Positions 1 through 64,000 of a stretch of 64,000 nt of DNA are shown one piece after another (position 1 is the first letter of the stretch; the number at the start of each line of letters is the position of its first letter). A program made the translations under genes and the position numbers. Where the stretch lies: positions 112,003-176,002 of the IMG/VR virus record IMGVR_UViG_3300049049_000237; one strand, given 5' to 3'. The DNA comes from a virus. A model generated the notes under the pieces. That model had not been told where the DNA came from and searched no databases. It worked only from the letters and a program-made list of their open reading frames with translations.

Positions 1-519
1 GTAGTTCTCGCAGAAGTCCTTGATGAAGTTCCCGATCGGCAGGCAGATGCGCTGCGCGATCTCCGTGGCACCGAGCTGGAGGATGCCACCGCGACGCAGG
101 ATGATGAAGTTCTCATCCCGGCCCATGATGAACATGTCGCCGGGCTGGATGTCAGGTCGGTTCCCGCGGAACGAGACGTCCGTCTGGCTGCCACCCTCGG
201 GCGTGCTTCGCAGCGGCTCCCCAGTGTCCGACTGCACGACGGTGGGGGTCAGCAGGAAGCCGAGGATGAAGGGCGGCGAGGTGTCGTTCGCTCGCCCCAC
301 CATGCACACGGCGCCGACTTCTGGCAGCAGCGAGAAGCCCTCGCCGTTGTAGTTGTGGACGTACGGCGACAGGATCTGGAGGTCCTCGTACCGCTTCGAG
401 GTGGTCTCGGTGATGACCGAGACCGTGTAGTTCCTCTTGTTGACGTCGACCACCGTCGCCTGCTCGCAGACGAAGGGGAAGAACGTCGAAGTCGACGGGC
501 CGTTGCCGGTGTATCCCAT
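1..519 (-). CDS. Putative baseplate spike / gpV-Gp5 OB-fold-like protein, 3'-partial (runs off the window)
   Basis: Not in the ORF track; translated by hand as MGYTGNGPSTSTFFPFVCEQATVVDV...LLPEVGAVCMVG...PPFILGF, which fits the gpV 'P.vG..v.v...P.ilG' pattern. The ATG at 519 overlaps the RNAP stop (TGATG). Confidence 0.55.
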   Translation of the reverse strand, partial: MGYTGNGPSTSTFFPFVCEQATVVDVNKRNYTVSVITETTSKRYEDLQILSPYVHNYNGEGFSLLPEVGAVCMVGRANDTSPPFILGFLLTPTVVQSDTGEPLRSTPEGGSQTDVSFRGNRPDIQPGDMFIMGRDENFIILRRGGILQLGATEIAQRICLPIGNFIKDFCENY

Positions 520-3500
520 CAGTAACCTGCCGGACCCTGACCGTGCCCGAACTCTCGCGCGTACGCCAGACCCGGGATCGGGTGCAGGCCGTGGATGTCG
601 GACTTCTCGCCGTGGGTCGCGGCGGTGATGAGATGCTGCTGGAGGTTGTTCGTCATGAGCCGCGCGATCCAGTCCTTCTGACGACGCGCGGTCGTGGTCT
701 GCGTCGGCTCCAGGAACGGCTTCACCTGGATCGGACGCTTGCCCTTGAGCGTCGTCCGGTTGACCTCGTCGACGACCGACTTCTGAAGGTGGTCACCGCG
801 AAGGATCGACGGGTGGTCTCCGGGGTCGACGACCTGCACGGTGCTCGTCGCGTTGCGCACCGTGAGCTCGACGTGACGACGAAGGACGTCCTCCTTCTCG
901 TAGATCTTGCCGATGCGATCGACCATGAAGTCCTGCGCCGCTTCGATGCCGCGGGTCTTCAGGAGATCGCGCAGGTTCGGATCACCCTCGGTGAGCTGCT
1001 CGCCGCGCTGGAACGTGTAGCCCGGCTTGATGTGCGACTTCGGCGCGTGGCGCGCGTAGAGGGGGACGCGGCTCGTGTCGTAGTAGATCTTGAAGCCGCC
1101 CTGCGGCTGCGGCTCGATGCGCGTGACCTTGCCCTGCTTCGGGGCGACGATCGCGTCCTTCGCAGGCGACTTCTGCGCGACGCCGTACAGACCCTTCACG
1201 GTGTCGAACTCGTCGACCGCGCCGCGCTGGATCGGGACGATGCCCTGGTTGTGCGTCTGCTTGAGCATGAGCTGCGACGCACGTTCGCCGATCGCTTGCG
1301 CAGCGATGATGCCGACGTTGTCGCCGATCGCGTAGTTCGTGCCGCTCGGGTGCTTGCCCATGCAGGTCGAGCAGATGCCGTGGGGCATCCGGCACTTGAG
1401 CGGGGAGCGCACGAAGACGTGCGAGACGCCACCCTTGGAGAGGCTGCTCTGGATCTCGGGCGTGATGATCGTGCCGGCGGGCAGCGACTTGCCCGCGATC
1501 GTCACCGGCGACGCGAGGTACCGATCCACGAGGTCGCGATCGGCCGAGCTCAGGCTGATGCCCTGCTGCGTACCGCAGTCGTGTGACGTGATCGGCGAGT
1601 CGATGTTCGCCTGGATGAGCTCCTTCGTGAGCGTGCCGGGCTCGCGGACTGCGTCGGTCTTCTGGATGACGCCGCGACGCGCACCCGAGGACTGGAGGAA
1701 GTACCCACCGATGTCGATGCCCTCGGAGAACGAACGCGTGATCGGGATCTTCGACGGACGACCGAGATGATCCTCGACCAGCATCGGAGCGATCACGAGC
1801 CCCTGGAACTGCTCGCGCTTCGCCTTGATGCCCGACTGCGCCATGTCCGAGACGTTCGTCGGGTTCTCCTTGTGCTTCTCGCTGTAGATCTTGTGGAGGT
1901 TGCGCGTCGCATCCATCCAGATCTTCGTGCGTGCCTCGTCCGTATCCGCCTTGGCCGCGAGCCGCTTCGCCTCGGCGACGATCTTCTGCCGCTCTGCACG
2001 GAAGGGTTCGAGGTCCGAGAGACGCACGGTGTGTCCGCTCTCGAAGGCCATCTTGAACCCGAGCTGCGTGATGCCCTGCGTCAGAGCACCGAAGTGACCC
2101 GGCTCGGTCCGCGCCGTGTCGCGCAGCATCTCGCTGACGAACTTCTTCGTCACCGGCGTCTGGAGGTCGGTGAGGATCTTGTCCTTGTACTTCGCAGGCA
2201 CCATCGACGCGATGCGTGCGCGGCCGAGCGTCGTGCGCTTGCCCGCGATCGTCACGACGTCGTCGAGGCTCACCTTGTTGCCGAGGAACGCCTTCTCGGC
2301 ATCTTCCTTCGTCGAGAAGGTGTGGGACGTCTGCTTCTTCGGCAGCGACATGCGGTAGAGAGCGAGCAGCGCCTCGTTCGTCGGGGTGAAGAGGACCTCG
2401 CCCGTGCTCGCCGACAGCGAGCGATTCGACGGCAGGAGCTTCTTCGCTTCCTCGACCGCGCCGTGGCTGAGCGGGAGCATGAGCGCGACCGCGTCGCCGT
2501 CGATGTCGCCGCCGATCGGCGGGAGCACGAGAGGGCTCACCTTGATCGCGCGGCTGTCGGTGAGCTTCACCTTCTGCCCGATGATGCCGTACTGGTGGAG
2601 CACCGGATCGCGCTTCATCAGCACGGGGCGGTGCTCGATCTCCTGCTGAAGCATCGCCTCGGCGGTCGGCGTGCGCTGCGAGATCTCCTTCTGGGCGTCG
2701 AACGGGTTCATGCCCATCTGCGTCAGCCGGTGCGCGACCAGCGGGCGGAAGAGCTCGAACGCGATCTTCTTCGGCACGCCGATCTCGTCGGCCCCGAGCC
2801 CGGGGTCGGCGACGATCGTCGCTCGCGCCGTGTAGTCCTGCTTCTTGCCGATGATGCGGTCCTGAAAGAACCCGTCCTTCGGCATGTCGCCCGCGATCGT
2901 GTGGAGCACACCGGGCAGGTGGCGACCCTTGACCTCCTTGCCCTGGAAGTCGATGTCGAGCGCCTTCTTCCCCTTCGGCGTTGTGCCGATGAGGTTCTGC
3001 ATCTCCTGGAAGAGGTCACCCTGCGTCTTGAGCAGTCGCTTGTGCGGGATGCCTTCCTTCTTCGACTGCTCCAGCGAGGTGTTCACCATGCCCAGCCGTC
3101 GGTAGAGCTGGTTCATGGGATCGATGCGGTCCTGCCCGTCCGCGCTCTCCTGGAAGGGGCGGTAGATCGGCGGGAGCACCGGCAGGTACTTCAGCGTGTA
3201 CGCCTCCGCCGGGGTCTTGCCCTGCTCCTTGAGCGTCGAGAGCGCCTTGTACGTGAACGTCGCCCGGTTCAGGTCCGCACCCTTGAGCTTCGGGTCGTCC
3301 ATTTGGGTGCGGAGCTTCTTGAGCTCCTTGTCGATGTCGATCTTGGCGAGTGCCTCGCGGATCGCCTGCCCGCCCGACTTGCCGTTGATCGCGAGCTCGC
3401 CCGAGATGACCTTGTGCAGTAGCTGCGCTTCGTTCGCACGCTTCGCGTCCCCACCCTTGATGTTGAGCAGGTTCACGACCGCCTTCGCGAACACGGGGTT

Positions 3501-6500
3501 CGGCATCGGCTCGGCGAGCTCGATGTAGCCCCAGTTCTGCTTGTCGGTGCCGAAGATGCGGGTGTCGAAGATGCCGCCGGACTCCGGCTTCATGTTCTTC
3601 GCCATCACCGTCGCCGCGGGGTTCGTCACCTTCGCGTGCTTGCCGGCCTTCGCGAGCACCTCAGCATCCGTCATCGGCATGATCTGGATGCCGTTGCCGC
3701 GCTTCTGCGTGTTGAGCCCCGCAGAGTGCAGCATTGCGTTGAACTTCTCGTAGACGAACGGCACCTGCGGCGGCGGCAGCGGCTTGCCGTTCGCCAGCGC
3801 ATCCCAGAGAGCTTCCGCCTGCGGCTTGTCCGACTTCAGCGTCTGCATCTCGCCGAGGTTCTGACGAAGCCCCGCCGCGAGCGCGCCGTACACACCGAGC
3901 GATCCGAGACTCTGCGCGCCCGTCTCGCCACCGCCTCGCGGAACAAGGTTGGTGTCGTACTGGATCATCGGCGCGTAGTCCTTCAGGTAGAACCCGCCGT
4001 GACGCACGTGCGTCTTCTTGTCGATCTGGTGTTCGAGCTGGAAGACGTAGTGGGGCCCGACCGTGACGTCGCCGATCGTGCGACCCGTCTTCGGATCGAT
4101 GAGCGTCTCCGTCTCCTTCAGGCCGTGCTTCTTGAGCTCGTTCTGGACCTTCTTTAGGTAGTCGGTCTGTCCGTCGAAGTTCTTGACGAAGTACGGCTTG
4201 CCCGTCTTCTCGGCGATCTTGCCCGCGGCCGTCTCCAGAATCTGGCCGGGGTTCATGCGGCCGGGCACCGAGACCGGGTTGATGAGCATCTCGACGTGCT
4301 CCTTCTTCCCGCCCTTCTCGGCAAACGGCATCTCGTGGTCCGGCACGACCTGCGTGACGATGCCCTTCGCGCTGTGACGCGTGGAGACCTTCGAGCCCAC
4401 GACGAGCGGCTCGGACGTCTTCACGTGCACGACGATGTTCTTGCCCGCACGAACGACGCGCACGATCTCACCCGGGTACGGGTGGTCCCACGTCATCGCG
4501 GCGTTGCTGTACCCGATGCGCCCCTTCTTCGTGAGCTGCGCGAGCATCTTCGCGTCGAGCGAGTCGGGGTCCTTCTGCTCGCGGAGCGCGAGCACGAGAG
4601 GGTCTCCCGGCTGCACCTTGGTGCCCGGCTTGATGAGGCCATCGTCACCGATGTTCGCGAGCTGCGTCTGCGCGTACGCGTTGAGCTTGTCGTCGAGGAA
4701 GCGCTTCTTGCTGATGACGTGGTCGGACGTCACGTAGAAGGACGGCTTGAGCAAGTGCTCCGTGCCGAGCTTCTTCGCCGCGCTCTCCGAGAGGACGATG
4801 CCGTCCTCGTGGTTGGCGCCGTTGGCGAGGTAGGCGACGCGCACGTTCGTCCCGAGCGCGAGCGCACCGTCCTTCGAGAACGAGTGGTCCGCGAGGACCT
4901 GTCCTGCACGCACCGTGTCCCCGACCTTCACGGTCGGGGTGCTGTGGAGCATCGCCTTCTTGTCGTTCAGCGGGTAGTGGTCGTAGAGGTGGACCGACCG
5001 CTCCTTGCCGTCCTTGCCGACGACGATGATCTCGTCGTTCTTGATGGACTTGATGTGCCCGTCGATCGGCGACTTGTGCGAGAGGAACGTCTGCCCGATG
5101 CGCTGCTCGAAAGAGATGCCCGGGGCCGCCTCGACCTGCACACGCGGGGGTTCGCGGCCGACCACGCTGAGTGCCTGAGCCATGTGACGCGCCGACATCG
5201 TCGTGCGTCCCGCCGCGTCGTTCTGCATGAACGGGACGAGGTTCGTCTCGGTGGAGAAGACCTGCCCCGGCGTGATGAGGGTGTACTCCGCCTGCGAGAA
5301 CGGGAGCTCTTCGATCTCGCCGTTCTTGTTCGAGACGCGCACCTGGGGACCGAGCGGCTTGGGCTTGCCGCCCTCCCATCGGATCTGGTCGGGCAGGACG
5401 ACAATGGCTCGCGCAGCTTCTGCCGGCGTGAGCTCTTCGACCTTCCCCTTCTTGATGTTGTACAGACGCGCGTACGGCTTGCGGTCCTTGACCGTGATGC
5501 CGCTCGTCAGGTGGAGTGAGGTGCCTGCTCCGGAGCCCTCGGGCGTGAACACCGGATCGAGGAAGCCGAGGTGCGACGGGTCGACGGACGTGTTCGACAG
5601 CGTCACCTGATGCTCGGACTTCAGACCACCGGGGCCCATGATGGTCGTGTGGCTGCGATCGGCGAGCATCGTGACGAGGTTCGTCTGCTTCGAGTTGCTC
5701 GCGAGCGCCGTGGCGAAGACGTGGTTGATCGGCTTCTGGATGAGGTCGGGCATCACGATGTCGCGAAGCACCGACGCATTCCCTGCGCGCAGCGACTCCA
5801 TCGTCGACTTCTTGCCCAGGGACTTCAGCACGCGGCCGTGGATCTCGTTCTTCGAGGCCTTGAGGCGCTCGGCGAAGTGATCGGTCGGCGTCCAGAGCTC
5901 CTTGAACTCCAGCGAGTCGATCGGGTCCGGATGCGCTCGCTGCGCGCTCACGTCGATAAGCTTCGCGCTCGCCTTCATCAGGGCGGGACCTGAGACGGAC
6001 TCGAAGGCGTGACCCAGCGTGGTCTTCGTGACCACCGGGTCCATCTTCGTCTCCGACAGGTACTTGTTGATGGCCTGCGGCAGGTCGAGGGTGCTCGGGA
6101 CCTGCTGAGCATCCTTCATCGCCGTGTAGAAGGACTTGAGGTCGTGCTCGTAGCGCGACTTCTTCTGATTCGAGGCGAAGTTCTTCTCGCCCCACGAGGC
6201 CTTCATCTCGTCGTCGCTGACGCCCGCGGCCTTCAGCACCGAGTAGAGCGGGATCTTCCGCGCGCCGCTCTTGATGAACATGTAGCCCGTGCCGGGCTCC
6301 ATCTGGAGATCGAAGCTCTTGCCCTTCGCGAGCTGGAACTGCGCCTCGTACTCGCCCTTCTTCTCGGTCGCCTTGACGTAGGCACCGGGACGGAGACGCC
6401 ACTGGTTCGTGACGGTCTTCTCCTGCCCGCCGATGATGAAGCTGTGGTGGCGTGTGAGCTTGGGGATCTCCGCCACGCGGGTCCTCTTGCTCACGAGCAC

Positions 6501-6746
6501 CTTGCCGTCGCGATCGACCACGTCGACGTGACCGAAGACTGGAGCCGTGTACGAGCGCCCGTTCAGACGCGCGTCCATCTGGCCCTTGATGTCCTCGGTT
6601 CCGAGGTCTTCACCGCCGACCTCCAGGTTTCGCACCCGCACCTCGATGCCGGTCTTCGGATCGACGATGGGGAAGGTGCCGTTGATCTCCGCCAGGAGGC
6701 GGGTCTTCAGCTCCTCGAACTGCTTGTTCGGGTCGGTGGTGAGCAC
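519..6746 (-). CDS. rpoBC: Multisubunit-type DNA-directed RNA polymerase, fused beta-beta' (2075 aa)
   Basis: Beta motifs GPGG, GSKVSTRHSAKG, NPVSVPGRMNPGQILE, LEHQIDKKTHVR and TLKSD. Beta' motifs GIFDTRIFG, LPVLPPIYRP, GKKQDYTAR, KRDPVLH, catalytic DIDGD, DCGT...RSPLKC...CSTC and trigger-loop AAQAIGE. Confidence 0.96.
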   Translation of the reverse strand: MLTTDPNKQFEELKTRLLAEINGTFPIVDPKTGIEVRVRNLEVGGEDLGTEDIKGQMDARLNGRSYTAPVFGHVDVVDRDGKVLVSKRTRVAEIPKLTRHHSFIIGGQEKTVTNQWRLRPGAYVKATEKKGEYEAQFQLAKGKSFDLQMEPGTGYMFIKSGARKIPLYSVLKAAGVSDDEMKASWGEKNFASNQKKSRYEHDLKSFYTAMKDAQQVPSTLDLPQAINKYLSETKMDPVVTKTTLGHAFESVSGPALMKASAKLIDVSAQRAHPDPIDSLEFKELWTPTDHFAERLKASKNEIHGRVLKSLGKKSTMESLRAGNASVLRDIVMPDLIQKPINHVFATALASNSKQTNLVTMLADRSHTTIMGPGGLKSEHQVTLSNTSVDPSHLGFLDPVFTPEGSGAGTSLHLTSGITVKDRKPYARLYNIKKGKVEELTPAEAARAIVVLPDQIRWEGGKPKPLGPQVRVSNKNGEIEELPFSQAEYTLITPGQVFSTETNLVPFMQNDAAGRTTMSARHMAQALSVVGREPPRVQVEAAPGISFEQRIGQTFLSHKSPIDGHIKSIKNDEIIVVGKDGKERSVHLYDHYPLNDKKAMLHSTPTVKVGDTVRAGQVLADHSFSKDGALALGTNVRVAYLANGANHEDGIVLSESAAKKLGTEHLLKPSFYVTSDHVISKKRFLDDKLNAYAQTQLANIGDDGLIKPGTKVQPGDPLVLALREQKDPDSLDAKMLAQLTKKGRIGYSNAAMTWDHPYPGEIVRVVRAGKNIVVHVKTSEPLVVGSKVSTRHSAKGIVTQVVPDHEMPFAEKGGKKEHVEMLINPVSVPGRMNPGQILETAAGKIAEKTGKPYFVKNFDGQTDYLKKVQNELKKHGLKETETLIDPKTGRTIGDVTVGPHYVFQLEHQIDKKTHVRHGGFYLKDYAPMIQYDTNLVPRGGGETGAQSLGSLGVYGALAAGLRQNLGEMQTLKSDKPQAEALWDALANGKPLPPPQVPFVYEKFNAMLHSAGLNTQKRGNGIQIMPMTDAEVLAKAGKHAKVTNPAATVMAKNMKPESGGIFDTRIFGTDKQNWGYIELAEPMPNPVFAKAVVNLLNIKGGDAKRANEAQLLHKVISGELAINGKSGGQAIREALAKIDIDKELKKLRTQMDDPKLKGADLNRATFTYKALSTLKEQGKTPAEAYTLKYLPVLPPIYRPFQESADGQDRIDPMNQLYRRLGMVNTSLEQSKKEGIPHKRLLKTQGDLFQEMQNLIGTTPKGKKALDIDFQGKEVKGRHLPGVLHTIAGDMPKDGFFQDRIIGKKQDYTARATIVADPGLGADEIGVPKKIAFELFRPLVAHRLTQMGMNPFDAQKEISQRTPTAEAMLQQEIEHRPVLMKRDPVLHQYGIIGQKVKLTDSRAIKVSPLVLPPIGGDIDGDAVALMLPLSHGAVEEAKKLLPSNRSLSASTGEVLFTPTNEALLALYRMSLPKKQTSHTFSTKEDAEKAFLGNKVSLDDVVTIAGKRTTLGRARIASMVPAKYKDKILTDLQTPVTKKFVSEMLRDTARTEPGHFGALTQGITQLGFKMAFESGHTVRLSDLEPFRAERQKIVAEAKRLAAKADTDEARTKIWMDATRNLHKIYSEKHKENPTNVSDMAQSGIKAKREQFQGLVIAPMLVEDHLGRPSKIPITRSFSEGIDIGGYFLQSSGARRGVIQKTDAVREPGTLTKELIQANIDSPITSHDCGTQQGISLSSADRDLVDRYLASPVTIAGKSLPAGTIITPEIQSSLSKGGVSHVFVRSPLKCRMPHGICSTCMGKHPSGTNYAIGDNVGIIAAQAIGERASQLMLKQTHNQGIVPIQRGAVDEFDTVKGLYGVAQKSPAKDAIVAPKQGKVTRIEPQPQGGFKIYYDTSRVPLYARHAPKSHIKPGYTFQRGEQLTEGDPNLRDLLKTRGIEAAQDFMVDRIGKIYEKEDVLRRHVELTVRNATSTVQVVDPGDHPSILRGDHLQKSVVDEVNRTTLKGKRPIQVKPFLEPTQTTTARRQKDWIARLMTNNLQQHLITAATHGEKSDIHGLHPIPGLAYAREFGHGQGPAGY

Positions 6747-6752
6747 GCCCGC

Positions 6753-6782
6753 AGTCTACTGCTCGCGCGACGAAGGGGTCAA
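6753..6782 (-). promoter_or_regulatory. Sigma70-like promoter for the RNAP gene, probably leaderless
   Basis: TTGACC-N18-TAGACT-N6-GTG(6746), with no Shine-Dalgarno (SD) sequence. Confidence 0.65.
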
Positions 6783-6812
6783 CGAACCGAGCCGAAACGC
6801 AGGGGTTACTGA

Positions 6813-6820
6813 CCTATCAG
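6813..6820 (+). promoter_or_regulatory. CCTATCAG motif upstream of a plus-strand operon
   Basis: Exact 8-mer repeated ahead of several operon-leading genes; followed here by GGAGG and ATG 6836. Confidence 0.5.
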
Positions 6821-6835
6821 AAACGTGGAGGCGCC

Positions 6836-6994
6836 ATGCCCGATCACGAGCACCAGGACGACCCCACGTACTTCGAGCGCATCGACACGCTCACGCAGTT
6901 CGACGACTTCGTCGCCGACGTCATCAACGCCAACATGTTCCCGCCCGCACACCAGGAGGAGTACGAAGACGATGCTGAATCTTCTGCTGGTTAG
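6836..6994 (+). CDS. Small acidic hypothetical protein (52 aa)
   Basis: GGAGG SD; MPDHEHQDDPTYFERIDT...AG*; codon style matches the genome. Confidence 0.6.
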   Translation: MPDHEHQDDPTYFERIDTLTQFDDFVADVINANMFPPAHQEEYEDDAESSAG

Positions 6995-7085
6995 CATCGC
7001 CGCCGGCTTCCTGATCGGTGTGTCCCACCACCTCTACTACGTCCTCGGGAGGCTGAGCGATGCGACCCGCAACGTTCGCGCATGA
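6972..7085 (+). CDS. Small single-TM hypothetical protein (37 aa)
   Basis: AGGAGG upstream; MLNLLLVSIAAGFLIGV is a hydrophobic helix. Confidence 0.45.
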   Translation: MLNLLLVSIAAGFLIGVSHHLYYVLGRLSDATRNVRA

Positions 7086-7506
7086 CCACGATCACGAGAC
7101 GCCCGACTGTGCCGAGTGCCGCGAGCCGGTCGGCGTGATGCAAGACGCCACCGTGATGCTGAGTGGTCAGTTCTTCTACAACCGCGAAGAGCAGTGCGCC
7201 TTCTTCGTGCTCGACCCCGACAGCGAGCTCGCCATCGTCGAGATCCAGGACGCCCTCGGTAGCGGCAAGCCGCAGCTCGCCATCGTCCTGAACAAGGACA
7301 ACCTCGGCCCGGTGCGCGTGGTGCACGAGGAGTGCCTCGGCGACTTCGACCCCGATGGGGCGAGTGACGAGGACGACGAAGACGATGATGACGAGATCGA
7401 GATTGGTCTCGATCCGGAAGACCCCGACTACCACGACATGAAGATGGCGATCGAGCGTGATCGCAGCGAGTGGGACGAGAACGACCTGCTCCACAGGAGA
7501 CGCTGA
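7060..7506 (+). CDS. Acidic hypothetical protein with possible Zn site
   Basis: CAEC...HEEC and a D/E-rich tract. Confidence 0.65.
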   Translation: MRPATFAHDHDHETPDCAECREPVGVMQDATVMLSGQFFYNREEQCAFFVLDPDSELAIVEIQDALGSGKPQLAIVLNKDNLGPVRVVHEECLGDFDPDGASDEDDEDDDDEIEIGLDPEDPDYHDMKMAIERDRSEWDENDLLHRRR

Positions 7507-7511
7507 AGAAG

Positions 7512-8618
7512 ATGCCCAAGTACTCGGAAGCGCAGCGCCAGGCCGTCCAGGAGCTGACGGTTCAGTGGGAGAGTGGCTACTTGTCGATCCCCGCCCTGCT
7601 CGGGCCGGTGGGGATCGGCAAGACCGACATGGCACAAGAGCTCGCCATCGAGATGAGCTCGAAGATGGACGACTCGCTCATCTTCGAGCCCATCGCCACC
7701 GGTGAGGCCTCGGACCCGACGGACACGTCGGGCATCCCGTGGGTCATCACGGTCGACGACCCGAACGGAGAAGCGACCAAGAAGGACTACCGCGTCCTCT
7801 GGGCGCTGAATCGCGCGGCGTACCAAGCGTGCCGCATGCCCACGCTTCTTCTTTTCGATGACATCGACAAGGCGACCAACATCGTCGTCAACTCGCTGCT
7901 CAACCTCTTCGTGCACCGCCGCTTCAAGGACTTCGCGCTGCACCCGAAGAGCCTGATGATGACCGCGGGCAACCGCACGCAGGACGACATCCACGCGAAC
8001 CGGCTGTCGGAGTCGCTGCGCACCCGCATGACGATCATCGAGGTCGAGGCCGACTTCGAGGACTTCGCCAACTACGCGAAGAAGACCGGCAACATCCACG
8101 ACCACCTCATCGGGTTCCTGACGGCCCGCCCGGAGCTCCTGCACAAGCACGAGGAGAACGTCTACCGGTTCCCGACGCCCCGTGGGTACCGCGAAGCCTC
8201 GCTTCACATGTGGAAGTACCCGGAGTCCGACTGGCCCGACATCGTCGAGCGCAAGCTCGGCAAGCCGGTGCGCAACGACTTCGTCGCCTGGCACAAGATC
8301 CTGTCGAAGGTCGACGTCGAGCACATCCTTCGCGTCGGCTACGTGAAGGACATGCCCACGGACATCGTCGGCAAGAAGATGATGGAGTTCGCCGCCATCT
8401 TCGCGCTCACGATGCACCTCAACAAGAAGGACGGTGTTCAGCCTGGGTGGGCGGGCTTCGACCCGTACATCGACAGCCTGAAGGACTCGCCGGAGATGAA
8501 GATTGCGTTCCTTCTCCAGCTCACGGAGAAGGCGCGCTCTGCCGTGCGCCAACTGTACCCGACCGCCGCCGGCAAGATCATGGCGACGGTCATCGCAGAC
8601 GAGGCGGCCGGGCCGTGA
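7512..8618 (+). CDS. MoxR-like AAA+ ATPase
   Basis: Walker A GPVGIGKT, Walker B LLLFDD, AGN sensor, TPR; adjacent to a VWA gene. Start reassigned to ATG 7512 after AGGAG. Confidence 0.85.
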   Translation: MPKYSEAQRQAVQELTVQWESGYLSIPALLGPVGIGKTDMAQELAIEMSSKMDDSLIFEPIATGEASDPTDTSGIPWVITVDDPNGEATKKDYRVLWALNRAAYQACRMPTLLLFDDIDKATNIVVNSLLNLFVHRRFKDFALHPKSLMMTAGNRTQDDIHANRLSESLRTRMTIIEVEADFEDFANYAKKTGNIHDHLIGFLTARPELLHKHEENVYRFPTPRGYREASLHMWKYPESDWPDIVERKLGKPVRNDFVAWHKILSKVDVEHILRVGYVKDMPTDIVGKKMMEFAAIFALTMHLNKKDGVQPGWAGFDPYIDSLKDSPEMKIAFLLQLTEKARSAVRQLYPTAAGKIMATVIADEAAGP

Positions 8619-9835
8619 TCATCCAGGAGAAGAACCAGGACCTCTACAACCGACGGATGACGAAGGCTGCGACGGCCCTCGTCATCCGCCACCCGTTCTT
8701 CGGGTATCTCCTTTTCGGTAGCTCCGTGAAGGTCGTCGCGCGAGCGATTCCCACGATGGCTACCGACGGGCGCTCGATCTACTGCGGGATCGACTTCGTC
8801 AGCAAGGAGCCGATCGAGATCTTGGAGTTCGGTCTGCTGCACGAGCTGCTGCACATCTACTTCAACCATCACGCGCGACGTGGCTCTCGTGACGCGAAGG
8901 TGTGGAACATCGCCGTCGACATCTTCACGAACGAGCAGTGCTCCCTGCTCCTCTCGCACGACAACGGGAACACGCGCTGGCCGATACCGGCACGCTTCAT
9001 CCAGCCGGCAGAATGGGCGCTGGGCAAGTCGTGCGAGGAGATCTACGACATCTTGATGAAGGCGGAGCAGGACGAGCCTGACGTCCTGAAGAAGCTCCAG
9101 CCTGCGGAAGACGAGCTTGGCAGCGGCAGCGACATGATCCCGATGCCCGAGCCGCTTCCTCGGGGCGTGGATCCGCTCGACCCGCAGGGCTCGAAGGACT
9201 GGCAGGGCTCCTTCCAGCAAGACGTCGCGAGTGCCCGCGCGATGGCCGACAAGACCGTCGTCACGAAGCGCCTGCTGACGGATGCAGTGCGCGATCGGAT
9301 GGCGAAGATCCTCAAGTCCACACTGCCTTGGGGATCGATCCTGCGGGGCGACCTGTCGTACGACCTCGGGTGGGATGAGGCGACGTACTGTCCCCCGAAG
9401 ACGAAGTACTACCCGATCATCCTCCCGCAGACGCGGTCGACCAAGGAGCGAGTCCTGCTCCTGGGCATCGACATCAGCACGAGCGTCACGGACGACCTCA
9501 TCCAGATCTTCATCTCGAATGTGATGTCGGCTGCGATGAAGGCCACCAAGACGGTGGTCGTGACGTTCGACCAGTTCCAGCGCGACTACTACGAGACCAC
9601 CAACCCGAAGACCATCTTCGAGCACGTCAAGTTCAAGTCGGGAGCGCACTACAAGACTTCGGCGATGTGCGTCTTCGAGCACGCAGATCGCCTGAAGCCG
9701 AGCGCCATCTGTCTGCTCACCGATGGGCACATCGAAGTGCCTGAGACCGCATACAAGAACACGACCTTCGTGATTCCCACCGGCGGGGCCCACCTGCCGT
9801 GGGGCCGGCACATCGTGATGGAGTACCAATGGTAG
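8615..9835 (+). CDS. DUF2201-type metallopeptidase-like + VWA domain protein
   Basis: PFFG, ATDG, HELLH and WNIA motifs, then MIDAS DISTS and LTDG. GTGA overlap with the ATPase stop. Confidence 0.85.
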   Translation: MIIQEKNQDLYNRRMTKAATALVIRHPFFGYLLFGSSVKVVARAIPTMATDGRSIYCGIDFVSKEPIEILEFGLLHELLHIYFNHHARRGSRDAKVWNIAVDIFTNEQCSLLLSHDNGNTRWPIPARFIQPAEWALGKSCEEIYDILMKAEQDEPDVLKKLQPAEDELGSGSDMIPMPEPLPRGVDPLDPQGSKDWQGSFQQDVASARAMADKTVVTKRLLTDAVRDRMAKILKSTLPWGSILRGDLSYDLGWDEATYCPPKTKYYPIILPQTRSTKERVLLLGIDISTSVTDDLIQIFISNVMSAAMKATKTVVVTFDQFQRDYYETTNPKTIFEHVKFKSGAHYKTSAMCVFEHADRLKPSAICLLTDGHIEVPETAYKNTTFVIPTGGAHLPWGRHIVMEYQW

Positions 9836-11250
9836 AGATGATGTCTGTGTACGCGTCCCTCGCGCACGCGGTGATGAACGAGCAGCTTCGTCCGGTCTTG
9901 GAGCGGTCGTGGTCCGCGTCCTCCGACGTGACCGGAACGAAGGGCAAGGCGTGGCGCATCGCGCTCTGCGCCTACGGCAAGGACGTGTACACGCTCGGGT
10001 CTCGGATGGGGATTCCGACGAAGAACAGCGTCGGCGGGCACGGGTACTCCGTGTTCACGTGCCCGCGCATCCTCACGCTCGGCATCTCCCCGCTGGAGGT
10101 CTACGGGTACAAGACGATCACGCACTCGACGACCGCCTACACGCCCATCCACCTCGCGACGGCGCTTCTTCGCTTCGCCCCGAGCGAGTACCGCTCGATG
10201 GCCGAGGAGCTCCTACAGCCGGCGTTCCTTCGCAAGTACGCGAAGCACCAGGAGCCGGACGTCGTGTCCATGCGGCTCAACCCGTACGTGCCCGAGGAGC
10301 TCGGACTTCCGTTCAAGCACCTCCCCATCGAGCCCGGCGAGTACATCGACGAGGTCGGGAACCTCGCCTGGTTCACGCCCGAGTACGCGCACAAGTACTT
10401 CGAGCACAAGCTGCGCGAGGGCTTCGTGCGCCTCACGCAGCTCAACCTCGTCCATCGCATGTGGGGCTCGCTCGTCGAATCCGGCGCAGCCGCCGTGCTG
10501 GCGCACGCGAAAGACCGTGAGCTCAGCGACTACCCGCTGCTCACGTTGCGGCTGCGCATGGCGAGTAAGCACAGCGCAGAGAACTTCCTCAACAAGCTCA
10601 CCGGCGTCCGCGGGGTGCTGAACATCGTCCGCGATGACCTGTCCGAGTACCGGATGAAGAAGGGTCTCTCCATCCTCGCGACGACCGGCACCGCTCCCGT
10701 CCGTGCGATGTTCAAGTTCATCGGACGCAAGCTGACGATGGACGACCTGCGTGAGCTGACCCCGCGGCAAGCGCTGGAGATCTGCTTCTACGCACCCCTC
10801 GGGGCCATCGAAGACCTACGCCCGCGAGCAGAAGAACTCGGTGCGATGTTCTTCGGGATCAAGGACCTCCCGATGGGGAAGATCCAGAACGTGGTCTCTG
10901 ATCACGTGCACCGCGCCAAGGAGTGGTACCCGTGCAGCGACGCGGGTATCGCGAGGCAGATGAGCACGAAGACGATCGCTGACGCGAAGTCGGAGTGGGA
11001 CGACACGTACCGTCCCCTCACGCACGAGTTCGTGGAGGCCTACACGTGGCGGAACGACCTCCTCGAAGCGGTCGATCCGGACACGGCGTTCCTCGGGATG
11101 ATGTACGAACTCACCACGGAGGAAGAGTCCGTACCGCGCATCGCGATCGACAACCTGCTCCGCACGCACTCGAACTACGCCAGGCTGAAGGACATCCTCG
11201 CCCGTATGCCTCTTCATCTGCGTAGGATCGGGGGGCTCGACAGAACGTGA
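9829..11250 (+). CDS. Hypothetical protein (about 473 aa), third gene of the AAA/VWA operon
   Basis: Long ORF with genome-typical codons; overlaps the VWA stop and ends at a terminator. Confidence 0.8.
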   Translation: MVEMMSVYASLAHAVMNEQLRPVLERSWSASSDVTGTKGKAWRIALCAYGKDVYTLGSRMGIPTKNSVGGHGYSVFTCPRILTLGISPLEVYGYKTITHSTTAYTPIHLATALLRFAPSEYRSMAEELLQPAFLRKYAKHQEPDVVSMRLNPYVPEELGLPFKHLPIEPGEYIDEVGNLAWFTPEYAHKYFEHKLREGFVRLTQLNLVHRMWGSLVESGAAAVLAHAKDRELSDYPLLTLRLRMASKHSAENFLNKLTGVRGVLNIVRDDLSEYRMKKGLSILATTGTAPVRAMFKFIGRKLTMDDLRELTPRQALEICFYAPLGAIEDLRPRAEELGAMFFGIKDLPMGKIQNVVSDHVHRAKEWYPCSDAGIARQMSTKTIADAKSEWDDTYRPLTHEFVEAYTWRNDLLEAVDPDTAFLGMMYELTTEEESVPRIAIDNLLRTHSNYARLKDILARMPLHLRRIGGLDRT

Positions 11251-11282
11251 GAAGAGGGGCGTGAGCCCCTCTTCTTTTGCCC
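11250..11282 (+). terminator. Intrinsic terminator between convergent operons
   Basis: AGAAGAGGGGC-GTGA-GCCCCTCTTCT then TTTGCCC. Confidence 0.85.
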
Positions 11283-11283
11283 G

Positions 11284-13164
11284 TCAGCCTGCGCCCGCCA
11301 ACGACAGCCGGCGCGGCGGACGCTGTTCGGGGAGCGGACGCATGTCGACCCCGGAGCTCGTCGGCTTCACGAGGTTCTGGCGCACGAGCTCGCCGAGTTC
11401 CGGCGACGTCTTCGAGAGGTGGGTGAGGTTCTGGTCCTGCACGTCGGCGGGCATCTTGCCGATCTCTGCCGCCAGCGCCGCCGCAGTCTGTCCGAGCGGA
11501 AGTCCTGCGGGTGCCTGAGCGAGCTGAGAGCCCTGCTGCTCGGTGAACGACTGCTGCTGTTCGGCGGCCATGTTCGTCTGCGACTTCAGCGCAGCCTCCG
11601 CCATGATCTCTTGGGCCTGCGCCTGGTAGCGCGCCTGCACGACCATCGCTTCGCCCTGGATCTCCGCCTGCGCGAGCTGCTGCTTCTTCAGCGCCTCCAT
11701 GCGGATCGCCGTCTCCTTCATCTGGAGCTCGGCCTCGTCCTCGACGTTGAAGTCCATCATCGAGATGAGCGACGTGTCGCTGATCTTCTGCATCTGGTTG
11801 AGGCCCTGCGCGAAGGCCATGCGCTGGAGGTCGTCCGCCATCTTGAAGGGCTTGAACTTGGCGGTCGCCACCGGCCAGTTCAGGAAGTGACCGACGCGCT
11901 GCATCGTCCAGCGAAGCAGACGGTACTGGTTCTGCACGTTGGACAAGAAGAAGTTCTCGACCATGCGCATCGACACGCTGGTGCCGGCGTACGTGCCCTG
12001 GCCGAACACGAGGTCGATCGGGAACCCCATCCCGATCGCGATGAGCTCGCCCATCGACCGGATCTCGTTCATCAGCAGCAGGGCGCGGCCGTTCTCGCCG
12101 ATGATCTGGTGGCCGATCGGGAACGGCAGGATGCCGTAGTAGCTCGGGTCCATGCGCTGCCGAGCGAGCTCGCGCTGGATGTGCCCGCGCCAGTCGGCGA
12201 GGTTCACCGTCGAGAACGGGTCTGCACCGGAGGTCGCAGGCTGCGGGTACAGGAAGATCTGCGGGATGAGGTGCGTGAGGAGCACCGTCTCCTGCGCCTT
12301 CTTCATGATCTGCATGTAGAAGGCGTCCTTCAGCACCGGCATGAGGAGCGGGATGCCCCAGCCCATGTCCATGCTCGACAGCGCCGGCCTTCGCATGTGG
12401 AAGACCTCGCGCTTGTCGAAGACGACCAGGCGCTTCTCACGTACCGCTTCGAGGAAGAGCTGCGGCGTCGTCGCGACGATGTCCTTGCGTCCGGTCGTGA
12501 CGAGCGACTTGAACTTCGCGGACATGTCGAGCGCGTAGTCCATGCGCCCGGTCGCTTCGTTGTAGAAGATGGAGACGTTCTCCGGGTTCCACCGGATGAG
12601 CGAGATCTCCGACGCCTTCGGGTAGTAGCGGTCGTGGGCCTTCGCGAAGTTCGACTGGCCGCACTTCGGGCACGTCAGGTAGAAGCGGTGGTCCGTGTAC
12701 CGCCAGTTCCTGGTGTTCTCCTGCGCATCGATCTCCGCGAGGCATCCCTCCTGCGGACACTTGATGTACTTGCGGAACGGGAAGCTCGGCGAGACGAAGG
12801 CGTTGCCGTAGACGTAGTAGTCGAGGTTCACCTCGAACTGGTGCGTCCGGTACTGCATCACGCCGAGCATCTGCTCGCGCCACCGATCGACGACACCCTT
12901 CTCCTTGTGGGCGAAGTTGACGTCGGTGATGGGGTACTCGGCGGCCTTCGTGCAGATCGCGTTGATGATGCCGTGCGTCAGGTAGTAGTACCGGCAGAAC
13001 GCGAACAGGTTCTTGACCGACGCCGGTGTGTACGTGGACGCCTGGTCGAAGAAGGGATTGGCGAAGGGCGCGTACTGCCGCCCGAGGATGTTCGTGCGAC
13101 TGAACGAACCGCTGAGCATCGCTCCGCGGTTCTCCACGATCCCCTGCGGGCCGAAGAACGTCAT
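11284..13164 (-). CDS. Phage portal protein with Zn-ribbon insertion
   Basis: Portal-like segments DYYVYGNAFV, RWNPENV and HMRRP...GWGIPLL; Q/A-rich C-terminal coiled coil; CPQEGC...CPKC insert. Confidence 0.75.
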   Translation of the reverse strand: MTFFGPQGIVENRGAMLSGSFSRTNILGRQYAPFANPFFDQASTYTPASVKNLFAFCRYYYLTHGIINAICTKAAEYPITDVNFAHKEKGVVDRWREQMLGVMQYRTHQFEVNLDYYVYGNAFVSPSFPFRKYIKCPQEGCLAEIDAQENTRNWRYTDHRFYLTCPKCGQSNFAKAHDRYYPKASEISLIRWNPENVSIFYNEATGRMDYALDMSAKFKSLVTTGRKDIVATTPQLFLEAVREKRLVVFDKREVFHMRRPALSSMDMGWGIPLLMPVLKDAFYMQIMKKAQETVLLTHLIPQIFLYPQPATSGADPFSTVNLADWRGHIQRELARQRMDPSYYGILPFPIGHQIIGENGRALLLMNEIRSMGELIAIGMGFPIDLVFGQGTYAGTSVSMRMVENFFLSNVQNQYRLLRWTMQRVGHFLNWPVATAKFKPFKMADDLQRMAFAQGLNQMQKISDTSLISMMDFNVEDEAELQMKETAIRMEALKKQQLAQAEIQGEAMVVQARYQAQAQEIMAEAALKSQTNMAAEQQQSFTEQQGSQLAQAPAGLPLGQTAAALAAEIGKMPADVQDQNLTHLSKTSPELGELVRQNLVKPTSSGVDMRPLPEQRPPRRLSLAGAG

Positions 13165-13173
13165 GTGCGGATA

Positions 13174-14070
13174 CTACCCGATCTGCGCAGGGGCGGGACG
13201 TGATCCACCGAGAGCACGCCCGACCCGACCGCTGAGATACTCGACACCCTGACCCACGACGTTCTGCGAGAGCATCGGAAGTCCGCTGAATACGAGACCT
13301 CCGCCGATGTTGCCCACGGCACGCATCGACTTCTCGCCGAGCGATCGACCACCCGCCGCACTCTCGTCACCACGTGCGAGATCGGCCCCGCTGACTGCGA
13401 CAGGCACGCCGACGCCAGCGGCGACGCCGAGACCACCGCCGAGACGAAGCTGATCCCACACGGCCTTCGACGCAGCTCGCGGGTCCTTAGCGAAAGCCTT
13501 CACCGCTCCCGGCGCGTGGGTCATGCCGAGGTCACGCATGCGATCGCCGACATCACCTTCGGCGAAGTGAGCTCGCATGCTCGCTGCCTGCTCTGCACTG
13601 TTCACGCTGCCAGGGCTGTGCTTCGCGAGATCCTGTGCGCGCAGCGTGTCGAGATGAACTCGCTTCGCCGCAGTGCCGCTTCCCGTGATGCCGATGCGAT
13701 CGAGGTACGCTTTGTCGTTCGCTCCGTGCCCGGTGATCCCGTGCACCTGACGACGAGCGAAGTTGCCGACGCCCTCCCCTGCTCGCGCCAGCGTCGCCTT
13801 CGCGACGTCCTTCGCGCCCGAGAGCTGCGGGTTGAGCAGCATCGTGTCGCGCGCACCACGGCCGATCGCCGCGACGCCGGCACCGGCGAGGCCGCCGCGC
13901 AGCGCACCCAGCACGCCACCAGCGACGTAGTTCTTCTCGCCCTCTCCGCGAGCGGCCTCACGCGCTACGCCGAGCGCGCCGCCGAGCCCCGCCCCGATCG
14001 CAGAGGTGCTGCCCGGGTTGTGTGCGATGAACCGCCCTGCGCTGCTGAGGATGTTCGCGTGCTTGTTCAT
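13174..14070 (-). CDS. Gly/Ala-rich glycine-zipper protein, putative internal virion protein
   Basis: Repeated GxxxG helices; starts MNKHA; lies in the head module. Confidence 0.7.
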   Translation of the reverse strand: MNKHANILSSAGRFIAHNPGSTSAIGAGLGGALGVAREAARGEGEKNYVAGGVLGALRGGLAGAGVAAIGRGARDTMLLNPQLSGAKDVAKATLARAGEGVGNFARRQVHGITGHGANDKAYLDRIGITGSGTAAKRVHLDTLRAQDLAKHSPGSVNSAEQAASMRAHFAEGDVGDRMRDLGMTHAPGAVKAFAKDPRAASKAVWDQLRLGGGLGVAAGVGVPVAVSGADLARGDESAAGGRSLGEKSMRAVGNIGGGLVFSGLPMLSQNVVGQGVEYLSGRVGRALGGSRPAPAQIG

Positions 14071-14660
14071 CTCGACGCTCCATGCGCGGCCGACGTGAGC
14101 AGGGCGGTACCGAGCCCGTACGCGCCCGGCGTCAGGTACGTGCTCCCGAGGCGCAGCGCTTCATGACGAAGATGCTTGAGCTGCTCGGGCGTCGCCCCGT
14201 GCTCCTTCAGCATCTGGTGACCCTTCATCCACGCAACGCCCTCGCCGGCAAGGAGAGGAGCTTGCGATGCCGCGACGCCCAGCGAGCTGAGAGTCGCCTT
14301 TCGCGCGAGGTTGCCCTCTGCGATGAGGGCGATGACCATCCCGATGAGCGGCCCGAGCCCGGACACGGCCCTGGCGTTGCCGTCCTGCACGATGCGCCCG
14401 AGCGTCGTCTTGTCGAACTCGGCGTGGCCGAGTTCGTGAGCGAGCGTCGAGAGCCCATCGTCCGTTCCTTCGAGGCGCTTCGAGAGGCTGACGAGTGGCT
14501 TCCCCTCAGCACCGGCACGATCGAAGTGCGCCCCGACGGTGTTCTCGTTGTACTCGACCTTCGTTCCCTTCTCTCGGGCGCGGTTCAGCAGCGCGTCGGT
14601 CATCCGCTGACGCGCGCCGTCGTCCTGTAGGACATCACCGAGAGAAGGCTTGGGCATCAT
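14067..14660 (-). CDS. Zincin-like (HExxH) protein with hydrophobic helices
   Basis: LAHELGHA plus downstream GEGVAW; ATGA overlaps with both neighbours. Start reassigned to 14660. Confidence 0.7.
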   Translation of the reverse strand: MMPKPSLGDVLQDDGARQRMTDALLNRAREKGTKVEYNENTVGAHFDRAGAEGKPLVSLSKRLEGTDDGLSTLAHELGHAEFDKTTLGRIVQDGNARAVSGLGPLIGMVIALIAEGNLARKATLSSLGVAASQAPLLAGEGVAWMKGHQMLKEHGATPEQLKHLRHEALRLGSTYLTPGAYGLGTALLTSAAHGASR

Positions 14661-15637
14661 CCACCCTTGAGCATCCGGAGCTGCGCGATGAGCTGCGCCC
14701 GCACCTGATTGCGGTACTCGTTGTTGATCAGCAGCTTGTACACCGCCGACCCGACGGCGTCCTCGCCGAGCCCGTCGACGGCCTGTTCGAGCGGCTTCTT
14801 CTTGCGCGCGTCGAAGGCCGCCTTCGTCTGGTCTCGGATGTCTCCGAACTCCAGCGGCAACCGCGTGAGCTTCTTCGACCCGCACGCGACGCACTTCACG
14901 TCGTGGTCGTCACGCTCGATGGTCCCGCACTCGCCGCACTTGATCTTCTGGTCGTCGAGCTCTTCCTGCGCGAACTGAAGCGGAGGGGGCACGTAGGTCA
15001 CGCCGGTGTCCCGGCACGCCACGGCCACGAACTTCGCCACCTCCTCGGCGAACGGACGCGGCCGATCGATGTGCTTCATCGTGTCGACCGCCGCCATGAG
15101 GAAGCCGAGCTGGGGCTTCTCCATGAACTTGAAGTTGGGGGCCCTGCCGGCGAGGCCGAGCGAGATCCAGTGGAACTGCTCCCACTGCCTCCACGGCGAC
15201 GGACTCGTGATGAGCACCCGCGTCGCGAGGATCTTCGTCCACACCGACTCGGACAGGAGCGTGTCGTCCTTCTTCAGCGTGAGCTTCAGCGTCTCGGGCT
15301 CCCACTCCACATAGTCCTGCCCGTAGCGGTCCATCAGGAGCAAGGAAAGAACGAGCGGGTGCGCGTTCGGGTGCCGCCAGATGTTCTTCTGCGTCACCAT
15401 CGGCAGGTCGTCGTCCGTACCGAGACGCTTCGCTGCCGTCTTCTCGATGCCCGAGGGCAGCTCCGCCATCCAGTCGGGCAGGTCCACACGGACCGAGCCG
15501 ATGATCAGCTCCGGCGAGACGTCCGAATGATCCAACGAAGGAGCAGCCACCTTGGACTGCTCCTCCAGGATCTGCGGGTCCACGGTGGCGACGGGGTGAG
15601 GCCACCGCATCCAGTTCATGTTCTGGTTCATGTTCAC
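14657..15637 (-). CDS. Hypothetical protein with Zn ribbon
   Basis: CGECG...CVACG; ATGA-coupled within the operon. Confidence 0.75.
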   Translation of the reverse strand: MNMNQNMNWMRWPHPVATVDPQILEEQSKVAAPSLDHSDVSPELIIGSVRVDLPDWMAELPSGIEKTAAKRLGTDDDLPMVTQKNIWRHPNAHPLVLSLLLMDRYGQDYVEWEPETLKLTLKKDDTLLSESVWTKILATRVLITSPSPWRQWEQFHWISLGLAGRAPNFKFMEKPQLGFLMAAVDTMKHIDRPRPFAEEVAKFVAVACRDTGVTYVPPPLQFAQEELDDQKIKCGECGTIERDDHDVKCVACGSKKLTRLPLEFGDIRDQTKAAFDARKKKPLEQAVDGLGEDAVGSAVYKLLINNEYRNQVRAQLIAQLRMLKGG

Positions 15638-16941
15638 CGCTGGTAGCTGTCGGAGGCGAGACGCGCCAGGACGACCTTCTGCGGATCGGGCATCGAGGAG
15701 AAGACCGCGATCGGGTCCTTCTGGAAGCTCTTCCGCACGTCCTCACCGAACGCCTGCTGGACGAGCTGCCACTGGGTGGACGCGAGGTTCTTCAGCATCT
15801 CGTCGCTGACGTAGTCGTTGCCCTCCGACCACGACCAGCTCTCGTTCTTGGCGTACTTGCCGAACGTCGCCTGGAACGGATCGCGGAAGCCGAGGGGCCG
15901 GTTGTAGTAGGCGTTCGCTCCCGTGTGCTGGTCGAGCTCCGCGAGCATCTCGACCATCACGGAGGGCGGGGTGCTCGCCTTCTTCTCCATCAGCACGTGG
16001 TACGCGTGCTCGTGGCCGGTACCCTCGTAGTTGCGGATGCGCGTGACGAGCTCGCTGTCGATGTGCGGGCCGTACTCGTGACCGGCGTACTTCTGTGTGG
16101 CGCCGCGAACGGGGAGCCCGAGCTCCTCCAGGCGGGCGGCGAGGTTCACCGCGAACTCGCGGCGATCGTCGAGGGAGAACAGCGAGTAGTGGTCGTCGAA
16201 GTAGACCGACGCCTGCTTCACGTGCTCGTACTGATCGAGCGGGTACTTCTCCTGCGAAGGCAGGGCGAAACGCGTGACCACCATCGCGACCTTCTCCTTC
16301 GGGCGGTGCGCGGTGATGTCGCCGCAGTGCTCCCAGCCCGCCTTCTTCATCGCCGACGAGCCTGCCGTGGGCTTCGCGGTGTCCCGGCGGCTCGGCCACG
16401 TCGAGATGCTGCCGGACATCGGCATCATTTCCGTGCCGTTCAGGTCCGCCTTCTTCTGCATGTCGGACGTGAGCCCTGCCTGGGCGAGGCGGAAGCCTTC
16501 CATCGAGGACTTCGCCGCCTGGCTGCCGTGAACCATGCGGTCCTTGGCCGATGCGAGGTGACCCGCTGCGTCGATCACGCCCGAGATGCCCGCCATCTTC
16601 AGCAGGTCTTCGGGCGGCTGGACGTCGTACCACTCGCACGCGCCGACGAGGTTGCGCGCCGCGGTCTTGCGAGCCTGCTCCGGCAGGAGGTGCGATCGCT
16701 CCATGAAGTACATGACCGACGTGGCGAGGTGCCCCGAATCGTGCATCGCGTACTTCCGGACTGTCTCTCCGGCGTTCTGGGCGACGAGCGCGAACATGCG
16801 GTCGGGCAGCCGACCGAGGTCCTCCTGGCTCATCAGCTCCATGTCGAGTGAGGGAGGAAGCTCGGCACCGGCCAGCTTCGTCACGAGAAGCGACGCGTTC
16901 GCGTCGTCGTAGATGTCGAGGATCACGCCCGCGAGATGCAT
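15634..16941 (-). CDS. KxA-motif-rich protein, putative head/scaffold-associated
   Basis: About 11 K-x-A tripeptides. Start reassigned to ATG 16941 (MHLAGVILD), 6 nt after TACCCT. Confidence 0.75.
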   Translation of the reverse strand: MHLAGVILDIYDDANASLLVTKLAGAELPPSLDMELMSQEDLGRLPDRMFALVAQNAGETVRKYAMHDSGHLATSVMYFMERSHLLPEQARKTAARNLVGACEWYDVQPPEDLLKMAGISGVIDAAGHLASAKDRMVHGSQAAKSSMEGFRLAQAGLTSDMQKKADLNGTEMMPMSGSISTWPSRRDTAKPTAGSSAMKKAGWEHCGDITAHRPKEKVAMVVTRFALPSQEKYPLDQYEHVKQASVYFDDHYSLFSLDDRREFAVNLAARLEELGLPVRGATQKYAGHEYGPHIDSELVTRIRNYEGTGHEHAYHVLMEKKASTPPSVMVEMLAELDQHTGANAYYNRPLGFRDPFQATFGKYAKNESWSWSEGNDYVSDEMLKNLASTQWQLVQQAFGEDVRKSFQKDPIAVFSSMPDPQKVVLARLASDSYQR

Positions 16942-16947
16942 GGGCCA

Positions 16948-16977
16948 AGGGTACGGCAGGCACGACAGAACGGTCAA
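16948..16977 (-). promoter_or_regulatory. Sigma70-like leaderless promoter of the head operon
   Basis: TTGACC-N18-TACCCT-N6-ATG, the same geometry and -35 as the RNAP promoter. Confidence 0.65.
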
Positions 16978-16981
16978 ACGA

Positions 16982-16989
16982 CCTATCAG
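16982..16989 (+). promoter_or_regulatory. CCTATCAG motif upstream of the replication operon
   Basis: Exact 8-mer; GGAGG SD and ATG 17016 follow. Confidence 0.5.
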
Positions 16990-17015
16990 GAAAATGAACG
17001 CTCTAACGGAGGTTT

Positions 17016-17648
17016 ATGTCCCTCGAACCCGAGGTCGGGAACAATATCGGGCCGACCAACAAGAACATGAACTGCGACTCGTGGGGAACCTACGAATCGC
17101 CCAACTCCTCGCCCACCGCCTCCCTGTGCAACGGCGGTACGCTCGACGGCCATCTGTGGGCCGAGTGCCCTTCGCGCGAGGACTGCCGCAAGGAGCGTAA
17201 CCAGCGAGTGCTCGCAGATGCGCGAGCTCGCTCGGGACGCACGCATCTGCCCACGGTCTCGCCGGCATCGCAGGTACGCTTCGTCGGAGGGCAGACGCAG
17301 CGCCCGTTCTCTGGTACCACCTCTTCTCCCGCAGCAACGACCATCCCCCAGCGCCCGGTGGGGGTACCCGCCCAGATCCACAAGGCCGAATCCGGCAACC
17401 CCTACATCGACACGCCTCGCGTGCTCGCGCCTACGCGGCCGGGCATGCACTCGCCCACGTTCCTGCCGAACAAGAAGGAGCACTGGGCAACCCGCCTCTT
17501 CAAGAACATGGTCCAGGGCGCGTTCAACGCGTTCGGCTGGCACATCCACGACCTCACGCAGCACGTCGACCTCTTCCCCTATCAGGACGACGAGCAGCAC
17601 ATCCTGCCCCCTTCCACGCCTCCCGCGGAGGATAACGAGAAGAGATGA
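17016..17648 (+). CDS. Hypothetical protein with N-terminal Cys cluster and Pro-rich linker
   Basis: GGAGG SD; four Cys in the N-terminal 60 aa. Confidence 0.75.
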   Translation: MSLEPEVGNNIGPTNKNMNCDSWGTYESPNSSPTASLCNGGTLDGHLWAECPSREDCRKERNQRVLADARARSGRTHLPTVSPASQVRFVGGQTQRPFSGTTSSPAATTIPQRPVGVPAQIHKAESGNPYIDTPRVLAPTRPGMHSPTFLPNKKEHWATRLFKNMVQGAFNAFGWHIHDLTQHVDLFPYQDDEQHILPPSTPPAEDNEKR

Positions 17649-19036
17649 AGTTCGTACTTCGTGATCCCCAGACCGCGTACCTCGATACGTGGCTCTGGCT
17701 CCCGAAGATGTACTGGAGCGTCGGCCAGCTACAGGCGGCGCTCCGGTACGAGAACCCCAGGACGGGTGACCTGCTCGACGTCTTTCACGAGGCGGCCGAG
17801 CACTACAAGGTTCCCCGCAACTTCCTGTCCTGGGAGACTCTCGGGAAGCTGCCGTACCCCGTGGTCGACAGCCGGTTCACCGACTTCCCTCGCGTCGAGT
17901 TCACGAGCAAGGTCGTGCTCGACGCGAAGGAGCCGTCGAAGACCTACCAGCGAGATGGCTCACAAGCTCTTCTTTCGGTATGGGACGGCATCCTCACCCT
18001 GCGCTGCGGGGCAGGGAAGACAGTCGTTGGACTACACACGGCTGCGCAGAACAAGAACCCCATCCTCATCGTCGTGCAGGACAAGGGCCTCGCACGGCAG
18101 TGGATGGAAGAGATCGAAGAGTTCCTGGGCATCCCAGCCAAAGAGGTGGGACGCGTCGGCGGCGACAAGTCGCCGTTCGACTGGGAGAAGAAGATCTGCG
18201 TCGCGATCGTGAACACGCTCGCGATACGTGTGCAGGAAGGAACGCTGCCGCCGGAGATGACCCGGCACTTCGGCACCATCCTGCTGGACGAGGCGCACAC
18301 GATGGGCGCTCCGTTCTTCAACACGGCCATCCCGCCGTTCCACGGCAGGCGTTGGGGACTGAGCGCGACCCCGACGCGCGAGGACGGGTTCGACTCGCTC
18401 CTCCAGTACACGATGGGCGACGTCGTGTACGAGTATCTGATGCCGGACCTGAAGCCCACCGTCTTCTTTCGGTCCCTCCCGACGATCTTGAACACGACCG
18501 ACAAGCGGGTGAAGGAAGCGACCCACGACTCGACGGGCATGCTCCACTTCGGGAAGCTCTACGACTACTTCGCGTCGCTCGACCGCCGAGTCACCACGAT
18601 CGCGAACGACGTGAAGATCTCCCTGAACGACGGACGCCAGGTCCTCATCCTCACGCACAGCCGAGCGATGTGTGAAGCGCTGGCTGCGAAGCTGCCTGGG
18701 GCAGGCGTGGTGCACGGCGACGTGGGAGAGCTCGAACGGCTCAAGCGCATCAGGAACTGCAACCCCGTCATCGCGATCATGAGACTGGGCAAGCAGGCGC
18801 TGAACAAGCCCAGCCTCGACACGTTGTTCATCTGCGAGCCCTTCCGGAAGGAAGCGATGCTCCAGCAGTGCATCGGCCGCATCTTGCGCAACTACGGCGG
18901 CAAAAAGTCGCCGAGTGCGGTCTTCTACGAGGACACGCAGATCGAGCCGATGTTCAAGCTCTGCAACAAGATCCGACGAAGCCTCTACTACTGGCCCGCC
19001 AAGAAGGGCGGCCGGATCCCGTACTTCGACAAGTGA
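17645..19036 (+). CDS. Superfamily 2 DNA helicase (UvsW/XPB/ResIII-like)
   Basis: CGAGKT, DEAH, SATP and QCIGRILR motifs. Confidence 0.9.
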   Translation: MKFVLRDPQTAYLDTWLWLPKMYWSVGQLQAALRYENPRTGDLLDVFHEAAEHYKVPRNFLSWETLGKLPYPVVDSRFTDFPRVEFTSKVVLDAKEPSKTYQRDGSQALLSVWDGILTLRCGAGKTVVGLHTAAQNKNPILIVVQDKGLARQWMEEIEEFLGIPAKEVGRVGGDKSPFDWEKKICVAIVNTLAIRVQEGTLPPEMTRHFGTILLDEAHTMGAPFFNTAIPPFHGRRWGLSATPTREDGFDSLLQYTMGDVVYEYLMPDLKPTVFFRSLPTILNTTDKRVKEATHDSTGMLHFGKLYDYFASLDRRVTTIANDVKISLNDGRQVLILTHSRAMCEALAAKLPGAGVVHGDVGELERLKRIRNCNPVIAIMRLGKQALNKPSLDTLFICEPFRKEAMLQQCIGRILRNYGGKKSPSAVFYEDTQIEPMFKLCNKIRRSLYYWPAKKGGRIPYFDK

Positions 19037-19047
19037 GAGACAGGAAC

Positions 19048-19572
19048 ATGGACATCATCAACAAGAGCAGCGTGCAGGACACCCTTCCTTCGATCGAGAT
19101 GTGGACCGGGCTGGAGCGACCGCGCCTCAGGCTCTCCGACTCGGATGCCGTGTTGCGTGTGCACATCAACCCGGCAGACCGCGAGTACCGCTGGCTTGAT
19201 CACGTCGTCCTGCTGCCCTGGTTCGCGCCGCAGCGCGTTCTCGGCTTCGTCCACCCGAGGATGATGGAGAAGGTGGGCCAGGAGCCGTTCATGCTGCACG
19301 CCGCATGCATGTACAACGCGAACCACGCGCTCCAGCCGGTGAACGGCAACCAGATGCGCGTCGTGGAGGGGCCGAAGATCACGCTGCCCTACGACCTCAT
19401 CGATCCGATGAACATCCGCATCTACCGCTGCCCGTCGGCCATCTTCCTCGCCGACCAGTCGCCGCGGACGCGTGAGGTGTTCGCGGCGATGCTCATCCAG
19501 GTCCTCGCCCCGACGCAGATCGAGCTCGCGGACCCCGGGAAGGTGCCGCCCCAGCGGGGTCAGCGCGGATGA
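19048..19572 (+). CDS. Hypothetical protein (174 aa)
   Basis: AGGA SD; ATGA coupling to the next gene. Confidence 0.7.
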   Translation: MDIINKSSVQDTLPSIEMWTGLERPRLRLSDSDAVLRVHINPADREYRWLDHVVLLPWFAPQRVLGFVHPRMMEKVGQEPFMLHAACMYNANHALQPVNGNQMRVVEGPKITLPYDLIDPMNIRIYRCPSAIFLADQSPRTREVFAAMLIQVLAPTQIELADPGKVPPQRGQRG

Positions 19573-20306
19573 CCGACGAGGCGCGCTCGAAGAGAAACCT
19601 GACCGTGCTCTCCGAGCAGTGGCACGGATGCACGCGCTGCGAGCTGTCGAAGACCCGAGAAGGTCCCGACATCTTCTTCGGGTTCGGAGAAGCGCAGCCT
19701 CGCGTACTCGTCATCGGCTCGACGCCCACCGCTGCGGACGAGTATGGGAACGCGATGTTCGCGGGGGATGAGGGGGATCTTCTTCTGCACCTGTTGAGAG
19801 AAGAAGCCAACATCCCGACCGAGGACTGCTTCTTCACGTACGCCGTCTCGTGCCGCCCGAAGGTGTTCATCCCCGCGACGGAGGATGAGCCCGAGCGCAT
19901 CGAGAACAGGCCGCCCTCGAAGGAGGAGCTCGTGGCGTGTCGCCCGCGCCTGTACGAGATCCTCTACCAGACCGACCCTCGCGCGATCGTCACCGTCGGC
20001 GAGGTCGCAACGAAGGCGGTCGTGCGGGGACGACTGCCGAAGTTCGTCGAGGCCGTCGACAAGCAGTACCAGTGCGTGCTGTTCCCCGCGACGAAGGAAG
20101 ACCACGAGGACAACAAGGTGACGGGCAAGGCCCGCTACCAGCCGCTCGTCTATCCGGTCTTCCCGATCCCCGACATGAACACGATCATCAACAATCCGAG
20201 CACCGCTGAACATGGTCCTTACCGCCTCGCGGTGAAGATCCTCAAGAAGGTGCAGGACTACACGAAGTTCGTAATCGAAAACGAAGAGCACACGATGAGG
20301 GGCTGA
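19569..20306 (+). CDS. Family-4 uracil-DNA-glycosylase-like Fe-S protein, degenerate active site
   Basis: CTRCEL, SCRP and NRPP...C cluster ligands; motif A is GSTPT and there is no motif-B HP. Confidence 0.8.
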   Translation: MTDEARSKRNLTVLSEQWHGCTRCELSKTREGPDIFFGFGEAQPRVLVIGSTPTAADEYGNAMFAGDEGDLLLHLLREEANIPTEDCFFTYAVSCRPKVFIPATEDEPERIENRPPSKEELVACRPRLYEILYQTDPRAIVTVGEVATKAVVRGRLPKFVEAVDKQYQCVLFPATKEDHEDNKVTGKARYQPLVYPVFPIPDMNTIINNPSTAEHGPYRLAVKILKKVQDYTKFVIENEEHTMRG

Positions 20307-20737
20307 TGTCCAAGCAGACCGCATTCGCAGCGAAGACCGCATACGAGCAGGCCCTGGCCCAGTACGAGGCGTTCCGCGCGGAGCACGCCGACGTCTTCGA
20401 GGAGCACGACCATCTCGCCGTCGCCCTCCAGGAGGCGTTCGACGCGATGAAGAACGAGTACAAGGAGAACCACAAGATCCTGGGTCGCCAGTTCGCCGGC
20501 ATGAAGCTCTCCGTCCCGCGCGAGCTCAAGGTCGACGTTCTCATCGAGGAGCTGGGCGAGGACGAGGTCGAGAAGTTCAGCTTCGTCAAGAAGAAGCTGA
20601 GCATCGACGCGAAGGAGTGGGACAAGGCCGTCTCGGCTGGCGTGATCGATCGCTCGCTCGCCGAGAAGGTCGAAGGCGAAGGTTCTCCCCGCATCACCGG
20701 TGGTCCGCGCTCGCTGCCGACCATCTACCAGCCGTAG
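20306..20737 (+). CDS. Hypothetical protein (143 aa)
   Basis: TGATG coupling; helical and charged. Confidence 0.75.
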   Translation: MSKQTAFAAKTAYEQALAQYEAFRAEHADVFEEHDHLAVALQEAFDAMKNEYKENHKILGRQFAGMKLSVPRELKVDVLIEELGEDEVEKFSFVKKKLSIDAKEWDKAVSAGVIDRSLAEKVEGEGSPRITGGPRSLPTIYQP

Positions 20738-21096
20738 TGATCACGGAGATCGTTCAGTGGGTCGAGGCATGGGACGCCGATGGCGAGCCCATCCTCGACC
20801 TCTGTTACCAGTCCTACCTCACAGAGGAACAGCTCTACATGGCTGACGTGTTCAAGTCGCTCTCGGGCGACGGCAAGGCGAAGATCAGACGCGAGCTCAC
20901 CGAGACGCTCGGCGGCCCGCGCTACAGCTCGATCAAGGTGACGACCAGCATCGAGCTCACTTGCGACCAGTCGCAGCCGGTCATCCGGCGCGCAGCGAAG
21001 GAAGCGATGGCCGAGGTGCAGATCCTCAACGAGGAAGCCCTCACGGTCTCGTGGGAGAAGCTCCGCGAGCACATCAAGGACACGGACTGGACCTGA
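20737..21096 (+). CDS. Hypothetical protein (start uncertain: GTG 20737 or ATG 20839)
   Basis: Fills the operon gap; TGATG-coupled to the next gene. Confidence 0.65.
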   Translation: MITEIVQWVEAWDADGEPILDLCYQSYLTEEQLYMADVFKSLSGDGKAKIRRELTETLGGPRYSSIKVTTSIELTCDQSQPVIRRAAKEAMAEVQILNEEALTVSWEKLREHIKDTDWT

Positions 21097-21422
21097 TGCA
21101 CAGCGGATTCAAAGGAACGCGTCTCGCGCTGACTTCCATGTCGGTGCGAGAGAACATCATCAACTACGAGATCTCGTACATCGATAGCGACGGCGTGTCC
21201 CACGGGACGATGAAGCACGCGCACTCGATCGTCGAAGGTTCGGACGTACACAAGAAGATGGACGAGCTCGCAGGACTTCTGCTGGGACAAGCCGCGAAGA
21301 TGCACTTCGAGAGCCCCGCTGGAGAGACCGTGCGTGCACCCGCAGGAGGCATTCGTGGAATCGCAGAAGCTCTGGGCTATTCCGGAGTCCCGTCTGATGA
21401 GCCTGACGGAACTCCAGGATAG
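21096..21422 (+). CDS. Hypothetical protein (108 aa)
   Basis: ATG overlaps the upstream TGA. Confidence 0.65.
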   Translation: MHSGFKGTRLALTSMSVRENIINYEISYIDSDGVSHGTMKHAHSIVEGSDVHKKMDELAGLLLGQAAKMHFESPAGETVRAPAGGIRGIAEALGYSGVPSDEPDGTPG

Positions 21423-22449
21423 CGTCGTCATCGACGCAGATCATCATCACCCCGACATCATCTTCGACCCGACCGGACAGCATCACAACATGTTCTTCCG
21501 CGTCCTCCCGATGAAAGAGATCATCGACGAGAACGAGGAGAACATGGTCGGGCTGGTCATCGACTCCAACATCGACGACCACGTGCTGTACGAGACCCGC
21601 GCCCACATGTTCACGCGGTGGAGCCGGCACCAGCTCCTCGCCTTCTTCGGCGCCCGCGAGAAGTGGTTCAGCTTCGTGGACCTGGAGCGCCAGGCAGACG
21701 AGCTCAACGCACGCGTGGGATCACTCGCAGGACACTGCATCCGCACGATGCGTCCCTTCGACGAGGACTTCCCGATCCACATCGTCCGCGGCATCGTGAG
21801 CGCCGAGTACGTGGACATCCCGAACGTCGCTATCATGGAAGCGATGGTTGCACGCATGCCCAGTGACGCATGCGCGCTTCGCTACCACAGCGGCATCACC
21901 GATCGGGCGTTCTACGCCTACGTGTTCAGCCCCGACATCATCGCGATCCCAGGCACGAAGTTCATCGCGCATCCCGGCGCGCTCGTGCGCAACAGCGAGG
22001 TCGGGCACACCTCGCTCAGCATCACGCCGTGCTTGGTCACGCCGACCGGGCAGCCCATCGTCGCGAAGGAGCACGTGATGCTTCGTCGTGTTCACCGTGG
22101 GCGTGACCTCGACCTCATGGGTCTGTTCGAGGGCACCTTCGACAAGTGCGCGACCCTCTGGAAGGGGATGAGCAGCAAGATCATGATGCTCTCCTCGAAG
22201 ACGTATCCGGACACTGACAACGCGGTCGCGACGATGCAGCGGCTGCTGATCCGTGCAGAGGCGAGGAAGGACTTCATCGCCCTCTGTACCCAGAAGTACA
22301 GGAACACCCGCAGCGGCCAGACGAGGCACACCGCCCTCGACATCTTCGAGGTCGTGACCGAGGTCTGCGCCACGTTCACCGATCGCGACGAGAGCTACGA
22401 GCTCGGTGCCATCGCTGGTGCCGTGCTCTTCCGACTCGTTCTCACCTGA
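21397..22449 (+). CDS. DUF932-like protein
   Basis: RGIVSAEY...N and NSEVGHTSL motifs, recalled as typical of this phage/MGE family. Confidence 0.55.
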   Translation: MSLTELQDSVVIDADHHHPDIIFDPTGQHHNMFFRVLPMKEIIDENEENMVGLVIDSNIDDHVLYETRAHMFTRWSRHQLLAFFGAREKWFSFVDLERQADELNARVGSLAGHCIRTMRPFDEDFPIHIVRGIVSAEYVDIPNVAIMEAMVARMPSDACALRYHSGITDRAFYAYVFSPDIIAIPGTKFIAHPGALVRNSEVGHTSLSITPCLVTPTGQPIVAKEHVMLRRVHRGRDLDLMGLFEGTFDKCATLWKGMSSKIMMLSSKTYPDTDNAVATMQRLLIRAEARKDFIALCTQKYRNTRSGQTRHTALDIFEVVTEVCATFTDRDESYELGAIAGAVLFRLVLT

Positions 22450-22562
22450 CGCTGCCCGTACGCACGGTCACCACGCGAACCACACAACCGATTGTGGTCC
22501 GCGGGACGTGCTTGCGGGCGCGCGTTTCCTTCTCCAGTATCGCCCTCCCCCGGAGGTTCGAG

Positions 22563-24197
22563 TTGTCGACGATTGCCCTCGAACTGTTTGCCGCGATGAT
22601 CAAGTTGGGCGACCTCACGCCCATCCATCGCGGAGACCTGCGCAGGGAGCACTGCACCGACGCCGCATCCGAGACGCTGTTCGATTTCTGCGCCAACTAT
22701 CGCCAGATGACCGATGGGCAAGGACGTGTGCCCTCGCTGTCGGTCATCAAGGATAGGTTCCCGCACATCAGCCTGCCGGAACCTCCCGAGCAGATCGACC
22801 TGCCGGGCCTCGTCTACGAGGCGAAGGTCTACAAGACGAAGCTCAACGTGCAGGAGCTCGTCGACAAGATGGTGGACGCGATCGAAGCGACGGACCCGAT
22901 CGCTGCGCTACGCACCGTCCGGATGCAGTTCGATCAGGTGATGTCGACGATGTCGAGCGCTACCGACCTCTCCTTCAAGGAGGCCGCGCTCGACATCATC
23001 GACAAGTACCAGCAGGGCAACATCCTGCCCGAAGGTATCCCCTGGCCCTGGCCGTCTCTCCACAAGGCGACCAGCGGCATGCACAAGGGCCAGTTCTACG
23101 TCATCGCTGGACGACCCAAGTCCCGCAAGACGTTCATCGCCCTGTACATCGGCGCCTTCCTCGTGAAGTTCTTCGGACTGCGTGTGCTCTTCGTCTCTCC
23201 GGAGATGCCGCCCATGCAGGTCATGCTCCGCTTCGTCGCCTTCATGGCGGAGGTGGAGTACAGCGCGTTCAAGAAGAGCGAGCTCTCGAAGGAAGACGAA
23301 GATCGTCTCTACGACGAGATCAGCGGCTTCCTCGACACGCTCGACGGCATCCTCGACGACCCCACGGGGAACACCGAGGACGCAGTCGGCTACCTGGGCC
23401 CGAACGCCGAGGACATCCCTCGCGGTACCGAGCCCGCCTTCATCGTGACGAAGGCCACCGGTCAGACGGTGAGCTTCATCGAGATGAAGATCAAGGAGCA
23501 CCGGCCCGACGTCGTCATCGTGGATTCGTTCTACCGCATCGGCGCGGTGGGCGCGCGAGCGAGCGACCCGGACTGGAAGCAGATGACGTCCGTCAGCCGA
23601 CACCTGAAGGACATGGCGATGGAGCAGGACGTGGTGGTCATCGGGACGCACCAGCTCAATCGCGATGCGGATCAGAAGGTCGGTAGCATCGCGAACCTCG
23701 CGCTCTCCGACGCAGTCGGCCAGGACTGCGACCTCGCGATCCGCGTCATCACCGCCAAGCGCACGACGGGCGACAAGTCCGCGCTCTACGTGCTCGGAGG
23801 CCGCGAGACGGACTGCGACGGCGTGTTCATCCACAACGAGCCGTGCAGCAACTTCACCGAGATCGGTCCCATCGGACCCGGCATGCGTAAGAAGCTGCTG
23901 GAGATGATGGTCGAGGAAGATGAAGTCGACCAGGCCGAGGACGGACAGACCTCGGGCGGCAAGCCCCCGGCGAACATGAGAGGGGACAAGACGAAGGCAG
24001 CAGCAGCGGTGACGGCCAAGCTCAAGGGGAAGTCGTCGTCCGTGTCGAACTTCACGAACGGCAACGGGAAGGGCATGTCGAACGCGATGCCGAAGCGAGC
24101 GGCTGAGACCGTCTCGGCATCGATGGTCGCCGCGAACCCGATCCGTCCCGAAGACCTCGACCCCGACACTGACGAAGCCGAAGCCGCCGAGGAGTAG
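22563..24197 (+). CDS. dnaB: DnaB-like replicative helicase
   Basis: AGRPKSRKT, SPEM, VIVDSFY, HQLNR and GQDCD motifs; TTG start after GGAGG. Confidence 0.9.
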   Translation: MSTIALELFAAMIKLGDLTPIHRGDLRREHCTDAASETLFDFCANYRQMTDGQGRVPSLSVIKDRFPHISLPEPPEQIDLPGLVYEAKVYKTKLNVQELVDKMVDAIEATDPIAALRTVRMQFDQVMSTMSSATDLSFKEAALDIIDKYQQGNILPEGIPWPWPSLHKATSGMHKGQFYVIAGRPKSRKTFIALYIGAFLVKFFGLRVLFVSPEMPPMQVMLRFVAFMAEVEYSAFKKSELSKEDEDRLYDEISGFLDTLDGILDDPTGNTEDAVGYLGPNAEDIPRGTEPAFIVTKATGQTVSFIEMKIKEHRPDVVIVDSFYRIGAVGARASDPDWKQMTSVSRHLKDMAMEQDVVVIGTHQLNRDADQKVGSIANLALSDAVGQDCDLAIRVITAKRTTGDKSALYVLGGRETDCDGVFIHNEPCSNFTEIGPIGPGMRKKLLEMMVEEDEVDQAEDGQTSGGKPPANMRGDKTKAAAAVTAKLKGKSSSVSNFTNGNGKGMSNAMPKRAAETVSASMVAANPIRPEDLDPDTDEAEAAEE

Positions 24198-24199
24198 AC

Positions 24200-25234
24200 A
24201 TGCGGCTCATCGACGAGGTCGTTCGGGACATCTCCCCGAGCGCTCTGGAGAACGCATCCGTCACGGCCGCCTACGTGATGGTGAAGTGTCCGTTCCACGG
24301 AGGCGGTACCGAACGCACGCCGTCGTGTTCGCTGTCTCGCTCCAAGCCGGTGTTCTTCTGCCACGCGTGCAGCACCGGCGGCCACATCAGCAGGTACCTC
24401 CGCGCGATCGGCGCCTCGAAGGACTACGCCAAGAACGCAGTCGAGAAGGTCGACTACGACTACAGCGAGTTCGGCGACGGGGCTGGCCGCAAGTCGATGT
24501 ACAGCGGCAAGGTGAACCGCTTCCGTGGCGAGTTCATCTTGGATGACGACCTACTCGACGGCTGGCGTCTGCGTCCGCAGGCGCTCTTCCATGCGGGCTT
24601 CAAGGAGCGTACGCTCAGGCACTTCGAGGTTGGCGTGGATCACGCCCGCGCTCGCATCACCTTTCCCCTTCGCAACCTGTACGGAGAGCTCGTAGGGGTC
24701 TCCGGCAGGACGATGGTGGAGAACACCGAAGGCCCCAGGTACAAGGTCTACTCGGCCAAGGACCTGGAGGAGTTCGGAGTACCCGCGAACTACACGACCC
24801 AGTCGATCAAGAGCTCGCTGCTTTGGCACGCGCACTTGGTCTACCCCATCTGCTTCAAGACCCGCGAGCCCATCGTCATCTGCGAGGGCTTCAAGGCTGC
24901 GATGTGGGTATGGCAGGCTGGCCTGCACAACGTCGTCGCTCTCGTAGGCGCGAGCCTGTCTATGGTACAGGCAGAGCTGCTGGCGAGGACCGCGAGCGAC
25001 GTGATCTTGTTCCTCGACAACAACACGGCCGGGAAGATCGGCACACACAAGGCCGCGGAGAAACTTCTCGCGAAGAACATCACGAAGGTCGCGAAGTACC
25101 CGGACCTTCGACCGCAGCCCGACGCGCTCACGGAAGCAGAAGTTCAACATGCCGTGACCGCGTCAGTTCCCTACTCACGCTGGCGACTGACGAACCGAAA
25201 AGAGAAGCGGTCGACTGACCGCGCGAAAGACTGA
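24200..25234 (+). CDS. dnaG: DnaG-like primase (CHC2 Zn finger + Toprim)
   Basis: CPFH...CHAC, FPLRN...GR, ICEG and FLDNNTAG motifs. Confidence 0.9.
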   Translation: MRLIDEVVRDISPSALENASVTAAYVMVKCPFHGGGTERTPSCSLSRSKPVFFCHACSTGGHISRYLRAIGASKDYAKNAVEKVDYDYSEFGDGAGRKSMYSGKVNRFRGEFILDDDLLDGWRLRPQALFHAGFKERTLRHFEVGVDHARARITFPLRNLYGELVGVSGRTMVENTEGPRYKVYSAKDLEEFGVPANYTTQSIKSSLLWHAHLVYPICFKTREPIVICEGFKAAMWVWQAGLHNVVALVGASLSMVQAELLARTASDVILFLDNNTAGKIGTHKAAEKLLAKNITKVAKYPDLRPQPDALTEAEVQHAVTASVPYSRWRLTNRKEKRSTDRAKD

Positions 25235-25245
25235 GGAAAGACGAG

Positions 25246-26532
25246 ATGACGAACAGGATGTTCACCCCCAAGACCCGTGGCACCGTTCCCCAGCGTCGTT
25301 TCGCGGACGACGCGAAGAAGGCCAAGGGCCGCACGGGCGGTGGCAACTTCAAGAAGGTCGAGGGCAAGTTCGATCGCCTGAAGCTCGGAGAGCAGCCCGT
25401 CTGGCTGCGCATCTCGCCGGACCAGCTCTACACGCAGCTCGTGTGGGATGGCGAGGCGAAGGAGGTCGTCGAGGTCACCCGGCCGTGGTTCGAGTCGGTC
25501 GGCCACTTCGTCCCGGGCAAGCAGCGCGGCTTCAACTGCTCGGCCGGTCCGCACCGGGATCAGCCGTGCCGTGGCTGCGCGATCCGCGCGTGGTTCTTCG
25601 ACCGTCTCCGTGCGAAGGAGAAGGAGATCGCGGAGAAGACGGGGATCGACCCGCGCCGCAACAAGGACCAGGGCGACAAGAAGCGCGACGACTCGAAGTC
25701 GCCGCCGGTGCAGGCCTCGAAGAACTTCGCGATGGGCGTCACCGTCCTGGAGAAGTGCTTCGAGATGCAGGCGATGGGCAAGGGCGGCAAGCCCCGCACG
25801 AACCGTGAGGGCAAGGCCATCACGAACATCGTCCCCGCGCCCCTCTCGGGCCTGTCGCCGCTGAAGCGTCGCGAGATGCCCGGCGAGTTCGGCTACAACT
25901 ACCACTACGGTGTGGGCAGCCGCGAGCTCGCGTCGCTCGCCAACATGGACATGGACCTGTGGAACTCGTGCGCCAACTGCGCGCACGATCTCGTCGCCAC
26001 GGAGTTCGTGTGCACGAGCTGCGAGGTCGTCTGCTTCGACGAGCCCTCGGGCCTGCGTGGCGCGGACCTCCGCGCGATGCGTGAGCAGGAGATGAAGTGC
26101 CAGTCGTGCGGACACGAAGGTCCGCTCAACCCGGTGCTGTCCTGCTCGCACTGCGAGAACCCGGCCGAGGGTTCGATCCTCGCGTTCGACCTCCGCCTCA
26201 AGAAGGTGAAGCTCGACGACAACAGCAGCCAGCTCTCGCTCGAAGAGTTCCGCGTGCCGGACTACGTGTCCCTCTTCGACGACGACGTGGCCAACCGCGT
26301 GAGCGAGCTCATCATGAGCCCGCTCGACATCCCCGCCATCTTCGCCCCCGACACGATCGAGGCGCAGGCGTGGATGCTGCCCGAGGACCTCAAGGCGATC
26401 GATCCGATGTACCACGTCAAGAACAAGAAGACCTCGGCCGCTTACGGCAGCGGCGACGGCACCGAGGGCGAGGGCGGCGATCCCGACCAGATGCAGTTCG
26501 ACGAGTCGAACGGCGAGAACGAGGAGAGCTGA
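25246..26532 (+). CDS. Putative single-stranded DNA-binding protein with multiple Zn fingers
   Basis: Between primase and polymerase; H..C..CxxC site plus four more CxxC; strongly acidic C-terminal tail. Confidence 0.5.
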   Translation: MTNRMFTPKTRGTVPQRRFADDAKKAKGRTGGGNFKKVEGKFDRLKLGEQPVWLRISPDQLYTQLVWDGEAKEVVEVTRPWFESVGHFVPGKQRGFNCSAGPHRDQPCRGCAIRAWFFDRLRAKEKEIAEKTGIDPRRNKDQGDKKRDDSKSPPVQASKNFAMGVTVLEKCFEMQAMGKGGKPRTNREGKAITNIVPAPLSGLSPLKRREMPGEFGYNYHYGVGSRELASLANMDMDLWNSCANCAHDLVATEFVCTSCEVVCFDEPSGLRGADLRAMREQEMKCQSCGHEGPLNPVLSCSHCENPAEGSILAFDLRLKKVKLDDNSSQLSLEEFRVPDYVSLFDDDVANRVSELIMSPLDIPAIFAPDTIEAQAWMLPEDLKAIDPMYHVKNKKTSAAYGSGDGTEGEGGDPDQMQFDESNGENEES

Positions 26533-26538
26533 GCCGAG

Positions 26539-28542
26539 ATGCCCCGGCTTCGCCTTCTCCCTCCGGTCGAGGAAGTGAAGACCTGGGCGGACTGCGCCCC
26601 CGTGCTGGAGTACCTACACCAGCGCGGGGGCACGGTCGCTATCGACACGGAGACGACTGGTCTCCGGATGATGGAGGACAAGGTCCTCTTCTGGTCAATG
26701 GCGACCGAGGACCGCCGATGGTGCTTCCCCGTCAACACGATCTACGCATTCGACTCGCTCTTCGCCCGCAAGGACATCAACTGGTGTATGGCGAACGCGA
26801 AGTTCGACATGCACATGCTCCGCAACGCGGGCATCAGCTTTGCTGGCGAGTGCCACGACATCATCGTCATGGACGCGATGATGGACGACACGCGGCCGCA
26901 CGGTCTCAAGGACCAGGGCTGGCTGGCGTACGAAGCGAAGTGGGGTGAGTTCAAGGAACTCTTCCTCGACCCCACCATCGTCGGGAACACGCTGAAGCTC
27001 GACAAGGCAGCGTTCCGCGACTTCAAGAAGCTGAGCGGCGGCGACAAGCTGCTCTACGTGTACAACCAGGCGCCGGAGATGCTCGTCGACTACGCGAGCT
27101 GCGACGCCTACTTCACGTACATGTTGTGGAACGACCTGACGGACCAGCTCGCCTCCGAGCTGCTTCCGGTAGAGGTAGCGCCGGGGTTCGACACCCTGCT
27201 CGACTACTTCCGGGTCCTCGAAGTGCCGATGACCAAGACGCTCTGGAACATGGAGCGCCGAGGCATCCTCATCGACCTCGACTACGTGAAGAAGATCGAC
27301 ACTCCGATGCGCGAGGGCATCGCAGCGGCAACGCGCGAGCTCCAGGAGATGGTCGGGCGGCCCTTCAACCCGAAGAGCACCGATCACCTCCGCGACATCC
27401 TGTACACGGACAAGGGCTTCGGCCTGAAGGCCATCAAGTACACCAAGGGTGGCAAGAAGGGCGCTACCGAGGGCACGGATGAAAAGACGCTGAAGCGTCT
27501 GATGGAACGCGCGGGCAACTCGATGGCCGCGAAGTTCATCTACAAGCTCTTGGAGCTCAAGAAGCTCGTCAAGCTCCACGGCACGTACGTCAAGGGCATC
27601 CACAAGCACCTGGGCCCCGACGGTCGGATCCACACGAGGTACAACCAGACCGGCGCCCGCACGTCGCGTCTGTCCTCGTCGGGCCCGAACATGCAGAACC
27701 TCCCGCGTCCGGATCCCGAAAGCGATCCGTACATGATCCGCGGAGCGTTCATCGCCAGCGACGGCATGGAACTGCTCGATGCCGACTACCCGCAGATCGA
27801 GTTCCGCGTCGCCGCTGTTCAGGCTGGCGAAGAGAAGATGATGGACGCTGTTCGTCGTGGATGGGACATCCACAACGCGAACACCGCCAACATGTTCAAC
27901 ATCGAGTACGACGATCTCGTCGAAGCTCAGACCAAGAAGAAAAAGAAGATCACCATGTCGGATACGGAGCTTCGTCTGCTCCAGCTCCGACAGGAATCGA
28001 AGACCGTCGGTCTCGGCACTCTCTACGGTGAGGGCCCGACGAAGATGGCGATGCAGCTCAACATCACGAAGGAGCGCGCGCTCGACTTGAAGGACACGTT
28101 CTTCAAGACGTACCCGGACATCTACGAGAACATCCTGTTCACGCATGGGTACGCGCGAGCGAAGGGCCACACCTTCACGATGCTGGGACGCATGCGGCGT
28201 CTACACCGCATCGGCAGCCCCCTGAGCAACGGCAAGATCATCGCTCAGGAGGAACGCCAGGCGTACAACACGCACATCCAAGGCAGCGCCGCTGAGCTGA
28301 TGAAGCTCGCGATGCTGCTCGTCGACAACAACGAGGACTTCAGGTCGCTCGGCGGCCGTCTGATTCTGACGGTGCACGACGAACTCGTGGCAGAGGCTCC
28401 GAAGGAGACCGCGAAGGAGTGCGCGGAGATCATGGCGGAGCTGATGAGCCACCCCATCCACTGGGGCCCGCTCGACATGGAGTACCCCGTTCCGATCGCA
28501 CCTGACGCAGCCACCGCCTTCCGGTGGAGCGACGCGAAGTAG
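26539..28542 (+). CDS. polA: Family A DNA polymerase with 3'-5' exonuclease
   Basis: Exo motifs DTET, NAKFD and YASCD; motif A DYPQIEFR, motif B RQESKTVGLGTLYG, motif C VHDE. Confidence 0.95.
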   Translation: MPRLRLLPPVEEVKTWADCAPVLEYLHQRGGTVAIDTETTGLRMMEDKVLFWSMATEDRRWCFPVNTIYAFDSLFARKDINWCMANAKFDMHMLRNAGISFAGECHDIIVMDAMMDDTRPHGLKDQGWLAYEAKWGEFKELFLDPTIVGNTLKLDKAAFRDFKKLSGGDKLLYVYNQAPEMLVDYASCDAYFTYMLWNDLTDQLASELLPVEVAPGFDTLLDYFRVLEVPMTKTLWNMERRGILIDLDYVKKIDTPMREGIAAATRELQEMVGRPFNPKSTDHLRDILYTDKGFGLKAIKYTKGGKKGATEGTDEKTLKRLMERAGNSMAAKFIYKLLELKKLVKLHGTYVKGIHKHLGPDGRIHTRYNQTGARTSRLSSSGPNMQNLPRPDPESDPYMIRGAFIASDGMELLDADYPQIEFRVAAVQAGEEKMMDAVRRGWDIHNANTANMFNIEYDDLVEAQTKKKKKITMSDTELRLLQLRQESKTVGLGTLYGEGPTKMAMQLNITKERALDLKDTFFKTYPDIYENILFTHGYARAKGHTFTMLGRMRRLHRIGSPLSNGKIIAQEERQAYNTHIQGSAAELMKLAMLLVDNNEDFRSLGGRLILTVHDELVAEAPKETAKECAEIMAELMSHPIHWGPLDMEYPVPIAPDAATAFRWSDAK

Positions 28543-28552
28543 AAGGAAAGAC

Positions 28553-29881
28553 ATGGCCACGAAGAAGGCAGCGAAGAAGGCGCCGGCGAAGAACACCAAG
28601 CCGGCCAGCAAGGCGACCCCCGCCAAGCGCCCCTCGACGAAGGGCGCTCCGAAGGTGGTCAAGTCGGTGGCGAAGCCGAAGAGCAACAACGCCATCGACA
28701 CCCTCATCGCCAAGATCAACACGGAACTCGGTGGCGAGGTCGTGCGTCGGGCGAACGAGGCCGTCACCTCGCATCTGCTTCGTCGCCCGACGGGCATCAC
28801 CAGCCTCGACATCAACATCGGTGGTGGCTTCCCGGCTGGAGCGCTCAGCCTGGTCACCGGTGAAGACGGCGTGGGCAAGGATTACGTCATCAACTGCGTC
28901 ATCCGCGAGCTCCAGCGCAACTACGGTGACGAGATGAAGGTCGCCATCTTCTCGACGGAGTTCCCGTACGCGAAGGACTACGCGCGCAACGTCTGCGGCG
29001 TGAAGGTCGCGGACACCGACGAGGAGATCGAGGAGAAGAACACGGGCCGTGCTGCGCGTGGTCTTCCGCCTCTCACCGAGGAAGAGGTCGCTCGGATGCA
29101 GGAGCAGATCGGGGAGATCCTGCTCATCCAGGGCGTGAACGCGGACCAGGGGCTGGACGTCGTCCTCGACATCCTCGCCACGGGTCACTTCCAGATGGTC
29201 GCCATCAACTCGCTCGGCGTCTTCGAGACCTCCGCCAAGGAGGCCAAGGAGAGCGTCGAAGAGCACGCTGCGCAGTCGAGCGAAGCTCAGCTACTCGCTC
29301 GATGGATCCCGAAGCTGTTCATGCTGCTCAACCGCGTGACGCCCGAAGGACACCGCAACGAGACGACGATCATCGCGACCAACCAGGTCCGTGCGAACCG
29401 TGATCAGCCGAAGACGAAGCCCGGCATGACCACGCCCACGTACCTGAAGATCCAGCCCGGCAGCGGGTCGTGGGCCCTGAAGCACGGCAAGGCCATCGAC
29501 CTCTGGATGTACAAGCACGACGTCAAGGACAACATGATCCACGACGACACCGTGAAGCCGCCGGAGCTTCTCGGGCGCAAGATCTTCTGGAAGCTGCTCA
29601 AGGGCAAGCTCGGCACGCACGACGGCAAGCACGGGTCGTACGACTACTACTTCGCCGATGGTGCGGACCTCGTGGGCGACATGCTCGCGACCGGCGTCGC
29701 TGTCGAAGCGATCGAGAAGAACGGCGCCTACTACCGCTTCACCGACAACGCCGGTGAGGTGCTTCTCTACGCGCAGGGCGTCGAGAAGGCCTGTGCGCTG
29801 CTGCGTGAGAACCGCGAGCTCCAGCTCGCCGTGCGCGAGGCGATCCTCGCGAAAGCCGGCCTCATCTGTAGGTACACCTGA
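28553..29881 (+). CDS. recA: RecA-like recombinase with basic N-terminal tail
   Basis: TGITSLDINIGGGFPAG, GEDGVGKD, TNQVR and G...ALKH motifs. Confidence 0.85.
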   Translation: MATKKAAKKAPAKNTKPASKATPAKRPSTKGAPKVVKSVAKPKSNNAIDTLIAKINTELGGEVVRRANEAVTSHLLRRPTGITSLDINIGGGFPAGALSLVTGEDGVGKDYVINCVIRELQRNYGDEMKVAIFSTEFPYAKDYARNVCGVKVADTDEEIEEKNTGRAARGLPPLTEEEVARMQEQIGEILLIQGVNADQGLDVVLDILATGHFQMVAINSLGVFETSAKEAKESVEEHAAQSSEAQLLARWIPKLFMLLNRVTPEGHRNETTIIATNQVRANRDQPKTKPGMTTPTYLKIQPGSGSWALKHGKAIDLWMYKHDVKDNMIHDDTVKPPELLGRKIFWKLLKGKLGTHDGKHGSYDYYFADGADLVGDMLATGVAVEAIEKNGAYYRFTDNAGEVLLYAQGVEKACALLRENRELQLAVREAILAKAGLICRYT

Positions 29882-30063
29882 TGGACCCCGATGCCTGCCT
29901 GAAGGAAGCGATCGAGGCGCTGCTCAACGACGACGCGGAGACGTTCAACGAGCGCCTCCAGAACTACGACGAGTGGCGCAGCAAGCAGGGCTTCGAGCCC
30001 AGACTTCAGATCAGCGGCGACGTGCTGCGAAAGGTCCTGGACAGCGCCGGACGCTCGTTCTGA
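29881..30063 (+). CDS. Small hypothetical protein (60 aa)
   Basis: TGATG-coupled; begins MDPDACL. Confidence 0.65.
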   Translation: MDPDACLKEAIEALLNDDAETFNERLQNYDEWRSKQGFEPRLQISGDVLRKVLDSAGRSF

Positions 30064-30069
30064 GGACGC

Positions 30070-30573
30070 ATGAAGAAGCCGTCGCAGAAGAAGATCAAGA
30101 GAGCGTCGGCCGCCGCAGAGCATGACTTCGCGGCTGCTCTGGGTGGCCGGCGCACCTGGAACTCCGGATCGGGCCCCGTGAAGGGGGACGGTCGGGTGAA
30201 GGGCAAGTACCGCATCGAGACGAAGTGCCCTCCCACGGGGCAGTATCGTCTCGCTCTCTCGGAGTGGGCGATCATCAAGCGCGCAGCAGACGAGGCGCTG
30301 GAGGTTCCCCTCTTCCACATCAAGTTGCTCGACATGGAGATCGTGGTACTTCGTGAGAAGGACTACGAGGCCATCGCGGGCAAGCCCTGCCTCGAAGCCG
30401 CATACGGTGGCGAAGCGAAGACGTTCCACTTCACGCGTGGTCTCTGGCTGCGCGTGATCAGTGGGTCGCAGCGCCTCCGCTTCTCGCTGTCAGACCCGCA
30501 CAATCGCATCCGACCGGCACATCTACTCGCTGTCCCCCGGTCCCACTTCATGACCATCGCGGAGAACCTGTGA
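30070..30573 (+). CDS. PD-(D/E)XK nuclease, Hjc-like Holliday junction resolvase
   Basis: E...G...SG...KGD...IETK signature. Confidence 0.7.
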   Translation: MKKPSQKKIKRASAAAEHDFAAALGGRRTWNSGSGPVKGDGRVKGKYRIETKCPPTGQYRLALSEWAIIKRAADEALEVPLFHIKLLDMEIVVLREKDYEAIAGKPCLEAAYGGEAKTFHFTRGLWLRVISGSQRLRFSLSDPHNRIRPAHLLAVPRSHFMTIAENL

Positions 30574-31415
30574 TCATCAACGCCGTCACGCGAGCTGACG
30601 CGCAGCTCATCAACGACGTCGCCGAGCAGGTGTTCGACCTCGAAGCCGCGTACGTCAACTGGGTGGAGACCGAGCCGCGAGACGATCGCCAGGGGCACTT
30701 CCACCCCTCGGCGGTCGGTGGCTGCGCCCGCCGCAACGTCTACGAGTACATCCGCGCGCCGCGGATGTTCATGGACAAGCCGGCCGACATGGAGATCTTC
30801 CGTATCGGCCACGCCGTCCACCACATCGTGCAGACGATCCTCGCGGACCTCGGCCGAGTGCTGACCCCGCGAGGGATCGAGTACTCGTTCTACCCCGAGA
30901 TCCCGTACGACCCCGCGACCGACCTGCTCTACAACGACCTCGGGATCGGTGGCACCTGCGACGGGCTGCTGGAGCTGCGGCACACGCGGCTCGGCTGGAC
31001 CCAGCGCGGGGTGGTTGAGATCAAGACCATCAAGAACGAGAAGTTCAACCAGCTCAAGGCTCCGAAGGAGGAGCACCAGATGCAGGCGAACCTGTACGCG
31101 TTCAGGTTCGACACGCCGATCATCTGGTACTGGTACTACAACAAGGACAACAGCCAGCGTCGCGTGTTCAAGACGCGGGCGAGCGACGAGTACCTCGACA
31201 AGGCGCTTGCTCGCTTCGTCGAGCAGAAGGCCCACGTGGACGCGGGCACGCTGCCCGACCGCGAGGAGTCGTTCTGGATGTGCCCGCGCTGCGAGTACGG
31301 ACACATCTGCCAGCCGTCCAAGCTGAAGCGGGTCCAGGAGCAGGAGAAGCTGATCCAGGTCCGCACGAACGGCTTCGGCGCCAGGAAGAAGGCGAAGGTA
31401 TCGAATGGGACTTGA
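30570..31415 (+). CDS. Cas4-like (RecB-family) exonuclease, not CRISPR-associated here
   Basis: PS...C.R, G...H, D...EIK, Q...Y and C..CEY...C motifs. Confidence 0.85.
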   Translation: MIINAVTRADAQLINDVAEQVFDLEAAYVNWVETEPRDDRQGHFHPSAVGGCARRNVYEYIRAPRMFMDKPADMEIFRIGHAVHHIVQTILADLGRVLTPRGIEYSFYPEIPYDPATDLLYNDLGIGGTCDGLLELRHTRLGWTQRGVVEIKTIKNEKFNQLKAPKEEHQMQANLYAFRFDTPIIWYWYYNKDNSQRRVFKTRASDEYLDKALARFVEQKAHVDAGTLPDREESFWMCPRCEYGHICQPSKLKRVQEQEKLIQVRTNGFGARKKAKVSNGT

Positions 31416-32019
31416 TCTCAGCCGCGCCGGCATCGTGCACGAGAAGGACCTCGAAAAGCGGCGCACGCGCACCGAGGAGCTGCTCCAGACCGTGAACAAC
31501 GAGCTCGCCGAACGCGGCATCCCCGAGGTGCCCAGGCCCAGTGGCCACCCCACGCCGTTGGCCGAGGTGGATATCACCACCCTGACCAACGACGAGCTCA
31601 CGATGCTCTACGCGCAGTACGCCGCGTACTCCTCGTACATCGGGGACCAGCTTGCGCAGATCGAGGCGGCCGAGGAGGACGCGAAGCGCAACCTCCGGGA
31701 GACGATCGCGGAGGTCAAGGACGCACTCTTCGCGAAGGGCAAGAAGGGCCCCGAGGTCACCGCCGCTGCGATGAAGGACCCGCTCGTCGAGGAGCTGAGC
31801 CTCATCCACCTCAAGTACTTCTTCATGAAGGCCATCATGAAGAGGCGCTACAAGAGCTACATCACACAGGGCGCTGCGCTGTCGCGCTCCATCGAGCTGC
31901 GCAAGCTCGACATGGAGCAGACGCGACGCACTGGGAACCTGGGCAGACGTCCGGCTCTCCCGACCCCCGGAGGGTTCGGGACGAAGAAGCCGTCGCCTAC
32001 GTCACCGGTGAAGAAATGA
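31405..32019 (+). CDS. Helical coiled-coil protein, possibly a UvsY-like recombination mediator
   Basis: All-helical character and position in the recombination cluster; function is inferred. Confidence 0.45.
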   Translation: MGLDLSRAGIVHEKDLEKRRTRTEELLQTVNNELAERGIPEVPRPSGHPTPLAEVDITTLTNDELTMLYAQYAAYSSYIGDQLAQIEAAEEDAKRNLRETIAEVKDALFAKGKKGPEVTAAAMKDPLVEELSLIHLKYFFMKAIMKRRYKSYITQGAALSRSIELRKLDMEQTRRTGNLGRRPALPTPGGFGTKKPSPTSPVKK

Positions 32020-32549
32020 AGCGCCCTGCTCCTACGAAGCCGCCGATCGTGCATCCGGATGAGTTCGACGCGGTACTTGAACTCATCCTCCGGAAGTACG
32101 ATAACGTGTTCGCCGTTGAGGGCTCGTTGGACGACCCGGCCCCGGTGTCGGTCAACGAGCTCTACACGACGTTCCGCGGCAAGGAGGTCTTGAACAAGAA
32201 GGGCAAGACCTTCCGAGACAAACTTGCTGTTGAGGTCTCTCGTGCCTCGGTGGAGTGGAAACGAGGGCTCAACCTCGTCTATCAGAGAGGTGGAGGAGCG
32301 ACCTTGCTGATCGCTCTCTACTTCGAGAAGCTACTGAACCAGTCCTGGAAGCCCCTCGGGGTGTCGGAGAAGGGGAACATGTCGAACCCCTTCCTGAAGA
32401 AGGACGCCACCAACTTCATCAAGATCATCGAGGACGCCGTAGCAAGGGGCTGCGGCCTGGACGACTGCAACAACATCAACGTCATGGTCCACAAGGCCGA
32501 AGATAAACAACGGCCCCGGACCGAGTTCCTCTACATCATCTACCACTGA
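32016..32549 (+). CDS. rusA: RusA-like Holliday junction resolvase
   Basis: PVSVN and D..N..K...D......DD pattern (KDATNFIKIIEDAV...LDD). Confidence 0.75.
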   Translation: MKRPAPTKPPIVHPDEFDAVLELILRKYDNVFAVEGSLDDPAPVSVNELYTTFRGKEVLNKKGKTFRDKLAVEVSRASVEWKRGLNLVYQRGGGATLLIALYFEKLLNQSWKPLGVSEKGNMSNPFLKKDATNFIKIIEDAVARGCGLDDCNNINVMVHKAEDKQRPRTEFLYIIYH

Positions 32550-32809
32550 TGTCCACGAGCAAGAGTACGGAGATCATCGATCTCGCGGCGGAGCAGGTGG
32601 AGCCGAAGTACGCGGCCTGCTACGCGAGTGGATCGACGTTCAAGCCTACGGGCAAGGGCGCCACGACGTTCGTCGTCGAACGTGGGAAGCGCCGTCTGGT
32701 GAGTCGTTCGTTGTGCGTCGTGCAGTACTACAAGACTCGCTGCCAGGTCTGCCCGTTCAGCCAAGGGGAGCTCAAGCTCTCCACGGGAGGCAGCGACGAT
32801 GACGCGTAG
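32549..32809 (+). CDS. Small Cys-containing hypothetical protein
   Basis: TGATG coupling; C...C...CQVC. Confidence 0.65.
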   Translation: MSTSKSTEIIDLAAEQVEPKYAACYASGSTFKPTGKGATTFVVERGKRRLVSRSLCVVQYYKTRCQVCPFSQGELKLSTGGSDDDA

Positions 32810-33158
32810 CGATGACTTCGACTTCTTGGACGAGCTCAACCTGAGCGAGCTCGTCGCGCTGGCGTGGGCAGAGAACCCCAATGCACACCGTGGCCTCGGA
32901 AGGGAGGCGCTGGTGTCCATCATCGTCGGCGAAGAAGTCGAACTGCCTGAGAGACGGATCGACATCTGGCGCAAGACGATCTTCACGTTCGTCGACGCCC
33001 ACTGGAGACAGGTGCAACCGCTGCTGTCCTGTCCCATGAAGTCTCGACAGCCCCACGCATGCTTTCAGTGCCCTGACGTTCAGGTCGCTGAATGCGTGCT
33101 GGTGAACCACCAGACCCTGATCGACAACATCCGACGCAAGAAGAGGGAAGCGAAATGA
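32799..33158 (+). CDS. Hypothetical protein with Cys cluster
   Basis: GGAGG SD; CP...CFQCP...EC. Confidence 0.7.
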   Translation: MTRSDDFDFLDELNLSELVALAWAENPNAHRGLGREALVSIIVGEEVELPERRIDIWRKTIFTFVDAHWRQVQPLLSCPMKSRQPHACFQCPDVQVAECVLVNHQTLIDNIRRKKREAK

Positions 33159-33742
33159 CCGAAAAGCAGTGGCCGAGCAGCCTTCAGACCCGCACCGCCG
33201 ACGAGTGGACCGCGCTCGGCGCCGACTGGTCGAACCCGGAGAGCCGGACGATCGTCATGGACACGATGAAGGCGCTCGGCGTACCGGCCGCCGAGTACGT
33301 GCGGAAGCAGCCCCCGCAGCGAGTGGAGCTCATCATCGAGCTCCAGGAGAAGATGAAGCCCGGCTCGACGAAGGGCGGCGGAGCCAAGGAGACGAAGGCG
33401 GCGTCGACCACGAAGGCGGCGGCGACCACCACGAAGAAGGCGGCGGCGACGACGAAGCCGGCGAACACGGGTTCGACGTCGGCGGGCGAGGCGGGTGGCA
33501 CCGCCGCGACCGTGGACCTCGGCCCGGTCCTCGAAGAGCTCGCATCGACGAAGAGCGAGCTCGCCGCGGTGCGTGAGCAGCTCGCGTCGATGGAGAAGCG
33601 CGACAAGCAGATCTTCGCCGCGCTCCGCATCCTCGTGCTCAGCAACCCCGAGGCGGCGGCGCTCGTCGACGACGCGGACACGGTGCGTGAGCTCGCGGAA
33701 GGCAACCTCTCGTCGGCGTTCGACGAGGGAAACGAGGGCTGA
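33155..33742 (+). CDS. Hypothetical protein with K/A/T-rich linker and coiled coil
   Basis: ATGA overlap; low-complexity segment TKAASTTKAAATTTKKAAATTK. Confidence 0.75.
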   Translation: MTEKQWPSSLQTRTADEWTALGADWSNPESRTIVMDTMKALGVPAAEYVRKQPPQRVELIIELQEKMKPGSTKGGGAKETKAASTTKAAATTTKKAAATTKPANTGSTSAGEAGGTAATVDLGPVLEELASTKSELAAVREQLASMEKRDKQIFAALRILVLSNPEAAALVDDADTVRELAEGNLSSAFDEGNEG

Positions 33743-33765
33743 GCACGTCGGAACCGCAGGTCGAT

Positions 33766-33960
33766 GTGGGGTCGGTCATCGAAGGACTGACCCCGCTCGG
33801 TCCCGACATGCTCATCGACACGGATCTCGCTTCCCTCCGTAAGATGTCGGTCACGGAGCTCATCCAGTTCGCTTTCCGAATCGGAGTGCCCGTACGGCAG
33901 CTTTCTCAAGAGCGAGGAGCGATCCTCACCGAGATCCTGCGGTACAGCTACGACGCGTAG
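33766..33960 (+). CDS. Small hypothetical protein (start uncertain)
   Basis: Last ORF before the terminator. Confidence 0.5.
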   Translation: MGSVIEGLTPLGPDMLIDTDLASLRKMSVTELIQFAFRIGVPVRQLSQERGAILTEILRYSYDA

Positions 33961-33967
33961 CGGGAAG

Positions 33968-34009
33968 ACGGGGATGGTACGCTGGTACCCTCCCCGTTTT
34001 CTTTTGCCC
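33968..34009 (+). terminator. Intrinsic terminator ending the replication operon
   Basis: ACGGGGA.GGTAC-GCTG-GTACC.TCCCCGT then TTTCTTTTGCCC. Confidence 0.8.
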
Positions 34010-34019
34010 CAGGAGAGAC

Positions 34020-34682
34020 ATGAACATCACGAACAAGCACCTCGCCGGGATGATGGACCTCTGTCACGCGGAGGTGGAAGACTTCCGGGTGAAGTTCAAG
34101 ACGCACTCGACCTTCATGAAGTTCCTGAACTTCTTCGTTCAGATCTTCAACAGCCGGTTCATGACGAGCTTCACGACGGTGATCGGGTCCACCGTCTACT
34201 TCTCATCGGAGGAGAAGCTGCTCGCGTTCCAAGACGCGTACGCCGAGGTCCTCGCGCACGAGCTCCGGCACATGATGGACCGCAAGAAGTACGGCACCGT
34301 GCTCTACACGCTCATGTACCTCTCGCCCCAGATCTTCGCGCTGCTCGCGGTGCTCGCGATCGGAGCGATCTGGAACTCGTGGTTCCTCCTGGCCCTGCTC
34401 TTTCTTTTGCTCCTCGCGCCGATCCCGGCGTACGGGCGAAAGCACATCGAGATGCGCGGCTACGAGATGTCCCTCGCGGTGATCTTCTGGCGCACCGGGC
34501 GCATCAACGAGGAGGACATCGAGCGCGTCGCATCGCACTTCGTGAGCGCGAACTACTACTTCATGTGGCCGTTCAAGACGCAGGTGATGCACGAGCTCAC
34601 GGTGCGGTCGCTGGAGATCCGCTCGGGGCGCGTGCTGCGCGACCCGCTCTTCCGCAAGGTGCACCAGGTGTTCTCTCGATGA
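34020..34682 (+). CDS. Membrane-associated zincin metallopeptidase-like protein
   Basis: AHELRH, two hydrophobic helices, then IEMRGY (third-ligand E); AGGAG SD. Confidence 0.75.
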   Translation: MNITNKHLAGMMDLCHAEVEDFRVKFKTHSTFMKFLNFFVQIFNSRFMTSFTTVIGSTVYFSSEEKLLAFQDAYAEVLAHELRHMMDRKKYGTVLYTLMYLSPQIFALLAVLAIGAIWNSWFLLALLFLLLLAPIPAYGRKHIEMRGYEMSLAVIFWRTGRINEEDIERVASHFVSANYYFMWPFKTQVMHELTVRSLEIRSGRVLRDPLFRKVHQVFSR

Positions 34683-34915
34683 ACACCCTCATCGCGTGTG
34701 GGACGTGTAACTGCCCCACAAACGAGTGCGAGAAACGGAAGCAGATCGAGCGGGCCGAGCGTGACCGCAAGCTGCGAGAGCTGGTCACGATCAGCACCAA
34801 CCCTCGCAGCGAGCCCACGCTCGATGACGTCGAGGTTCCCAGGAACCGGCACGAGCGGCGGGTGGCAGCCCGCCGCGCTCGGCTCAGGGAATCGCGCCTA
34901 CGAGCCCTGCGATAA
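34679..34915 (+). CDS. Small basic Cys-rich protein (78 aa)
   Basis: ATGA overlap; CGTCNC....C; PRNRHERR. Confidence 0.55.
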   Translation: MNTLIACGTCNCPTNECEKRKQIERAERDRKLRELVTISTNPRSEPTLDDVEVPRNRHERRVAARRARLRESRLRALR

Positions 34916-35384
34916 GGCCCGCCACCACGCCAGTCACGACCACGCCCATCGCGAACCCGAACGACCACGTCTCGTAGAAGGGCGGGCTCCTGTGCCGCGC
35001 GAGCTCGCCCTCGTACCGGGCAGCCTGCTCGCGAAGATCGGTACGGAGCCCATCCACCTCCCGCTGGTAGCTCTCCTCGACGATGCGGAGCTGCGTGTCG
35101 GTCGAGGCCTCGTGCTCCTCGTGACAGGTGCGGAGCTCGTCCGTGAGCAGCCGGATCTGCATCCGGTAGCGCACGATGCGGTTGCCCCACCGCGTGGCCG
35201 TAGCCGGGTCGAAGAGCTGACCGCTGAAGGGCGCCACGATGCCCCTGGTGGCGATGACGATGACGTCTTCCCCCGGAGGCACGTCGACGTCTCCCGGGGG
35301 CGGAGGCTCGACCGGAGGGGCCTCCTGTGCAGCCACGGGCGCTGCGAAGAGCAGGAGCGTCAGCAGGATGGCCCAGCGGATCAC
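34884..35384 (-). CDS. Secreted coiled-coil protein with C-terminal TM helix (spanin-like)
   Basis: Signal peptide ...PVAA/Q, Pro-rich linker, coiled coil, hydrophobic C-terminus; GTGA overlap. Confidence 0.55.
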   Translation of the reverse strand: MIRWAILLTLLLFAAPVAAQEAPPVEPPPPGDVDVPPGEDVIVIATRGIVAPFSGQLFDPATATRWGNRIVRYRMQIRLLTDELRTCHEEHEASTDTQLRIVEESYQREVDGLRTDLREQAARYEGELARHRSPPFYETWSFGFAMGVVVTGVVAGLIAGLVGAIP

Positions 35385-35725
35385 AGCGACCTCAGCCACA
35401 CGTTCAGGGCCTCGGGGTCGTCCTCCAGCCGAGCTGCATGCTCTCGCTGGTGCTCGCTGAGGGTCGCGAGCTTCTCCTGGTTCTCCCGGTGGATCTTGTC
35501 GAGGCGGGTGCGGAGGGCATCGCGCTCAGCGGTGAGCTCGCTCTCTCGGCGCGCTGCCTCCTCACGTTCGCGCTTCTCGGCCTCCTCGTCGGGATCGATC
35601 GTCACGACCTCGGTGGGCTTCGAGAAGCGTCCGGCGACGAACAGCAGGATGCCGATGGGGAACAGCAGCCACTGCCAGTTCGCCTTCAGCCACGCCCAGA
35701 CCTTCTTGAGGGTCTCCACGATCAC
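35381..35725 (-). CDS. i-spanin-like protein (N-terminal TM + coiled coil)
   Basis: WLLFPIGILLFVAG followed by an E/R-rich coiled coil; follows the holin. Confidence 0.55.
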   Translation of the reverse strand: MIVETLKKVWAWLKANWQWLLFPIGILLFVAGRFSKPTEVVTIDPDEEAEKREREEAARRESELTAERDALRTRLDKIHRENQEKLATLSEHQREHAARLEDDPEALNVWLRSL

Positions 35726-36087
35726 TCGTCCTTCTTGTTGTTCTTCCAGTCGTCCGCGAGATCCTTGATCTTCGAGAACGAGTAGTCGGAGAACATGCCG
35801 ACCACACCACCCCAGACGATGGTGATCGAGCACGTCTCCCAAATGCTGTCGAACTTCTGGAGGTAAACCTCGATGGCCTCGGGGTGTAGCGGCACGAACG
35901 TCGCAACCAGCGCACCCGTGATGACGGGCACGCCGGGGAACACGATGCGGTTGAGGAAGACGTTCTTCTTCCGCTTCTCGCGACCGATGCGGATGTCCAC
36001 CAGCGTCTTGACGAGCTGAGTGAAGCCCCAGCACATGGCGCCGATGATGAGCGCCTGCCAGGTCGCGAGCTGTTCGACGAGTGCCAT
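35722..36087 (-). CDS. Putative holin
   Basis: 121 aa, 2-3 hydrophobic helices, charged C-terminus, downstream of tail genes. Confidence 0.6.
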   Translation of the reverse strand: MALVEQLATWQALIIGAMCWGFTQLVKTLVDIRIGREKRKKNVFLNRIVFPGVPVITGALVATFVPLHPEAIEVYLQKFDSIWETCSITIVWGGVVGMFSDYSFSKIKDLADDWKNNKKDE

Positions 36088-36099
36088 GTGCTCCCCCTC

Positions 36100-38349
36100 T
36101 CAGAAGTTGCGCGGACCGGGATCGCTGACGACGAGCTGGATGCCGTAGATGGCGTCGAGCGCCGTGCCGGCGGTGTTGCCGGCGGTGATCATGAGGTGGT
36201 AGTCGCGGCAGTCGAGCGAACCGAGACCGTTGTCACGCACGACCGTATGGCCCGCTCCGAGAGCGCTCGCGAGCGAGATGCGCTGCTGGAGCAGTGACGC
36301 GTCGTCGTACACGCTCGCGAGTACGGTCTGTGCGATCGGATTGTTGTACGGCGAGTTGAAGTCGACCGCGGTGTAGCAGAGCGAGACGTTGAGGCGGTTC
36401 GTGCCCGCACGCGCAGCTCCGGGCGTGACCATCACACGAACGTCCGTGATGATCATGCCCTCGCGCAGGTAGCTGTTGAGGGGGAACACGACGGTGCCGC
36501 TGTTCGCCAGCGAGAGCCACAGGGGCCCGTCGGTGAAGATCATGCCGTAGCCCCAGCCCGGCGAGGCCCCACCCATCGCGAGGCCATCTGCGAGGCTCAC
36601 GAGGTAGCGACGCGTGACCGCGTTCTCGTAGACGAAGCCACCGCTCTGCGGCGACTTCGACGTGAAGACGCTGCCGTAGACTCCGCCGCCCGAGTTGACG
36701 TGGAAGACCTCCTGCGAGCCTCCATCTTCGATACTCACGCCGCGGATGAGCGCCGACTCGCCCACGCCGCCGGTGACGAGCATCAGGGCCGTGCCATCAT
36801 CGGTGCCCGGTGCCTCGATCACCGCCGCAGTACGCGTCGACGTGCCCGCCGTGATCGACGAGAACCCGACGTCGACCTGTCGCAGGCCGAGCGTGGTGCC
36901 GAAGAGCAGCCGCAGCGTGCCTGCGCCAGCCACCGGCAGCGACACCGTCTGCCCGCCGAGACCCTCCAGCGTGATGCGACCGGTGTTGGTGTCGCGGCCC
37001 GTGACGAGGTAGATGCCCTGCTGCGCCGTCGGAGTGAGGACCTCCACCAGCGTCGTCGACGGATGAACGTTCCAGTCGGCCGCGGTGACGTCGGTGAGGT
37101 CGACGTTGTAGCCGCCCGAGTTGATGAAGTTGAAGTTGATGATGCCCGTCGGCGAGGAGGCCGGGCGCTTGTCGCCCTGCACGATGACGCCGAAGTGCGA
37201 GATGAGATCGCCCGCCGACATGGCAGCGAAGCCCGTCTCGTACGGGTTGGTACCCTCGTCCTGCCGCACGTACATCGCAGCGGCGCCGAACCTCGTACCG
37301 AGGTTGTAGAGCGTGCTGCTGACGCTGTCCGAATCCACCAACGACTCGATGGTGCCGGACGAGTGGATGTTGATGACGTCGTTCGGCGTGCCGTTCGTGA
37401 GCGTGTGGCGGAAGCGCGCCAGGTACGTCGATGCGATCGACGACACCGCGCTGCCGTACACGTCGAGCGGCGACGTCTCCGTCGGCATGGCGACGAGCGT
37501 CAGGCCTCGATGGTTCGAGCTGTTGTTCGATCCCCACTGGCTGTACGAGCCGAACTTGGGGCGATAGAACGCCGCCGCGGCCACGGTGTTCGCCGGGAAG
37601 GTGGGCAGCGTCCCGTCGAGATTGCGCAGCGTGCAGCGTGCGTTCTGGCCGCCGACGAGGGTGTCCACGATGTACAGACCGTCGTACCCGCCGCTGGACA
37701 CGGGTCCGGTGCCACTGACCTCGACGAGGTCGAGCCCGAGCGCCACCGCCGTCACCCCGCCGGTGTGCATCGTTCCGGCGTTCAGCGAGAGCTGCGTTGC
37801 GCCGGCTGCACCGGGGTTGAGGGTGACCGCGTTCGCGAGCGAGAACGTCGTCCCGTTCGCCGCCGTGAAAGAGAGCACACGGCGATCGAGGTACCCGAAG
37901 AACGACGCGACGCCTGTCGAGAGCCCGAAGCCCGCGAAGTCGAACCCGCCACCACCATCGGTGACATCGTTCGTCGCATCCGCACGGAACATCGCGTTCG
38001 CGATGTCGGACGTGTAGATGAACGCCATGCCCGACTGCGCCTCGACCGCGCCGCCGTCGGTCGTGATGAAGCGACCCGACGATGGATCGGACACCGCGCC
38101 GCAGCGGTACGCCGCATCGAGACCGGACGTCTCGAACGCTGCCAGACGATCGTTCAGATCATCGTCGTTCAGGGCGAGTGCGTAGTGCGACCGGTTCGCG
38201 ATCGCGCTGGTGAGCTGCTCACCGAACGCGATGCCGCGGTTGTTCGCGCTGAACGTGGGCGGCGCGGCGGTGTCGACCGGGACCCACCCCGGGTCACCAG
38301 GGGAGCCTGCACCGTTGCCGAAGAGCTCTTGCGACGTGAAGAAGGGCAT
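36100..38349 (-). CDS. Tail fibre / baseplate-associated virion protein (749 aa)
   Basis: G/T/S-rich beta-type composition; last gene of the baseplate operon. Confidence 0.65.
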   Translation of the reverse strand: MPFFTSQELFGNGAGSPGDPGWVPVDTAAPPTFSANNRGIAFGEQLTSAIANRSHYALALNDDDLNDRLAAFETSGLDAAYRCGAVSDPSSGRFITTDGGAVEAQSGMAFIYTSDIANAMFRADATNDVTDGGGGFDFAGFGLSTGVASFFGYLDRRVLSFTAANGTTFSLANAVTLNPGAAGATQLSLNAGTMHTGGVTAVALGLDLVEVSGTGPVSSGGYDGLYIVDTLVGGQNARCTLRNLDGTLPTFPANTVAAAAFYRPKFGSYSQWGSNNSSNHRGLTLVAMPTETSPLDVYGSAVSSIASTYLARFRHTLTNGTPNDVINIHSSGTIESLVDSDSVSSTLYNLGTRFGAAAMYVRQDEGTNPYETGFAAMSAGDLISHFGVIVQGDKRPASSPTGIINFNFINSGGYNVDLTDVTAADWNVHPSTTLVEVLTPTAQQGIYLVTGRDTNTGRITLEGLGGQTVSLPVAGAGTLRLLFGTTLGLRQVDVGFSSITAGTSTRTAAVIEAPGTDDGTALMLVTGGVGESALIRGVSIEDGGSQEVFHVNSGGGVYGSVFTSKSPQSGGFVYENAVTRRYLVSLADGLAMGGASPGWGYGMIFTDGPLWLSLANSGTVVFPLNSYLREGMIITDVRVMVTPGAARAGTNRLNVSLCYTAVDFNSPYNNPIAQTVLASVYDDASLLQQRISLASALGAGHTVVRDNGLGSLDCRDYHLMITAGNTAGTALDAIYGIQLVVSDPGPRNF

Positions 38350-38362
38350 TGTTCTCCTGCTC

Positions 38363-39010
38363 TCAGAAACGGAACTCCCAGCGGACCTCGATGCTGAACA
38401 CGCCGGACTTGTGGATGGTGTTGAACGTGTCGTAGGCGATCATCAGACCGCCTGCACCCGGGTACGCGCCCGCAGCGCCATTCGGCAGCGAGGGGTCTGC
38501 CGCACTCGTGAAGAGACCGATCTCCGAGAGCGGCACGCTCGCGTAGCTGCCGAAGTTCAAGTCGGTCTCGCTGAAGACCGACGTGAAGCGCACGGACGTG
38601 GCCGTGGGGAACGTCGCGGGTGCCGTGATCTCCCGCATCCAGAGCGGAGCGGAGGTCACCTGCACCGGGCGCTGAAGACCGGTGACCGTCAGGTCGGTGT
38701 CGGTCTGCGTGTTCGAGCCCGGGTAGTCGGTGCTGAAGGGCGCCGCGCTCGCGATCGACGAGTTCTGCCGGCTGCCACCGATGCCGAACCCGACGTACCG
38801 GACGACCGTGTCCTGGTGTCGGGTGATGACTGGGGTCGTCGACGAGACGATCACCTCCGCCAAGAACTGGCGGCCGATGTTCGTCACGATGTTGTGCGTT
38901 CGCTCGCGCTGGACGATCTTGCCGCGCTCACGAACATCGAGCTCGATGTTGACGAGCCCGATGATCGCGTCAGGCGGCAGCGAGACGAGCTTCTTCGCGT
39001 GTCTGCTCAC
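38363..39010 (-). CDS. Baseplate / tail-collar-like structural protein
   Basis: HNIVTNIGR...GIG...EIGLF pattern. Confidence 0.6.
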   Translation of the reverse strand: MSRHAKKLVSLPPDAIIGLVNIELDVRERGKIVQRERTHNIVTNIGRQFLAEVIVSSTTPVITRHQDTVVRYVGFGIGGSRQNSSIASAAPFSTDYPGSNTQTDTDLTVTGLQRPVQVTSAPLWMREITAPATFPTATSVRFTSVFSETDLNFGSYASVPLSEIGLFTSAADPSLPNGAAGAYPGAGGLMIAYDTFNTIHKSGVFSIEVRWEFRF

Positions 39011-42000
39011 GGATGCACCGTATTCCCGGGGTCGATGATACCCGCCACGCCGTACGTCCCCGCAGGCAGAGTCATATCATACGTGGGCGTGAAGGTGTTG
39101 CCGGGCGTTCCGGTGTGGGCTCCCGAGACGTCCGTCACCAGCGTGTCGACGAAGAAGACCGAGTCGTAGGTGATGATCCCACCAGCCCAGTCGATCTCGA
39201 AGTAGAGCTGAATCCAGTCGCTCGGGCAGTCGACGTACCCGTCGTAGTACGAGATGCCGTCGTCGAACGACGTCCAAAGCGTCCCGTCGCCCCGGTAGTC
39301 GTCGTACATGAACGCTCGACCCATGCCGCAGCCCGAGTCGTAGAGCTTGAGCGTGATGCCCATCTCCAGGTCGTCGACGACGTCGATGTCGTCCACCAAC
39401 GTCTTCCCGCCCAGCATGATCGGGTGCGAGTACGTCGGCTTGATGCGGTAAATGAGCTGGTAGATGAGGGACAGGTTCGCGAGGGACACGAGGTCCAGGT
39501 TGAACCTGACGAGGAAGTAGAAGAACTTCTCCAGCTCCGTGAGCAGCCCGCTCGACACGAACGGGATGAACCACGTCGGGTTGTTCTTGTAGTCCTCGAT
39601 CCGCACGCCCGTGCCGATCGGGGCGAACTGGACGATGTAGTCGCCCACCGCGTACGGGACGCTCGTCCGCGGGTTCACTTCGAGGCCCGAGGTCGACGTG
39701 AGGTCGAGCGGGTCCTTGCGGTAGACGTACGAGCGTACGATCTCCGAGCGTGACGGCGTGTTGCCGTCATCGTCCTGGATCAGCATGCGGCCGTAGTCGG
39801 GGCTGTAGTCGTCGCGGATCTCCGTGATGTACCCGGCGACCTCAGCGAACGGCTGCCCGAAGAGGATCTGCGCACCGACGCGCATCGCGTACGGCGTCGG
39901 CCCACGCTGGCGGGCGTACATGATGCCGGCGACGCCGCTCAGGTACGAGAAACCCTCGCCCAGGTTCTCCGCGTCCTCGCGCAGGAAGCCCGCCAGACGA
40001 CCGAACAAGTTCTCGATGTTTTGGTCGTTCTTGAAGATGACGAGCTCGGCCCAGAGGACGTCCGGCGGCTCCGTGTCGGTGTCGATGAACACGTCGTCGC
40101 GGAACTGGAGCGTCGGCACCGCCTGCTCCAGGTCGTTGCGGTAGAACGGCTCCAGGAAGTAGTCGATGTTCTCCTTCCAGATGGTCGGGGTCATCGACTG
40201 CGGGATGATGTCCTGGAGGCGCGGGATGCTGACGACGTCGTCGGGCAGCGTGACGCCCTTGCGCCTCTTCACCCCGAGCAGCCGCGTGGTGTAGTCGCCG
40301 TCCGCCAGCACACCGAACACACCGTCCAGGCGAGCCGCGACCGTCATCCCGTACTGCGAGACCACGTACCCGCTGTGATCGGAGAACGAGTTCGTGGTCT
40401 CGTTGTACGCCTCGACCTTCACGAGATCGCCGGGGTACGCACCCTCGCTCTCGTAGTCGACCTCCGTGCTGCGGACGATGCTGGGGATCTCCCACTCCGC
40501 CGTCGCATCGAAGGGCAGCGGATCGCGCAGAAGCAGGCGCTGGTTCGTGCCGCTGTCTCGCGGGTCGTTCAGCACGCGATCGATCCGGAAGGCCTGCCCG
40601 CCGTTCAGGATGAGGAGGTCGCCGCTCTGCACGCCCTGCTCGACGAGGTCGACGCCCGTGTCCACGCGGTAGGTGTCGTCGGTAACACGAGCTCCACGGG
40701 CGCCGCTCAGGTAGTTGTACTGCCCGGTCGGGAAGCCCATCACGATCGCCGCGGTCGACGTCGCCCCGAGCCGGAAGGCCGTCGACGGCGAGCTCACGCC
40801 GAGCAGGTACCTACCCGCTTCGTTGCTCTCGTACGTCACCACGTCTCGGCTGGCGAGCGCCGCGTCGATGTCGGCGCGGATCTGCGCGATCGTGTTGCCG
40901 GTCAACGTGACCGAGACCTCGTCGAACGTCCCGTCAGCCTGCGGGAACTCGAACACCATCGTCGCCCCGGTGACCACGGGGTTTCCGAGGTTGAAGTTGT
41001 GCGTGCCTTCGAGCTTGCCGAACCGCGCCGAGATGACGGCCGTCTCGTGCTCGGTCTCGTTGATCATCGTGCGGAGCGCGACCCACTTCTTCTGGAAGAC
41101 GCGCTGCGCATCGCGAAGGCTCATGTTGTACTGGTGCTGCCAGACCTCCAGGAGGCGAGCTCCGAGGATCTGCGCAGCTCCGCGCCAGAACTCCGTGAAG
41201 ATCCCGCGCCCCTCGACGAGCTTCCACTCGTCACCGAGGGCGTCCCAGATGGCTTCGACACGCGGCTCGACGCCGAGCGGAGCTCGCGCTCCGACGACGC
41301 TGACGAGGACCTCGGACTCCTCCGAGAAGGCACCGTCGTCCTCGACGATGAGGCCGAAGCGGTAGATGCCCGGGATGTCCGGGACCGCGTACGGCGTCTC
41401 GGTGTCCGCCCCGACCAGCAGCGACTGACGGATGATCCGGAACGGCACGCCGGTGAGGTTGTCGGGGATCGTGTCCGTCGTGACCGTGAGCGTCCCGCCG
41501 ACGTTGTCGACCGTGTCGATGTCGTGGACCGTCTCCTGGATGACGAGCACGTCGTTCTGGGCGACCCACGAAGGAAGGGCCGACGGGGTGAACGAGAGGG
41601 TCGTGGTGACCCCGTCCGCATCACCATCGTCCGTCGTACTGCCCGAGGAGATGTCCGCGGCGAACTCCGAGCCGTACGGGGCATCCTTCGCGCGCCAGCG
41701 GTAGGTGAGCGGAGCGCCCTCGGGGTCGAAGCTCGCACGGCCGTCGAGGCGTGCCGTGTTGCCCGAGGAGATGACGCGGTCCGAGCCTGCGCTCGCCGTC
41801 GGGGGAAGGTTCGGGACGAGGAACGACCCAGCGAGCTGGAGAGCTCGGTACTCGACGCGGACCGGCTGCGAAGCCGACCCGATCACGGAGAGGCGGAACC
41901 GGTCGGCGGTCCCCGCAGGCGTCGGCTCGATCGGCAGGATCGCGCGCAGCGTGGGGAAGGGGTCCGACTCGCGGCCGATGTAGATGTACGCCCGACCCTT

Positions 42001-42459
42001 GTCGCCGCTCACCGCAACACGCACTCGATGGAAGTAGCGGTTGATCTCGGCCGTGAACGTGGTGCTGTCCGGGATGGGCGAGGCGCTGCCGTAGTCGTCG
42101 ATCCGGCTGAACGCCATGCCCGTGTGTGCGAAGTAGATCGCGACGCCTCGCCCTGCGTCGTCGGCGAGCTGAATGCCGACATGATGTTCGTCGATGTCGC
42201 CGACGCTGTGCGGCATGCTCGGGAACCGGGCGATGAAGTCGATCGTGTACGACGACGGCATCGCCACGTTGAAGTCGGCGGTTGCATGCACGCCGTCCGA
42301 GCTCTGTACGATCAGGAGCGCCGTGCTCGCGTCGTACGTGAAGTACGGGGCTGCGCCTGGCGTGAGCGACAGATCCGAGGGACCCAGCCCCAACATGAGC
42401 GACATCGTCGCTTCGTTGAAGTCTGCGAGATCCCATGTTGCGGAAGACGGAAGAGGCAT
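39007..42459 (-). CDS. Large baseplate wedge protein with PKD/Ig-like domain
   Basis: PKD signature PTASAG.D...LDGRASFDPEG..LTYRW; C-terminal RIKPTYS. Start reassigned to ATG 42459. Confidence 0.65.
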   Translation of the reverse strand: MPLPSSATWDLADFNEATMSLMLGLGPSDLSLTPGAAPYFTYDASTALLIVQSSDGVHATADFNVAMPSSYTIDFIARFPSMPHSVGDIDEHHVGIQLADDAGRGVAIYFAHTGMAFSRIDDYGSASPIPDSTTFTAEINRYFHRVRVAVSGDKGRAYIYIGRESDPFPTLRAILPIEPTPAGTADRFRLSVIGSASQPVRVEYRALQLAGSFLVPNLPPTASAGSDRVISSGNTARLDGRASFDPEGAPLTYRWRAKDAPYGSEFAADISSGSTTDDGDADGVTTTLSFTPSALPSWVAQNDVLVIQETVHDIDTVDNVGGTLTVTTDTIPDNLTGVPFRIIRQSLLVGADTETPYAVPDIPGIYRFGLIVEDDGAFSEESEVLVSVVGARAPLGVEPRVEAIWDALGDEWKLVEGRGIFTEFWRGAAQILGARLLEVWQHQYNMSLRDAQRVFQKKWVALRTMINETEHETAVISARFGKLEGTHNFNLGNPVVTGATMVFEFPQADGTFDEVSVTLTGNTIAQIRADIDAALASRDVVTYESNEAGRYLLGVSSPSTAFRLGATSTAAIVMGFPTGQYNYLSGARGARVTDDTYRVDTGVDLVEQGVQSGDLLILNGGQAFRIDRVLNDPRDSGTNQRLLLRDPLPFDATAEWEIPSIVRSTEVDYESEGAYPGDLVKVEAYNETTNSFSDHSGYVVSQYGMTVAARLDGVFGVLADGDYTTRLLGVKRRKGVTLPDDVVSIPRLQDIIPQSMTPTIWKENIDYFLEPFYRNDLEQAVPTLQFRDDVFIDTDTEPPDVLWAELVIFKNDQNIENLFGRLAGFLREDAENLGEGFSYLSGVAGIMYARQRGPTPYAMRVGAQILFGQPFAEVAGYITEIRDDYSPDYGRMLIQDDDGNTPSRSEIVRSYVYRKDPLDLTSTSGLEVNPRTSVPYAVGDYIVQFAPIGTGVRIEDYKNNPTWFIPFVSSGLLTELEKFFYFLVRFNLDLVSLANLSLIYQLIYRIKPTYSHPIMLGGKTLVDDIDVVDDLEMGITLKLYDSGCGMGRAFMYDDYRGDGTLWTSFDDGISYYDGYVDCPSDWIQLYFEIDWAGGIITYDSVFFVDTLVTDVSGAHTGTPGNTFTPTYDMTLPAGTYGVAGIIDPGNTVHP

Positions 42460-42482
42460 GAGCCGGTGGTAGGATAGCCCCG

Positions 42483-42785
42483 ATGCGCCTTCGTACGCTA
42501 CCGCTGCATGTTCGTCGTCGTCTCCTCGAACACGAACAGGATGTCTTGTCGCCCGCGTCCGAGAAGCAGGCACAGACCTTCTCGAAGCCGTGCCCCCGCT
42601 GCGGAGGTGCCATGCATCTCGCTCTCGCGGCCAAGCCCTTCGGGGGAGGGCTGCTGCCCCGCAACGAAGCGAAGTGCGTGGACTGTGGCTGCTCGATCGA
42701 CGCGACCACGGGCTTCATGACGGAGATGGGCAACCCGGCCAAGGTGGAGCCGGCGCTGCCCATCATCGATCCGAAGAAGGAGTAG
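42483..42785 (+). CDS. Zn-ribbon protein (100 aa)
   Basis: CPRCG...CVDCG; TGgTAGGAT-N7-ATG upstream; fits exactly between two minus-strand genes. Confidence 0.7.
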   Translation: MRLRTLPLHVRRRLLEHEQDVLSPASEKQAQTFSKPCPRCGGAMHLALAAKPFGGGLLPRNEAKCVDCGCSIDATTGFMTEMGNPAKVEPALPIIDPKKE

Positions 42786-42786
42786 T

Positions 42787-45700
42787 TCAGGCGCGGATGC
42801 CGCCCGGCGCGATGCGCACGATGGCGAGGTCGTCCGCGATGAAGCGCTGGGTGCGGCTGGTCTTCGCGTAGTCACGCACCAGCAGCGCCCGCATCTGGCG
42901 ATCGATCGTGTGGTAGATGATGACGAGGATCGGCGCCGAGCGGCCCGTGGGCGACTCGCTGTCGATGTTGTAGATGCTCGTCGCACCGCGCGACGTCATC
43001 ACCTTCGTCATGTCGACGATCTCCAGCTCCTCGTCCGAGCCGATCGCATCGAGGTACGTCGTGAGCGCGGTGCGCATCGACACCTCGGTCTCGCCGCCCG
43101 CGTAGCGCCACGTGATGTTCACGTAGTGCGGGAGCAGGTGGCGCGCGAGGATCTCTTCGACGACGACGCGATGGTCGTCCGAGTCGCAGAAGCTCTGGAC
43201 GTCGTCGACGAGCTGACTGCGATCGTAGGACACCTGCACGTTCTGCTGGCTGAGCTGCACGTACTCCTCGGGGCTGTCCGAGCTGCCCACGAGCAGGATG
43301 GTGCGGCTGATCTCGGCGAACAGACGCTCCGCTCGGCTGTACGAGAGGGTGTCGTTGTCCGTGTACAGCCGGTAGCCGTCCGAGACGTGCCCGGTGATCT
43401 CCATCGACAGGTTCGCGGGCGCGTTGTTCCGGTCTCCCGGCGCGAGCGACAGGAGCTCGACGTCGACGTAGTAGAGCCCCGTGCCGTCCTGGTTGTCGTT
43501 CATCTCGGTGCTGCTGATGCGCTGCACGTGACGCACGATGCGGTACGCCGTGTCCGCCACCGCGGTGGTACTGGCGAACACCGTGTCCGGCGAGAGCGTC
43601 AGCGTGTTCGGCTCGACGTCCGTGATGATGTAGCGACCAGCGCGCGGATGCGCCGTGCTCCTCGGAGCTCCCGCGAGCAGTAGCGGATCCGAGCCGCCGA
43701 GGATGGTGCTGTCGTCCCGGATGGTGATCTGCACGTCACCTTCGAGAACGAGGTAGCCCGAGCCGTCGATGGTCGCGATCTCTTCGCCCACTTGCTCGTT
43801 GATGAACTCGGCGATGTCGTCGCGCGTGAGCGCTACCGAGAACGAGACGGTGATCCAAGGGTTCTCCGCGAGGCGGAGGATCAGCGTCTGACCGATGATG
43901 CCCGCGATCGTGCCGGGCGACGACAGAGCAGCCGTGCTCGTGATCGGTCGGTACAGCACTTCGAGGATATCGCCGTCGCGCACCCCGAGCGCCTGGAAGT
44001 TCACCTCGGTGTCCCCGAAGACGTTGTTGACCGAGCCCGTCGACGTCTCACCGCCCTTCGGCAGCTCCGTCAGCGGCGGCGCCGGCTGCACGATGCGCTG
44101 GTTCTCCGGATCCGGGCGGTACTCCAGGAGATCGGTGCCCACGAGCGTCGTCAGTCGCGTGGCGTCGTAGTGGAACTCCGCTGACGTGGGATCGAGGAAG
44201 TAGACCCGCGCCGAGCCCACCGACGGACGCCCGATGCGGATGCGAACGCCGACCTCGGGCAGCAGCGGGGTGACCGCGTAGAGCGGCGTGGTGAAGTCCG
44301 ACACCGGGCCCGAGCCGACGAGGAACGAGGTGGCCGTGCCGCTGTTCCGGAACAGCACCCGCGTGGTGCCGCGGTTGTTGCCGTCGACGAACTCGATGAG
44401 GTCTCCCTCTCGCGGGTTGTGCGCGGAGATGACGATCTCGATGTTGGTCGACGGGCGATCGGCCGTGTTGAACCCCAGCGAGACGTTCGCCGTGCCCGCC
44501 AGGTCCATCTGCACCCACTCGGGGCAGTAGATGCCGACGAACGACTGGCCGTTGTACGAGATGAGCGACGCGAAGACGGAGCGCCCAGCCAGCGTCACGT
44601 CGGCGTTGATCGCGCTCACGATCTGCGCGGGCGTCAACGAGCCCACCAAGTTCAGCGTGTGCGTCGCGGTCTGCCCAGCATAGGGCCTCGTCGCGTTGCG
44701 GAAGTTGAAGATGAGGGTCTGCCCCGCACCGAACGCGACCGTCGCGCCGAGGGCGCCCGTCACGAGGCCGATGCGATCGGGGAATCCTTCGTACGTCAGG
44801 CCCGACCCTTCGTTCTGGAAGCCGCGCGTCATCACGACGACCGGGTCGCGGTACGGAATCACCACCCCATTCGGGGCGCCGCCGCTGTCGAGGAGCTGGA
44901 GCTCCTTCACGCGGACGACCGGGGTCTGCACCGCCTCGCCGGCACGGAAGATGGTGTAGCGGACGTTCGAGACCGTACGCTCGGGCGTCGGCGAGATCGT
45001 GAGCTGCACGGGGCCCACGGCGTCGATGTTGTAGTCACCGCCGACGAAGTCGCCTTCGAGGCGGAGGGTGTCGTTCTGCTGGACGTTGGCGTCGATGAAG
45101 TTCGTCGAGCTCAGCGTGGTGACCGAGTTGTTTCCGGCCACGAGGACCATGTCCTCGCCGTCGACCTTGATGTCCTTCGGCTCCGTGAGCTCGACGCTGA
45201 TCTCGTTGACGATCTTCCAGGAGATGCCGCCCTGCGTGCCCGTCATCTCGACCGGGACGCGCACCTCGACCGTCGTGCCGTCCACGCGAGCATCGCGGAT
45301 CGCGTAGCTGCCGATGTCGACGCCCTCGCTCAGCACGATGCTGTAGTTCTGGCCCTCGATCGAAGCGAGGAGCGCGGCCGCGCCGCCCGTCGGATCGTTG
45401 ATGACGATCCAGTCCGCGTCGACCCCAGGCGACGCCACCGTCTCGGCGTCGAAGCCCATCGCGAGCGGTTCCTCGTCCGACAGACCCTCGATCGCGACCG
45501 TTTCCTCGGATGTCTCGCCTGCGAGGTACACGTCGGTCTTGCCGCCGATGTGGACCTCGTCACTGGTGATGACGAGCTCGCCGTCCGGAGTGTCCGGCAG
45601 CGTGATGCCGCCCGGGATGTCCGAGATGGTGAGCTCCTTCTTGCGCAGCGCCCACGACACCGACAGCGGGAACGACGGGAGCTCGATGTCGACGAGGATG

Positions 45701-46791
45701 TCCGTGTCCGAGATGACCTCGGTCACCTGCACGTCCTTGAAGACCGGAGGCGAGCCGTACACGAGCGTGACGTAGTAGCCGTCGGGCTCCGACCCCGCCG
45801 AACCGATGCGGCTCACGAAGTGGCCGTCGGTCGCGCTGATGCGGCGCGTGGTCGTGTTGCCGTCCCCGTCGTCGATCGCGGTGCCCGAGCCGTACGCGGA
45901 CCCGAAGGAGTCGTCCGGGCGGATCTCGCCCAGGCTCCCGCCCTTCACGATGTCGCGCTCCATCTCGGGATCCTTCATCCCGATGACCTGGATGCTTCGG
46001 ATCGCGGGGAAGTTGTTCTTGAGCTCCGAGAGGATACCGCGCTGCACGGTGAGCGTGCGATCGCTCAGCGTGGTCTCGACGCGGCCCACGAAGTCGATGC
46101 TGGTCTCTCGCGGCAGGCCGCCCTGGAAGCGGTTGACGTTCCGGATGCGCGCGGCCGACGGGAGGTTCGCGATCGAGGTGATCTCGTTGCGGTCGATGTT
46201 GTACTCGTCGCCTCGCTTCTCAGCGCGGTACGTGATGTCGACGTAGTACTCGTTGCCGTCCCGGTTGAGCGCCATCTGGCTCGACGTGATCGTCTGCGTC
46301 GGGCTCGGCACGAAGCGAAGTCCGCTCCGCGTGGTGGCCACCTGGATGAGCGAGAAGGTCACCGTCTGGGGCGCGAGGAACCAGATGCGGATCGTTCCGC
46401 GCGAGTACCCACCTGCCTGGCGGGACTCGAAGAAGTTCCCCATCAGCGAGTCGATCTCGTCGTCCGACAAGCTCTCGACGTTCGCCACGCCGCCCTGGCG
46501 CAGCTTCGCGAGCTTGATCTCTCGGACGAGAGGCTCCATCAGCACCTGCATCGGGCTGATGAGGGTGTCTTCGAGGGCCTGGGTGTCTTCGATCGCCAGG
46601 TCCGGGAACATCTGTGCGACGCGCGACTGCACGAAGGTCGCGATGTCCGTGTCGAAGGGGTCGATGCCGATACGCGTGATGATCGGCTCGATGATCTCGA
46701 CTTGCGCGCGGCCGCCCTCCGACAAGTCGATGTCGGGCTGGAACCGAAGCAGCAGGTCCTGGAGGAAGGTACGAAGGTCGCTCTGGGCCAT
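42787..46791 (-). CDS. Baseplate J-like protein (1334 aa)
   Basis: R..G..SRGTI, AEKRGDEYNI....I and N...F.GG...E gpJ-like segments. Confidence 0.75.
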   Translation of the reverse strand: MAQSDLRTFLQDLLLRFQPDIDLSEGGRAQVEIIEPIITRIGIDPFDTDIATFVQSRVAQMFPDLAIEDTQALEDTLISPMQVLMEPLVREIKLAKLRQGGVANVESLSDDEIDSLMGNFFESRQAGGYSRGTIRIWFLAPQTVTFSLIQVATTRSGLRFVPSPTQTITSSQMALNRDGNEYYVDITYRAEKRGDEYNIDRNEITSIANLPSAARIRNVNRFQGGLPRETSIDFVGRVETTLSDRTLTVQRGILSELKNNFPAIRSIQVIGMKDPEMERDIVKGGSLGEIRPDDSFGSAYGSGTAIDDGDGNTTTRRISATDGHFVSRIGSAGSEPDGYYVTLVYGSPPVFKDVQVTEVISDTDILVDIELPSFPLSVSWALRKKELTISDIPGGITLPDTPDGELVITSDEVHIGGKTDVYLAGETSEETVAIEGLSDEEPLAMGFDAETVASPGVDADWIVINDPTGGAAALLASIEGQNYSIVLSEGVDIGSYAIRDARVDGTTVEVRVPVEMTGTQGGISWKIVNEISVELTEPKDIKVDGEDMVLVAGNNSVTTLSSTNFIDANVQQNDTLRLEGDFVGGDYNIDAVGPVQLTISPTPERTVSNVRYTIFRAGEAVQTPVVRVKELQLLDSGGAPNGVVIPYRDPVVVMTRGFQNEGSGLTYEGFPDRIGLVTGALGATVAFGAGQTLIFNFRNATRPYAGQTATHTLNLVGSLTPAQIVSAINADVTLAGRSVFASLISYNGQSFVGIYCPEWVQMDLAGTANVSLGFNTADRPSTNIEIVISAHNPREGDLIEFVDGNNRGTTRVLFRNSGTATSFLVGSGPVSDFTTPLYAVTPLLPEVGVRIRIGRPSVGSARVYFLDPTSAEFHYDATRLTTLVGTDLLEYRPDPENQRIVQPAPPLTELPKGGETSTGSVNNVFGDTEVNFQALGVRDGDILEVLYRPITSTAALSSPGTIAGIIGQTLILRLAENPWITVSFSVALTRDDIAEFINEQVGEEIATIDGSGYLVLEGDVQITIRDDSTILGGSDPLLLAGAPRSTAHPRAGRYIITDVEPNTLTLSPDTVFASTTAVADTAYRIVRHVQRISSTEMNDNQDGTGLYYVDVELLSLAPGDRNNAPANLSMEITGHVSDGYRLYTDNDTLSYSRAERLFAEISRTILLVGSSDSPEEYVQLSQQNVQVSYDRSQLVDDVQSFCDSDDHRVVVEEILARHLLPHYVNITWRYAGGETEVSMRTALTTYLDAIGSDEELEIVDMTKVMTSRGATSIYNIDSESPTGRSAPILVIIYHTIDRQMRALLVRDYAKTSRTQRFIADDLAIVRIAPGGIRA

Positions 46792-46794
46792 GAC

Positions 46795-47451
46795 TCACTG
46801 CCTCACGAGGGTAGCGGCCGCACTGGTTCCTGCGTGCGACTCGACGCCGACGGACATGAAGATCTGCCCCTCGCGGGGCGAAATGGACAGACCGAGCACC
46901 GATGCGGTCAGCAGGCGCTCTTCGGGAGGGATGCGGCGGTTGGGGGTCTGGATCGCGATGAGCTGCTGCCGCGTGCGGGCCACTGCCACCGAGAGCTCTG
47001 CGCCGACGCGATCGCGGGCGTTGGGCCCGATGAGCTGCCCGATCGCGCGCTGCAACCCGCCGCCGAGCGTCTTGTGGAACGCGTTCGATCCCGGCGTACG
47101 CAGGAGAATCCGCGCGAACGTCTGCACGAGCAGCAAGGTCCCGGACACCGTCTGGGGCCGCGTCCCGATCGACCACTCCACGAGCGAGCGCTCGCTGAAC
47201 GTGAGGGACGAGGACAGCACGTACGCCGACGTGATCGCCTCGCGCCGCTGATCGATCGGCACCTGCGCCAGGATCTGGGACTCCGACATCACCACGAACT
47301 CGGGCGATGGGGAGTTGTTCAAGTACACCGACTCGATGCTCTTGAAGCCGCGTCCCGACAGCATGACGCTGCGCGGCGACACGCCAGGCACGGAGGCGAT
47401 GCCTGTCACCGGCACGACGTCGCTCAGACGAACTACCTGGAAGTCGATCAC
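46795..47451 (-). CDS. Baseplate wedge protein (IPT/TIG-like + gp25-like)
   Basis: SGRGF..V..N....F...S...I...VP, then LVQ...ILLRTPGS..F....GG; immediately upstream of gpJ. Confidence 0.6.
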   Translation of the reverse strand: MIDFQVVRLSDVVPVTGIASVPGVSPRSVMLSGRGFKSIESVYLNNSPSPEFVVMSESQILAQVPIDQRREAITSAYVLSSSLTFSERSLVEWSIGTRPQTVSGTLLLVQTFARILLRTPGSNAFHKTLGGGLQRAIGQLIGPNARDRVGAELSVAVARTRQQLIAIQTPNRRIPPEERLLTASVLGLSISPREGQIFMSVGVESHAGTSAAATLVRQ

Positions 47452-47771
47452 GTCGAGCCCTCGGTGTCGGGGGTGTTGGCGTCGGTGTCCGGATCGGAAG
47501 CCCGGAACGCATCCGGAGGCGTGTTCTTCATCGCCTCGATCGCGTTGTCCATGTCGAGCTTGATCTTCTCCAGCCGGGCGAGATGGCCAGCTCGCGTGCC
47601 CGCCGGTGCCTCGATCCGCTCGATGCGCTGGTCGATCAGCTCTTCGAGCCCGATGCTCGTGAACGAGCTCGCGATCTCAGCGCTCCGGATGAAGCCGACA
47701 GCATTCGCCACCGTCTCCCGGAACTGCTGAAGGGTCTCACGCTGCTCTTCAGCAGCCGTGCGCTCGGTCAT
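47448..47771 (-). CDS. Hypothetical protein (107 aa)
   Basis: Leaderless-type start TGgTAGCCT-N6-ATG; GTGA coupling downstream. Confidence 0.7.
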   Translation of the reverse strand: MTERTAAEEQRETLQQFRETVANAVGFIRSAEIASSFTSIGLEELIDQRIERIEAPAGTRAGHLARLEKIKLDMDNAIEAMKNTPPDAFRASDPDTDANTPDTEGST

Positions 47772-47791
47772 GCGCGAAGGCTACCACGCCC

Positions 47792-50350
47792 TCAGCCCAG
47801 GAAGCGACGCGAGCGCAGGCGCACCTCCGGCGAGCCCAACAGCGACTTCGCGAAGCGGGACACGGGCGCGACCTGCCTCGTGACGTCCGCTGCCGTTCGG
47901 ATGAGGTTGGTCGAGTACGACACCCCGTCCGGATGCATGCTGAAGAACTCGCTCACGCGGAGCGTGGTGAGCAGGTCCGCTGCCCGGTCCATGCCCTGCT
48001 CCGTGAGCGTCCGCAGCACGTTGTCGACGGTGCGCTCGAACGGGACGACGTACTCTTCGATGTCTGCGAGGTCCTCCAGGCGCTCGTTGAATGCGTCGAG
48101 CGCCTGAAGCACAGAGGTGGTCGGAGCAGCGCCGGACACCAGCCTCGTGATCGCGAACTCCGCCGACTTGAAGTCCACGTCTTCAGTGAAGGTGCGGACG
48201 TTCTCCACGAGCGAGAGCCATGCGTCGTAGCGTCCGCTCTTGATGGTGTATGCCGTCGTGCCAGCGAAGTACGTGATGCCCGTCACGCTGATGCTGCCGA
48301 GACTCACCGACGTGATCTCGGTTTCGTCGCCGTCAGGCAGCACCAGCACGTCTCCGGCCTGTACGCCACGCGACAAGAAGTCGACGTTGGAGGTGGCCGC
48401 CAGCGACGTGAACTGGGCACGCGACTGGGTAGGCGACGTGGGCAGGCCCACGATCGTTGCGCCCGTCGAAGCAGGCCACACCGCGATGCCGTCTGCCGGA
48501 GTGGAGCCGGGAGCTGCCGCTACGAGGTAGGAGGTGAAGATGTTGGCGTTGACGGTGTCGAGCGTCGCGAAGAAGGTGCGGTCCAGCGTGAGCTGTCCGA
48601 TGCTCCCGGACACCACGCGGTAGGGACCCCCGTTGAGCGGCTGCTCGGCCGACGTGAGGAGCACGCGAGCTCCCGAAGGCACGCCCGTGAAGTCCGCTCC
48701 GATGCGGTAGCTGCTCAGACCGTCGACCGCGATCTTCGTCGCGTCGAGAGCGGTCTCCAACCGCAGCGTGCCTCCCGAGACCGACGAGATGCGGTGGTAC
48801 TCGGCGGGCGCCGACGTGATGGGGCTGGAGGCCAACTGCGGCACCACGTAGAGGTAGTCGCCAGCGACAACCCCGAGCGAGGTGAAGTTCGTGCCCGAAG
48901 CGGAGAACAACGTCCCGCTGCCGGAGAGGTCGGTGCCGTCCACCTTCGAGAGGTCCAACACCGCCGACGGGCGGGTGACCCCGCGGAAGACGCCGTACTC
49001 CGTGCGTACCTCCGAGAGCAGAACGCCCGGGTATGAGCCCCCGAGCTCCACGATCTGACGCGTGGTGATCGGCTGGCACACGGCGTAGGGGGTGATCCCC
49101 AGCAGAGCTGCCGCCGTCTTCTGCCCGTCCGTGGACGTGATCACCTCGATGCTGCTCACGTCTGCGGCCGAGTCCGACTGGATGCGGATCGCTCCGCTCA
49201 CGATCGATGCGGCCACAGGCACCGCGTTCATCGCGATGTACGACTGGATGTCGGAGAGCAGCGCCGCGAGAGAGACGTACGAGGAGCCCGACAAGAACGT
49301 CGAGTTCGGATAGAGCGTCCCGTCAACACGAAGACGGAACTCCGAGCCCACGGGAAAGAGAACCGGGAAAGTCCACGAGCTGCGCGTGGTGACGGCAGCG
49401 TTGCTCGTCGTTCCGAACGCGATCGTCGAAGTGACGACAGGGCTGCCGGTCTCGAACGAGATGTCGTCGCCCGACTCGATGTTGAATGGGCCGCTCACGC
49501 TGCCCATGAGCGAGGCGGGGCTGGTCCCACCCGTACCTTCGAGGAGCGGGGCGTCGCCCACGAGCGGGGCGAGGATCTCCTGCGGCACCCGGAACGACGA
49601 GACCCTGGTCAGCAGCGTGCGCATGACCAAGAGCTCCAGCATCGACTCTCGGTGGGTCGTGAGGGTCTTGTCCGCTTCGAGCTGAACGGTGAGCTCGTCC
49701 AGCCGAGAACGCATCCGCGTGACCACTCCCTGCACGGCCTTCTCGGGCAGGCGCACCGCAGCGAGATTCGAGATCGCGTTCTCGATCGCGTCGCACAGCG
49801 TGAGCATCTGGGCGTGCCGGGTTTGTACGTCCGCCCACAGCGTTCGGATGCGAGCTCGAACCTCGTCCGCGGTCTCGGTAACCTCGTTGCTCTCGACGAC
49901 GTTGTTGAAGAGCTCCTTGCGGATGAAGCGCTCGATCGATCGCCTGAAGCGCGAGACTTCGGGACCGAGCTCACGCGGGCCGGAGCCCACCACGCCCGAG
50001 TTCAGCGAGGTGTTGAGGTTGAGGAGCGCCGCCTGCGCGTTTGACAGATCGGCGGTCGTGCGCACCGGGCGGCCCCGACGCACCAGCGCTGCCTTCGTCG
50101 AGTCCTGAAGGATGTACGTCAGCGCCTCGATCTGCTTCCGACGCAACGCTTCGAGGCGGTTCTTCGCGAGCCAGATGACGTAGAAGTAGCTGTCCGGCTT
50201 GAGGAGCAGCGTGGTCGTCAGGAGCGAGTAGATGTCGTCGCGCGCTGCGAGGACATCGCGGGCACCCAGCGTTGTGCGGGGCGTCGAGATGCGTCCGAGC
50301 AGGAAGCGATCGATGACGGTCTGCTTCTCATCGGACGTGTACCCAGCCAT
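47792..50350 (-). CDS. Putative virion structural protein (852 aa)
   Basis: Helical termini around a beta-rich core; lies in the tail module. Confidence 0.65.
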   Translation of the reverse strand: MAGYTSDEKQTVIDRFLLGRISTPRTTLGARDVLAARDDIYSLLTTTLLLKPDSYFYVIWLAKNRLEALRRKQIEALTYILQDSTKAALVRRGRPVRTTADLSNAQAALLNLNTSLNSGVVGSGPRELGPEVSRFRRSIERFIRKELFNNVVESNEVTETADEVRARIRTLWADVQTRHAQMLTLCDAIENAISNLAAVRLPEKAVQGVVTRMRSRLDELTVQLEADKTLTTHRESMLELLVMRTLLTRVSSFRVPQEILAPLVGDAPLLEGTGGTSPASLMGSVSGPFNIESGDDISFETGSPVVTSTIAFGTTSNAAVTTRSSWTFPVLFPVGSEFRLRVDGTLYPNSTFLSGSSYVSLAALLSDIQSYIAMNAVPVAASIVSGAIRIQSDSAADVSSIEVITSTDGQKTAAALLGITPYAVCQPITTRQIVELGGSYPGVLLSEVRTEYGVFRGVTRPSAVLDLSKVDGTDLSGSGTLFSASGTNFTSLGVVAGDYLYVVPQLASSPITSAPAEYHRISSVSGGTLRLETALDATKIAVDGLSSYRIGADFTGVPSGARVLLTSAEQPLNGGPYRVVSGSIGQLTLDRTFFATLDTVNANIFTSYLVAAAPGSTPADGIAVWPASTGATIVGLPTSPTQSRAQFTSLAATSNVDFLSRGVQAGDVLVLPDGDETEITSVSLGSISVTGITYFAGTTAYTIKSGRYDAWLSLVENVRTFTEDVDFKSAEFAITRLVSGAAPTTSVLQALDAFNERLEDLADIEEYVVPFERTVDNVLRTLTEQGMDRAADLLTTLRVSEFFSMHPDGVSYSTNLIRTAADVTRQVAPVSRFAKSLLGSPEVRLRSRRFLG

Positions 50351-50351
50351 G

Positions 50352-50639
50352 TCACTCCCCGAGGCGTAGCGATGCCAAGCGGTCGACGTCGTCGACGGTG
50401 AGCTTCAGGATCGCCTCCCGCACCTTCTTGTAGTTGAGCCCGAGCTCCGAACAGATAGCACGGAAGGTCATCGGCTCCTGACCATCCCAGAAGAGCCATC
50501 CGGCCGCATCCTCGGCGAGGAACTTCCGCTCCGTGTCCTCCGCGTTGCGGTAGTACACGAAGTCCATGACGGTCCTCCGAAGGATGTGAGAAAGCAGGCG
50601 CTGCTCGGGGGTGTATCCCCGAGGCGCCTCTTCTTCCAT
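50352..50639 (-). CDS. Small hypothetical protein (95 aa)
   Basis: Start reassigned to MEEEAPRG; A..W....F..IC..LG pattern. Confidence 0.6.
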   Translation of the reverse strand: MEEEAPRGYTPEQRLLSHILRRTVMDFVYYRNAEDTERKFLAEDAAGWLFWDGQEPMTFRAICSELGLNYKKVREAILKLTVDDVDRLASLRLGE

Positions 50640-50646
50640 CTCGACG

Positions 50647-51558
50647 TCAGGGGTCCGTCGTGATTTCGGATTCATCGCCGATGACTGCCTCATCAGGGTC
50701 GTACGAGATGCTCGTGATGAGGCGGGTGATGCGGAGCGCCGCCGTACCGGCAGCCGAGCGTCGTAGAACAAGTCGATCATCGAGCACCTGGAGGGACACT
50801 CCGTCACCTTCGACGGAGAACTCGACATCTTCCTGTGCAGTCCCGTCGATGACGTAGCCCGAGGAGAGCTCGACCTGAACGTCGACTTCGAGCTCGTCAT
50901 CGACCGCGATCGCCCACGGAGGGGCAGGGTCGAAGATCACCCGGTGCGGGCGCGGGAAGAGTACGTGGTTGATGTTCGCAGCAGGAAGATCGGGCACGAA
51001 GATGTTGCGCCCGGCGTTCTCGTGGCTCTCGATGACGGCGCGGTAGCAGCCGTTCCTCCAGAGGTCCACCTCGATATACCCGTTGCGGTCCGTACGCACC
51101 GCGACCTTCTCGCCGAGGATGAGTTCGTCCCCGACGACCAACGGGTGGTAGCGGTAGATGAAGTGGATGTCGCGCCCAGGCCTGTAGCGTCCCGCTGGGT
51201 CCCGGATGTACCCGCTCAAGCGGCAGAGCTTCGGGTCCATCGACTGGGGATGCGTGAACACGTTCGCGTCGTTGAGGATGAACGTGTTGGTGCCCGTGGG
51301 CGACTCGGAGATCGTCCCGTAGACGTCGATGTACTTCGGGTTCGGGATCGCGACCCCGGCCTTGTACGTGCGGAGCTGGTATCGTGTTGGAGGAGACTCC
51401 CCGTCCAACATGAACTGCACCAACCCGTCCGCGTCGGTGGTACCTTCGGTGACGACGGCCGCGCCGAGCGAGTCATACACCCTGACGAGGACGCCAGAGA
51501 CCGGGTCTGCCGGGACTCCTTGGGCGACGATCGTGATGTCGACTTCGACGACGGGCAT
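50647..51558 (-). CDS. Structural protein with prealbumin-like/Ig folds
   Basis: PVSGVLVRVYD...TTDADG and RTDRNG repeats. Confidence 0.65.
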   Translation of the reverse strand: MPVVEVDITIVAQGVPADPVSGVLVRVYDSLGAAVVTEGTTDADGLVQFMLDGESPPTRYQLRTYKAGVAIPNPKYIDVYGTISESPTGTNTFILNDANVFTHPQSMDPKLCRLSGYIRDPAGRYRPGRDIHFIYRYHPLVVGDELILGEKVAVRTDRNGYIEVDLWRNGCYRAVIESHENAGRNIFVPDLPAANINHVLFPRPHRVIFDPAPPWAIAVDDELEVDVQVELSSGYVIDGTAQEDVEFSVEGDGVSLQVLDDRLVLRRSAAGTAALRITRLITSISYDPDEAVIGDESEITTDP

Positions 51559-51575
51559 GGGCTGAAGGCTACCAC

Positions 51576-51845
51576 ATGAACAGCAAAGACAAGAGCAACG
51601 CGATCAACACCACCACCTTCTCGCGGCTGCACGAAGAGCAGGTGCTGCTCGACGCGGCCACGAAGGGCTCGAAGATCCGGCTCACCTATCCGATGGCGAA
51701 GCGTGGACAGAAGACCGTCTACACGACGCTCGAAGATGGAGCCGAGCTGCCGCACTACGTCGGCAAGCAGCCCACGGATGGCGAAGGCTGCACGTGCCTG
51801 ATGTGCGTGTTCAAGCACGGCCGCTTCGGGCGCGGCCGCAACTAA
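51576..51845 (+). CDS. Hypothetical protein (89 aa)
   Basis: Fills the gap; C-terminal CTCLMC. Confidence 0.6.
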   Translation: MNSKDKSNAINTTTFSRLHEEQVLLDAATKGSKIRLTYPMAKRGQKTVYTTLEDGAELPHYVGKQPTDGEGCTCLMCVFKHGRFGRGRN

Positions 51846-51878
51846 CAGCGAAGTATCAATCGCTCTCAGATTGAGAGT

Positions 51879-53384
51879 TCACGCCACCTGAGCCAGGCGG
51901 GCTGCGTGTCGAGCAACGAGCTCCACGAGGCCCGCCTTCTTCGTTTGCCCCTGCGCGTGCTGACGAAGCAGATCGCGAACCTGGCTGTTCAGCGTGTCCT
52001 TGTCCTTCGACATCTGGGTCAGGTACTCGTCGATCGCGCCCGGCCTCTTCGCGCCGAAGAACTTCTTGATGCGGTTGGGCTCCGGGTGCACCGACTGGTA
52101 GTGCTCGACGGCGACGCGGCGCTGGTCCTCGGGGAGATGCTCGTGGCTCTTGTAGCGGATGCCGCGAGCGATCACCTGCTCCAGCTTCTCCTTGTTCCAG
52201 TGCGGTTCGAGCACCTGGATCTGCCGGGTCCCCTTGAGGTCGAGGCCCTCGCCGCCGGCCGACGACAGGAGCAGCGCCTTGAGCTTGCCCTCGTTGTAGT
52301 CGGCGACCATGCGATCGCGCTCGCTCTTCGGCATCTCGCCGGTGAACTTCCCGTACGCGACGTTGTGCTGCTTCAGGAGCGACTCGTACGGATGAATACC
52401 AGCGTCCAGGAAGTTCGAGTAGACGAGCGCGCGATGTTGCGGATTCGACTCCAAGTTCGTCGAGAGGCGCTTGTATGCCTCCTGGATCTTCGGGCTGAGC
52501 GCAACAGCATCATCAGGCGTCATCCCTTCCTGGAAGCCGCCAGGGCTGTTCGAGATCTGACGAACCGCGCTCGCGAACGCGTTCAGGTCCTTCGACTCCT
52601 GCTTGTTCGGCGGAAGCCCCTTGCGGACCTTGTACCGCACCCACGCGGGAGCCTTGCCCATCACCGACTCGTACATCTCGCGCTGCTTCGGGTGCATCGC
52701 GACCTGGACGGTCTGATCTTCGCGCTGCGGGAAGCCCTCGGTGCTGTTCTCGTGGAAGTCCACCCAGCGACCGAGATGCTTGCCGAGCTCCTCCTGGTTC
52801 TGGAGCTCGGTGACCGCTCCGGGCTTCACGCCGCGGAACGTGCGTGCGAACCAGCCTGGGTCGACCTTGCGCTCCCGGATGTACTTCTTGTCGAACTCCT
52901 GCTGAACCGCCGGGAACACGTTCTGCCCCGAGGCGAGGTTCACGAGCGACGCGAGGTCGTACGGCCGGTTGTACGTCGGCGTGCCCGTCAGCAGCATCCG
53001 CTTCTTCGTGTCCGCCAGCCGGATCGCCTTCCGGCCCTCGGACTGCGGATCGCGAAGACGATGCGCCTCGTCGACGGTGAGTAGGTCCGACTGCGGGACC
53101 TTCTGCTTCAGCGCCACACGCTGGAGGCTGTCGATCTTGTACGAAGCCTCCGGCGTCCCTTCGATGTGCTTGCCCAGCTCCTTCTTGAAGTTCGACTGGA
53201 GCGCCGCCGGCACCACGACCGTGTTCTTCGCCTTCTGGTCTTCCGCGGTTGCGATCGCGGTGAGCGTCTTGCCCGAGCCCATGCCGTGCGCGACCACGAG
53301 GCCGGGCTGCGTGCGCATGCGCTCGACCACCCGCTGCTGATGCGGCTTGAGGTCGGTGATGATGTCGGCGAGCTTGCGCATCAC
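51879..53384 (-). CDS. SNF2-family helicase/ATPase
   Basis: HGMGSGKT, DEAH, LTGTP, GEGLDL, WN and Q..ARGIR motifs. Confidence 0.9.
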   Translation of the reverse strand: MMRKLADIITDLKPHQQRVVERMRTQPGLVVAHGMGSGKTLTAIATAEDQKAKNTVVVPAALQSNFKKELGKHIEGTPEASYKIDSLQRVALKQKVPQSDLLTVDEAHRLRDPQSEGRKAIRLADTKKRMLLTGTPTYNRPYDLASLVNLASGQNVFPAVQQEFDKKYIRERKVDPGWFARTFRGVKPGAVTELQNQEELGKHLGRWVDFHENSTEGFPQREDQTVQVAMHPKQREMYESVMGKAPAWVRYKVRKGLPPNKQESKDLNAFASAVRQISNSPGGFQEGMTPDDAVALSPKIQEAYKRLSTNLESNPQHRALVYSNFLDAGIHPYESLLKQHNVAYGKFTGEMPKSERDRMVADYNEGKLKALLLSSAGGEGLDLKGTRQIQVLEPHWNKEKLEQVIARGIRYKSHEHLPEDQRRVAVEHYQSVHPEPNRIKKFFGAKRPGAIDEYLTQMSKDKDTLNSQVRDLLRQHAQGQTKKAGLVELVARHAARLAQVA

Positions 53385-54337
53385 GACGTCCTGATCGCGA
53401 AGTCGATGTTGGGCTCCTGGATGCCGAACTCATCCTCGGTGACGAGATCCGGATCGAGGAGGTCGACGATGTCGATGTCCGCGTCGGTCGGCAGCGTGAT
53501 GCGGCGCGTGAAGCCCGTACCCTCGACGTGCAGGTCGAAGGTCGAACCACGAAGAAGCCTGATCTCGGCGACGCCGTCTTCGTCGGTCCGCGCCTCTTCG
53601 TAGTGGCGGAACACGCCGTAGCCGACCACGCGGTTCGGCAGGAACGTGTTCGCGATGATGATCTTGCGCCCGTCGATGGGGCGGCCGCGCATGTCGACCA
53701 GCTTCACGTAGCAGGCGATGGTCGCGCTGTAAGGGAGCGCGGGCACCGCCGAAGCCGGAAGCGGAACGCTGAGCTCGCTCTCATCCGGCGAGAGGCTGTT
53801 GACGTACTGGGTCTTGTACCAGAAGTCCTTCGACGAGTTCTCGTCGGTGTACTGGTAGTCGTGCGTGTCCCCGTTCATCACGAGGTCGGCGTCGAGGCCC
53901 AGCGCTGCGGTCCCGGTGACGAAGCCGAGCGCCACTGCACCGTCGGACTCCAGAATCTCGATCGACGATCCCGAGCCCGTCGAGGCTGCCGTGAGCACGA
54001 GGAAGCCGTCGTCGTCGCTCCCCACCACGAGAGCCGTCTCCGCCGCGATCGCCGCGATCACGTCCGCGGTGGTGGTCGGATCCGGCCCCGCGAAGGCGAC
54101 GTCGATCGTGACGCCGTCGACCTTGAGCGACAGCGTCTTGCCATCGAGCGCGTGTGGCTCGGCCGACCCGCTGCGCAGTTGCGCGGACGTGGCTGCCGGA
54201 CCGGTCGCAGCTTCGTACACGCCGTTCGCACCGGTCCGCGAGCGGAACCAGCGGATGCGGTTGAAGCGGGCGAACACGGTGTCGAGGTCGATGACGACCT
54301 TCGCGATGGAGAGCGGCTTGTTGGTGATGACGGGCAT
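53381..54337 (-). CDS. Putative virion structural protein (318 aa)
   Basis: Start reassigned to MPVITNK (TGATG overlap); beta-rich, with an RTDEDG motif like 50647-51558. Confidence 0.65.
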   Translation of the reverse strand: MPVITNKPLSIAKVVIDLDTVFARFNRIRWFRSRTGANGVYEAATGPAATSAQLRSGSAEPHALDGKTLSLKVDGVTIDVAFAGPDPTTTADVIAAIAAETALVVGSDDDGFLVLTAASTGSGSSIEILESDGAVALGFVTGTAALGLDADLVMNGDTHDYQYTDENSSKDFWYKTQYVNSLSPDESELSVPLPASAVPALPYSATIACYVKLVDMRGRPIDGRKIIIANTFLPNRVVGYGVFRHYEEARTDEDGVAEIRLLRGSTFDLHVEGTGFTRRITLPTDADIDIVDLLDPDLVTEDEFGIQEPNIDFAIRTS

Positions 54338-55191
54338 CAGACACCTCCGCCAGCGAACCAGTTGCTCACGGCGTTCCAGGCGATCGTCTGTAGGACTTCG
54401 AGAGCGAGGGGGTTCGGCGGATCGAACGCACCAGCGAAGCGATCCGTCGTGGAGCCCGTCGCACCGACCGGAGAACGACGGTAGATCGAAGCGTACTGCA
54501 CGCACGCCATGAAGTAGTTCCCGGCGTCCGTGAGGTGGATGTCGTCGACGAAGAAGTCGCCGATCTCCGTGTACCCGGGCACCCCGCCGACATCGAGGAC
54601 GTCGTAGAGCAGCGCCATCGCCTGCCCTCCGGGGATGATCAGCATGGGCGGAGCGGAGGGACGCGCAGCGTTGATGTCCTGCGCGATGGTCTGCCATCCC
54701 GTCAGATCGGTGTCGATCTGAGTGCGCCAGAGCGCATCGCTGCCTGCCGTCGTGCGCGAGCCCCAGTGCTCGTAGAGGTAGACCTGGCAGGTGGGGTTCT
54801 CGCCGACGAGCAGGTCGAAGAAGTTCCCGCCGTACAGGGCGGGATCGTTCGCCGCGATCTGGTCTGCGAGAGGCTGAGCCTCCGTGATGACGCCGACGTC
54901 GTACGCGGTGGCCGCGAGGTGCGTCAGGGTGTTGATGTCCTCGTCCGGCCACGACTGCCCGAGCGTCGGGTTCTCGTACTGGAAGCGCAGACCCGCACCG
55001 ATGCCGATCTTCGCGAACCACGTGTTCGTGTCGCCCAGATCGGTGGCGATGTCTTCGACCATCGCGGGGATGTCGAAGTTCTGGAGCGAGTGGCCGAGGT
55101 AGAACACGTTGAGCGTCTGGGGCCCGACCACCGGCGTGCCGGACCCTCGACGACGACGCGCTCCCGCGGCACCTCCGATCGCGCCGATCAC
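54337..55191 (-). CDS. SGNH/GDSL-like hydrolase, probably virion-associated
   Basis: Block I FYLGHSL and block V DDIH; GTGA-coupled to the fibre gene. Confidence 0.7.
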   Translation of the reverse strand: MIGAIGGAAGARRRRGSGTPVVGPQTLNVFYLGHSLQNFDIPAMVEDIATDLGDTNTWFAKIGIGAGLRFQYENPTLGQSWPDEDINTLTHLAATAYDVGVITEAQPLADQIAANDPALYGGNFFDLLVGENPTCQVYLYEHWGSRTTAGSDALWRTQIDTDLTGWQTIAQDINAARPSAPPMLIIPGGQAMALLYDVLDVGGVPGYTEIGDFFVDDIHLTDAGNYFMACVQYASIYRRSPVGATGSTTDRFAGAFDPPNPLALEVLQTIAWNAVSNWFAGGGV

Positions 55192-56531
55192 CGGTACACC
55201 ACCGCCGAGTCCGCACCGCGCGTGAGCGCCGTACCCACCCGCGTGAGGTTGCCCGCGCCGACGAACGGCGCCCACGTCGCACCCGGCTCGGCTGCGCCGA
55301 CACGCCACGCCGCGGTGAACGAGCCGCCGCTCGGGATGTCGACCATCTGCCCCGCCGCCACGACAGCCCGCGACCACTCCGCGATCTGCGCCGGGGTGAC
55401 GTTGCGCTGCGCGACGCCGACACCCGCGATTCGATCGTACAGAGCGGGCTGCGAGGACGGAGAGCCTCGACGACCGCCGACCATGAAGTTGCCGCCGCCC
55501 TGCACCGAGGCCGTGACCGCCGACTGGATCACTTCCTGGAACAGCGAGCCGCCGATGTACAACTGCGCACGAAGGTCGGTGCCGGCGACCGTGATCCCGC
55601 GGAGGAACACGGGCAGCCACTTGTTCACCATCGGCGGGTTGAACGACGCGAGCTGACGAAGGTTGGAGCCGCTGTCCGTCACACGGCCGGTGATGGCTTC
55701 GCCGTTGATGATGATGCTCGCGCCGCCGCCGAACCCACCATCGTTGCCGAACAGCATCCGCGTCACGGACTCGCTCGACTCCGCGTACACGAGCCCTGCG
55801 ATGCCCCAGTTGGCCTGACCGGTGATGGGGTCCGACCCCATGTCGTAGTAGCGGTCGACGTCCCACCCAGTGAGGTACGAAATCGCCGGGAGACCACCAC
55901 CGCCCGCCGCAGCGGCGACCCACTCGGGCAGGCCCGAGGCGAGCGTCAGAACGTCGCCATCGTTGCCGATCGCGAGACGTACGAACTCCGACCCGTCGTA
56001 GTACAGGAGGTCGCCCGCCTGAGCTCCCGACGGCACGACGATGATGTCGTCGACGGACCCGGGCGACACGAACCACGTGCCAGCCGCGTTGCGGCGCAGG
56101 AACCACGTTCCGAACGCCCCGTCGCTCCCCGGCAGCGTGTACGGCGAAGCCGAGCCGTTGACGGCGAAGCCGGTGAGCCGGATCGGGTTCGCGTCGCTCG
56201 TGCGCTTGTGGATCACGAAGGCGCGATCACCCGCGAACGCACCGAACGCCGGGAGCGCGATGTCCGCCTGCCCGCCGGTGGTGTCGACATCGACGATGAC
56301 GTGTGTCGCGAGCAGCGACCCGCCGGCCGACGTGAAGTTGCCGACCGTGACCGAGTAGTTGTTCGGTCCGGGCCCGCCTCCACCACCGCCGTTGTCGATC
56401 TCTTCTTCGATCGAAACGAAGGCGTCTTCTACGTCCGCACGTAGATCCGCGATCTCGCTCCCGAGGGGGTTGCCAGGGCGGAGGAAGCGCGAACGCTTGG
56501 GCTTGTGCGAACCAAAACTTCTCGACGGCAT
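55188..56531 (-). CDS. Tail fibre / receptor-binding protein with LamG-like C-terminus
   Basis: Poly-Gly hinges, fibre motif GDLLYYDG...RLAIG..G.VL, beta-sandwich C-terminus. Confidence 0.6.
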   Translation of the reverse strand: MPSRSFGSHKPKRSRFLRPGNPLGSEIADLRADVEDAFVSIEEEIDNGGGGGGPGPNNYSVTVGNFTSAGGSLLATHVIVDVDTTGGQADIALPAFGAFAGDRAFVIHKRTSDANPIRLTGFAVNGSASPYTLPGSDGAFGTWFLRRNAAGTWFVSPGSVDDIIVVPSGAQAGDLLYYDGSEFVRLAIGNDGDVLTLASGLPEWVAAAAGGGGLPAISYLTGWDVDRYYDMGSDPITGQANWGIAGLVYAESSESVTRMLFGNDGGFGGGASIIINGEAITGRVTDSGSNLRQLASFNPPMVNKWLPVFLRGITVAGTDLRAQLYIGGSLFQEVIQSAVTASVQGGGNFMVGGRRGSPSSQPALYDRIAGVGVAQRNVTPAQIAEWSRAVVAAGQMVDIPSGGSFTAAWRVGAAEPGATWAPFVGAGNLTRVGTALTRGADSAVVYR

Positions 56532-56538
56532 CAGTTCC

Positions 56539-56766
56539 TCACGTTCCAGCCAGGAAGCTCGTGATGTCGTCAGTCACGAGCACCTCGGCCTCGGTTGTGT
56601 TCTCGCGGGAGAGCCGTTCAGATCCGGTTCGGCCACGAAGCACCGACTTCAAGAACGTAGCTTCGTCCTCGTAGCGCGAGCGCTCACGCTCGTACCACTC
56701 GTCGAGTGCTTCCTTCAGGCGATCGAGCTTCTCGTTCCTCGCCTCGGTGCGGTCATCGGCGGCCAC
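56539..56766 (-). CDS. Small acidic helical protein (75 aa)
   Basis: Start reassigned to GTG 56766, 6 nt after TATACT. Confidence 0.65.
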   Translation of the reverse strand: MAADDRTEARNEKLDRLKEALDEWYERERSRYEDEATFLKSVLRGRTGSERLSRENTTEAEVLVTDDITSFLAGT

Positions 56767-56785
56767 GGCCGAAGTATACACTGAG

Positions 56786-56815
56786 GGGCAAAAGAGAAGG
56801 CCCGGAGGCCTTCTC
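56786..56815 (-). terminator. Intrinsic terminator after the sigma gene
   Basis: GAGAAGGCC-TCCG-GGCCTTCTC then TTTTGCCC. Confidence 0.85.
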
Positions 56816-56817
56816 GC

Positions 56818-57612
56818 TCACGGCAGGTACGGCTTCGCCTTCTTGAAGATGGCCGAGCGAAGCTGGTAGACGCGGCTCTTGTTCATGCCGGTGCGCTTCG
56901 CGATTTCAGCCATCGAGGCGGGAGAGCCGTTCGAGGGGAAGAGCTGATCGAAGACCTTCTTCTCCTCGGACGTGAGCAGCGACGGCATCAGCGAGATGAT
57001 GCTGCGCATCTGGCTCGGGGCGTGCCCCAGGCTCCCGTCATCGGCCGCCTCGGGGTTCGGGTTGCCGCCGATGTAGTGCTCAGTCCGGACCTCGACCATC
57101 AGGCGCTGGATGTCGTTCGGCTTCACGTCCGGAAGCCGCTGCGAGATCTCGTGGGCTGAGGGCTCACGCCCGAGCTCGTCGTGGAGCTCGTTCTTCGCGT
57201 TCTGGACGCGCTGGTAGAGGTCGACGCGGTTCTTCGGGATGCGGGCGAAGTTGCGGTTCGCGGCCACGAAGTCGGTGACGCGCTGAAGCCCCGTGGTCAC
57301 CCACGTCTGGAGCTTGGCGCCGCCGCTGTCCGGGTTGAAGCTCTCGATGCTCTTCTTCGCTGCGAGTCGGAGCTGGGTCTCCATCGCGCCGTACGGGATC
57401 GACCCGCCGACGCCTCTGGTGCGCGTGCGCGCCTGCTTCTGGATGACGTGCTCGAACGCATCGAGCAGCGGTACGAGGTCGCGCTCCTGGCGACCTCCCG
57501 CATGCCACTTGCGCCAGAGCTCCTCGTGCGGGTCGGCAGACTTCGGCTTCGAGCCGAGCTCCTGACGAGCCGTTCTGTTGAACTCGGTGATCTTCTTGTT
57601 GGTGCTCATCAC
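56818..57612 (-). CDS. Sigma70-family RNA polymerase sigma factor (group 3, FliA/SigB-like architecture)
   Basis: Region 2 SIESFNPDSGGAKLQTWV, RIP, region 3 LGREPSAHEI, region 4 HTH MAEIAKRTGMNKSRVYQL. Confidence 0.85.
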   Translation of the reverse strand: MMSTNKKITEFNRTARQELGSKPKSADPHEELWRKWHAGGRQERDLVPLLDAFEHVIQKQARTRTRGVGGSIPYGAMETQLRLAAKKSIESFNPDSGGAKLQTWVTTGLQRVTDFVAANRNFARIPKNRVDLYQRVQNAKNELHDELGREPSAHEISQRLPDVKPNDIQRLMVEVRTEHYIGGNPNPEAADDGSLGHAPSQMRSIISLMPSLLTSEEKKVFDQLFPSNGSPASMAEIAKRTGMNKSRVYQLRSAIFKKAKPYLP

Positions 57613-57914
57613 TTCGTCGCGGCGTTGTGCCGACCGACGGCCTGAGCTGCCGCAGACGCGCCGGAAATCTCCGACACCTTGTCGTGAAGGAGACGTCCGA
57701 TCGTGCCGCGGAGATCGGCCACCGACGGCTGGAAGTTGGTGAATGCGCGACGGAGCTCTCCCTGCCGGGTCTCCTCGGCACGTTCGCGCGTGAGCGGCGT
57801 GAACGGCTCCGGATGGTTCTGCACCGACGGGCTCTCGCCCGGCGGCTGGATGCTGTTCGTTCCCGACACGACGCTCTCGTTGAGAGCGAGCTCCATCGCC
57901 AGCTTGCTGATCAT
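57609..57914 (-). CDS. Hypothetical protein (101 aa) upstream of sigma
   Basis: AAGGA SD; begins MISKLAMEL; stop overlaps the sigma start. Confidence 0.6.
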   Translation of the reverse strand: MISKLAMELALNESVVSGTNSIQPPGESPSVQNHPEPFTPLTRERAEETRQGELRRAFTNFQPSVADLRGTIGRLLHDKVSEISGASAAAQAVGRHNAATK

Positions 57915-57928
57915 GGGTCGTCCTTCTT

Positions 57929-57936
57929 CTGATAGG
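57929..57936 (-). promoter_or_regulatory. CCTATCAG motif upstream of the sigma operon
   Basis: Exact 8-mer in the 26-nt intergenic gap, 14 nt before ATG 57914. Confidence 0.5.
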
Positions 57937-57940
57937 GGAT

Positions 57941-58627
57941 TCAGGCCTTGAAGGTGGTCATCGCGTCGCCGACGCTGCGGCGCGGATTCATCGCGATCCC
58001 ACTGGCGGAGTTGGTCACGCCCGACTTCGCCGCGATCGGGGTGACCCCGACGCGCTGGCCCTTGTTGGTCGAACTCCGCACCTTCGGGCTCGGGGCGGCG
58101 AGGCCCGTGCCCGTCGCAGGCGCGGTCACGCCCGGCATGTTGGCGAGCTTGTCCGCGTGCTGGTCGAGGTATCCCTGCACGGTCTTGCGGGCTCGGTGGA
58201 GGTCGATGCCCTCCTTCGCCGCTGCGATGACGCCGCCGCCCAGGCCCGTCGTGAGCGCCTTCGCCGCCACTTCGCCTGACGTCAGCGCTCCGACTGCGCT
58301 CGCGCCCCCAGCGAGCCGCGCACGCAGCCCGCCGTGTGCATCGACGAAGCCCCTGGTGAACTTGCCGCCGGCATCGATCACGGGCGCAGCCGCACCAGCC
58401 ATCGTCGCCGTCTGACCGATCGTACGCCACGGGCGAGGACGCTGGAGCTTCGTCGCTGCCTCCTGCACGTCGATGTCGCTGATGTCCGCCATCTTTCGCA
58501 GTTCATCTGCGAAGGCGGACATCTTCGCCGACTCGCTGAGCGTGTCGATGTTGGTGGGGATCGAGCCCTTGCGGGACTTCGATGCACCACGAGGAACATC
58601 GAGACCGTGGTTGGCCGGTGTCGTCAC
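57941..58627 (-). CDS. Gly/Ala-rich protein with FADELRKMA motif, putative internal virion protein
   Basis: KxA motifs and glycine-zipper helices; TAGGCT-N6-GTG start. Confidence 0.65.
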   Translation of the reverse strand: MTTPANHGLDVPRGASKSRKGSIPTNIDTLSESAKMSAFADELRKMADISDIDVQEAATKLQRPRPWRTIGQTATMAGAAAPVIDAGGKFTRGFVDAHGGLRARLAGGASAVGALTSGEVAAKALTTGLGGGVIAAAKEGIDLHRARKTVQGYLDQHADKLANMPGVTAPATGTGLAAPSPKVRSSTNKGQRVGVTPIAAKSGVTNSASGIAMNPRRSVGDAMTTFKA

Positions 58628-58636
58628 GTTGGAAGC

Positions 58637-61600
58637 CTATCCGAGGATGCCGCGTGTAGCCAAGATGGCGTGGACGTAGCGAAGCACCGCGAGGCGCTTC
58701 TCCTTCCGCGTGTCCATCCGTTGAGCGCGCTGGGCATCTCGTGCAGCGCGCTGTTGGGATGCCGGATCGGAAGCGTCTTCTTCATCCATCGTCGTGAGGC
58801 CGAGGATCGTCTGCGGACGCCTCTCTCCATCGACGCTTCGGATGAGCTGACGCAGATCGTCGAAGTCGCCGAACGCACGGCTGTGGAAGCCCTCCACTCC
58901 GCGCACGACCTCGCCGTTGTCGTCGATCTCCAAGTTGGCGGTGCCGAACATGTCGACCATCGACGCGATGCGCCTCCACGTGTACGAGCGCAGGAAGTCG
59001 TCGACGTCGAAGCGGTTGCGCTTGATCGCCGAGTACGAGTCGACGAGAGACGTGACGGCCTCCTCGATCGAGCCACGTCCGGGGATCTCTCCGACGCGTG
59101 TCGAGTCGCCGGGCTCGCCGGGAGCTCCCACGACTTCCGGTCGCTGACTGTCGAGGAACTCCGGCTCGGTCTCGGGCCTCGTCACGTGCGGCTGCGTGGT
59201 GTCCCCCGTCGACGCCGTCGAACGGAGAATCCCATCAACTTCTTCTTGCGTCAGCGTCGCCGAGCGACCGGTGGGATCCACGATGATGGTGGGATCCACG
59301 ATCGAGCCCGTGCCGAAGAAGTACCCGTAGAGGGCACCGATGTTCTGGCTCCGGTAGTGCTCGCCGTACCAGGGCGGGAACGTGAGGTCCTCGGCCGGCA
59401 GATCCACCGACTCGCGTCGGTAGACACCGAGACGCTCGGTGATGCGGTACGCGCGGAAGGTCACCTCGACCTCCGTGAGCGTCGCCTCATCACCGGCGTT
59501 CCCGGTGCCCTGGGCGCTCACGAACGACGACTGCGTGCCCCCAACGCTCCCGACGAGCGCTGCGACTTCAGGAACGGAGGATGCCGGTACGGGGGTGCCC
59601 ACGATGACGCGGGTGCCCCGCGTGCGGCCCGTTCGGGGACCGGGGATGAAGAGGGGAAGCCGCGACCGCGAGACGTAGCGCTGCTGGCCCGTCGCAGATG
59701 TCGAGCGGCGTCCACGCACCGGCCGTGCTCGCTGATCGCGCTGGTACTCGTCCGTGACGTCTTCGATCCGGAGAATCTCCCCACCACGCGGACCTACCGT
59801 CCCTTCCCCCGGGGGCTCGATCATCGCGACGACAGTCCTCGTCTCGATGTTCCGAGTGCGCCGGTAGCGACGCACCTGGTATCGATCATCACCCAGGAAC
59901 TCGGTGCGCTCGTCGGTGACGCGCGCGTACGCCATCTGCACCTGCGTCGTGCCGCCCGTCTCGGCGGAGATGCTGTGCGTGATCGCTGCGGGGGTGCCGA
60001 GGTAGTGGCTGTTGGGCTGCTGCTCCGTCAGCTCGCGGACGAGCTCGTCGACGCGAGTCTCTTCGAGCTCAAGCTGCCGCTGACGCTCTTCCTCGGGGAG
60101 GTTCGAGCCGACGCCGGTGCCTTCGCCCTCGCGGCTCTGCTGCGCGATGCGGCGTGCGATCTCCAGGTCGACTTCGACATCGGAGGAGTTGATGAGGTCG
60201 CGCGACTTGTACTTGTCGACGACGAGAGCAGGGAACCCGAGGACACAGAACGGGTTGAACTTGCCGGCCAGCACGAGCTGCCTGCTGCGGAAGCGGTACT
60301 GGAAGAAGATGTGGTTCGCCGCGAGCTGCGCATACCCGACGCGCACGCCGTCGATCATGATCGAACCGCCACGCAACGCGTGCAGGTTCAAGTCGCTCAT
60401 GCGCTCGAACTTCGGGATGATCCCGGTGAAGAGCTCGTGGTCCATCATGTCGCGGACGAACCACGCCGGGGCATCAGCGAGATCGGGCGGCTCCACACCG
60501 ACACGGCCACGGCCGATGTCCGCTCCCGTGCGCACGCCGAGGACCTTGTTCGGGGCCATGTAGTAGCCGTCGAACAAGAAGTCGGAGCCGAAGAACGCGG
60601 AGTGGGTGCGCAGCATGAGCCGCGAGACCTCCTCCATGTACTGCCGGCTGTACGAGAAGTTCGAGTAGAGCTCGGGGAAGAAGACGTTGCAGCGCGGCGG
60701 CGCGACCATCCAGACGTCCGGCCGGTAGATCTGCTGGAGCAGGCGAGGCGGAGGGTCGGGCTGCTGCGTGTTGCTGCGCACGCGACGACGCACCTCGGCG
60801 TTGCAGACCTCCTCCATGTCCGCCGCGATCTGCTCGCAGAGCAACGTGAGCTCCTGCGCCTCGGGCGTCCCGGGCGGGAAGAACGTGTTGCTCCGGACGT
60901 CCATGCGCTGAGCTCGGCGCGTGGAGTTGTCCTTCATGCGGTCGAAGCGCTCCTGCGCGACGACGAACTTCTGGTGGATCTGGAGGTTGCTCACGAACGT
61001 GGTGCGCTCACGCACCGCGAGACGACGAGACAGGCCTCCTGCGCGGCCGCACGTGCGCGACAGACGATCGAGCTCGTTCGCGAGGCCGCCGTTGCGCTGC
61101 GAAAGACGACGAGCATCTTCGGGCGTCGTCGAGTCCGCCTGCCGCTGCTTCAGGTCGAGGGCCCGCTGCTTCACGAGGCGTGCTGCGCGGATGACCTCCG
61201 TGTAGCTCGACTCGCTGGTGATGGGTGCCGTCTCGAACTGCGGCCTGTTCGGGTCGACCAGCGCCGGGATGAAGTGCGGCGAGGTGACGGGAATCACCTC
61301 GTGGAAGATGTAGCGCTGGAGCGCGTTGAGGACGTCGCGGATCGAGACCTGCCGACCCAGGCCCGACAGCGCGCGGCGGAAGAGACTCCCGAAGCCGTTC
61401 GCGTGGAGCAGACGCACTTCGTTCTGCTGCTCGAACGGGTTCGCCCCAACCATCTGCGTGATCTTCAGCCGGAGCTCGGCGAGGCTGAAGAAGTCGTTCA
61501 CGCCGCGGATCGCACGCTGCCCGTACGTCACACCGCCGATCGCTTCGATGAGGTGCACGACCGCGCCGAGCAGCGTGCCCCGCAGGTTCGGGTAGCTGCG

Positions 61601-62188
61601 GGGTGCCGTGTTCATCAGGCCCGTGACGATGTCCGCGTTTCCCTCCAAGAAGGAGTTGAACACGTTGGTCGCAGCGCCCGTGAAGGCTGCCCGGATGCCA
61701 CCGCCCCCAAGCTCGAACCCGTTCACCTGGTACTGGAACGCGTAGTCCCAGTACATCGAGAAGTCCATGCACTGGAGCACGATGCTTCGCGACGTCGGCG
61801 TCTTGTCCATGCCGAAGCCCACGAGCTCGCCTGCGAAGAGCAGACGGTAGTTCTCGTTCTCCAGGTCAGCCGCTTCTTGAGCGTCCGTGACCTCCAGCCT
61901 CTCAGGTGGGATGATCCCGTCGAGCTCTGGATCGCGCTCGCGGGTATCGATCGCCATGTTCTCGCCCGCGACCCACGCGCGCTCCGTCGGCGGAGCACCT
62001 CGATAGAAGTCGTAGAAGAACAGGTGGATCAGCGTACGCGGCTTGAGTTGAAGCGCGTAGTCGTTCGCCGGGATCTGGATCGATGCGACAGCGGGCTGGT
62101 TGGGTTGCGACTGCACCACAGCCGAGATCACAGGGATCTCGATGCCCTCTGCGAAGCAACGAAGATGCAGTCTCTGTGCGATCGTCAC
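58637..62188 (-). CDS. Large tail / baseplate hub-like protein (1183 aa)
   Basis: Hub-like N-terminus (A.IQIP...LLFAGEL...LQCMD) and G.FNP....G.P segment; lies in the tail module. Confidence 0.6.
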   Translation of the reverse strand: MTIAQRLHLRCFAEGIEIPVISAVVQSQPNQPAVASIQIPANDYALQLKPRTLIHLFFYDFYRGAPPTERAWVAGENMAIDTRERDPELDGIIPPERLEVTDAQEAADLENENYRLLFAGELVGFGMDKTPTSRSIVLQCMDFSMYWDYAFQYQVNGFELGGGGIRAAFTGAATNVFNSFLEGNADIVTGLMNTAPRSYPNLRGTLLGAVVHLIEAIGGVTYGQRAIRGVNDFFSLAELRLKITQMVGANPFEQQNEVRLLHANGFGSLFRRALSGLGRQVSIRDVLNALQRYIFHEVIPVTSPHFIPALVDPNRPQFETAPITSESSYTEVIRAARLVKQRALDLKQRQADSTTPEDARRLSQRNGGLANELDRLSRTCGRAGGLSRRLAVRERTTFVSNLQIHQKFVVAQERFDRMKDNSTRRAQRMDVRSNTFFPPGTPEAQELTLLCEQIAADMEEVCNAEVRRRVRSNTQQPDPPPRLLQQIYRPDVWMVAPPRCNVFFPELYSNFSYSRQYMEEVSRLMLRTHSAFFGSDFLFDGYYMAPNKVLGVRTGADIGRGRVGVEPPDLADAPAWFVRDMMDHELFTGIIPKFERMSDLNLHALRGGSIMIDGVRVGYAQLAANHIFFQYRFRSRQLVLAGKFNPFCVLGFPALVVDKYKSRDLINSSDVEVDLEIARRIAQQSREGEGTGVGSNLPEEERQRQLELEETRVDELVRELTEQQPNSHYLGTPAAITHSISAETGGTTQVQMAYARVTDERTEFLGDDRYQVRRYRRTRNIETRTVVAMIEPPGEGTVGPRGGEILRIEDVTDEYQRDQRARPVRGRRSTSATGQQRYVSRSRLPLFIPGPRTGRTRGTRVIVGTPVPASSVPEVAALVGSVGGTQSSFVSAQGTGNAGDEATLTEVEVTFRAYRITERLGVYRRESVDLPAEDLTFPPWYGEHYRSQNIGALYGYFFGTGSIVDPTIIVDPTGRSATLTQEEVDGILRSTASTGDTTQPHVTRPETEPEFLDSQRPEVVGAPGEPGDSTRVGEIPGRGSIEEAVTSLVDSYSAIKRNRFDVDDFLRSYTWRRIASMVDMFGTANLEIDDNGEVVRGVEGFHSRAFGDFDDLRQLIRSVDGERRPQTILGLTTMDEEDASDPASQQRAARDAQRAQRMDTRKEKRLAVLRYVHAILATRGILG

Positions 62189-62222
62189 GCCAGGAGCCTA
62201 CGTGAATACCGTGGAAAAAGCA

Positions 62223-62230
62223 CCTATCAG
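62223..62230 (+). promoter_or_regulatory. CCTATCAG motif upstream of the small-ORF/tRNA unit
   Basis: Exact 8-mer 4 nt before ATG 62235. Confidence 0.5.
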
Positions 62231-62234
62231 CAAC

Positions 62235-62378
62235 ATGAAGGAGACGGAGGGCCCCGACGCCCTCCGTGACGAAGACATGGGGAACATCGGGGGCGCTCTT
62301 CGCATCTGCATCGCGGTCGACGCGATGCTCATCTTCATCTTCACCGTCACGTTCATCGTCATCAGGCACTGCGCCTGA
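62235..62378 (+). CDS. Small single-TM protein (47 aa)
   Basis: MKETEG...AMLIFIFTVTFIVI. Confidence 0.55.
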   Translation: MKETEGPDALRDEDMGNIGGALRICIAVDAMLIFIFTVTFIVIRHCA

Positions 62379-62388
62379 AGAGGCCACA

Positions 62389-62427
62389 ATGCACTTCACA
62401 GCGAACACCAACAACACACAGATGTAG
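62389..62427 (+). CDS. Putative Asn-rich leader peptide MHFTANTNNTQM
   Basis: AAGAGG SD; AAC-ACC-AAC-AAC codons; followed by alternative hairpins, a terminator and tRNA-Asn. Confidence 0.5.
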   Translation: MHFTANTNNTQM

Positions 62428-62450
62428 TCTATCTGTGAACATGATGTTCT

Positions 62451-62481
62451 AGGACAGGGCGCCCGCCCTGTTCTTTTGCCT
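62451..62481 (+). terminator. Intrinsic terminator / attenuator upstream of the tRNA
   Basis: AGGACAGGGC-GCCC-GCCCTGTTCT then TTTGCCT. Confidence 0.75.
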
Positions 62482-62518
62482 CTTGACCTCCGACGCGAGC
62501 TGGGGCACACCGATCCGC

Positions 62519-62591
62519 GGTGCGGTAGCTCAGTGGTCAGAGCGTCTGACTGTTAGCCAGAGGGTCCCTGGTTCAAGTCCAGGCCGCATCG
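62519..62591 (+). tRNA. tRNA-Asn(GTT)
   Basis: Acceptor GGTGCGG/CCGCATC, D arm GCTC/GAGC, loop CT-GTT-AG, T arm CCTGG-TTCAAGT-CCAGG, discriminator G; no encoded CCA. Confidence 0.9.
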
Positions 62592-62592
62592 T

Positions 62593-62637
62593 GCCCCGGG
62601 CCGGTTCAGCCCCCAGACCGGTTCGGGGCTTCTTTTA
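62593..62637 (+). terminator. Terminator after the tRNA
   Basis: GCCCCGGGCCGGT...ACCGGTTCGGGGC then TTCTTTT. Confidence 0.75.
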
Positions 62638-63888
62638 TCCGTCGAGCAGATCGACGGCACCCTGCGGCAACGACGCTGCGCTGCCAGCGAGGTTGAGCTC
62701 GCCGTCGACCTGGCGGATGCCGAACGAGCCGATGACCTGAAGGCCCGCGAACGCAGCACGTCCGAGGAGCAGGTACTCCGAGCTCGGACGATCGACGTTC
62801 AGCCCGAGTGCCTGGAGCTTCTCACGTGCGACGCGGTTGAGCTCTTCCGGGCTCCGGAGCTTCAGCAGCTCCTTGACGCGGTCGAGTTCCTGTTGGTCGT
62901 ACGAGGGCTCGGCCTCCTCGTTGATGTAAGCCGTGTACTCGTCCTTCTGCTTCCAGATCGGAACGCGATCACCCTGCGATCCCTGAGCTCGCAGCGAAGA
63001 CGCCTTGTTCTGGATGTCGGGGACGTAGAGCTGGTTGCCGAGCCCGCGATTCGGGAACGCGAGGCTGCGCCCGTAGAGCGTGTTCTGCGCGTTCTCCAGC
63101 GCCTTCTGGATCGTGAAGCTCGCCTCGTTGAAGAACTTCGACGCTTCCGCGAGGAAGCCGCCGAGGCTGTCCTGCGATGCGGCGTCGGACACGGCACCCT
63201 CGGCCACATCCTCTTCGTCGGGGAGCGCCACGGTGGACGTCTCGCCGGGTACGCGATCGGTCTCTTCCATCCCGTCGTGCAGCGGCGTGAAGATGCTGCC
63301 GACGTCGCCGATGATCGAGTAGTTGGTGCAGAAGACCTGGAACTGGAGCGGCAGCTTGTACGGGTCGTCGACCGTAGCCGTCGCGCTCGCCTGGAGCATG
63401 TAGCCCTCGATCACGACGTCGTCGTAGTAGAGGTACATGCGGGCGTTGCGCTCCAGCAGCTTCGTGCCTCGCAGCGTCTCCTCGTAGTTCTTCCACCACT
63501 CGGACTTCCAGTTGAAGTTCCGGGTGTTCATCAGCACCGCCGAGAACGTGTAGATGCGCGGACGCTCTCCGAAGAAGAAGATGTAGTCCTCGCCGAACGT
63601 CTCGACGATCTGCTGCTTCTCGACGCGCTGCTCCTGCACCGCCTGGAGGATGAAGTTCGAGTACTCGTTGCTCTGGCCGATCCCGTTCACGTCGAACGAG
63701 CTGCTCGAATCGAGGAGCGGGATCGGGCGGTTCAGGGCGTCGAGGACCTTGATGGTCGCGTACGTGTCCTTCTTCACCTCGATGCCGCGCAAGGGCCGGC
63801 GCACGTTCTGGCGGGCGCGCGACTCCCTCGACGCCTCGTTGAAGACGTCCTCGAAGGGAGAAGTGGTCACGCTCATGAAGACGGCCAT
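62635..63888 (-). CDS. Putative tail/baseplate protein (tube-initiator-like)
   Basis: N-terminal beta-rich domain (QEQRVEKQQIVETFGE..FFFGERPR); GAGGAG SD; tail context. Confidence 0.5.
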   Translation of the reverse strand: MAVFMSVTTSPFEDVFNEASRESRARQNVRRPLRGIEVKKDTYATIKVLDALNRPIPLLDSSSSFDVNGIGQSNEYSNFILQAVQEQRVEKQQIVETFGEDYIFFFGERPRIYTFSAVLMNTRNFNWKSEWWKNYEETLRGTKLLERNARMYLYYDDVVIEGYMLQASATATVDDPYKLPLQFQVFCTNYSIIGDVGSIFTPLHDGMEETDRVPGETSTVALPDEEDVAEGAVSDAASQDSLGGFLAEASKFFNEASFTIQKALENAQNTLYGRSLAFPNRGLGNQLYVPDIQNKASSLRAQGSQGDRVPIWKQKDEYTAYINEEAEPSYDQQELDRVKELLKLRSPEELNRVAREKLQALGLNVDRPSSEYLLLGRAAFAGLQVIGSFGIRQVDGELNLAGSAASLPQGAVDLLDG

Positions 63889-63895
63889 TGGCTCC

Positions 63896-64000
63896 TCACA
63901 CGAAGAGGTTCGACTTGATGATCCAGTCCTTCACTTCGCGAGGGACGGGCTCGTGGAGCTTCTCGCCGGTCTTCACTCGGTGAAGGGCCGCAGCGAGGCC
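63896..64000 (-). CDS. C-terminal end of an upstream gene (partial)
   Basis: Open frame ...PREVKDWIIKSNLFV* ends just before the next SD. Confidence 0.55.
   Translation of the reverse strand, partial: GLAAALHRVKTGEKLHEPVPREVKDWIIKSNLFV

What the first reader, a model, noticed from the sequence alone, without database searches (positions are those of the whole stretch)
519..6746. Single-chain, streamlined beta-beta' RNA polymerase with a phage sigma factor: a self-contained transcription system
Seen: one 2075-aa ORF carries the conserved beta blocks and then the beta' blocks in cellular order, with the junction near 3690-3720 (LHSAGLNTQK to IQIMPMTDAEV). A sigma70-family gene lies at 56818-57612. 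Known: cellular beta plus beta' is several hundred residues longer. Fusions are known in Helicobacter and Wolbachia, phiKZ-type RNAPs are split and very divergent, and a metagenomic tailed-phage lineage with deep-branching beta/beta' has been reported (this may belong to it). Seen: the sigma-docking surfaces look retained (clamp helix DPMNQLYRRL, a flap-tip-like helix after PGDPLV), and no alpha or omega gene is in the window. Inference: a minimal holoenzyme of fused core plus phage sigma, possibly independent of alpha.
Basis: partly seen in the sequence, partly recalled or inferred. Interest (0 to 1): 0.9.

Follow-up and report, generated by a model that had tools for sequence, protein, structure and literature searches.

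The report
One-chain phage RNA polymerase with sigma
A large uncultured phage encodes both big subunits of a bacterial-type RNA polymerase as one slimmed-down protein, plus its own sigma factor and promoter; it probably packs this enzyme into the particle to read its non-structural genes without the usual alpha and omega subunits, while the host polymerase still reads its structural genes.

Summary
Confirmed, on the minus strand. The 2075-aa ORF is an intact beta-beta' RNA polymerase in a complete 191.7-kb phage record. The fusion is real: about 100 full-length fused homologues, with the junction modelled as a hairpin. The family forms its own clade with cultured Salmonella phage Arash and Vibrio phage D69, outside the sampled Bacteria and outside the published mReC lineage. 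One sigma orthologue occurs in 14 of 15 near-complete relatives, and no alpha or omega homologue was found. Two promoter classes emerge. A phage-specific motif (CTATCA) precedes non-virion genes and the sigma operon. Host-type TANNNT leaderless promoters precede virion genes and the polymerase gene itself (TTGACC-18-TAGACT, both boxes in 15/15 close relatives). Arash particle preparations contain the polymerase and this sigma. Best reading: a packaged, alpha-free two-protein holoenzyme for early/middle genes, with host polymerase for late genes, so not fully self-contained. The clamp keeps its fold but not the host sigma-contact residues. Alpha independence and sigma binding are inferred, not shown. 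I found no paper describing the family; this scan has reported it before in other genomes (e1-4036467, e1-5391222 and others).

The parts
519..6746 (-). Fused beta-beta' two-barrel RNA polymerase, 2075 aa
   Evidence: AF2 halves mean pLDDT 89 and 91, Foldseek TM up to 0.79 with bacterial beta and 0.86 with beta'
3696..6746 (-). beta part (residues 1 to about 1017): catalytic K786, K794, E647-D648, H906 kept; flap-tip helix 730-738; rifampicin-pocket residues changed
3675..3716 (-). beta/beta' junction: last beta strand and first beta' strand joined by a two-residue turn
   Evidence: AF2 strands at 1011-1016 and 1019-1024, pLDDT 93-95; same register in all 26 family members aligned, including Arash and D69
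522..3695 (-). beta' part: N-terminal zinc-binding domain deleted (Salmonella 68-99); clamp helices, bridge helix, trigger loop and second Zn site present; jaw and C-terminal tail shortened
2493..2507 (-). Catalytic aspartate triad DIDGD (GGDIDGD in place of NADFDGD); the three aspartates are invariant in the family alignments
2988..3119 (-). Clamp coiled coil (residues 1210-1253): fold kept, bacterial sigma-contact residues replaced
6753..6782 (-). Host-type sigma70 promoter of the polymerase gene: -35 TTGACC (6777-6782), 18-bp spacer, -10 TAGACT (6753-6758), 6 nt before the GTG (leaderless)
   Evidence: both boxes present in 15 of 15 close relatives while the spacer varies
6813..6820 (+). 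Phage-class promoter motif CCTATCAG pointing away from the polymerase gene into a non-virion operon
   Evidence: present in 15 of 15 close relatives
16982..16988 (+). Phage-class promoter motif before the replication-gene cluster
56818..57612 (-). Sigma70-family factor (domains 2-3-4, 263 aa); canonical core-binding D..QEG and the WW pair are lost; orthologue of Arash gp10
57929..57936 (-). Phage-class motif CCTATCAG ahead of the two-gene unit that contains sigma, the one exception among virion-module genes (candidate self-activation)
   Evidence: same arrangement in G001, G004 and Arash
56539..56766 (-). 75-aa gene directly after sigma, with homologues in 6 of 7 genomes compared; own TATACT leaderless promoter (56773-56778); candidate accessory protein
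   Evidence: no Pfam or Atlas hit
13171..13176 (-). TANNNT leaderless -10 box of the portal gene (11284-13164, homologue of Arash gp204): same promoter class as the polymerase gene

Best explanation
A phage-encoded, single-chain bacterial-type RNA polymerase that works with its own diverged sigma70-family factor as a two-protein holoenzyme, probably without alpha or omega. It is made late from a host-sigma70-type leaderless promoter, together with virion proteins, packaged with its sigma, and injected. It then reads the phage-specific CTATCA promoters of non-virion (replication, metabolic and small) genes and of the sigma operon. Virion genes and the polymerase gene are read by host core with host sigmaA here, or with a second, canonical phage sigma in Arash and D69. 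SHOWN: fusion, intact active site, separate clade, sigma co-inheritance, no detectable alpha or omega, two promoter classes and their gene partition. INFERRED: that the motifs are promoters, that this sigma binds this core and reads CTATCA, packaging (from Arash), timing, and alpha independence.
For: Intact catalytic residues and bacterial-like fold. One sigma orthologue in 14 of 15 records at least 90% complete, plus Arash and D69; sigma and polymerase distances track (Mantel r 0.71). Bacterial sigma-contact residues are lost on the clamp and the matching region-2.2 signature is lost on this sigma, whereas the second sigmas of Arash and D69 keep a canonical-like region 2.2 and the WW pair. 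CTATCA occurs in 15 of 92 upstream regions against 0.68 expected. Related motifs lead the list in all 7 genomes and precede 4 of 297 virion-module genes against 131 of 1208 others, p 5e-9. In Arash 40 of 41 GGTATAA sites are on the non-virion strand and the exception precedes the sigma operon. TANNNT at -12/-13 precedes 10 of 59 virion-module genes against 3 of 202 others, p 3e-5. Arash particle mass spectrometry lists Gp206 as the most-detected protein, with Gp216 and sigma Gp10 but not the second sigma Gp196 (PMC10585845). No alpha or omega by Pfam, TIGRFAM, own HMMs or HHalign. Alpha-free two-barrel phage enzymes are proven for phiKZ (PMC8287921).
Against: No biochemical or transcript data. 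The Arash proteome lists 116 proteins including metabolic enzymes, and its authors allow carry-over. The polymerase promoter has a good -35 box and could fire early. Recalled alpha-contact positions are no less conserved than the average position (0.35 against 0.36), so sequence does not prove loss of alpha binding. Tree congruence can reflect plain co-inheritance. A very diverged alpha substitute could escape shallow profiles.
Confidence: 0.58

Rival explanations
1. T7-like order: same holoenzyme, but not packaged. Host sigmaA polymerase transcribes the polymerase gene early from its consensus promoter; the new enzyme then reads CTATCA genes as a middle class.
For: The polymerase promoter is one of only about three TANNNT promoters with a TTGAC -35 box and is conserved in 15 of 15 close relatives; sigma could be primed by read-through from the TAGGCT promoter at 58634-58639.
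Against: The gene lies in a virion operon just before a baseplate-spike-like gene (weak hit) and shares its promoter class with the portal gene; Arash particle preparations are rich in Gp206 and contain Gp10.
Confidence: 0.2
2. The fused core borrows host alpha (and perhaps omega) or an unrecognised phage protein as assembly scaffold.
For: The fold around the alpha-binding face is bacterial-like; mean retention at recalled alpha contacts equals background; a conserved 75-aa gene follows sigma.
Against: The charged bacterial alpha-contact residues (E1083, D1084, G1215, R1216, D728, R821, K1057, R1058; list from memory) are kept in 0-8% of the family; a packaged enzyme acting at entry has precedent without alpha.
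Confidence: 0.14
3. The sigma redirects host core (as in T4 or SPO1) and the phage polymerase initiates by other means.
For: This is the usual role of phage sigma factors (PMC7598289); the sigma gene lies 50 kb from the polymerase gene.
Against: Loss of the canonical core-binding signature; near-perfect co-occurrence; Arash has a separate canonical sigma for that role, and only Gp10 is listed in particles.
Confidence: 0.06
4. Assembly artefact, or an ordinary bacterial rpoBC picked up recently.
For: Gene order beta-then-beta' matches cellular operons; bacterial fusions exist (an Omnitrophota example turned up).
Against: About 100 independent full-length fused homologues and 80 IMG/VR loci; only about 25% identity to bacteria; Bacteria monophyletic without it, 100/99; AU test rejects family+Bacteria, p 0.009.
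Confidence: 0.02

Closest known systems
Salmonella phage Arash RNAP Gp206 + Gp216 with sigma Gp10 (OQ632216; PMC10585845); Vibrio phages D69, D148, D181
   Same: Same clade (100/100), same beta-beta' junction, same zinc-domain deletion, orthologous sigma (E 7e-31), related promoter motif, many shared virion genes.
   Different: Arash and D69 split beta' after the active site into two chains and carry a second canonical sigma; about 30% identity. The paper annotates and detects the proteins but, in the passages I read, does not note the fusion, promoters or mechanism.
mReC phages (Weinheimer and Aylward 2020, PMC7481178)
   Same: Tailed phages with alignable, shortened beta and beta'; deep branch; sister to this family in my trees (98/98, long-branch caveat).
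   Different: All mReC rows read list separate beta and beta' proteins; in the retrieved loci the order is beta' then beta; NADxDGD was required; often two polymerase sets; different terminase and capsid families; the paper's text does not mention sigma or alpha.
phiKZ and AR9 virion and non-virion RNAPs (PMC7598289, PMC8287921)
   Same: Two-barrel phage enzymes that lack alpha and omega and use a sigma-derived subunit.
   Different: Those are split into 4-5 very diverged chains, come in two sets, and their sigma-like subunit is not recognisable by sequence. Here one chain, one set, and a recognisable sigma70.
Bacterial RNAP holoenzyme, including natural RpoBC fusions (Helicobacter, Wolbachia; own knowledge)
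   Same: Fold, domain order, catalytic residues, flap and clamp, sigma70-family partner.
   Different: Bacterial fusions keep alpha2 and omega and near full length; this enzyme lacks the beta' zinc-binding domain and both termini, has an altered rifampicin pocket and falls outside Bacteria.
crAss-like virion RNAP, Thermus phage P23-45 RNAPs, YonO; N4 transcription programme (own knowledge, partly)
   Same: Single-chain two-barrel phage polymerases exist; N4 uses a packaged polymerase early and host sigma70 polymerase late.
   Different: Those enzymes are barely alignable to beta/beta' and use no sigma70; N4's enzyme is T7-like.

Membership tests
Two-barrel multisubunit-type RNA polymerases | DxDGD triad in the beta' barrel | tested here: met
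   D1414, D1416, D1418 invariant
Two-barrel multisubunit-type RNA polymerases | Two lysines and ED motif in the beta barrel | tested here: met
   K786, K794, E647, D648 match in 100% of family rows
Two-barrel multisubunit-type RNA polymerases | beta and beta' fold | tested here: met
   Foldseek E 1e-72 and 3e-64, TM up to 0.79 and 0.86
Two-barrel multisubunit-type RNA polymerases | RNA synthesis activity | not testable with these tools
   needs purified protein
Bacterial RpoB/RpoC | Branches inside Bacteria | tested here: not met
   (13-17 bacterial taxa; long-branch caveat)
Bacterial RpoB/RpoC | NADFDGD and the N-terminal beta' zinc-binding domain | tested here: not met
   GGDIDGD; zinc domain deleted throughout the family
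Bacterial RpoB/RpoC | Assembles on alpha2 with omega | tested here: inconclusive
   no genes found; interface conservation not decisive
mReC | Tailed-phage contig with alignable beta and beta' | tested here: met
mReC | Falls within the mReC clade | tested here: not met
   six paper contigs matched by sample id and exact length form their own clade, 100/100; AU rejects joining the short class, p 7e-5. Gut and oral mReC classes were not sampled.
mReC | NADxDGD motif; separate beta and beta' proteins | tested here: not met
   many distant members of the fused family do have NADFDGD
mReC | Capsid PF07068 and terminase PF03237 | tested here: not met
   terminase is PF05876; the capsid homologue has no Pfam hit
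phiKZ/AR9-type RNAP | Split subunits, two paralogous sets | tested here: not met
   one chain, one copy
phiKZ/AR9-type RNAP | Works without alpha and omega | not testable with these tools
   consistent with gene content only
Sigma70 family | Domains 2, 3 and 4 in order | tested here: met
Sigma70 family | Canonical region 2.2 core-binding and 2.3 WW melting residues | tested here: not met
Sigma70 family | Binds an RNAP core and directs initiation | not testable with these tools
Arash-like fused RNAP family (undescribed) | beta-beta' junction hairpin, zinc-domain deletion, gp10-type sigma, one clade | tested here: met

The most novel reading that the evidence does not exclude
The smallest sigma70-dependent bacterial-type holoenzyme: two polypeptides (a 2075-aa fused core and a 263-aa sigma), free of alpha and omega, insulated from host sigma and host core, injected from the virion and reading its own short promoter. 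It represents a large separate lineage of phage RNA polymerases with a cultured member (Arash) on which it can be tested.
Probability: 0.5. Interest if true: 0.85.

Novelty: new variant of a known kind. Interest (0 to 1): 0.68.

Why it matters
All cellular multisubunit RNA polymerases need an alpha-type assembly platform, and the known phage exceptions (phiKZ, AR9) are too diverged and fragmented to compare residue by residue. This family is alignable along its whole length, comes as one chain or in natural splits, and has a recognisable sigma70 and readable promoters. It makes two old questions directly testable: what alpha is needed for, and how a sigma-core pair becomes orthogonal. It also breaks the reviewed dichotomy that large phages have either their own polymerase or a recognisable sigma (PMC7598289), could give a compact orthogonal transcription tool, and shows that the NADxDGD and two-protein filters of the earlier survey would miss a widespread lineage.

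Tried and rejected
Plus-strand translation has stops; the gene is on the minus strand. Membership of mReC: tested with retrieved paper contigs and rejected. Alpha or omega homologue: Pfam, TIGR02027, own HMMs and HHalign against conserved gene families gave nothing above 2.6% probability; one weak alpha-CTD-like match in another genome. Alpha-interface conservation was uninformative as an average. The CCTATCA count in the window alone is marginal (5 against 1.8; 4 of 100 shuffles); the evidence is positional and genome-wide. Atlas and Pfam searches of the 75-aa gene were blank. Host assignment from MAG hits rejected: the three family hits in bacterial or archaeal assemblies look like mis-binned phage contigs, since those assemblies hold their own rpoB. 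The Rhizobium TM30 query found no IMG/VR relatives. The Lane and Darst structural paper was not held, so contact lists are from memory. Eight literature searches found no description of the family. Gene calls came from my own codon-usage caller, so some starts may be wrong.

Full report
OBSERVATION. The window is bases 112,003-176,002 of a 191,681-bp IMG/VR virus record rated 100% complete. ORF 519-6746 lies on the minus strand and gives 2075 residues without a stop. Pfam places beta domains first and beta' domains second. AlphaFold models of the two halves are confident (mean pLDDT 89 and 91) and match bacterial beta and beta' with TM-scores up to 0.79 and 0.86. The last beta strand and first beta' strand form a hairpin with a two-residue turn at window 3675-3716. 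The aspartate triad, both beta lysines, the ED pair and H906 are kept. It is the only polymerase detected in the record. The sigma gene at 56818-57612 is real and has domains 2-3-4.

THE FUSION IS REAL AND WIDESPREAD. About 100 of the best 120 homologues are full-length fused proteins of 2040-2150 aa, many on contigs of 150-200 kb. A search of 50%-identity representatives and an IMG/VR scan extend the family to 30-35% identity, still fused. Many carry inteins. Cultured relatives exist: Salmonella phage Arash (gp206 = beta plus the front of beta', gp216 = the rest) and Vibrio phages D69, D148 and D181.

WHAT WAS TRIMMED. Against Salmonella (2749 aa), most missing length is lineage-specific insertion (beta 230-360, 945-1049, 1128-1195; beta' 944-1119). 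True core losses are the beta N-terminus, the beta' N-terminus, the beta' zinc-binding domain (68-99), parts of the jaw and the C-terminal tail. The smallest bacterial pair sampled totals about 2235 aa; some mReC pairs total about 1900. Rifampicin-pocket positions differ (Q513S, D516K, H526D, S531T by alignment), which predicts natural insensitivity.

PLACEMENT. I retrieved six contigs of the mReC paper by sample id and exact length and built trees on 1093 columns with bacteria and archaea. The fused family with Arash and D69 is one clade (100/100), mReC another (100/100), Bacteria a third (100/99). AU tests reject family+Bacteria (p 0.009) and family+short mReC (p 7e-5). The two phage clades are sisters (98/98), but both stems are long, so attraction is possible. 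mReC genes are separate and, in the loci retrieved, run beta' then beta; terminase and capsid families also differ. So this is neither ordinary RpoBC nor mReC as sampled.

SIGMA. A profile of the sigma finds exactly one strong orthologue in 14 of 15 fused-polymerase records at least 90% complete, and in Arash (gp10) and D69, but not in YerA41 or TM30. Sigma and polymerase distances correlate (r 0.71), which shows co-inheritance, not binding. The clamp helices are present, but bacterial sigma-contact residues are replaced. The sigma has lost the canonical region-2.2 signature and the WW pair, while the second sigmas of Arash and D69 keep canonical-like versions. I read this as a co-evolved, orthogonal pair. 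In Arash particle preparations Gp206 is the most-detected protein, and Gp216 and Gp10 are listed, but Gp196 is not; the authors allow carry-over (PMC10585845).

ALPHA AND OMEGA. None was found in this record, in 35 records with TIGR02027, or in seven genomes with my own HMMs and HHalign. Charged bacterial alpha-contact residues recalled from memory are nearly all lost, but average retention over the recalled set equals background. Alpha independence is therefore plausible and has precedent but is not shown.

CTATCA occurs in 15 of 92 upstream regions against 0.68 expected; 18 of its 24 genome copies lie in sense orientation within 120 nt of a start. Relatives have CTATCA, GGTATAA, GGCATAA or GGGATAA. 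Pooled over seven genomes the motif precedes 4 of 297 virion-module genes and 131 of 1208 others (p 5e-9; genomes are related, so p is optimistic). The recurring exception is the sigma operon, in 4 of 7 genomes; in Arash it is the only plus-strand site of 41. A second class, TANNNT 12-13 nt before the start codon (leaderless), marks virion-module genes here (10 of 59 against 3 of 202) and in two relatives. The polymerase gene belongs to it: TTGACC, 18 bp, TAGACT, 6 nt, GTG, with both boxes kept in 15 of 15 close relatives. This is a host sigma70-type promoter, so the system is not self-contained.

MECHANISM. Most likely (0.58): made late by host polymerase, packaged with its sigma, injected, and used for non-virion genes from CTATCA promoters, with sigma boosting its own synthesis; virion genes return to host core. 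Rivals: made early and not packaged (0.20); needs host alpha or a phage substitute (0.14); sigma serves host core (0.06); artefact or recent capture (0.02). The first two readings share the same two-protein holoenzyme.

NOVELTY. Alpha-free and single-chain phage two-barrel polymerases are known, so this is a new variant of a known kind. A full-length, alignable fusion paired with a recognisable sigma70 is not described in the papers I could search, including a 2026 jumbo-phage review; subscription journals are not covered. This scan has reported the family in several other genomes; those notes agree and were not used as evidence. Interest 0.68.

Noticed in passing
Arash genome (L433-L442), e.g. 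sites at 11588 (+) and 40 sites on the minus strand: The Arash motif extends to GGTATAAG followed 4-5 nt later by a GTGTAA-like block; apparently an unreported phage promoter in a cultured phage. A weaker CTAAAAT motif sits before some plus-strand genes and may be the late promoter of its second sigma.
   Followed up: partly
window 56539-56766 (-): 75-aa charged, probably helical protein directly after sigma, with homologues in 6 of 7 genomes; could be an anti-sigma, packaging adaptor or small subunit. No database match.
   Followed up: partly
G000, G001, G004, G024 gene starts: TANNNT at exactly -12 from the start codon in 9-11 genes per genome points to leaderless mRNAs and to hosts whose primary sigma supports them; host not identified.
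   Followed up: partly
L124, L125, L194: Fused-family polymerases sit on contigs inside bacterial and archaeal genome assemblies (an unnamed bacterium, Leptolyngbyaceae, Thermoplasmata) that have their own rpoB; probably mis-binned phage DNA that could disturb rpoB-based trees.
   Followed up: partly
L137:6863-14269: A 2469-aa bacterial RpoB-RpoC fusion in an Omnitrophota MAG; nests within Bacteria, so independent of the phage fusion.
   Followed up: yes
P0028, P0081, P0195, P0269 and others: Many homologues are 2400-4700 aa; those with Pfam notes carry intein or LAGLIDADG domains.
   Followed up: no
L241, L256, L266; Arash; D69: Family members split beta' at or just after the active site while keeping the beta-beta' junction: natural split points.
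   Followed up: no
G009:157924-158463; G004:29955-30128 (L123): One relative has a second, canonical sigma like Arash; another has a weak alpha-CTD-like match (E 0.004).
   Followed up: no
window 62518-62592 (+): Single tRNA-Asn gene, the only tRNA in the record.
   Followed up: no
window 51879-53381 (-) and genome 78157-80313: Two proteins that cluster with Arash gp217, a helicase encoded next to beta'-C and abundant in Arash particles; Pfam finds two SNF2-type proteins in the genome. A packaged polymerase-recycling helicase is possible.
   Followed up: no

Follow-up and report, generated by a model that had tools for sequence, protein, structure and literature searches.

Introduction

Where a run of phage genes has no Shine-Dalgarno (SD) sequence, it must be asked how their transcripts begin and which polymerase makes them. 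The question is raised by a 64,000-nucleotide stretch of viral DNA (the window), in which genes such as those for the RNA polymerase (RNAP) and the portal protein are preceded, 6 or 7 nt before an ATG or GTG, by a hexamer of the form TANNNT. A reading of the window from its sequence alone had proposed that these hexamers are leaderless promoters serving the structural programme. The best explanation as a whole, which we consider quite probable, is that they are sigma-70-type -10 elements giving rise to leaderless first cistrons at the heads of virion units, with the host sigma-A as the most likely reader.

TANNNT is concentrated at gene starts

The scan covered the 191.7-kb genome of this large, uncultured, high-GC phage, in which the first ATG or GTG of each stop-to-stop open reading frame was taken for 187 coding-like ORFs, with starts set independently of the TANNNT motif. 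Sixteen of the 187 have TANNNT 6-7 nt upstream, compared with 45 of 12,055 for all ATG/GTG codons (odds ratio 38, Fisher P 2.6e-18). The peak is narrow, with 12 ORFs at a spacing of 6 and four at 7, while other spacings have a mean of 0.52 and a maximum of 2. The check proposed with the sequence-only reading, of gene starts against internal codons and a shuffled control, comes out strongly in its favour: internal in-frame ATG/GTG codons have the motif at spacing 6 or 7 in only 6 of 2,411 cases, and 1000 dinucleotide shuffles gave 1.4 +/- 1.2 ORFs (maximum 6) against the 16 observed.

Could the pattern be chance, or the product of starts chosen to fit the motif? Several starts (16941, 56766 and 42459) had been reassigned in the earlier reading, and after an in-frame TAG at -12 the following RTG counts as the "first" start by default. 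However, the spike comes from motif-blind first ATG/GTG codons, is repeated in four other genomes, withstands the shuffle, spacing and internal-RTG controls, and involves starts that are borne out by orthologs aligning at the N-terminus from residue 1 on. Tested in these ways, this reading was rejected, and its probability is negligible.

A related candidate, a "first start after stop" artefact at spacing 6 with TAG or TAA in frame, was excluded because 11 ORFs have a TAR stop at -12 while any other distance has 0-7 of them, because T occupies -7 in 8 of those 11 where 18% would be expected, and because the portal hexamer in the relative G3, TATGGT, is not a stop. A generic promoter scan with the E. 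coli consensus found no promoters at these sites, as expected for such GC-rich hexamers. Most TANNNT hexamers have G immediately 5'.

The sites in the window

A re-check of the sequence recovered all ten hexamers of the sequence-only reading where it had placed them (Table 1). Nine have T at -12, A at -11 and T at -7, the exception being TACCAC before 42459, and within the window the spacing is 6 at seven sites and 7 at two. The further details claimed for them also stand: an SD core length of 0 at 6746, 13164, 16941, 47771, 51558, 56766, 58627 and 62188; an extended -10 TGn at exactly three sites (47771, 51558 and 42483); a TTGACC 18 nt ahead of the hexamer at two sites and no others (6777-6782 and 16972-16977); and a TAG that doubles as the stop of the upstream gene at 13164 and 58627. 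The only SD-like letters among the sites are the AGGA within TAGGAT at 42483. The -35 element at 16972-16977 sits 4 nt from a divergent copy of a second motif, CCTATCAG, and the 107-aa gene at 47771 is the head of a tail- or baseplate-like unit. Directly upstream of the 56766 promoter, a terminator hairpin at 56794-56815 (-19 kcal/mol, z -2.6, followed by a U-tract) ends the sigma operon.

Table 1. Promoter-like elements in the window, with their distances to the start codons
Feature	Position	Strand	Details
RNAP-gene promoter	6753-6782	-	-35 TTGACC 6777-6782, 18-nt spacer, -10 TAGACT 6753-6758, 6 nt, GTG 6746
CCTATCAG, promoter-like motif	6813-6820	+	Heads SD-led plus-strand units; contrast to the leaderless class
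Portal-gene -10 TAGTAT	13171-13176	-	6 nt to ATG 13164; TAG is the upstream gene's stop
435-aa gene promoter	16948-16977	-	-35 TTGACC 16972-16977, 18 nt, -10 TACCCT 16948-16953, 6 nt, ATG 16941
CCTATCAG, further copy	16982-16989	+	
CCTATCAG, further copy	17578-17585	+	
Weak TACCAC	42466-42471	-	Precedes ATG 42459, spacing 6
Symmetric TAGGATA element	42470-42476	both	
-10 TAGGAT	42470-42475	+	7 nt to ATG 42483
-10 TATCCT	42476-42471	-	11 nt to ATG 42459
Extended -10 TGgTAGCCT	47778-47786	-	Hexamer 47778-47783, 6 nt to ATG 47771, 107-aa gene
Extended -10 TGgTAGCCT	51566-51574	-	Hexamer 51566-51571, 7 nt to ATG 51558, 303-aa gene
-10 TATACT	56773-56778	-	6 nt to GTG 56766, 75-aa gene
CCTATCAG, further copy	57929-57936	-	Upstream of sigma operon
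-10 TAGGCT	58634-58639	-	6 nt to GTG 58627, 228-aa gene; TAG is the stop of the 1183-aa gene
-10 TAGGCT	62195-62200	-	6 nt to GTG 62188, 1183-aa gp8-like virion protein
CCTATCAG, further copy	62223-62230	+	

Conservation in relatives

Five relatives show the same spacing spike or conserved sites. Counts at the peak are 8 at spacing 6 and 3 at 7 in G1, 4 at 6 in each of G2 and G3, and 3 at 6 with 1 at 7 in G4, while other spacings give 0-3 in these four genomes. Under strict anchoring, TANNNT is kept in G1 at 9 of 13 leaderless candidates and at none of 38 other genes (P 2e-7), and the distant relative G4 keeps six of the seven testable sites. The RNAP promoter, TTGACC-18-TANNNT, is kept in 16 of 17 relatives whose RNAP is 53-82% identical, at a spacing to the start of 6 in 15 relatives and 5 in one, while its spacer and discriminator columns vary. 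At g111392, TGnTANNNT-7-ATG recurs in all eight of eight further relatives, where the hexamer drifts through TAGGAT, TAGTAT, TACGAT and TACCAT, so that T, A and T are constant and likeness to an SD is lost.

Within the window, the -35 and -10 of the 16941 promoter are kept in G1 and G4 (both at spacing 7), G2 and G3. The 47771 site is TGaTAGATT-6-ATG in G1 and TGaTAGAGT-6-GTG in G4, with flanks that have otherwise diverged; the 51558 site is TAGCCT-6-ATG in G1 and TAGGCT-6-ATG in G4; and G1 has TAGGCT-6-GTG at the 58627 ortholog and TAGACT-6-GTG at that of 56766, where the start is fixed because the TAG is an in-frame stop. The portal hexamer is TAGGAT in G1, TAGTAT in G2 and TATGGT in G3, and in G4 a GAGG SD takes its place. 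The spacing is not absolute, and the exceptions in relatives reach 8-11 nt. The G1 ortholog of 67836 has a spacing of 8, and that of 62188 keeps a -10 (TAGGAT) that lies 9 nt from the ATG and would imply a leader of 2-3 nt.

The divergent pair at 42459 and 42483 needs separate treatment. The TACCAC hexamer proposed for 42459 is probably wrong, since it is not conserved and a proper TANNNT lies 10-11 nt upstream in G0, G1 and G4; this distance would imply a leader of 4-5 nt. G4 has the same layout (TACTCTA on one strand, TAGAGTA on the other, with spacings of 7 and 11). In G1 an insertion of ~570 nt separates the two orthologs, TAGGCT lies 10 nt upstream of the 42459 ortholog, and the 42483 ortholog has no TANNNT; the 42483 site is thus present in G4 and absent in G1. 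Symmetric bidirectional promoters share a -10 of the form TANNNTA and start divergent transcripts about 18 bp apart. The TAGGATA at 42470-42476, which yields TAGGAT or TATCCT depending on the strand, resembles them, as does TACTCTA in G4, a likeness that is limited to this pair and read here from sequence.

Promoter or translational signal

The same hexamers might act in translation on read-through mRNA, either as a stop-restart spacing (TAG, 9 nt, RTG) or as a degenerate SD through the AGG of TAGGNT. At 13164, 58627 and 67836 the TAG is indeed the upstream stop, exactly 9 nt from the next start, and the AGGA of TAGGAT lies at a workable SD distance. Most sites, however, open a transcription unit and are preceded by a divergent gene or a terminator (6746, 16941, 51558, 56766 and 62188), which leaves no earlier cistron for coupling. 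The conserved -35 at 18 nt (two sites) and several conserved TGn elements serve no purpose in translation, T persists at -7 while the middle drifts from TAGCCT to TACCAT to TATACT without resembling an SD, and the G3 portal hexamer provides no stop. We regard a translational signal as very improbable.

The sites thus behave as had been proposed, like promoters that place +1 on the start codon, with fixed spacing, variable hexamer middles and flanks, and conservation among orthologs. TANNNT would be the -10 of sigma-70-family promoters, some with a TTGACC -35 at 18 nt and some with TGn. Initiation usually falls on the seventh base past a -10 hexamer, which at these spacings coincides with the first letter, A or G, of the ATG or GTG, so that the transcript would begin there or one or two bases away. 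The first cistron would then be translated as a leaderless mRNA in the absence of an SD, and later cistrons by ordinary SDs.

Genes headed by the two putative promoter classes

Gene identities come from tblastn to Salmonella phage Arash, a phage with a characterised virion proteome. Units with TANNNT at their head include those of the RNAP, the portal, the gp8-like protein and the tail: 6746 is the virion RNAP, 13164 the portal (Arash gp204, E 1e-62), and the product of 62188 a weak syntenic match to gp8 (E 4e-5); the gene at 42787-46791 matches the structural gp13. The claim that the structural programme is leaderless fits the heads of most virion units but fails for what follows them, since only the first cistron of each unit belongs to the class and later ones are SD-led. 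The major capsid gene, the neighbours of the portal in its operon and most other virion genes have SDs (the sheath and terminase starts were not individually examined), and the evidence at the start of the main head-tail operon (g102263/102317) is ambiguous, though a leader is probable there. In this lineage such promoters head most virion-associated units (the putatively packaged single-chain RNAP, the portal, the gp8-like protein and tail modules), with those at 13164, 47771 and 58627 acting as internal re-start promoters.

Most replication genes had been said to use SDs or stop-start coupling. The genes of the replication block on the plus strand (helicases, DnaB, primase, PolA and RecA) are indeed SD-led, and at its head stands the different motif CCTATCAG. 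Genome-wide this motif occurs 13 times where about 4 copies would be expected, and most copies lie 14-81 nt upstream of a start with a GGAGG-type SD. Host-type promoters are found on virion genes and the phage-specific motif on the replication block and the sigma operon, as in an N4-like arrangement. The two classes meet in back-to-back or overlapping pairs at 6746/6813, 16941/16982 and 62188/62223.

The reading polymerase

One sigma gene only is detectable in the phage. Its best alignment is to group-1 sigma-A proteins (SigA, HrdB, RpoD) over regions 2-4; regions 3 and 4 are present, region 3 clearly so, and the segment that would read the -10 lacks equivalents of sigma-70 W433/W434 and F427. 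Region 3 of sigma reads the extended -10 TGn. The phage sigma itself could therefore read TTGACC/TGnTANNNT, and the same leaderless promoters may be served by the phage single-chain RNAP, working with this sigma or with sigma-A taken from the host; CCTATCAG would then be a regulatory site or a promoter used by a modified form of the enzyme. The group-1 match with its clear region 3 speaks for this, as does the habit of jumbo phages with multisubunit RNAPs (AR9, phiKZ) of usually transcribing their own late genes, and in Arash the virion genes gp185 and gp216 share an upstream motif that looks phage-specific and not host-like. Against it, there is one sigma gene for two motif classes that are unrelated and conserved to the same degree, the housekeeping consensus is universally of the form TTGACC-17/18-TANNNT, and key residues for -10 recognition are not kept in the phage sigma. 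Moreover, the enterobacterial relative lacks the leaderless class, which fits a need for host machinery, and N4 shows that late genes read by the host can work alongside an RNAP carried in the virion (PMC4496689). We consider a phage reader possible but doubtful.

The host housekeeping sigma-A holoenzyme is most likely, though well short of certainly, the reader of the TANNNT class, an assignment that draws on the consensus match, the single altered phage sigma and the absence of the class from Arash. The phage RNAP and its one sigma would instead read the unrelated CCTATCAG class on replication and other non-virion genes. Both proteins are probably packaged in the virion, given their homology to Arash gp206 and gp10, which were found in virions by mass spectrometry. 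The resulting scheme would be an N4-like division of labour in a high-GC bacterium with efficient leaderless translation, including from GUG, for which Actinomycetota and Deinococcota are obvious candidates.

Comparison with known systems

TANNNT adjacent to an ORF is a signature of leaderless genes in Actinobacteria and Deinococcus-Thermus (PMC3160421). In D. radiodurans, leaderless genes carry TANNNT 6-7 bp upstream of the ORF as a -10 read by RpoD, and promoters of this kind gain strength from a -35 at 17 bp (PMC12340547). These "-10 region adjacent to ORF" genes share with the phage sites the uninformative hexamer middle, the high-GC DNA, the 6-7 nt to ATG or GTG, the lack of an SD and the optional strengthening -35 at 17-18 nt, and their motif is the classical -10 of the housekeeping sigma, as proposed here (PMC12340547; PMC3160421; PMC4007540). 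They differ in making up 20-60% of bacterial genes, whereas the class occupies about 8% of the genes of this phage and is concentrated at virion-unit heads beside a second, phage-specific promoter class.

Among phages, the accounts cited here describe the middle and late transcripts of the Thermus phages phiYS40 and Lalka27a as mostly leaderless, made by host RNAP and starting at the initiator A or G, from promoters for which they report no -35 (Sevostyanova 2007 via PMC3594737; bioRxiv 10.64898/2026.04.20.719267). The present sites would share this start point, judging by their geometry, and the Lalka late -10, TAGGGT, is near the TAGGCT and TAGCCT found here (bioRxiv 10.64898/2026.04.20.719267). 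Those phages have mapped transcription starts and a known host; they have no detectable sequence relation to the present lineage, which differs in its multisubunit-type RNAP, sigma and two promoter classes. For phiYS40 a translational shift is proposed in the cited summary, with IF2 up and IF3 down (Sevostyanova 2007 via PMC3594737), which is the same idea as the translational switch of the sequence-only reading. Such a switch is superfluous in hosts with native TANNNT-leaderless genes.

In N4, the late morphogenetic genes, including that of the virion RNAP, are read by host sigma-70 RNAP, and, as here, late promoters run in opposite polarity to early and middle genes (PMC4496689). The N4 virion RNAP is, in contrast, a single-subunit T7-like enzyme, its late promoters depend on N4SSB and their mRNAs have leaders, and in the present phage RNAP packaging is suggested by Arash proteomics only and dependence on host RNAP is putative.

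The nearest cultured relatives are Arash and the Vibrio phages D69/D148/D181 (PMC10585845), which share a homologous RNAP (28-31% identity), portal, terminase, capsid, sigma gp10 and helicase gp217, and the synteny of sigma behind the gp8-like giant protein. Arash differs in an RNAP split into two genes, a second sigma, and SD leaders on its portal and RNAP genes, and its 355 ORFs show no TANNNT spike at 6-7 nt (1 and 3 ORFs). The leaderless class therefore appears to follow host type.

Implications

The TANNNT leaderless geometry, already described in Actinobacteria, Deinococcus-Thermus and Thermus phages, is found here in another phage lineage. A more ambitious picture, tentative and in our view unlikely in its full form, has a virion-delivered RNAP and sigma making SD-led replication mRNAs from CCTATCAG and the host sigma-A making leaderless virion heads from TANNNT, with competition between adjacent promoters timing the switch. 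A non-systematic look through roughly 60 proteins revealed no factor favouring leaderless initiation. If such a two-polymerase programme is true, the paired promoters would allow polymerase competition to set the early-to-late timing, and leaderless initiation would add a layer of control at translation, for example by permitting virion synthesis when SD-dependent initiation is impaired.

A TANNNT element at a fixed distance from start codons

The association of the -10-type hexamer TANNNT with start codons lying 6-7 nt downstream is real, statistically overwhelming and conserved. All ten hexamers described in the sequence-only reading were found in place and with the spacings claimed, as were an extended -10 TG at three of the sites and TTGACC at 18 nt at two. 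Starts were chosen blind to the motif, as the first ATG or GTG in each ORF, delimited from stop to stop, whose GC1/GC2/GC3 signature is of coding type (n = 187), and at these TANNNT lies at a spacing of 6 in 12 cases, 7 in four and 5 in two, while the remaining spacings in the 0-30 range hold a mean of 0.52 cases and a maximum of 2. Internal starts rarely show the arrangement: TANNNT at 6-7 nt precedes only six of 2,411 internal in-frame ATG/GTG codons, and among all 12,055 ATG/GTG codons on both strands it precedes 45 (odds ratio 38, Fisher P 2.6e-18). In 1,000 dinucleotide-preserving shuffles of the 40-nt upstream regions the count was 1.4 +/- 1.2 and never exceeded 6.

One artefact could produce such a spike, since a spacing of 6 places TA in frame, so that TAG or TAA within the hexamer makes the next ATG or GTG appear to be the first start. 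This was rejected: the bias should be equally strong at every in-frame distance, but TAR stops occur at -12 in 11 cases against 0-7 at the others, eight of these 11 ORFs carry T at -7 where 18% would be expected, and the portal hexamer in one relative is TATGGT, hence no stop codon. A combined search for -35 and -10 elements gave no overall enrichment (seven found, 5.3 expected); four of the seven matches lie 6-7 nt ahead of called start codons, and a fifth, at genome position g187581, has spacing 7 before an uncalled ATG. A generic sigma-70 and terminator scan, uninformative at the present GC content, returned no promoters and terminators at chance level, overlooking a clear hairpin at 56794-56815. 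The match TACGGT-6-GTG at 39010 was dismissed as chance, being inside coding sequence at a 4-nt gene overlap and not kept in the relative G1; candidates at g188456, g80397 and g102317 likewise found no support in G1.

Conservation across an uncultured lineage

The whole record, of which the window covers bases 112,003-176,002, is 191,681 bp with a GC content of 64%, and its lineage consists of uncultured, ~160-195-kb phages with a fused beta-beta' RNA polymerase (RNAP). The window encodes numerous large proteins without a family match. A 10-kb megablast query had no match among cultured phages, so that no close cultured relative is at hand; the nearest, sharing 26-31% protein identity, are Vibrio phages D69, D148 and D181 and Salmonella phage Arash. 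Comparison with the phage under study (G0) covered three IMG/VR relatives examined whole (G1, 195.8 kb; G2, 49 kb; G3, 35 kb; RNAP identity 67-82%), the more distant G4 (74 kb, ~55-62% identical) and about 12 metagenome RNAP loci; outside the RNAP flanks, distant conservation is judged from G4 and the g111392 site. Elsewhere in the genome, a RecD2-type helicase occupies two overlapping ORFs (genome 61271-63554, minus), one of 350 aa with OB_YrrC and HHH_RecD2 and a following one of 442 aa with AAA_30, SH3_13 and UvrD_C_2; either the gene is split or a start has been mis-called.

The spacing spike was seen independently in each relative genome read. Upstream of the RNAP gene, TTGACC, an 18-nt spacer and TANNNT recur in 16 of 17 distinct relatives, with the hexamers TAGACT, TAAGCT, TAAACT, TACACT and TACAAT and a gap to the start of exactly 6 nt in fifteen and 5 in one, whereas the sequences of the spacer and of the 6-nt discriminator are not conserved; the pattern is the phylogenetic footprint, of classical form, that marks a bipartite promoter. 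At g111392 the arrangement TGnTANNNT-7-ATG was present in all eight loci recovered (two being G1- and G2-like records), and the hexamer varies among TAGGAT, TAGTAT, TACGAT and TACCAT, so that T, A and T are retained and any likeness to a Shine-Dalgarno (SD) sequence is gone. As a control with the same anchoring, TANNNT at 5-8 nt in G1 was found for nine of 13 leaderless candidates and none of 38 other genes (P 2e-7). The portal gene of G4 (~19432, minus) has no TANNNT and carries GAGG 4 nt upstream of its ATG, which would make it a natural swap between orthologs from leaderless to SD-led initiation.

One site was revised. The weak TACCAC-6 proposed before ATG 42459 is not conserved, and a true TANNNT lies 11 nt upstream in G0 (TATCCT, 42476-42471), 10 nt in G1 (TAGGCT) and 11 nt in G4 (TAGAGT), a distance that probably leaves a leader of 4-5 nt. 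In G0 and G4 the hexamers of 42459 and 42483 are opposite strands of a single symmetric TANNNTA element, TAGGATA (42470-42476) and TACTCTA respectively, whose symmetry would let it serve as the -10 of 42483 (+) and of 42459 (-) alike. The start codons of these divergent genes are 23 nt apart; G1 carries a ~570-nt insertion separating both genes.

Features of the window and genome (single positions are start codons in the window; g, genome coordinate; Arash proteins by gp number)
Feature	Position	Strand	Identity or match	Promoter element and relatives
RNAP gene	519-6746	minus	single-chain beta-beta' RNAP, 2,075 aa	
Start of RNAP	6746	minus	most abundant protein of Arash virions	present in G1-G4
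Start of portal	13164		tblastn Arash gp204, E 1e-62	present in G1-G3; GAGG SD instead in G4
Start	16941	minus		present in G1-G4
Replication block	17016-34915	plus	SF2 helicase, DnaB, primase, PolA, RecA, nuclease	
Start	42483	plus		present in G4; absent in G1
Gene	42787-46791		Arash structural gp13 (tblastn)	
Start	47771			present in G1 and G4
Start	51558	minus		present in G1 and G4
Gene	51879-53381		Arash helicase gp217, virion-detected (tblastn)	
Start	56766	minus		present in G1
Sigma factor	56818-57612	minus	264 aa, sole sigma gene detected	
Start	58627			present in G1
Start	62188	minus	gp8-like giant virion protein; sigma gp10 syntenic behind	G1 retains -10, 9 nt ahead of ATG
Start, just left of window	g111392 (w-610)			no -35; TGnTANNNT-7-ATG in G0, G1, G2; TAGGCT-6 in G3
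CCTATCAG	6813-6820	plus		
CCTATCAG	16982-16989	plus		
CCTATCAG	17578-17585	plus		
CCTATCAG	57929-57936	minus		
CCTATCAG	62223-62230	plus		
ThyX-fusion gene	genome 67804-69132			

Genes headed by the element and a contrasting class

PHROGs and Pfam searches with the leaderless-headed proteins were blank for nearly all, and functions were assigned instead from local tblastn matches to Arash, a phage with a measured virion proteome (PMC10585845). The minus-strand unit heads in the window, 62188, 56766, 51558, 42459, 16941 and 6746, all have TANNNT at 6-7 (or 11) nt, and 58627, 47771 and 13164 appear to be internal re-start promoters. The hairpin overlooked by the terminator scan is strong (-19 kcal/mol) and stands directly before the 56766 promoter, a place where transcription has to be initiated afresh. 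Starts with GTG number five of 14 in the leaderless set and 16 of 82 among SD-led genes, no clear difference. A promoter subclass, TTGACC-16/18-TATGCT-7-RTG, occurs outside the window at genome 11477, 75973 and ~187544; in the first and last, TATGCT is repeated in tandem 5-6 nt further upstream (tatgctctccgTATGCT), and the promoter at g11477 is conserved in G1.

The SD-led units are headed by another promoter-like motif, CCTATCAG, with 13 copies in the genome against ~4 expected, mostly 14-81 nt upstream of starts with a GGAGG-type SD and including the head of the plus-strand replication block. In four divergent intergenic regions it stands back to back with a TANNNT promoter, the gap between CCTATCAG and the -35 being merely 4 nt at 16972-16989, and equivalent places in relatives hold CCTATCAG or CCTATAAG. 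The earlier proposal that leaderless initiation marks the structural programme holds in so far as unit heads divide between TANNNT and CCTATCAG, and fails for the programme as a whole: an SD-like core precedes ~187 of 247 genes, among them the major capsid and most other virion genes, and the main head-tail operon has an ambiguous, probably leadered, head.

In Arash (OQ632216), the motif CTTATACC(T/C)TAAAATAC lies ~20-30 nt before gp185 (109282) and gp216 (139441), and TAAAATAC is matched in part upstream of gp218 (142729), these being virion and RNAP genes. The first half of the motif is similar to CCTATAAG in reverse complement, and we regard the motif as a candidate phage-specific promoter of Arash.

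Which polymerase reads the element

The seventh base after a -10 hexamer is the usual sigma-70 start point, where a purine is preferred. With a 6-nt gap this base would be the first of the ATG or GTG, A or G. In Deinococcus radiodurans, experiments established TANNNT 6-7 bp before the ORF as the RpoD-read -10 of leaderless genes, its spacing being important and a -35 at 17 bp strengthening it (PMC12340547), and Zheng et al. found that a TANNNT signal ~12 nt upstream, counted from the first T, distinguishes the leaderless genes of Actinobacteria and Deinococcus-Thermus (PMC3160421). Geometry and these precedents together make it highly probable that the TANNNT class comprises sigma-70-type promoters giving leaderless first cistrons.

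We consider the host sigma-A RNAP the likely reader of this class, with some reserve. The consensus is of the universal housekeeping type, and a single sigma gene faces two unrelated conserved motif classes. The -10-reading segment of the phage sigma, GAKLQTWVTTGL-QRVTD against GYKFSTYATWWIRQAITR in sigma-70, has lost the W433/W434 pair and F427, whose equivalents are T/G and L, although this phmmer alignment to SigA/RpoD structures is of low identity and weak evidence. The enterobacterial relative Arash lacks the 6-7 nt spike (1 and 3 of 355 ORFs) and has SD leaders on its portal and RNAP genes, which suggests that the leaderless feature follows host biology. Recognition by the phage's own RNAP seems less likely, but in its favor the phage sigma, which possesses region 3, is closest to group-1 sigmas, and a phage-specific-looking motif precedes the virion genes gp185 and gp216 of Arash. 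By Pfam the phage sigma shows region 3, a weak region 4 and no region 2, and a 101-aa ORF upstream (57609-57914) overlaps it by 4 nt (GTGA). Coliphage N4 transcribes its early genes with the virion RNAP and leaves the late virion genes of opposite polarity, that of the virion RNAP included, to host sigma-70 RNAP (PMC4496689); the promoter layout of the present phage would fit that of N4 if, as in Arash, its virions contain the RNAP and sigma.

Precedents, host and significance

A precedent for a translational switch is Thermus phage phiYS40, whose middle and late mRNAs are mostly leaderless and which reportedly increases IF2 and decreases IF3 (PMC3594737). Most transcripts of Lalka phages likewise lack a leader, and TAGGGT is their late -10 (bioRxiv 10.64898/2026.04.20.719267). 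As only first cistrons are leaderless here, the products subject to any such switch would number roughly a dozen. The signal is of a kind known from high-GC bacteria and Thermus phages, and given this textbook status in Actinobacteria and Deinococcus-Thermus and the phage precedents the advance is modest. What is new is its place at the heads of virion units, in a phage that also encodes a multisubunit-type RNAP and uses another class of promoter besides.

A profile search of genome contigs with the RNAP gave no match. The sole match in a ThyX search was a 257-kb contig from a MAG labelled Candidatus Saccharibacteria (CAYUVV010000001.1, 257,657 bp), which encodes a ThyX-fusion protein at its full length of 442 aa, sharing 52% identity with the phage protein; this contig may be a mis-binned large phage and not the host. 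Leaderless GUG starts beside AUG, and promoters with a -10 only, suggest a host of high GC content with efficient leaderless translation, for which Actinomycetota and Deinococcota are presumably the obvious candidates.

These results provide a promoter map drawn from sequence, with conservation support, for an uncultured phage lineage whose genes appear to fall into two classes, one host-type and leaderless, the other phage-specific and SD-led. For about a dozen large virion genes, those of the RNAP, the portal and two ~1,200-aa proteins among them, the map sets the true start codons, and it restricts the probable host to high-GC bacteria efficient with leaderless AUG and GUG mRNAs. It also supplies a natural set of orthologs in which leaderless and SD-led initiation would have been exchanged, namely the portal in G4 and 62188 and 67836 in G1.

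Follow-up and report, generated by a model that had tools for sequence, protein, structure and literature searches.

The 8-mer CCTATCAG was enriched, oriented with the adjacent genes, positioned ahead of them, and conserved, with an architecture common to distant relatives, and we infer from these features that it probably acts as an extended -10-type promoter for a phage sigma factor and a single-chain beta-beta' RNA polymerase (RNAP). The window examined was a 64,000-nt stretch of the 192-kb genome of a large uncultured phage. In the proposed reading, CCTATCAG would span positions -14 to -7, the bases CC leading into the hexamer TATCAG, which is derived from TATAAT but has G at -7. The element further comprises an A/T-rich patch immediately upstream, a discriminator rich in A, and RTG 5 to 7 nt downstream, at the expected transcription start, and has no -35 element. 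The sigma factor encoded at 56818 to 57609 would most likely recognize the box together with the single-chain RNAP, which, by analogy with Salmonella phage Arash, is probably packaged in the virion. The box would switch on non-structural units (replication, topoisomerase, ligase, AAA/VWA, tRNA, many small ORFs, and the sigma pair), and the structural genes and the RNAP gene would be served by host-type leaderless promoters of the form TTGACC-N18-TAnnnT.

Distribution and orientation of CCTATCAG

Five copies of CCTATCAG were found in the window, compared to a mean of 0.5 in dinucleotide-preserving shuffles (0 of 100 shuffles reached five). Genome-wide, 13 copies were present, compared to none of the reversed word. 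Ten of the 13 were intergenic in a genome that is 7% non-coding (binomial P ~8e-10), all 13 were co-oriented with the next gene, and each of the three exact copies within ORFs was just ahead of the next gene. The distance from box to start codon varied from 4 to >200 nt and was often 15 to 45 nt; for the four intergenic copies in the window, a start codon was 4 to 26 nt downstream. These data confirm the five copies reported in an earlier note on this DNA, including their positions, their strands, and the orientation of the four intergenic ones with the downstream gene, and the scan of the genome and its relatives that the note had proposed revealed placement that was non-random and was kept in relatives. 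The note's association of the word with plus-strand operons held within the window but not genome-wide, where 6 of the 13 copies headed minus-strand units in the left arm.

The box at 6813 to 6820 (plus strand) preceded the AAA/VWA unit, the first ORF of which begins at 6836; the extended element covers approximately 6807 to 6831, with GTG at 6825 to 6827 as the RTG. At the orthologous site, the box was kept in two relatives (G002 and G003) and occurred as CCTATCAA in a third (G001), with diverged flanks. The replication unit (17016 to 34682) was headed by the box at 16982 to 16989 (plus strand; RTG = ATG, 16994 to 16996), the orthologs of which were exact in G002 and CCTATAAG in G003. The box at 62223 to 62230 (plus strand), with an exact ortholog at 28175 in G001, headed a small ORF (62235 to 62378) and a tRNA-Asn gene (62518 to 62592). 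Within a minus-strand block, the box at 57929 to 57936 (minus strand) was 14 nt ahead of a 101-aa ORF without an assigned function (57609 to 57914, minus strand), the first of the ORF-sigma pair; CCTATCAG was exact at the equivalent place in G001 (32466) and in a fourth relative (G008). The remaining copy (17578 to 17585, plus strand) was inside an ORF (17016 to 17648), with the start of an SF2 helicase gene 59 nt downstream. It encodes Pro-Tyr-Gln, has ACG at the RTG position, and corresponds to CCTATGAG in G002. Its activity as a promoter is doubtful, and this copy, at least, may be fortuitous, since chance should yield ~1.5 copies per genome.

Relatives contained 11 (G001), 3 (G002), 4 (G003), and 13 (G008) copies of CCTATCAG, and in orthologous spacers the box was retained while the flanks had diverged. 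Words with one mismatch to the bare 8-mer were not enriched overall (14 found versus 26 expected); genuine variants differed only at box positions 1, 6, and 8 and had the downstream context as well. Two candidates were left uncounted, namely, the variant TCTATCAG at 32278, where the reading frame is unbroken (Val-Tyr-Gln), and a weak matrix match at 34008, which lacked the core.

The extended element resembles a -10 promoter

The consensus of the full element was WAWTnn-cCTAT(C/A)A(G/A)-nARn-RTG-RR. Weight-matrix searches returned 74 to 79 sites in four related genomes, compared to 0 to 5 with a reversed matrix. Among 73 matrix sites, TAT was invariant, and the hexamer was TATCAG, TATAAG, or TATCAA, with G (54 sites) or A (18 sites) but never T at its last position. 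Read from sequence alone, these sites had T at 6 nt after the hexamer in 53 of 73 cases and G at 7 nt in 58 of 73, which is compatible with transcripts that would begin at a purine 6 to 8 nt past the hexamer; the upstream A/T-rich patch was conserved as well. The earlier note had stated that the word does not resemble a sigma70 -10 element. This was not borne out, as TATCAG shares T-12, A-11, T-10, and A-8 with TATAAT, variants and relatives carry TATAAG, and only -7 differs (G, not T). Judged by its letters, the box is a -10 element that has diverged.

Promoters of the extended -10 class, read by sigma-70-family holoenzymes, have the form TGnTATAAT, with a dispensable -35 element and a near-invariant T at -7; within TATAAT, T-12 and A-11 are the best-conserved positions. 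The element described here shares with this class a single upstream-extended -10-like element without a conserved -35, a pyrimidine-purine step at the distance where transcription canonically starts, and a sigma factor with regions 2 to 4 that is encoded beside one copy. It differs in having G at -7, an extension of CC rather than TG, a sigma factor without the region 2.3 Trp dyad, and a reader that is probably a phage core enzyme. CC directly preceded the hexamer where TG would be expected at -15/-14, as did GG in Arash, and only the box of Vibrio phage D69 (tGT-TATAAG) fits TGn. No -35 hexamer, which in bipartite promoters lies ~17 nt upstream of the -10, was detected; from -45 to -7 (counted from the box), all positions carried ≤0.41 bit and only a weak R-A at -18/-17 was visible.

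A hairpin followed by a T-run was directly before the box at 11 of 81 sites, compared to 0.8% of random positions. At terminator-following sites, the box was the sole conserved element from terminator to ribosome site, and a same-strand host-type TAnnnT was absent from three of four spacers when their sequences were read directly.

Related boxes in phages Arash and D69

A de novo k-mer enrichment search of the cultured phages revealed GGTATAAG-nAAr-RTG in Arash (n = 31; control, 4) and GTTATAAG-nAAy-AT(G/A) in D69 (n = 19; control, 5). As in the present genome, these boxes are 8-mers ending in TAT(A/C)AG, followed by an A-rich 4-nt spacer and RTG, are gene oriented, and head non-structural units; a related bacterial-type RNAP is encoded in both phages and a related sigma factor in Arash, and no sigma gene was located in D69. 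The dinucleotide ahead of the hexamer differs (CC in the present phage, GG in Arash, and GT in D69), as do hexamer position 4 (C here and A in both cultured phages) and the RNAP (a single chain here, with beta and beta' encoded separately in Arash). The common rule, NN-TAT(A/C)AG, 4 nt, RTG, was enriched over the reversed control in each of six genomes (8/0, 18/3, 3/0, 2/0, 18/7, and 21/5). Exact CCTATCAG was not enriched in Arash or D69 (1 and 5 copies, respectively, versus 8 and 6 in controls).

Arash and three uncultured Arash-like genomes had at least 30 copies on the non-structural strand, and the single opposite-strand copy headed the ORF-sigma pair. A box just ahead of the small ORF preceding the sigma gene was found at 57929 in the window, in G001 and G008, and, as GGTATAAG, in Arash (11588) and four Arash-like contigs. 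The 101-aa ORF had no detectable similarity to Arash gp9. Inspection by eye of the Arash structural-gene promoters revealed no clear class, a nucleotide search of a phage collection returned no match, and literature searches (motif words and Arash promoters) returned nothing relevant; no publication describing the Arash or D69 boxes or CCTATCAG was found. The proposal in the earlier note that the word is a promoter for the phage's own transcription machinery is, as a reading of sequence, strongly supported by orientation, position, the terminator-then-motif layout, conservation, and the Arash/D69 architecture. The rule is valid in two cultured phages, which makes it experimentally accessible now.

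Gene units with and without the box

CCTATCAG units included those for an AAA ATPase plus a DUF2201/VWA-like protein, an SF2 helicase, and DnaB, primase, DNA polymerase, and UvsX; further box-headed units contained topoisomerase II, DNA ligase and a hydrolase, the sigma pair, tRNA, and many small ORFs. The genes downstream of the five window copies were those that the earlier note had named (AAA ATPase and DUF2201/VWA-like protein, SF2 helicase, replication genes, ORF and sigma, and tRNA-Asn). No box site was found ahead of the sheath, capsid, terminase, or RNAP operons. Leaderless TTGACC-N18-TAnnnT promoters headed the structural and RNAP operons. One of these (6753 to 6782, minus strand) has TTGACC at 6782 to 6777, an 18-nt spacer, TAGACT at 6758 to 6753, and, 6 nt further, the leaderless GTG of the RNAP gene at 6746; it is back to back with the 6813 box and was the sole other conserved island in a four-genome alignment of the spacer. 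Another (16948 to 16977, minus strand) has TTGACC at 16977 to 16972, an 18-nt spacer, TACCCT at 16953 to 16948, and, after 6 nt, a leaderless ATG at 16941, and just 4 nt separate its -35 element from the CCTATCAG box on the opposite strand. The box splits the genome cleanly into two programs, which aids annotation of many genes of unknown function. Many gaps in the left arm had no box, and other signals must therefore exist.

Sigma factor and RNA polymerase as the proposed readers

The putative box reader is a sigma-70-family factor of 263 aa (56818 to 57609, minus strand; Pfam Sigma70_r3, 3e-9, and a weak r4 match) that aligned with regions 2 to 4 of SigA/RpoD in PDB chains and has orthologs in G001 (56% identity) and Arash (gp10; 26%). 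Residues were compared in one pairwise phmmer alignment with SigA (PDB chain 7l7b_F), with Escherichia coli sigma70 numbering. In this alignment, the phage sigma retained the -12-reading residues (equivalents of Q437 and T440), lacked the W433/W434 dyad, and had K, S, and Y at the -35-contacting positions R584, E585, and R588. This pattern, as aligned, agrees with a promoter that lacks a -35 and has an altered -10 element. The proposed partner is a single-chain beta-beta' RNAP of 2,075 aa (519 to 6746, minus strand; Pfam Rpb2_6, Rpb2_3, Rpb1_1, Rpb1_2, and Rpb1_5), the nearest cultured relatives of which were those of D69 (28%) and Arash (31%). Arash virions contain abundant beta, beta', and sigma (PMC10585845).

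The earlier note had implied a cascade in which sigma, produced from CCTATCAG units, activates the TAnnnT leaderless genes; the phage RNAP would then read the box independently of the phage sigma, by itself or with some other factor, and sigma would direct the TTGACC/TAnnnT structural genes. Consistent with this, the box heads the sigma pair itself, leaderless promoters precede the structural and RNAP operons, and the sigma factor has regions 3 and 4, as do -35-reading sigmas. However, a bacterial-type core enzyme requires a specificity factor, resemblance to a -10 element is a hallmark of recognition by sigma region 2, and the residues with which sigma70 reads -35 boxes of the TTGACA type are missing from region 4.2 of the phage sigma. 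The TAnnnT class looks host-type because its TTGACC -35 is conserved and the phage sigma lacks those residues. The Arash sigma is packaged with the RNAP, and the holoenzyme would thus be present ahead of any gene expression. Sigma more likely reads CCTATCAG, and the cascade appears unlikely.

The phage sigma could instead redirect the host core RNA polymerase to CCTATCAG, as do SPO1 gp28 and T4 gp55, leaving the phage RNAP with another task. Phage sigmas that seize the host core are the textbook case, and the phage sigma was closest to group 1/2 cellular sigmas. Nevertheless, sigma and RNAP co-occur through the lineage (Arash and the present clade) and are co-packaged in Arash, and the architecture was common to phages infecting Salmonella, Vibrio, and a high-GC host and therefore tracks phage-encoded parts. 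Host-core redirection is accordingly given little weight.

Comparison with known phage systems

T4 late promoters consist of TATAAATA, recognized on the host core by gp55 together with gp33 and the sliding clamp, and serve late structural genes. The likeness to T4 is that a phage-specific 8-bp -10-type box, without a -35 element, constitutes the whole promoter. T4 uses the host core, the minimal sigma gp55, and a co-activator, whereas the present phage would use a sigma with regions 2 to 4 and its own core for non-structural genes. The T4-type late pattern was not found, as the sigma is not minimal and the sheath, capsid, and terminase operons lack the box. phiKZ-like and AR9-like jumbo phages have multisubunit RNAPs with short promoters (PMC7598289 and PMC7824862). 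These systems likewise combine a phage-encoded bacterial-type RNAP, one form of which is in the virion, with short phage-specific promoters without a -35 element; their enzymes consist of four or five separate subunits and lack a sigma-family factor, in contrast to the one fused chain and true sigma here. The virion RNAP of coliphage N4, a T7-like enzyme with one subunit, recognizes hairpin promoters. The box has no hairpin, unlike N4 promoters, and the possible likeness to N4 is that an injected phage polymerase serves early genes and the host polymerase late and structural genes.

A bolder reading, which we regard as plausible and advance tentatively, is that the box serves as the early promoter for a self-contained holoenzyme delivered in the virion (a single-chain beta-beta' core lacking alpha and omega, plus a true sigma reading a -10 element with G at -7), which would start all non-structural transcription and boost its own sigma, with host polymerase reading the leaderless structural promoters. 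Such an arrangement would be an N4-like, inverted division of labor built from bacterial-type parts and common to a lineage with hosts including Salmonella, Vibrio, and a high-GC bacterium. The box offers a concrete, testable promoter for a little-studied phage system of bacterial-type RNAP and true sigma, which is virion-carried in Arash. A sigma preferring G at -7, a position at which cellular sigmas nearly always require T, would offer a natural experiment in -10 recognition and could supply orthogonal promoter/sigma pairs.

Binding-site and RNA alternatives and the expected start

The earlier note had offered a regulator-binding site as its alternative, in which an activator or repressor of the phage would bind the 8-mer at a set position within promoters that are weak by themselves. 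The word is short, invariant, and dispersed and, in two spacers, is close to the -35 element of the divergent promoter. It is also asymmetric and strictly oriented with transcription and has its own -10-like hexamer with RTG at a fixed distance, and no other conserved core promoter element was found nearby, all of which make a regulator site very unlikely. A motif acting in RNA, as a processing site or as a 5'-untranslated region or translation signal upstream of ribosome sites, would suit the constant location upstream of gene starts, often within 15 to 45 nt, and the in-gene copies just before the next gene, but is highly improbable given that start-codon distances range so widely, that terminator-following sites would escape transcription from upstream, that conservation reaches the upstream A/T-rich patch, and that the downstream sequence has no common RNA fold.

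For the preferred promoter reading, a shared 5' hairpin was not found on the predicted transcripts, only a subset of which had hairpins, and the 40 nt after RTG were less structured than random genomic sequence (mean folding energy, -7.4 versus -9.9 kcal/mol). The exact start (A or G of RTG) is uncertain, as an Arash-like RTG coincides with the annotated ATG of the ORF preceding sigma. RTG was rejected as a general start codon; it was in frame with the gene at approximately the chance rate, and in Arash it was usually followed by TAA. Transcription starting at RTG would give leaders of 8 to 10 nt at some sites, with the Shine-Dalgarno sequence at the extreme 5' end (for example, at 6813).

Distribution of the box and the genes that it heads

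The window covers bases 112003 to 176002 of a 191,681-bp IMG/VR phage record, which was rated complete by CheckV and had a measured G+C content of 64%; gene calling with a codon model trained on long ORFs yielded 263 genes and 93% coding sequence. All five copies of CCTATCAG listed for the window in the earlier note were recovered in place, against an expectation of 0.5, and no shuffle out of 100 gave as many. The whole genome contained 13 copies of CCTATCAG and none of the reversed word. Ten copies fell within the noncoding 7% of the genome (P about 8e-10), the three copies inside genes were followed by the next gene start 19 to 59 nt downstream, and all 13 were oriented toward the next gene. 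The association with plus-strand operons that had been proposed did not hold genome-wide: 6 of the 13 copies belonged to the minus strand of the left arm, which ties the box to a class of genes rather than to the plus strand. The copies at 17578 and 32278, within reading frames (as Tyr-Gln codons), may be nonfunctional. Inspection of the genome also revealed many left-arm gaps without a box. From 1 to 75 kb of the genome, dozens of 50- to 400-nt gaps among small minus-strand genes lacked both the box and any obvious TAnnnT leaderless promoter, and a third signal class may be present in this part of the left arm.

Boxes were found ahead of the AAA/VWA unit (6836 to 11250, plus strand), the replication unit (17016 to 34682, plus strand; SF2 helicase, DnaB, primase, DNA polymerase, and UvsX-like and Cas4-like proteins), the topoisomerase II unit, DNA ligase, a hydrolase, the tRNA unit (tRNA-Asn, 62518 to 62592), many small ORFs, and the ORF-sigma pair, a small ORF with the sigma factor gene (56818 to 57609, minus strand) behind it. 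The sigma gene lies inside a long minus-strand block (34884 to 62131) that encodes very large proteins of unknown function; another minus-strand gene block occupies 11284 to 16941. No box site preceded the operons of the tail sheath, major head protein, terminase, or RNA polymerase (RNAP), the last a single-chain beta-beta' enzyme of 2,075 aa (519 to 6746, minus strand).

Of the window's three divergent spacers, two (6753 to 6820 and 16948 to 16989) carried the box on one strand and, back to back with it, a host-type leaderless promoter (TTGACC-N18-TAnnnT-N6-RTG) on the other. At 16972 to 16989, the -35 of the leaderless promoter and the box are 4 nt apart, and one polymerase may exclude the other where these signals abut. 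Some predicted leaders, counted from a start at the RTG triplet downstream of the box, were very short. For the box at 62223, the conserved RTG coincides with the ATG (62235) that opens a 47-codon ORF ahead of tRNA-Asn, box and ORF together spanning 62223 to 62378; this ORF would have to use a later ATG if transcription started at the G and would be leaderless if it started at the A.

Conservation in close and distant relatives

A query with the RNAP protein retrieved three related IMG/VR contigs (67 to 82% protein identity), and a query with sigma retrieved a fourth. These contained 11, 3, 4, and 13 exact copies of CCTATCAG, nearly all of them intergenic, with a ribosome site and then a start codon downstream. 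When the spacer that separates the RNAP gene from the AAA/VWA unit was aligned across four genomes, only two islands were conserved. One was the box (CCTATCAA in contig G001) with a downstream RTGGAG; the other, on the opposite strand, comprised TTGACC, 18 nt, TAGACT, 6 nt, and the GTG with which the RNAP gene begins as a leaderless gene. Boxes ahead of the replication unit (CCTATAAG in contig G003), the sigma pair, and the tRNA unit were likewise conserved.

The closest cultured phages by RNAP were Vibrio phage D69 (28%) and Salmonella phage Arash (31%), and the closest sigma was that of Arash. A search for 8-mers overrepresented ahead of genes, made without a preset motif, returned GGTATAAG in Arash (31 copies versus 4 for the control; context GGTATAAG-tAAr-GTGTAA) and GTTATAAG in D69 (19 versus 5; context tGTTATAAG-nAAy-AT(G/A)), which share with the box described here the same hexamer, an A-rich 4-nt spacer, and RTG. 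Thirty of the Arash copies were on the minus strand, whose genes span about 18 to 109 kb in an ORF-based strand map; from the map, this arm is presumed to be nonstructural. The single plus-strand copy was 4 nt ahead of gp9, the small ORF before sigma gp10. The same 30-plus-1 pattern was found in three complete uncultured Arash-like genomes, the odd copy preceding the sigma pair in each. A 1,164-aa protein upstream of the sigma pair in the window (58637 to 62131, minus strand) weakly matched Arash gp8 (23% over 212 aa; E value, 5e-7), a 1,165-aa virion "cell wall hydrolase," and by this likeness the neighborhood of large virion protein, small ORF, and sigma is syntenic in the two phages; the phage studied here has an additional 228-aa gene in between. 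Beta, beta', and sigma are abundant in Arash virions (PMC10585845).

A design common to phages of very different hosts, and always accompanied by a phage RNAP (as well as a phage sigma where one was found, in Arash and its relatives), points to those proteins as the likely readers of the box. A sigma acting on the host core fits less well, as does a binding site for a regulator.

The Arash boxes at record positions 59089 and 61257 flank tRNA genes, one lying directly beyond the 3' end of a tRNA and the other directly ahead of a tRNA-like sequence, a parallel to the box ahead of tRNA-Asn here.

Likeness to a -10 element and the phage sigma

The earlier note saw no resemblance to a sigma70 -10, but the box hexamer, TATCAG, equals TATAAT at four of six positions, including T-12 and A-11, and reads TATAAG in variants; it is better described as a -10 derivative. 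Placing the hexamer at -12 to -7 puts the conserved T at -1 and the conserved G at +1, and a pyrimidine-purine step is the usual site of transcription start. In Arash-like phages the RTG coincides with the ATG of gp9, which leaves the precise start position uncertain.

A single phmmer pairwise alignment, made with PDB chain 7l7b_F (SigA; E. coli sigma70 numbering), matched the phage sigma to SigA/RpoD from region 2 through region 4. In it, counterparts of the -12-reading residues Q437 and T440 were present, the W433/W434 dyad was absent, and the -35-reading residues R584, E585, and R588 were replaced by K, S, and Y. Judged from these residues, the phage sigma fits a reader of promoters that lack a -35 and have an altered -10. 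The same residues argue against assigning this sigma to promoters with TTGACC, and the cascade proposed earlier, with sigma reading the TAnnnT class, fits less well.

A holoenzyme of the single-chain core and sigma, probably injected along with the DNA, would use sigma regions 2 and 3 to recognize the 8-bp box, open the DNA from A-11, and start inside RTG. It would transcribe the nonstructural units, with more sigma among the products, and host-type leaderless promoters would serve the structural genes and the RNAP gene; where the signals abut, occupancy of one could impede the other. The box would then be a phage-sigma promoter, a kind already known. A literature search found no published description of CCTATCAG or of the Arash or D69 boxes, and the Arash paper makes no mention of promoters (PMC10585845).

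Full element and terminator context

The aligned copies gave the extended consensus WAWTnn-cCTAT(C/A)A(G/A)-nARn-RTG-RR. Box positions 1, 6, and 8 varied (as in GCTATCAG, CCTATAAG, and CCTATCAA), CTAT and the following A were invariant, and no -35-like conservation was found among the aligned sites. Across four genomes, a weight matrix detected 74 to 79 sites, versus 0 to 5 matches with the reversed matrix; about 30 sites were in this phage's genome.

A hairpin and T-run directly preceded 11 of 81 sites, compared to 0.8% of random positions, and at these sites the box was the sole conserved element ahead of the ribosome site. Of the internal arguments for a promoter over an RNA-level signal, which fits less well, the strongest is that upstream transcription is terminated just before the box, where no other element is conserved. 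None of these alternatives (cascade, host core, regulator site, or RNA signal) matches the summed evidence as well as the proposed promoter of the phage holoenzyme.

At Arash 68703 and 87295 and D69 97464 and 135019, a hairpin and T-run lay within about 20 nt downstream of the box; such promoter-terminator pairs would yield very short RNAs or serve as attenuators.

Follow-up and report, generated by a model that had tools for sequence, protein, structure and literature searches.

In the attenuators of the E. coli trp, his and thr operons (trpL, hisL and thrL), a short open reading frame (ORF) with control codons at the start of the transcript precedes alternative 1:2, 2:3 and 3:4 helices, and the target is a biosynthetic operon. 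A ribosome near a terminator can also suppress termination directly; the limit of this pyrBI-type blocking is 27 nt (PMC4824070). Moreover, arrest peptides of the RAPP/RGPP type are found in ApdA, ApdP, CruR and Streptomyces uORFs. RGPP is reported to form the most robust arrest core, resistant to EF-P, and to be the 4-mer that many proteomes exclude most strongly; ribosomes stall with the third codon of the motif in the P site and the fourth in the A site, and an N-terminal helper region is needed (PMC12992588). Phage tRNAs have been described as replacements for cleaved host tRNAs, in work that covers the tRNA sequence rather than its regulation and does not mention Asn (PMC10264068). Our literature search, with incomplete coverage, returned no account of leader-peptide attenuation of phage tRNA genes and no Asn-codon attenuator.

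Here we describe a locus within a 64,000-nucleotide stretch of viral DNA (the window; positions 112,003 to 176,002 of IMG/VR record IMGVR_UViG_3300049049_000237) in which an Asn-codon leader ORF and an intrinsic terminator precede a tRNA-Asn gene. We propose that a young, trp-like attenuator supplements a tRNA gene, itself under a predicted promoter, with read-through from a phage promoter; we judge the chances of this proposal being right or wrong to be equal. What is new here is a selected RGPP mini-ORF that stands at a fixed distance from the terminator in relatives, and with which the window's leader aligns.

Results

Organization of the leader and tRNA locus

The virus record comprises 191,681 bases (a 191.7-kb genome) with 64% GC. 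It encodes a fused beta/beta-prime RNA polymerase of 2075 aa (window positions 519-6746, minus strand) and carries a sigma-70-like gene (56818-57612), and its stable RNAs are one tmRNA and one tRNA, the tRNA-Asn(GTT). The tmRNA gene lies outside the window (G000:C1 66991-67385, minus strand), where it immediately follows a terminator-like hairpin and a -35-like hexamer. The leader and tRNA lie in a plus-strand insert of 450 bases that is flanked by two minus-strand genes, of 1183 and 417 codons; relatives have either nothing in the corresponding gap or a variable cargo unit encoded on the opposite strand. The parts of the insert are listed in Table 1.

Table 1 Features of the leader and tRNA locus (window coordinates).
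Feature	Position	Strand	Remarks
Promoter motif CCTATCAG	62223..62230	+	Heads the plus-strand cargo unit; presumed source of the transcript to be attenuated
Small hydrophobic ORF, first cargo gene	62235..62378	+	47 aa from ATG 62235; alternative starts GTG 62202 and ATG 62277
Shine-Dalgarno-like AAGAGG	62378..62383	+	Its AAG occupies the position of the RGPP mini-ORF's ATG in relatives
Stretch colinear with relatives' RGPP mini-ORF	62378..62413	+	Start and motif lost in that frame
12-codon leader ORF	62389..62427	+	ATG 62389; TAG 62425-62427
About 34 bases found in no relative	62414..62447	+	From alignment; provides the 1:2 hairpin and segment 2
1:2 hairpin	62417..62437	+	8 bp, 62417-62424 / 62430-62437, -8.7 kcal/mol; leader stop in loop
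Predicted 2:3 antiterminator	62427..62460	+	-10.1 kcal/mol; several G-U pairs and bulges; includes palindrome 62437-62449
Intrinsic terminator (3:4)	62452..62478	+	Stem 62452-62460 / 62465-62473, about -15 kcal/mol; U-tract to 62478
Predicted sigma-70-type tRNA promoter	62483..62511	+	-35 TTGACC, 17 nt, -10 CACACC; start expected ~62518-62519
tRNA-Asn(GTT)	62519..62591	+	Rfam 63 bits; the genome's only tRNA
Terminator behind the tRNA	62593..62636	+	-27.7 kcal/mol; abuts the stop of the convergent 417-aa gene

The motif CCTATCAG occurs in 13 distinct intergenic copies in the genome, oriented into downstream genes, and is retained in relatives at the cargo slot; it is very probably a phage promoter element. 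The small hydrophobic ORF behind it has a homologous ORF in L008, L009 and L013 and no match in Pfam or PHROG, and its stop (TGA) overlaps the leader's Shine-Dalgarno (SD) sequence at 62378. In the leader ORF itself, codons 6, 8 and 9 are AAC, codons 4 and 10 are the rare ACA and codon 11 is CAG; the three AAC within codons 6-9 match the GTT anticodon of the downstream tRNA. A preliminary description, made from the DNA letters and their reading frames, had overlooked the hydrophobic ORF and the phage promoter. The parts that it did name (the AAGAGG SD, the 12-codon ORF, the three AAC, the 1:2, 2:3 and 3:4 pairings and the tRNA-Asn(GTT)) were all recovered in place by sequence, folding and Rfam. 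An Rfam scan of the locus passed the tRNA alone and gave no match for the leader, and the matches of a search of cultured-phage sequences were limited to the tRNA. The leader's SD (62378-62384) can pair over 6-7 bases with 62478-62484, just behind the terminator; this pairing would be present only in read-through RNA and is possibly incidental.

The tRNA-Asn(GTT) has a G1-C72 pair, G38 and an A31-C39 mismatch, and its CCA is not encoded. G38, in place of the usual A38, is shared by the tRNA-Asn of the window (62519-62591) and those of L009, L013 and L014, a clade that also has the anticodon-stem mismatch and G1-C72, and it recurs in eight further viral tRNA-Asn (L281-L288). Such a loop may mean that t6A37 is absent or may confer nuclease resistance.

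Computed switching of the leader RNA

We placed a ribosome on the leader codon by codon and calculated the folding energy to be gained when the nascent RNA locks up the terminator's 5' arm; this masking test was calibrated on the E. coli trp, his and thr leaders (trpL, hisL and thrL; NC_000913.3, loci L110-L112). The antiterminator gain is -1.7 to -2.8 kcal/mol through Thr7, reaches -7.2 kcal/mol at Asn8 and Asn9, and then declines to -5.4 at Thr10, -3.5 at Gln11 and 0 at both Met12 and the stop. The same script applied to E. coli gave -9.2 kcal/mol for trpL at Trp10/Trp11, falling to 0 at the stop, and values as large as -13.7 for thrL and -6 for hisL. The switch window was robust at Asn9 in 9/9 footprint and length settings and at Asn8 in 6/9, and Asn6 falls outside it. 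As computed, the 1:2, 2:3 and 3:4 helices are mutually exclusive, and the antiterminator is favoured with the ribosome on the control codons, not at the stop. Thus, the trp/his attenuator geometry that the preliminary description had recognized holds in a quantitative test, including its expectation that a stall on the Asn codons favours 2:3. The 2:3 helix, which that description had called weak and to which the inner palindrome contributes -2.9 of the -10.1 kcal/mol, is weaker than its counterparts in E. coli trp and thr.

The region folds more stably than chance (z = -2.5). When the spacer alone was shuffled, 1.4% of the sequences reached a three-state switch (3.6% without the 1:2 condition), and whole-leader shuffles did so in 0.07% (p 0.0007); these frequencies are optimistic because the thresholds were set at the observed values. 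None of the ~19 other terminators picked in the genome is preceded by an SD-led mini-ORF lying wholly upstream of it.

A translated leader could also gate the terminator in response to something other than Asn, namely the rare ACA codon 10, the Gln codon 11 or the general speed of translation. Thr10 and Gln11 do lie in the switch window (-3.5 to -7.2), ACA accounts for 53 of the ~3460 Thr codons in the genome (1.5%), the equally rare CCA (1.5% of Pro codons in the window's genome) occurs in tandem in the leaders of 4/4 relatives described below, and the slot in L014 carries a tRNA-Gln(CTG). However, the peak coincides with the tandem AAC and the sole downstream gene is a tRNA-Asn, and we regard a signal other than Asn as improbable.

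A predicted promoter separates the terminator from the tRNA

Directly behind the terminator, a TTGAC(C/G)-17-CA signature is present in 5/5 close genomes (the window's genome, L008, L009, L012 and L013), whose spacers have diverged, and it is kept even where the RNA that follows is not a tRNA. A TTGAC-17-CA pattern also heads the tRNA operons of phages L282 and L284, with -10 boxes that are 1-2 bases from that of the window; in those phages it lies upstream of a leader ORF and terminator, whereas in the window it lies downstream of both. A sigma-70 consensus scan of the locus picked no promoter, and it misses the element at 62483-62511 because the -10 is atypical; CACACC is a poor match to the E. 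coli consensus. On the strength of the conserved signature, the tRNA-Asn probably has its own promoter, with a predicted start at or just before the first tRNA base.

These findings narrow what the leader could do. The preliminary description had raised TTGACC at 62483 as a possible separate tRNA promoter, a suspicion that the conservation in 5/5 genomes upholds; its reading is weakened by the predicted tRNA start, which likely lies downstream of the terminator. Of its central idea that the leader controls the tRNA-Asn, the computed switch geometry stands; given the promoter signature conserved behind the terminator, the leader element would not be the sole control of the tRNA and would at most add conditional read-through. 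Attenuation would therefore be dispensable.

The terminator is older than both the leader and the tRNA, because relatives with neither (L015, L017, L020, L032, L033, L106 and L109) still close the cargo unit with a hairpin that has the same TTTGC tail. The predicted 3:4 terminator is thus a general one, which closes the cargo at this slot throughout the phage family.

Relatives carry an RGPP mini-ORF before the terminator

Relatives were collected by a homolog search with the 417-aa neighbour gene (65-86% identity). A tRNA-Asn(GTT) occupies the same slot in L009, L013 and L014, an aberrant tRNA that of L012 and another hairpin RNA that of L008. Despite their tRNA-Asn(GTT), L009, L013 and L014 lack the Asn leader, and in L014 the tRNA is present without any leader; this lack of conservation speaks against the reading of the preliminary description. 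None of the relatives read at the slot (among them L008, L009, L012, L013 and L014) has an Asn leader, and no second genome with one was found. In a near-identical strain (JGI 3300071358; L164) the intergenic gap is 4 nt longer than in the window. No further ortholog emerged when viral contigs were scanned with DNA patterns of the tRNA, of the junction between terminator and promoter, and of the RGPP ORF; the matches looked unrelated.

The RNAs at the slot and the neighbouring cargo are varied. In L008 (4252-4345, minus strand), the promoter signature is followed by a hairpin RNA of ~58 nt with a C-rich loop and no Rfam match, and then by a terminator. The RNA of L012 (4310-4383, minus strand) has the same tRNA body type with an enlarged, aberrant anticodon loop (Rfam 48 bits), and its anticodon is not assignable. 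In L106 (4252-4290, minus strand), the slot holds a decayed tRNA immediately after the terminator, of which just the 3' half, tRNA-Gln-like in sequence, is left, and in L022 (4220-4700, minus strand) tRNA-like RNAs with large anticodon-arm insertions, all below the Rfam tRNA cut-off, end the cargo unit. Anticodon CUA tRNAs, which are probable amber suppressors, end NADAR-containing cargo units at L014:1354-1426, L015:1347-1419 and L017:766-840; a PTH2 gene in L016 adjoins cargo of this CUA-tRNA/NADAR type.

A mini-ORF whose ATG overlaps the cargo stop is found in L008, L009, L012 and L013, with RGPP encoded after 7-8 residues. The motif is present in 4/4 mini-ORFs with varying Arg and Gly codons, while its Pro-Pro is CCA-CCA in all of them. 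Over 9 codons, L008 and L012 differ by five synonymous changes, one of them CGA versus AGA, and by no amino-acid change, which reflects selection on a peptide. RGPP and RAPP each occur 0 times among the 242 called proteins of the window's phage. From the P-site Pro to the terminator tail there are 35-38 bases in all four relatives (the window equivalent is 71). In the computed folds, a ribosome edge at +12 to +15 from the P-site Pro still leaves the terminator hairpin intact, and one at +18 to +21 abolishes it. The RGPP mini-ORF of the relatives is, from these comparisons of sequence, a selected, translated and stop-coupled element, and in this phage clade coupling of a ribosome to the terminator at this slot very probably exists already, by way of a presumed arrest. 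Either a stall or an escape from it may trigger read-through there, both being compatible with the sequence. At the head of the NADAR-containing cargo units named above no RGPP leader was seen.

Window positions 62378-62413 align with the RGPP ORF of L009 without gaps at 19/34 identical bases (shuffle p 0.0003), mostly owing to an ACCAAC core, and more weakly with those of L008 and L012 (p 0.016 and 0.034). The old ATG is now the AAG within the SD, and a new ATG opens another frame, in which the ancestral Pro-Pro-Thr codons read Thr-Asn and are flanked by two further AAC. The RGPP core is absent from the translated frame of the window; the frame colinear with it has no start and a different 4-mer. 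The 1:2 hairpin and segment 2 are made of the ~34 extra bases, which also move the terminator beyond direct reach of the ribosome. Between the leader stop and the stem there are 24 nt, close to the 27-nt limit for direct repression (PMC4824070), so that an RNA switch would be needed instead. The alignment reflects either re-wiring under selection or decay with lucky by-products.

If decay is the answer, the leader is a relic of an RGPP mini-ORF, the terminator just ends the cargo unit, the tRNA's own promoter is its sole source of transcription, and the Asn codons and hairpins arose incidentally. Such a history would suit a sequence that is colinear with an RGPP ORF whose start and motif are lost, next to a promoter signature conserved in 5/5 genomes; the same terminator stands in relatives without a leader, L014 does without any leader before its tRNA, and AAC-rich, low-GC spacers are typical of this phage. 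Moreover, AAC is 2.4-fold enriched before its start codons, Asn-rich starts occur and AAGAGG-like purine runs after stop codons are common, which makes the features of the leader less surprising. Decay would nonetheless have to produce, all at once and without selection, an SD, a start, two extra AAC, a stop placed within a hairpin loop and a switch in the right phase, although the selection effect of scanning many windows offsets this argument from co-occurrence. We consider a relic to be a serious possibility, if a somewhat doubtful one; were it true, the window would hold an ordinary terminator-promoter junction, and the feature of interest would be the conserved RGPP mini-ORF of the relatives.

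The ORF might also be the truncated 5' end of a deleted cargo gene, with the inverted repeats at 62417-62437 and 62437-62449 acting as DNA operator sites. It occupies the place where cargo gene 2 starts in relatives and shares 4/11 residues in frame with the N-terminus of the L009 gene; however, its profile score is -0.1 against 25-36 for members of the family, nearly invariant Asp, His and Leu are missing, and the palindrome has one exact copy in the genome. We rejected an origin from cargo gene 2 on the profile scores, and a repeated operator is not supported either, the excess of near-matches to the palindrome being probably a matter of codon bias; the combined reading is very improbable. 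The L009 gene itself (4471-4932, minus strand) belongs to a widespread family of ~145 aa with 319 homologs, a nearly invariant S-H-x-D-H and no Pfam match.

A possible mechanism for conditional read-through

In the attenuator that we propose, a small transcription unit from the CCTATCAG promoter would end at the intrinsic terminator, with the tRNA behind it served by a presumably active promoter of its own. Across the clade, a mini-ORF would couple the ribosome to this terminator, in four relatives through a stop-coupled peptide of the RGPP arrest type (assuming that it arrests), and in the window's genome this ORF would have turned into a switch of the trp kind. With the ribosome slowed at Asn8/Asn9, segment 1 would be hidden, the 2:3 helix would sequester the terminator's 5' arm, and the upstream transcript would continue into the tRNA-Asn. 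With the ribosome at the stop, or with no ribosome, the terminator would form; here the folding is computed, and translation, coupling and Asn sensing are presumed. The effect would be extra phage tRNA-Asn when AAC is decoded slowly, for instance upon cleavage of host tRNA-Asn, in addition to the basal level that the tRNA's own promoter would supply. Such a boost would fit a loss of host tRNA-Asn and not amino-acid starvation, because starvation presumably gains little from more tRNA, and a role of the phage tRNA-Asn as a replacement for lost host tRNA-Asn would fit the shared G38 loop variant.

Several observations bear on this proposal. The SD, the start, the stop in the 1:2 loop and two AAC beyond the inherited one are specific to the window's genome, and the 34 extra bases are those that build the switch. 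Against it, one AAC and the richness in A and C come free from the ancestral Pro-Pro-Thr codons in the other frame, and the leader is not the first ORF, since an ORF of 33-58 codons lies between the CCTATCAG motif and the leader. In addition, the phage encodes its own fused beta/beta-prime polymerase, which may or may not couple to ribosomes. More tentatively, and with some doubt on our part, an RGPP arrest leader would have been converted into an Asn-codon attenuator by a new start, a change of frame and a 34-base insertion, thereby boosting a phage tRNA on demand, and the RGPP mini-ORFs of the relatives would be a further terminator-gating use of arrest peptides, before stable RNAs.

Discussion

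If true, a switch with a single codon and a single tRNA would offer the simplest test of whether phages make replacement tRNAs when host tRNAs are destroyed. The locus would also provide a natural comparison pair, with one and the same terminator under the control of an RGPP stall in four relatives and of a trp-like switch in the window.

With E. coli trpL, hisL and thrL, the window's leader has in common the short ORF with control codons, the alternative 1:2, 2:3 and 3:4 pairings and a switch window on the control codons; as in trp, the stop lies in the 1:2 loop. Unlike the E. coli attenuators, its target is a phage tRNA gene rather than a biosynthetic operon, and that target has its own predicted promoter; the leader follows another ORF rather than standing at the transcript start, and is not conserved in orthologues. 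Because it departs from the trp type in three defining features (leader as first ORF, dependence on read-through and conservation), we do not file the locus as a trp-type attenuator.

The mini-ORFs of the relatives share the RGPP core with the RAPP/RGPP arrest peptides, whereas the window has lost the motif. They differ from these peptides in having just 7-8 residues before the motif, without a signal or membrane segment, and in that a terminator and a stable RNA, rather than a protein gene, lie next to them. As in pyrBI-type blocking, ribosome position would decide termination in the relatives, as judged from the loss of the hairpin at +18 to +21. Compared with the phage tRNAs treated as replacements for cleaved host tRNAs (PMC10264068), the window has a single tRNA with a non-standard anticodon loop (G38), which it shares with L009, L013 and L014.

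Units of a predicted leader and terminator precede tRNA blocks in other phages as well. In L287 (9759-9910, minus strand), a promoter, a mini-ORF with five Leu codons and a terminator stand before two tRNA-Leu genes, and in L282 (2433-2660) and L284 (2904-3140), both on the minus strand, a conserved 48-codon leader with all 20 amino acids and a terminator stand before a large tRNA array.
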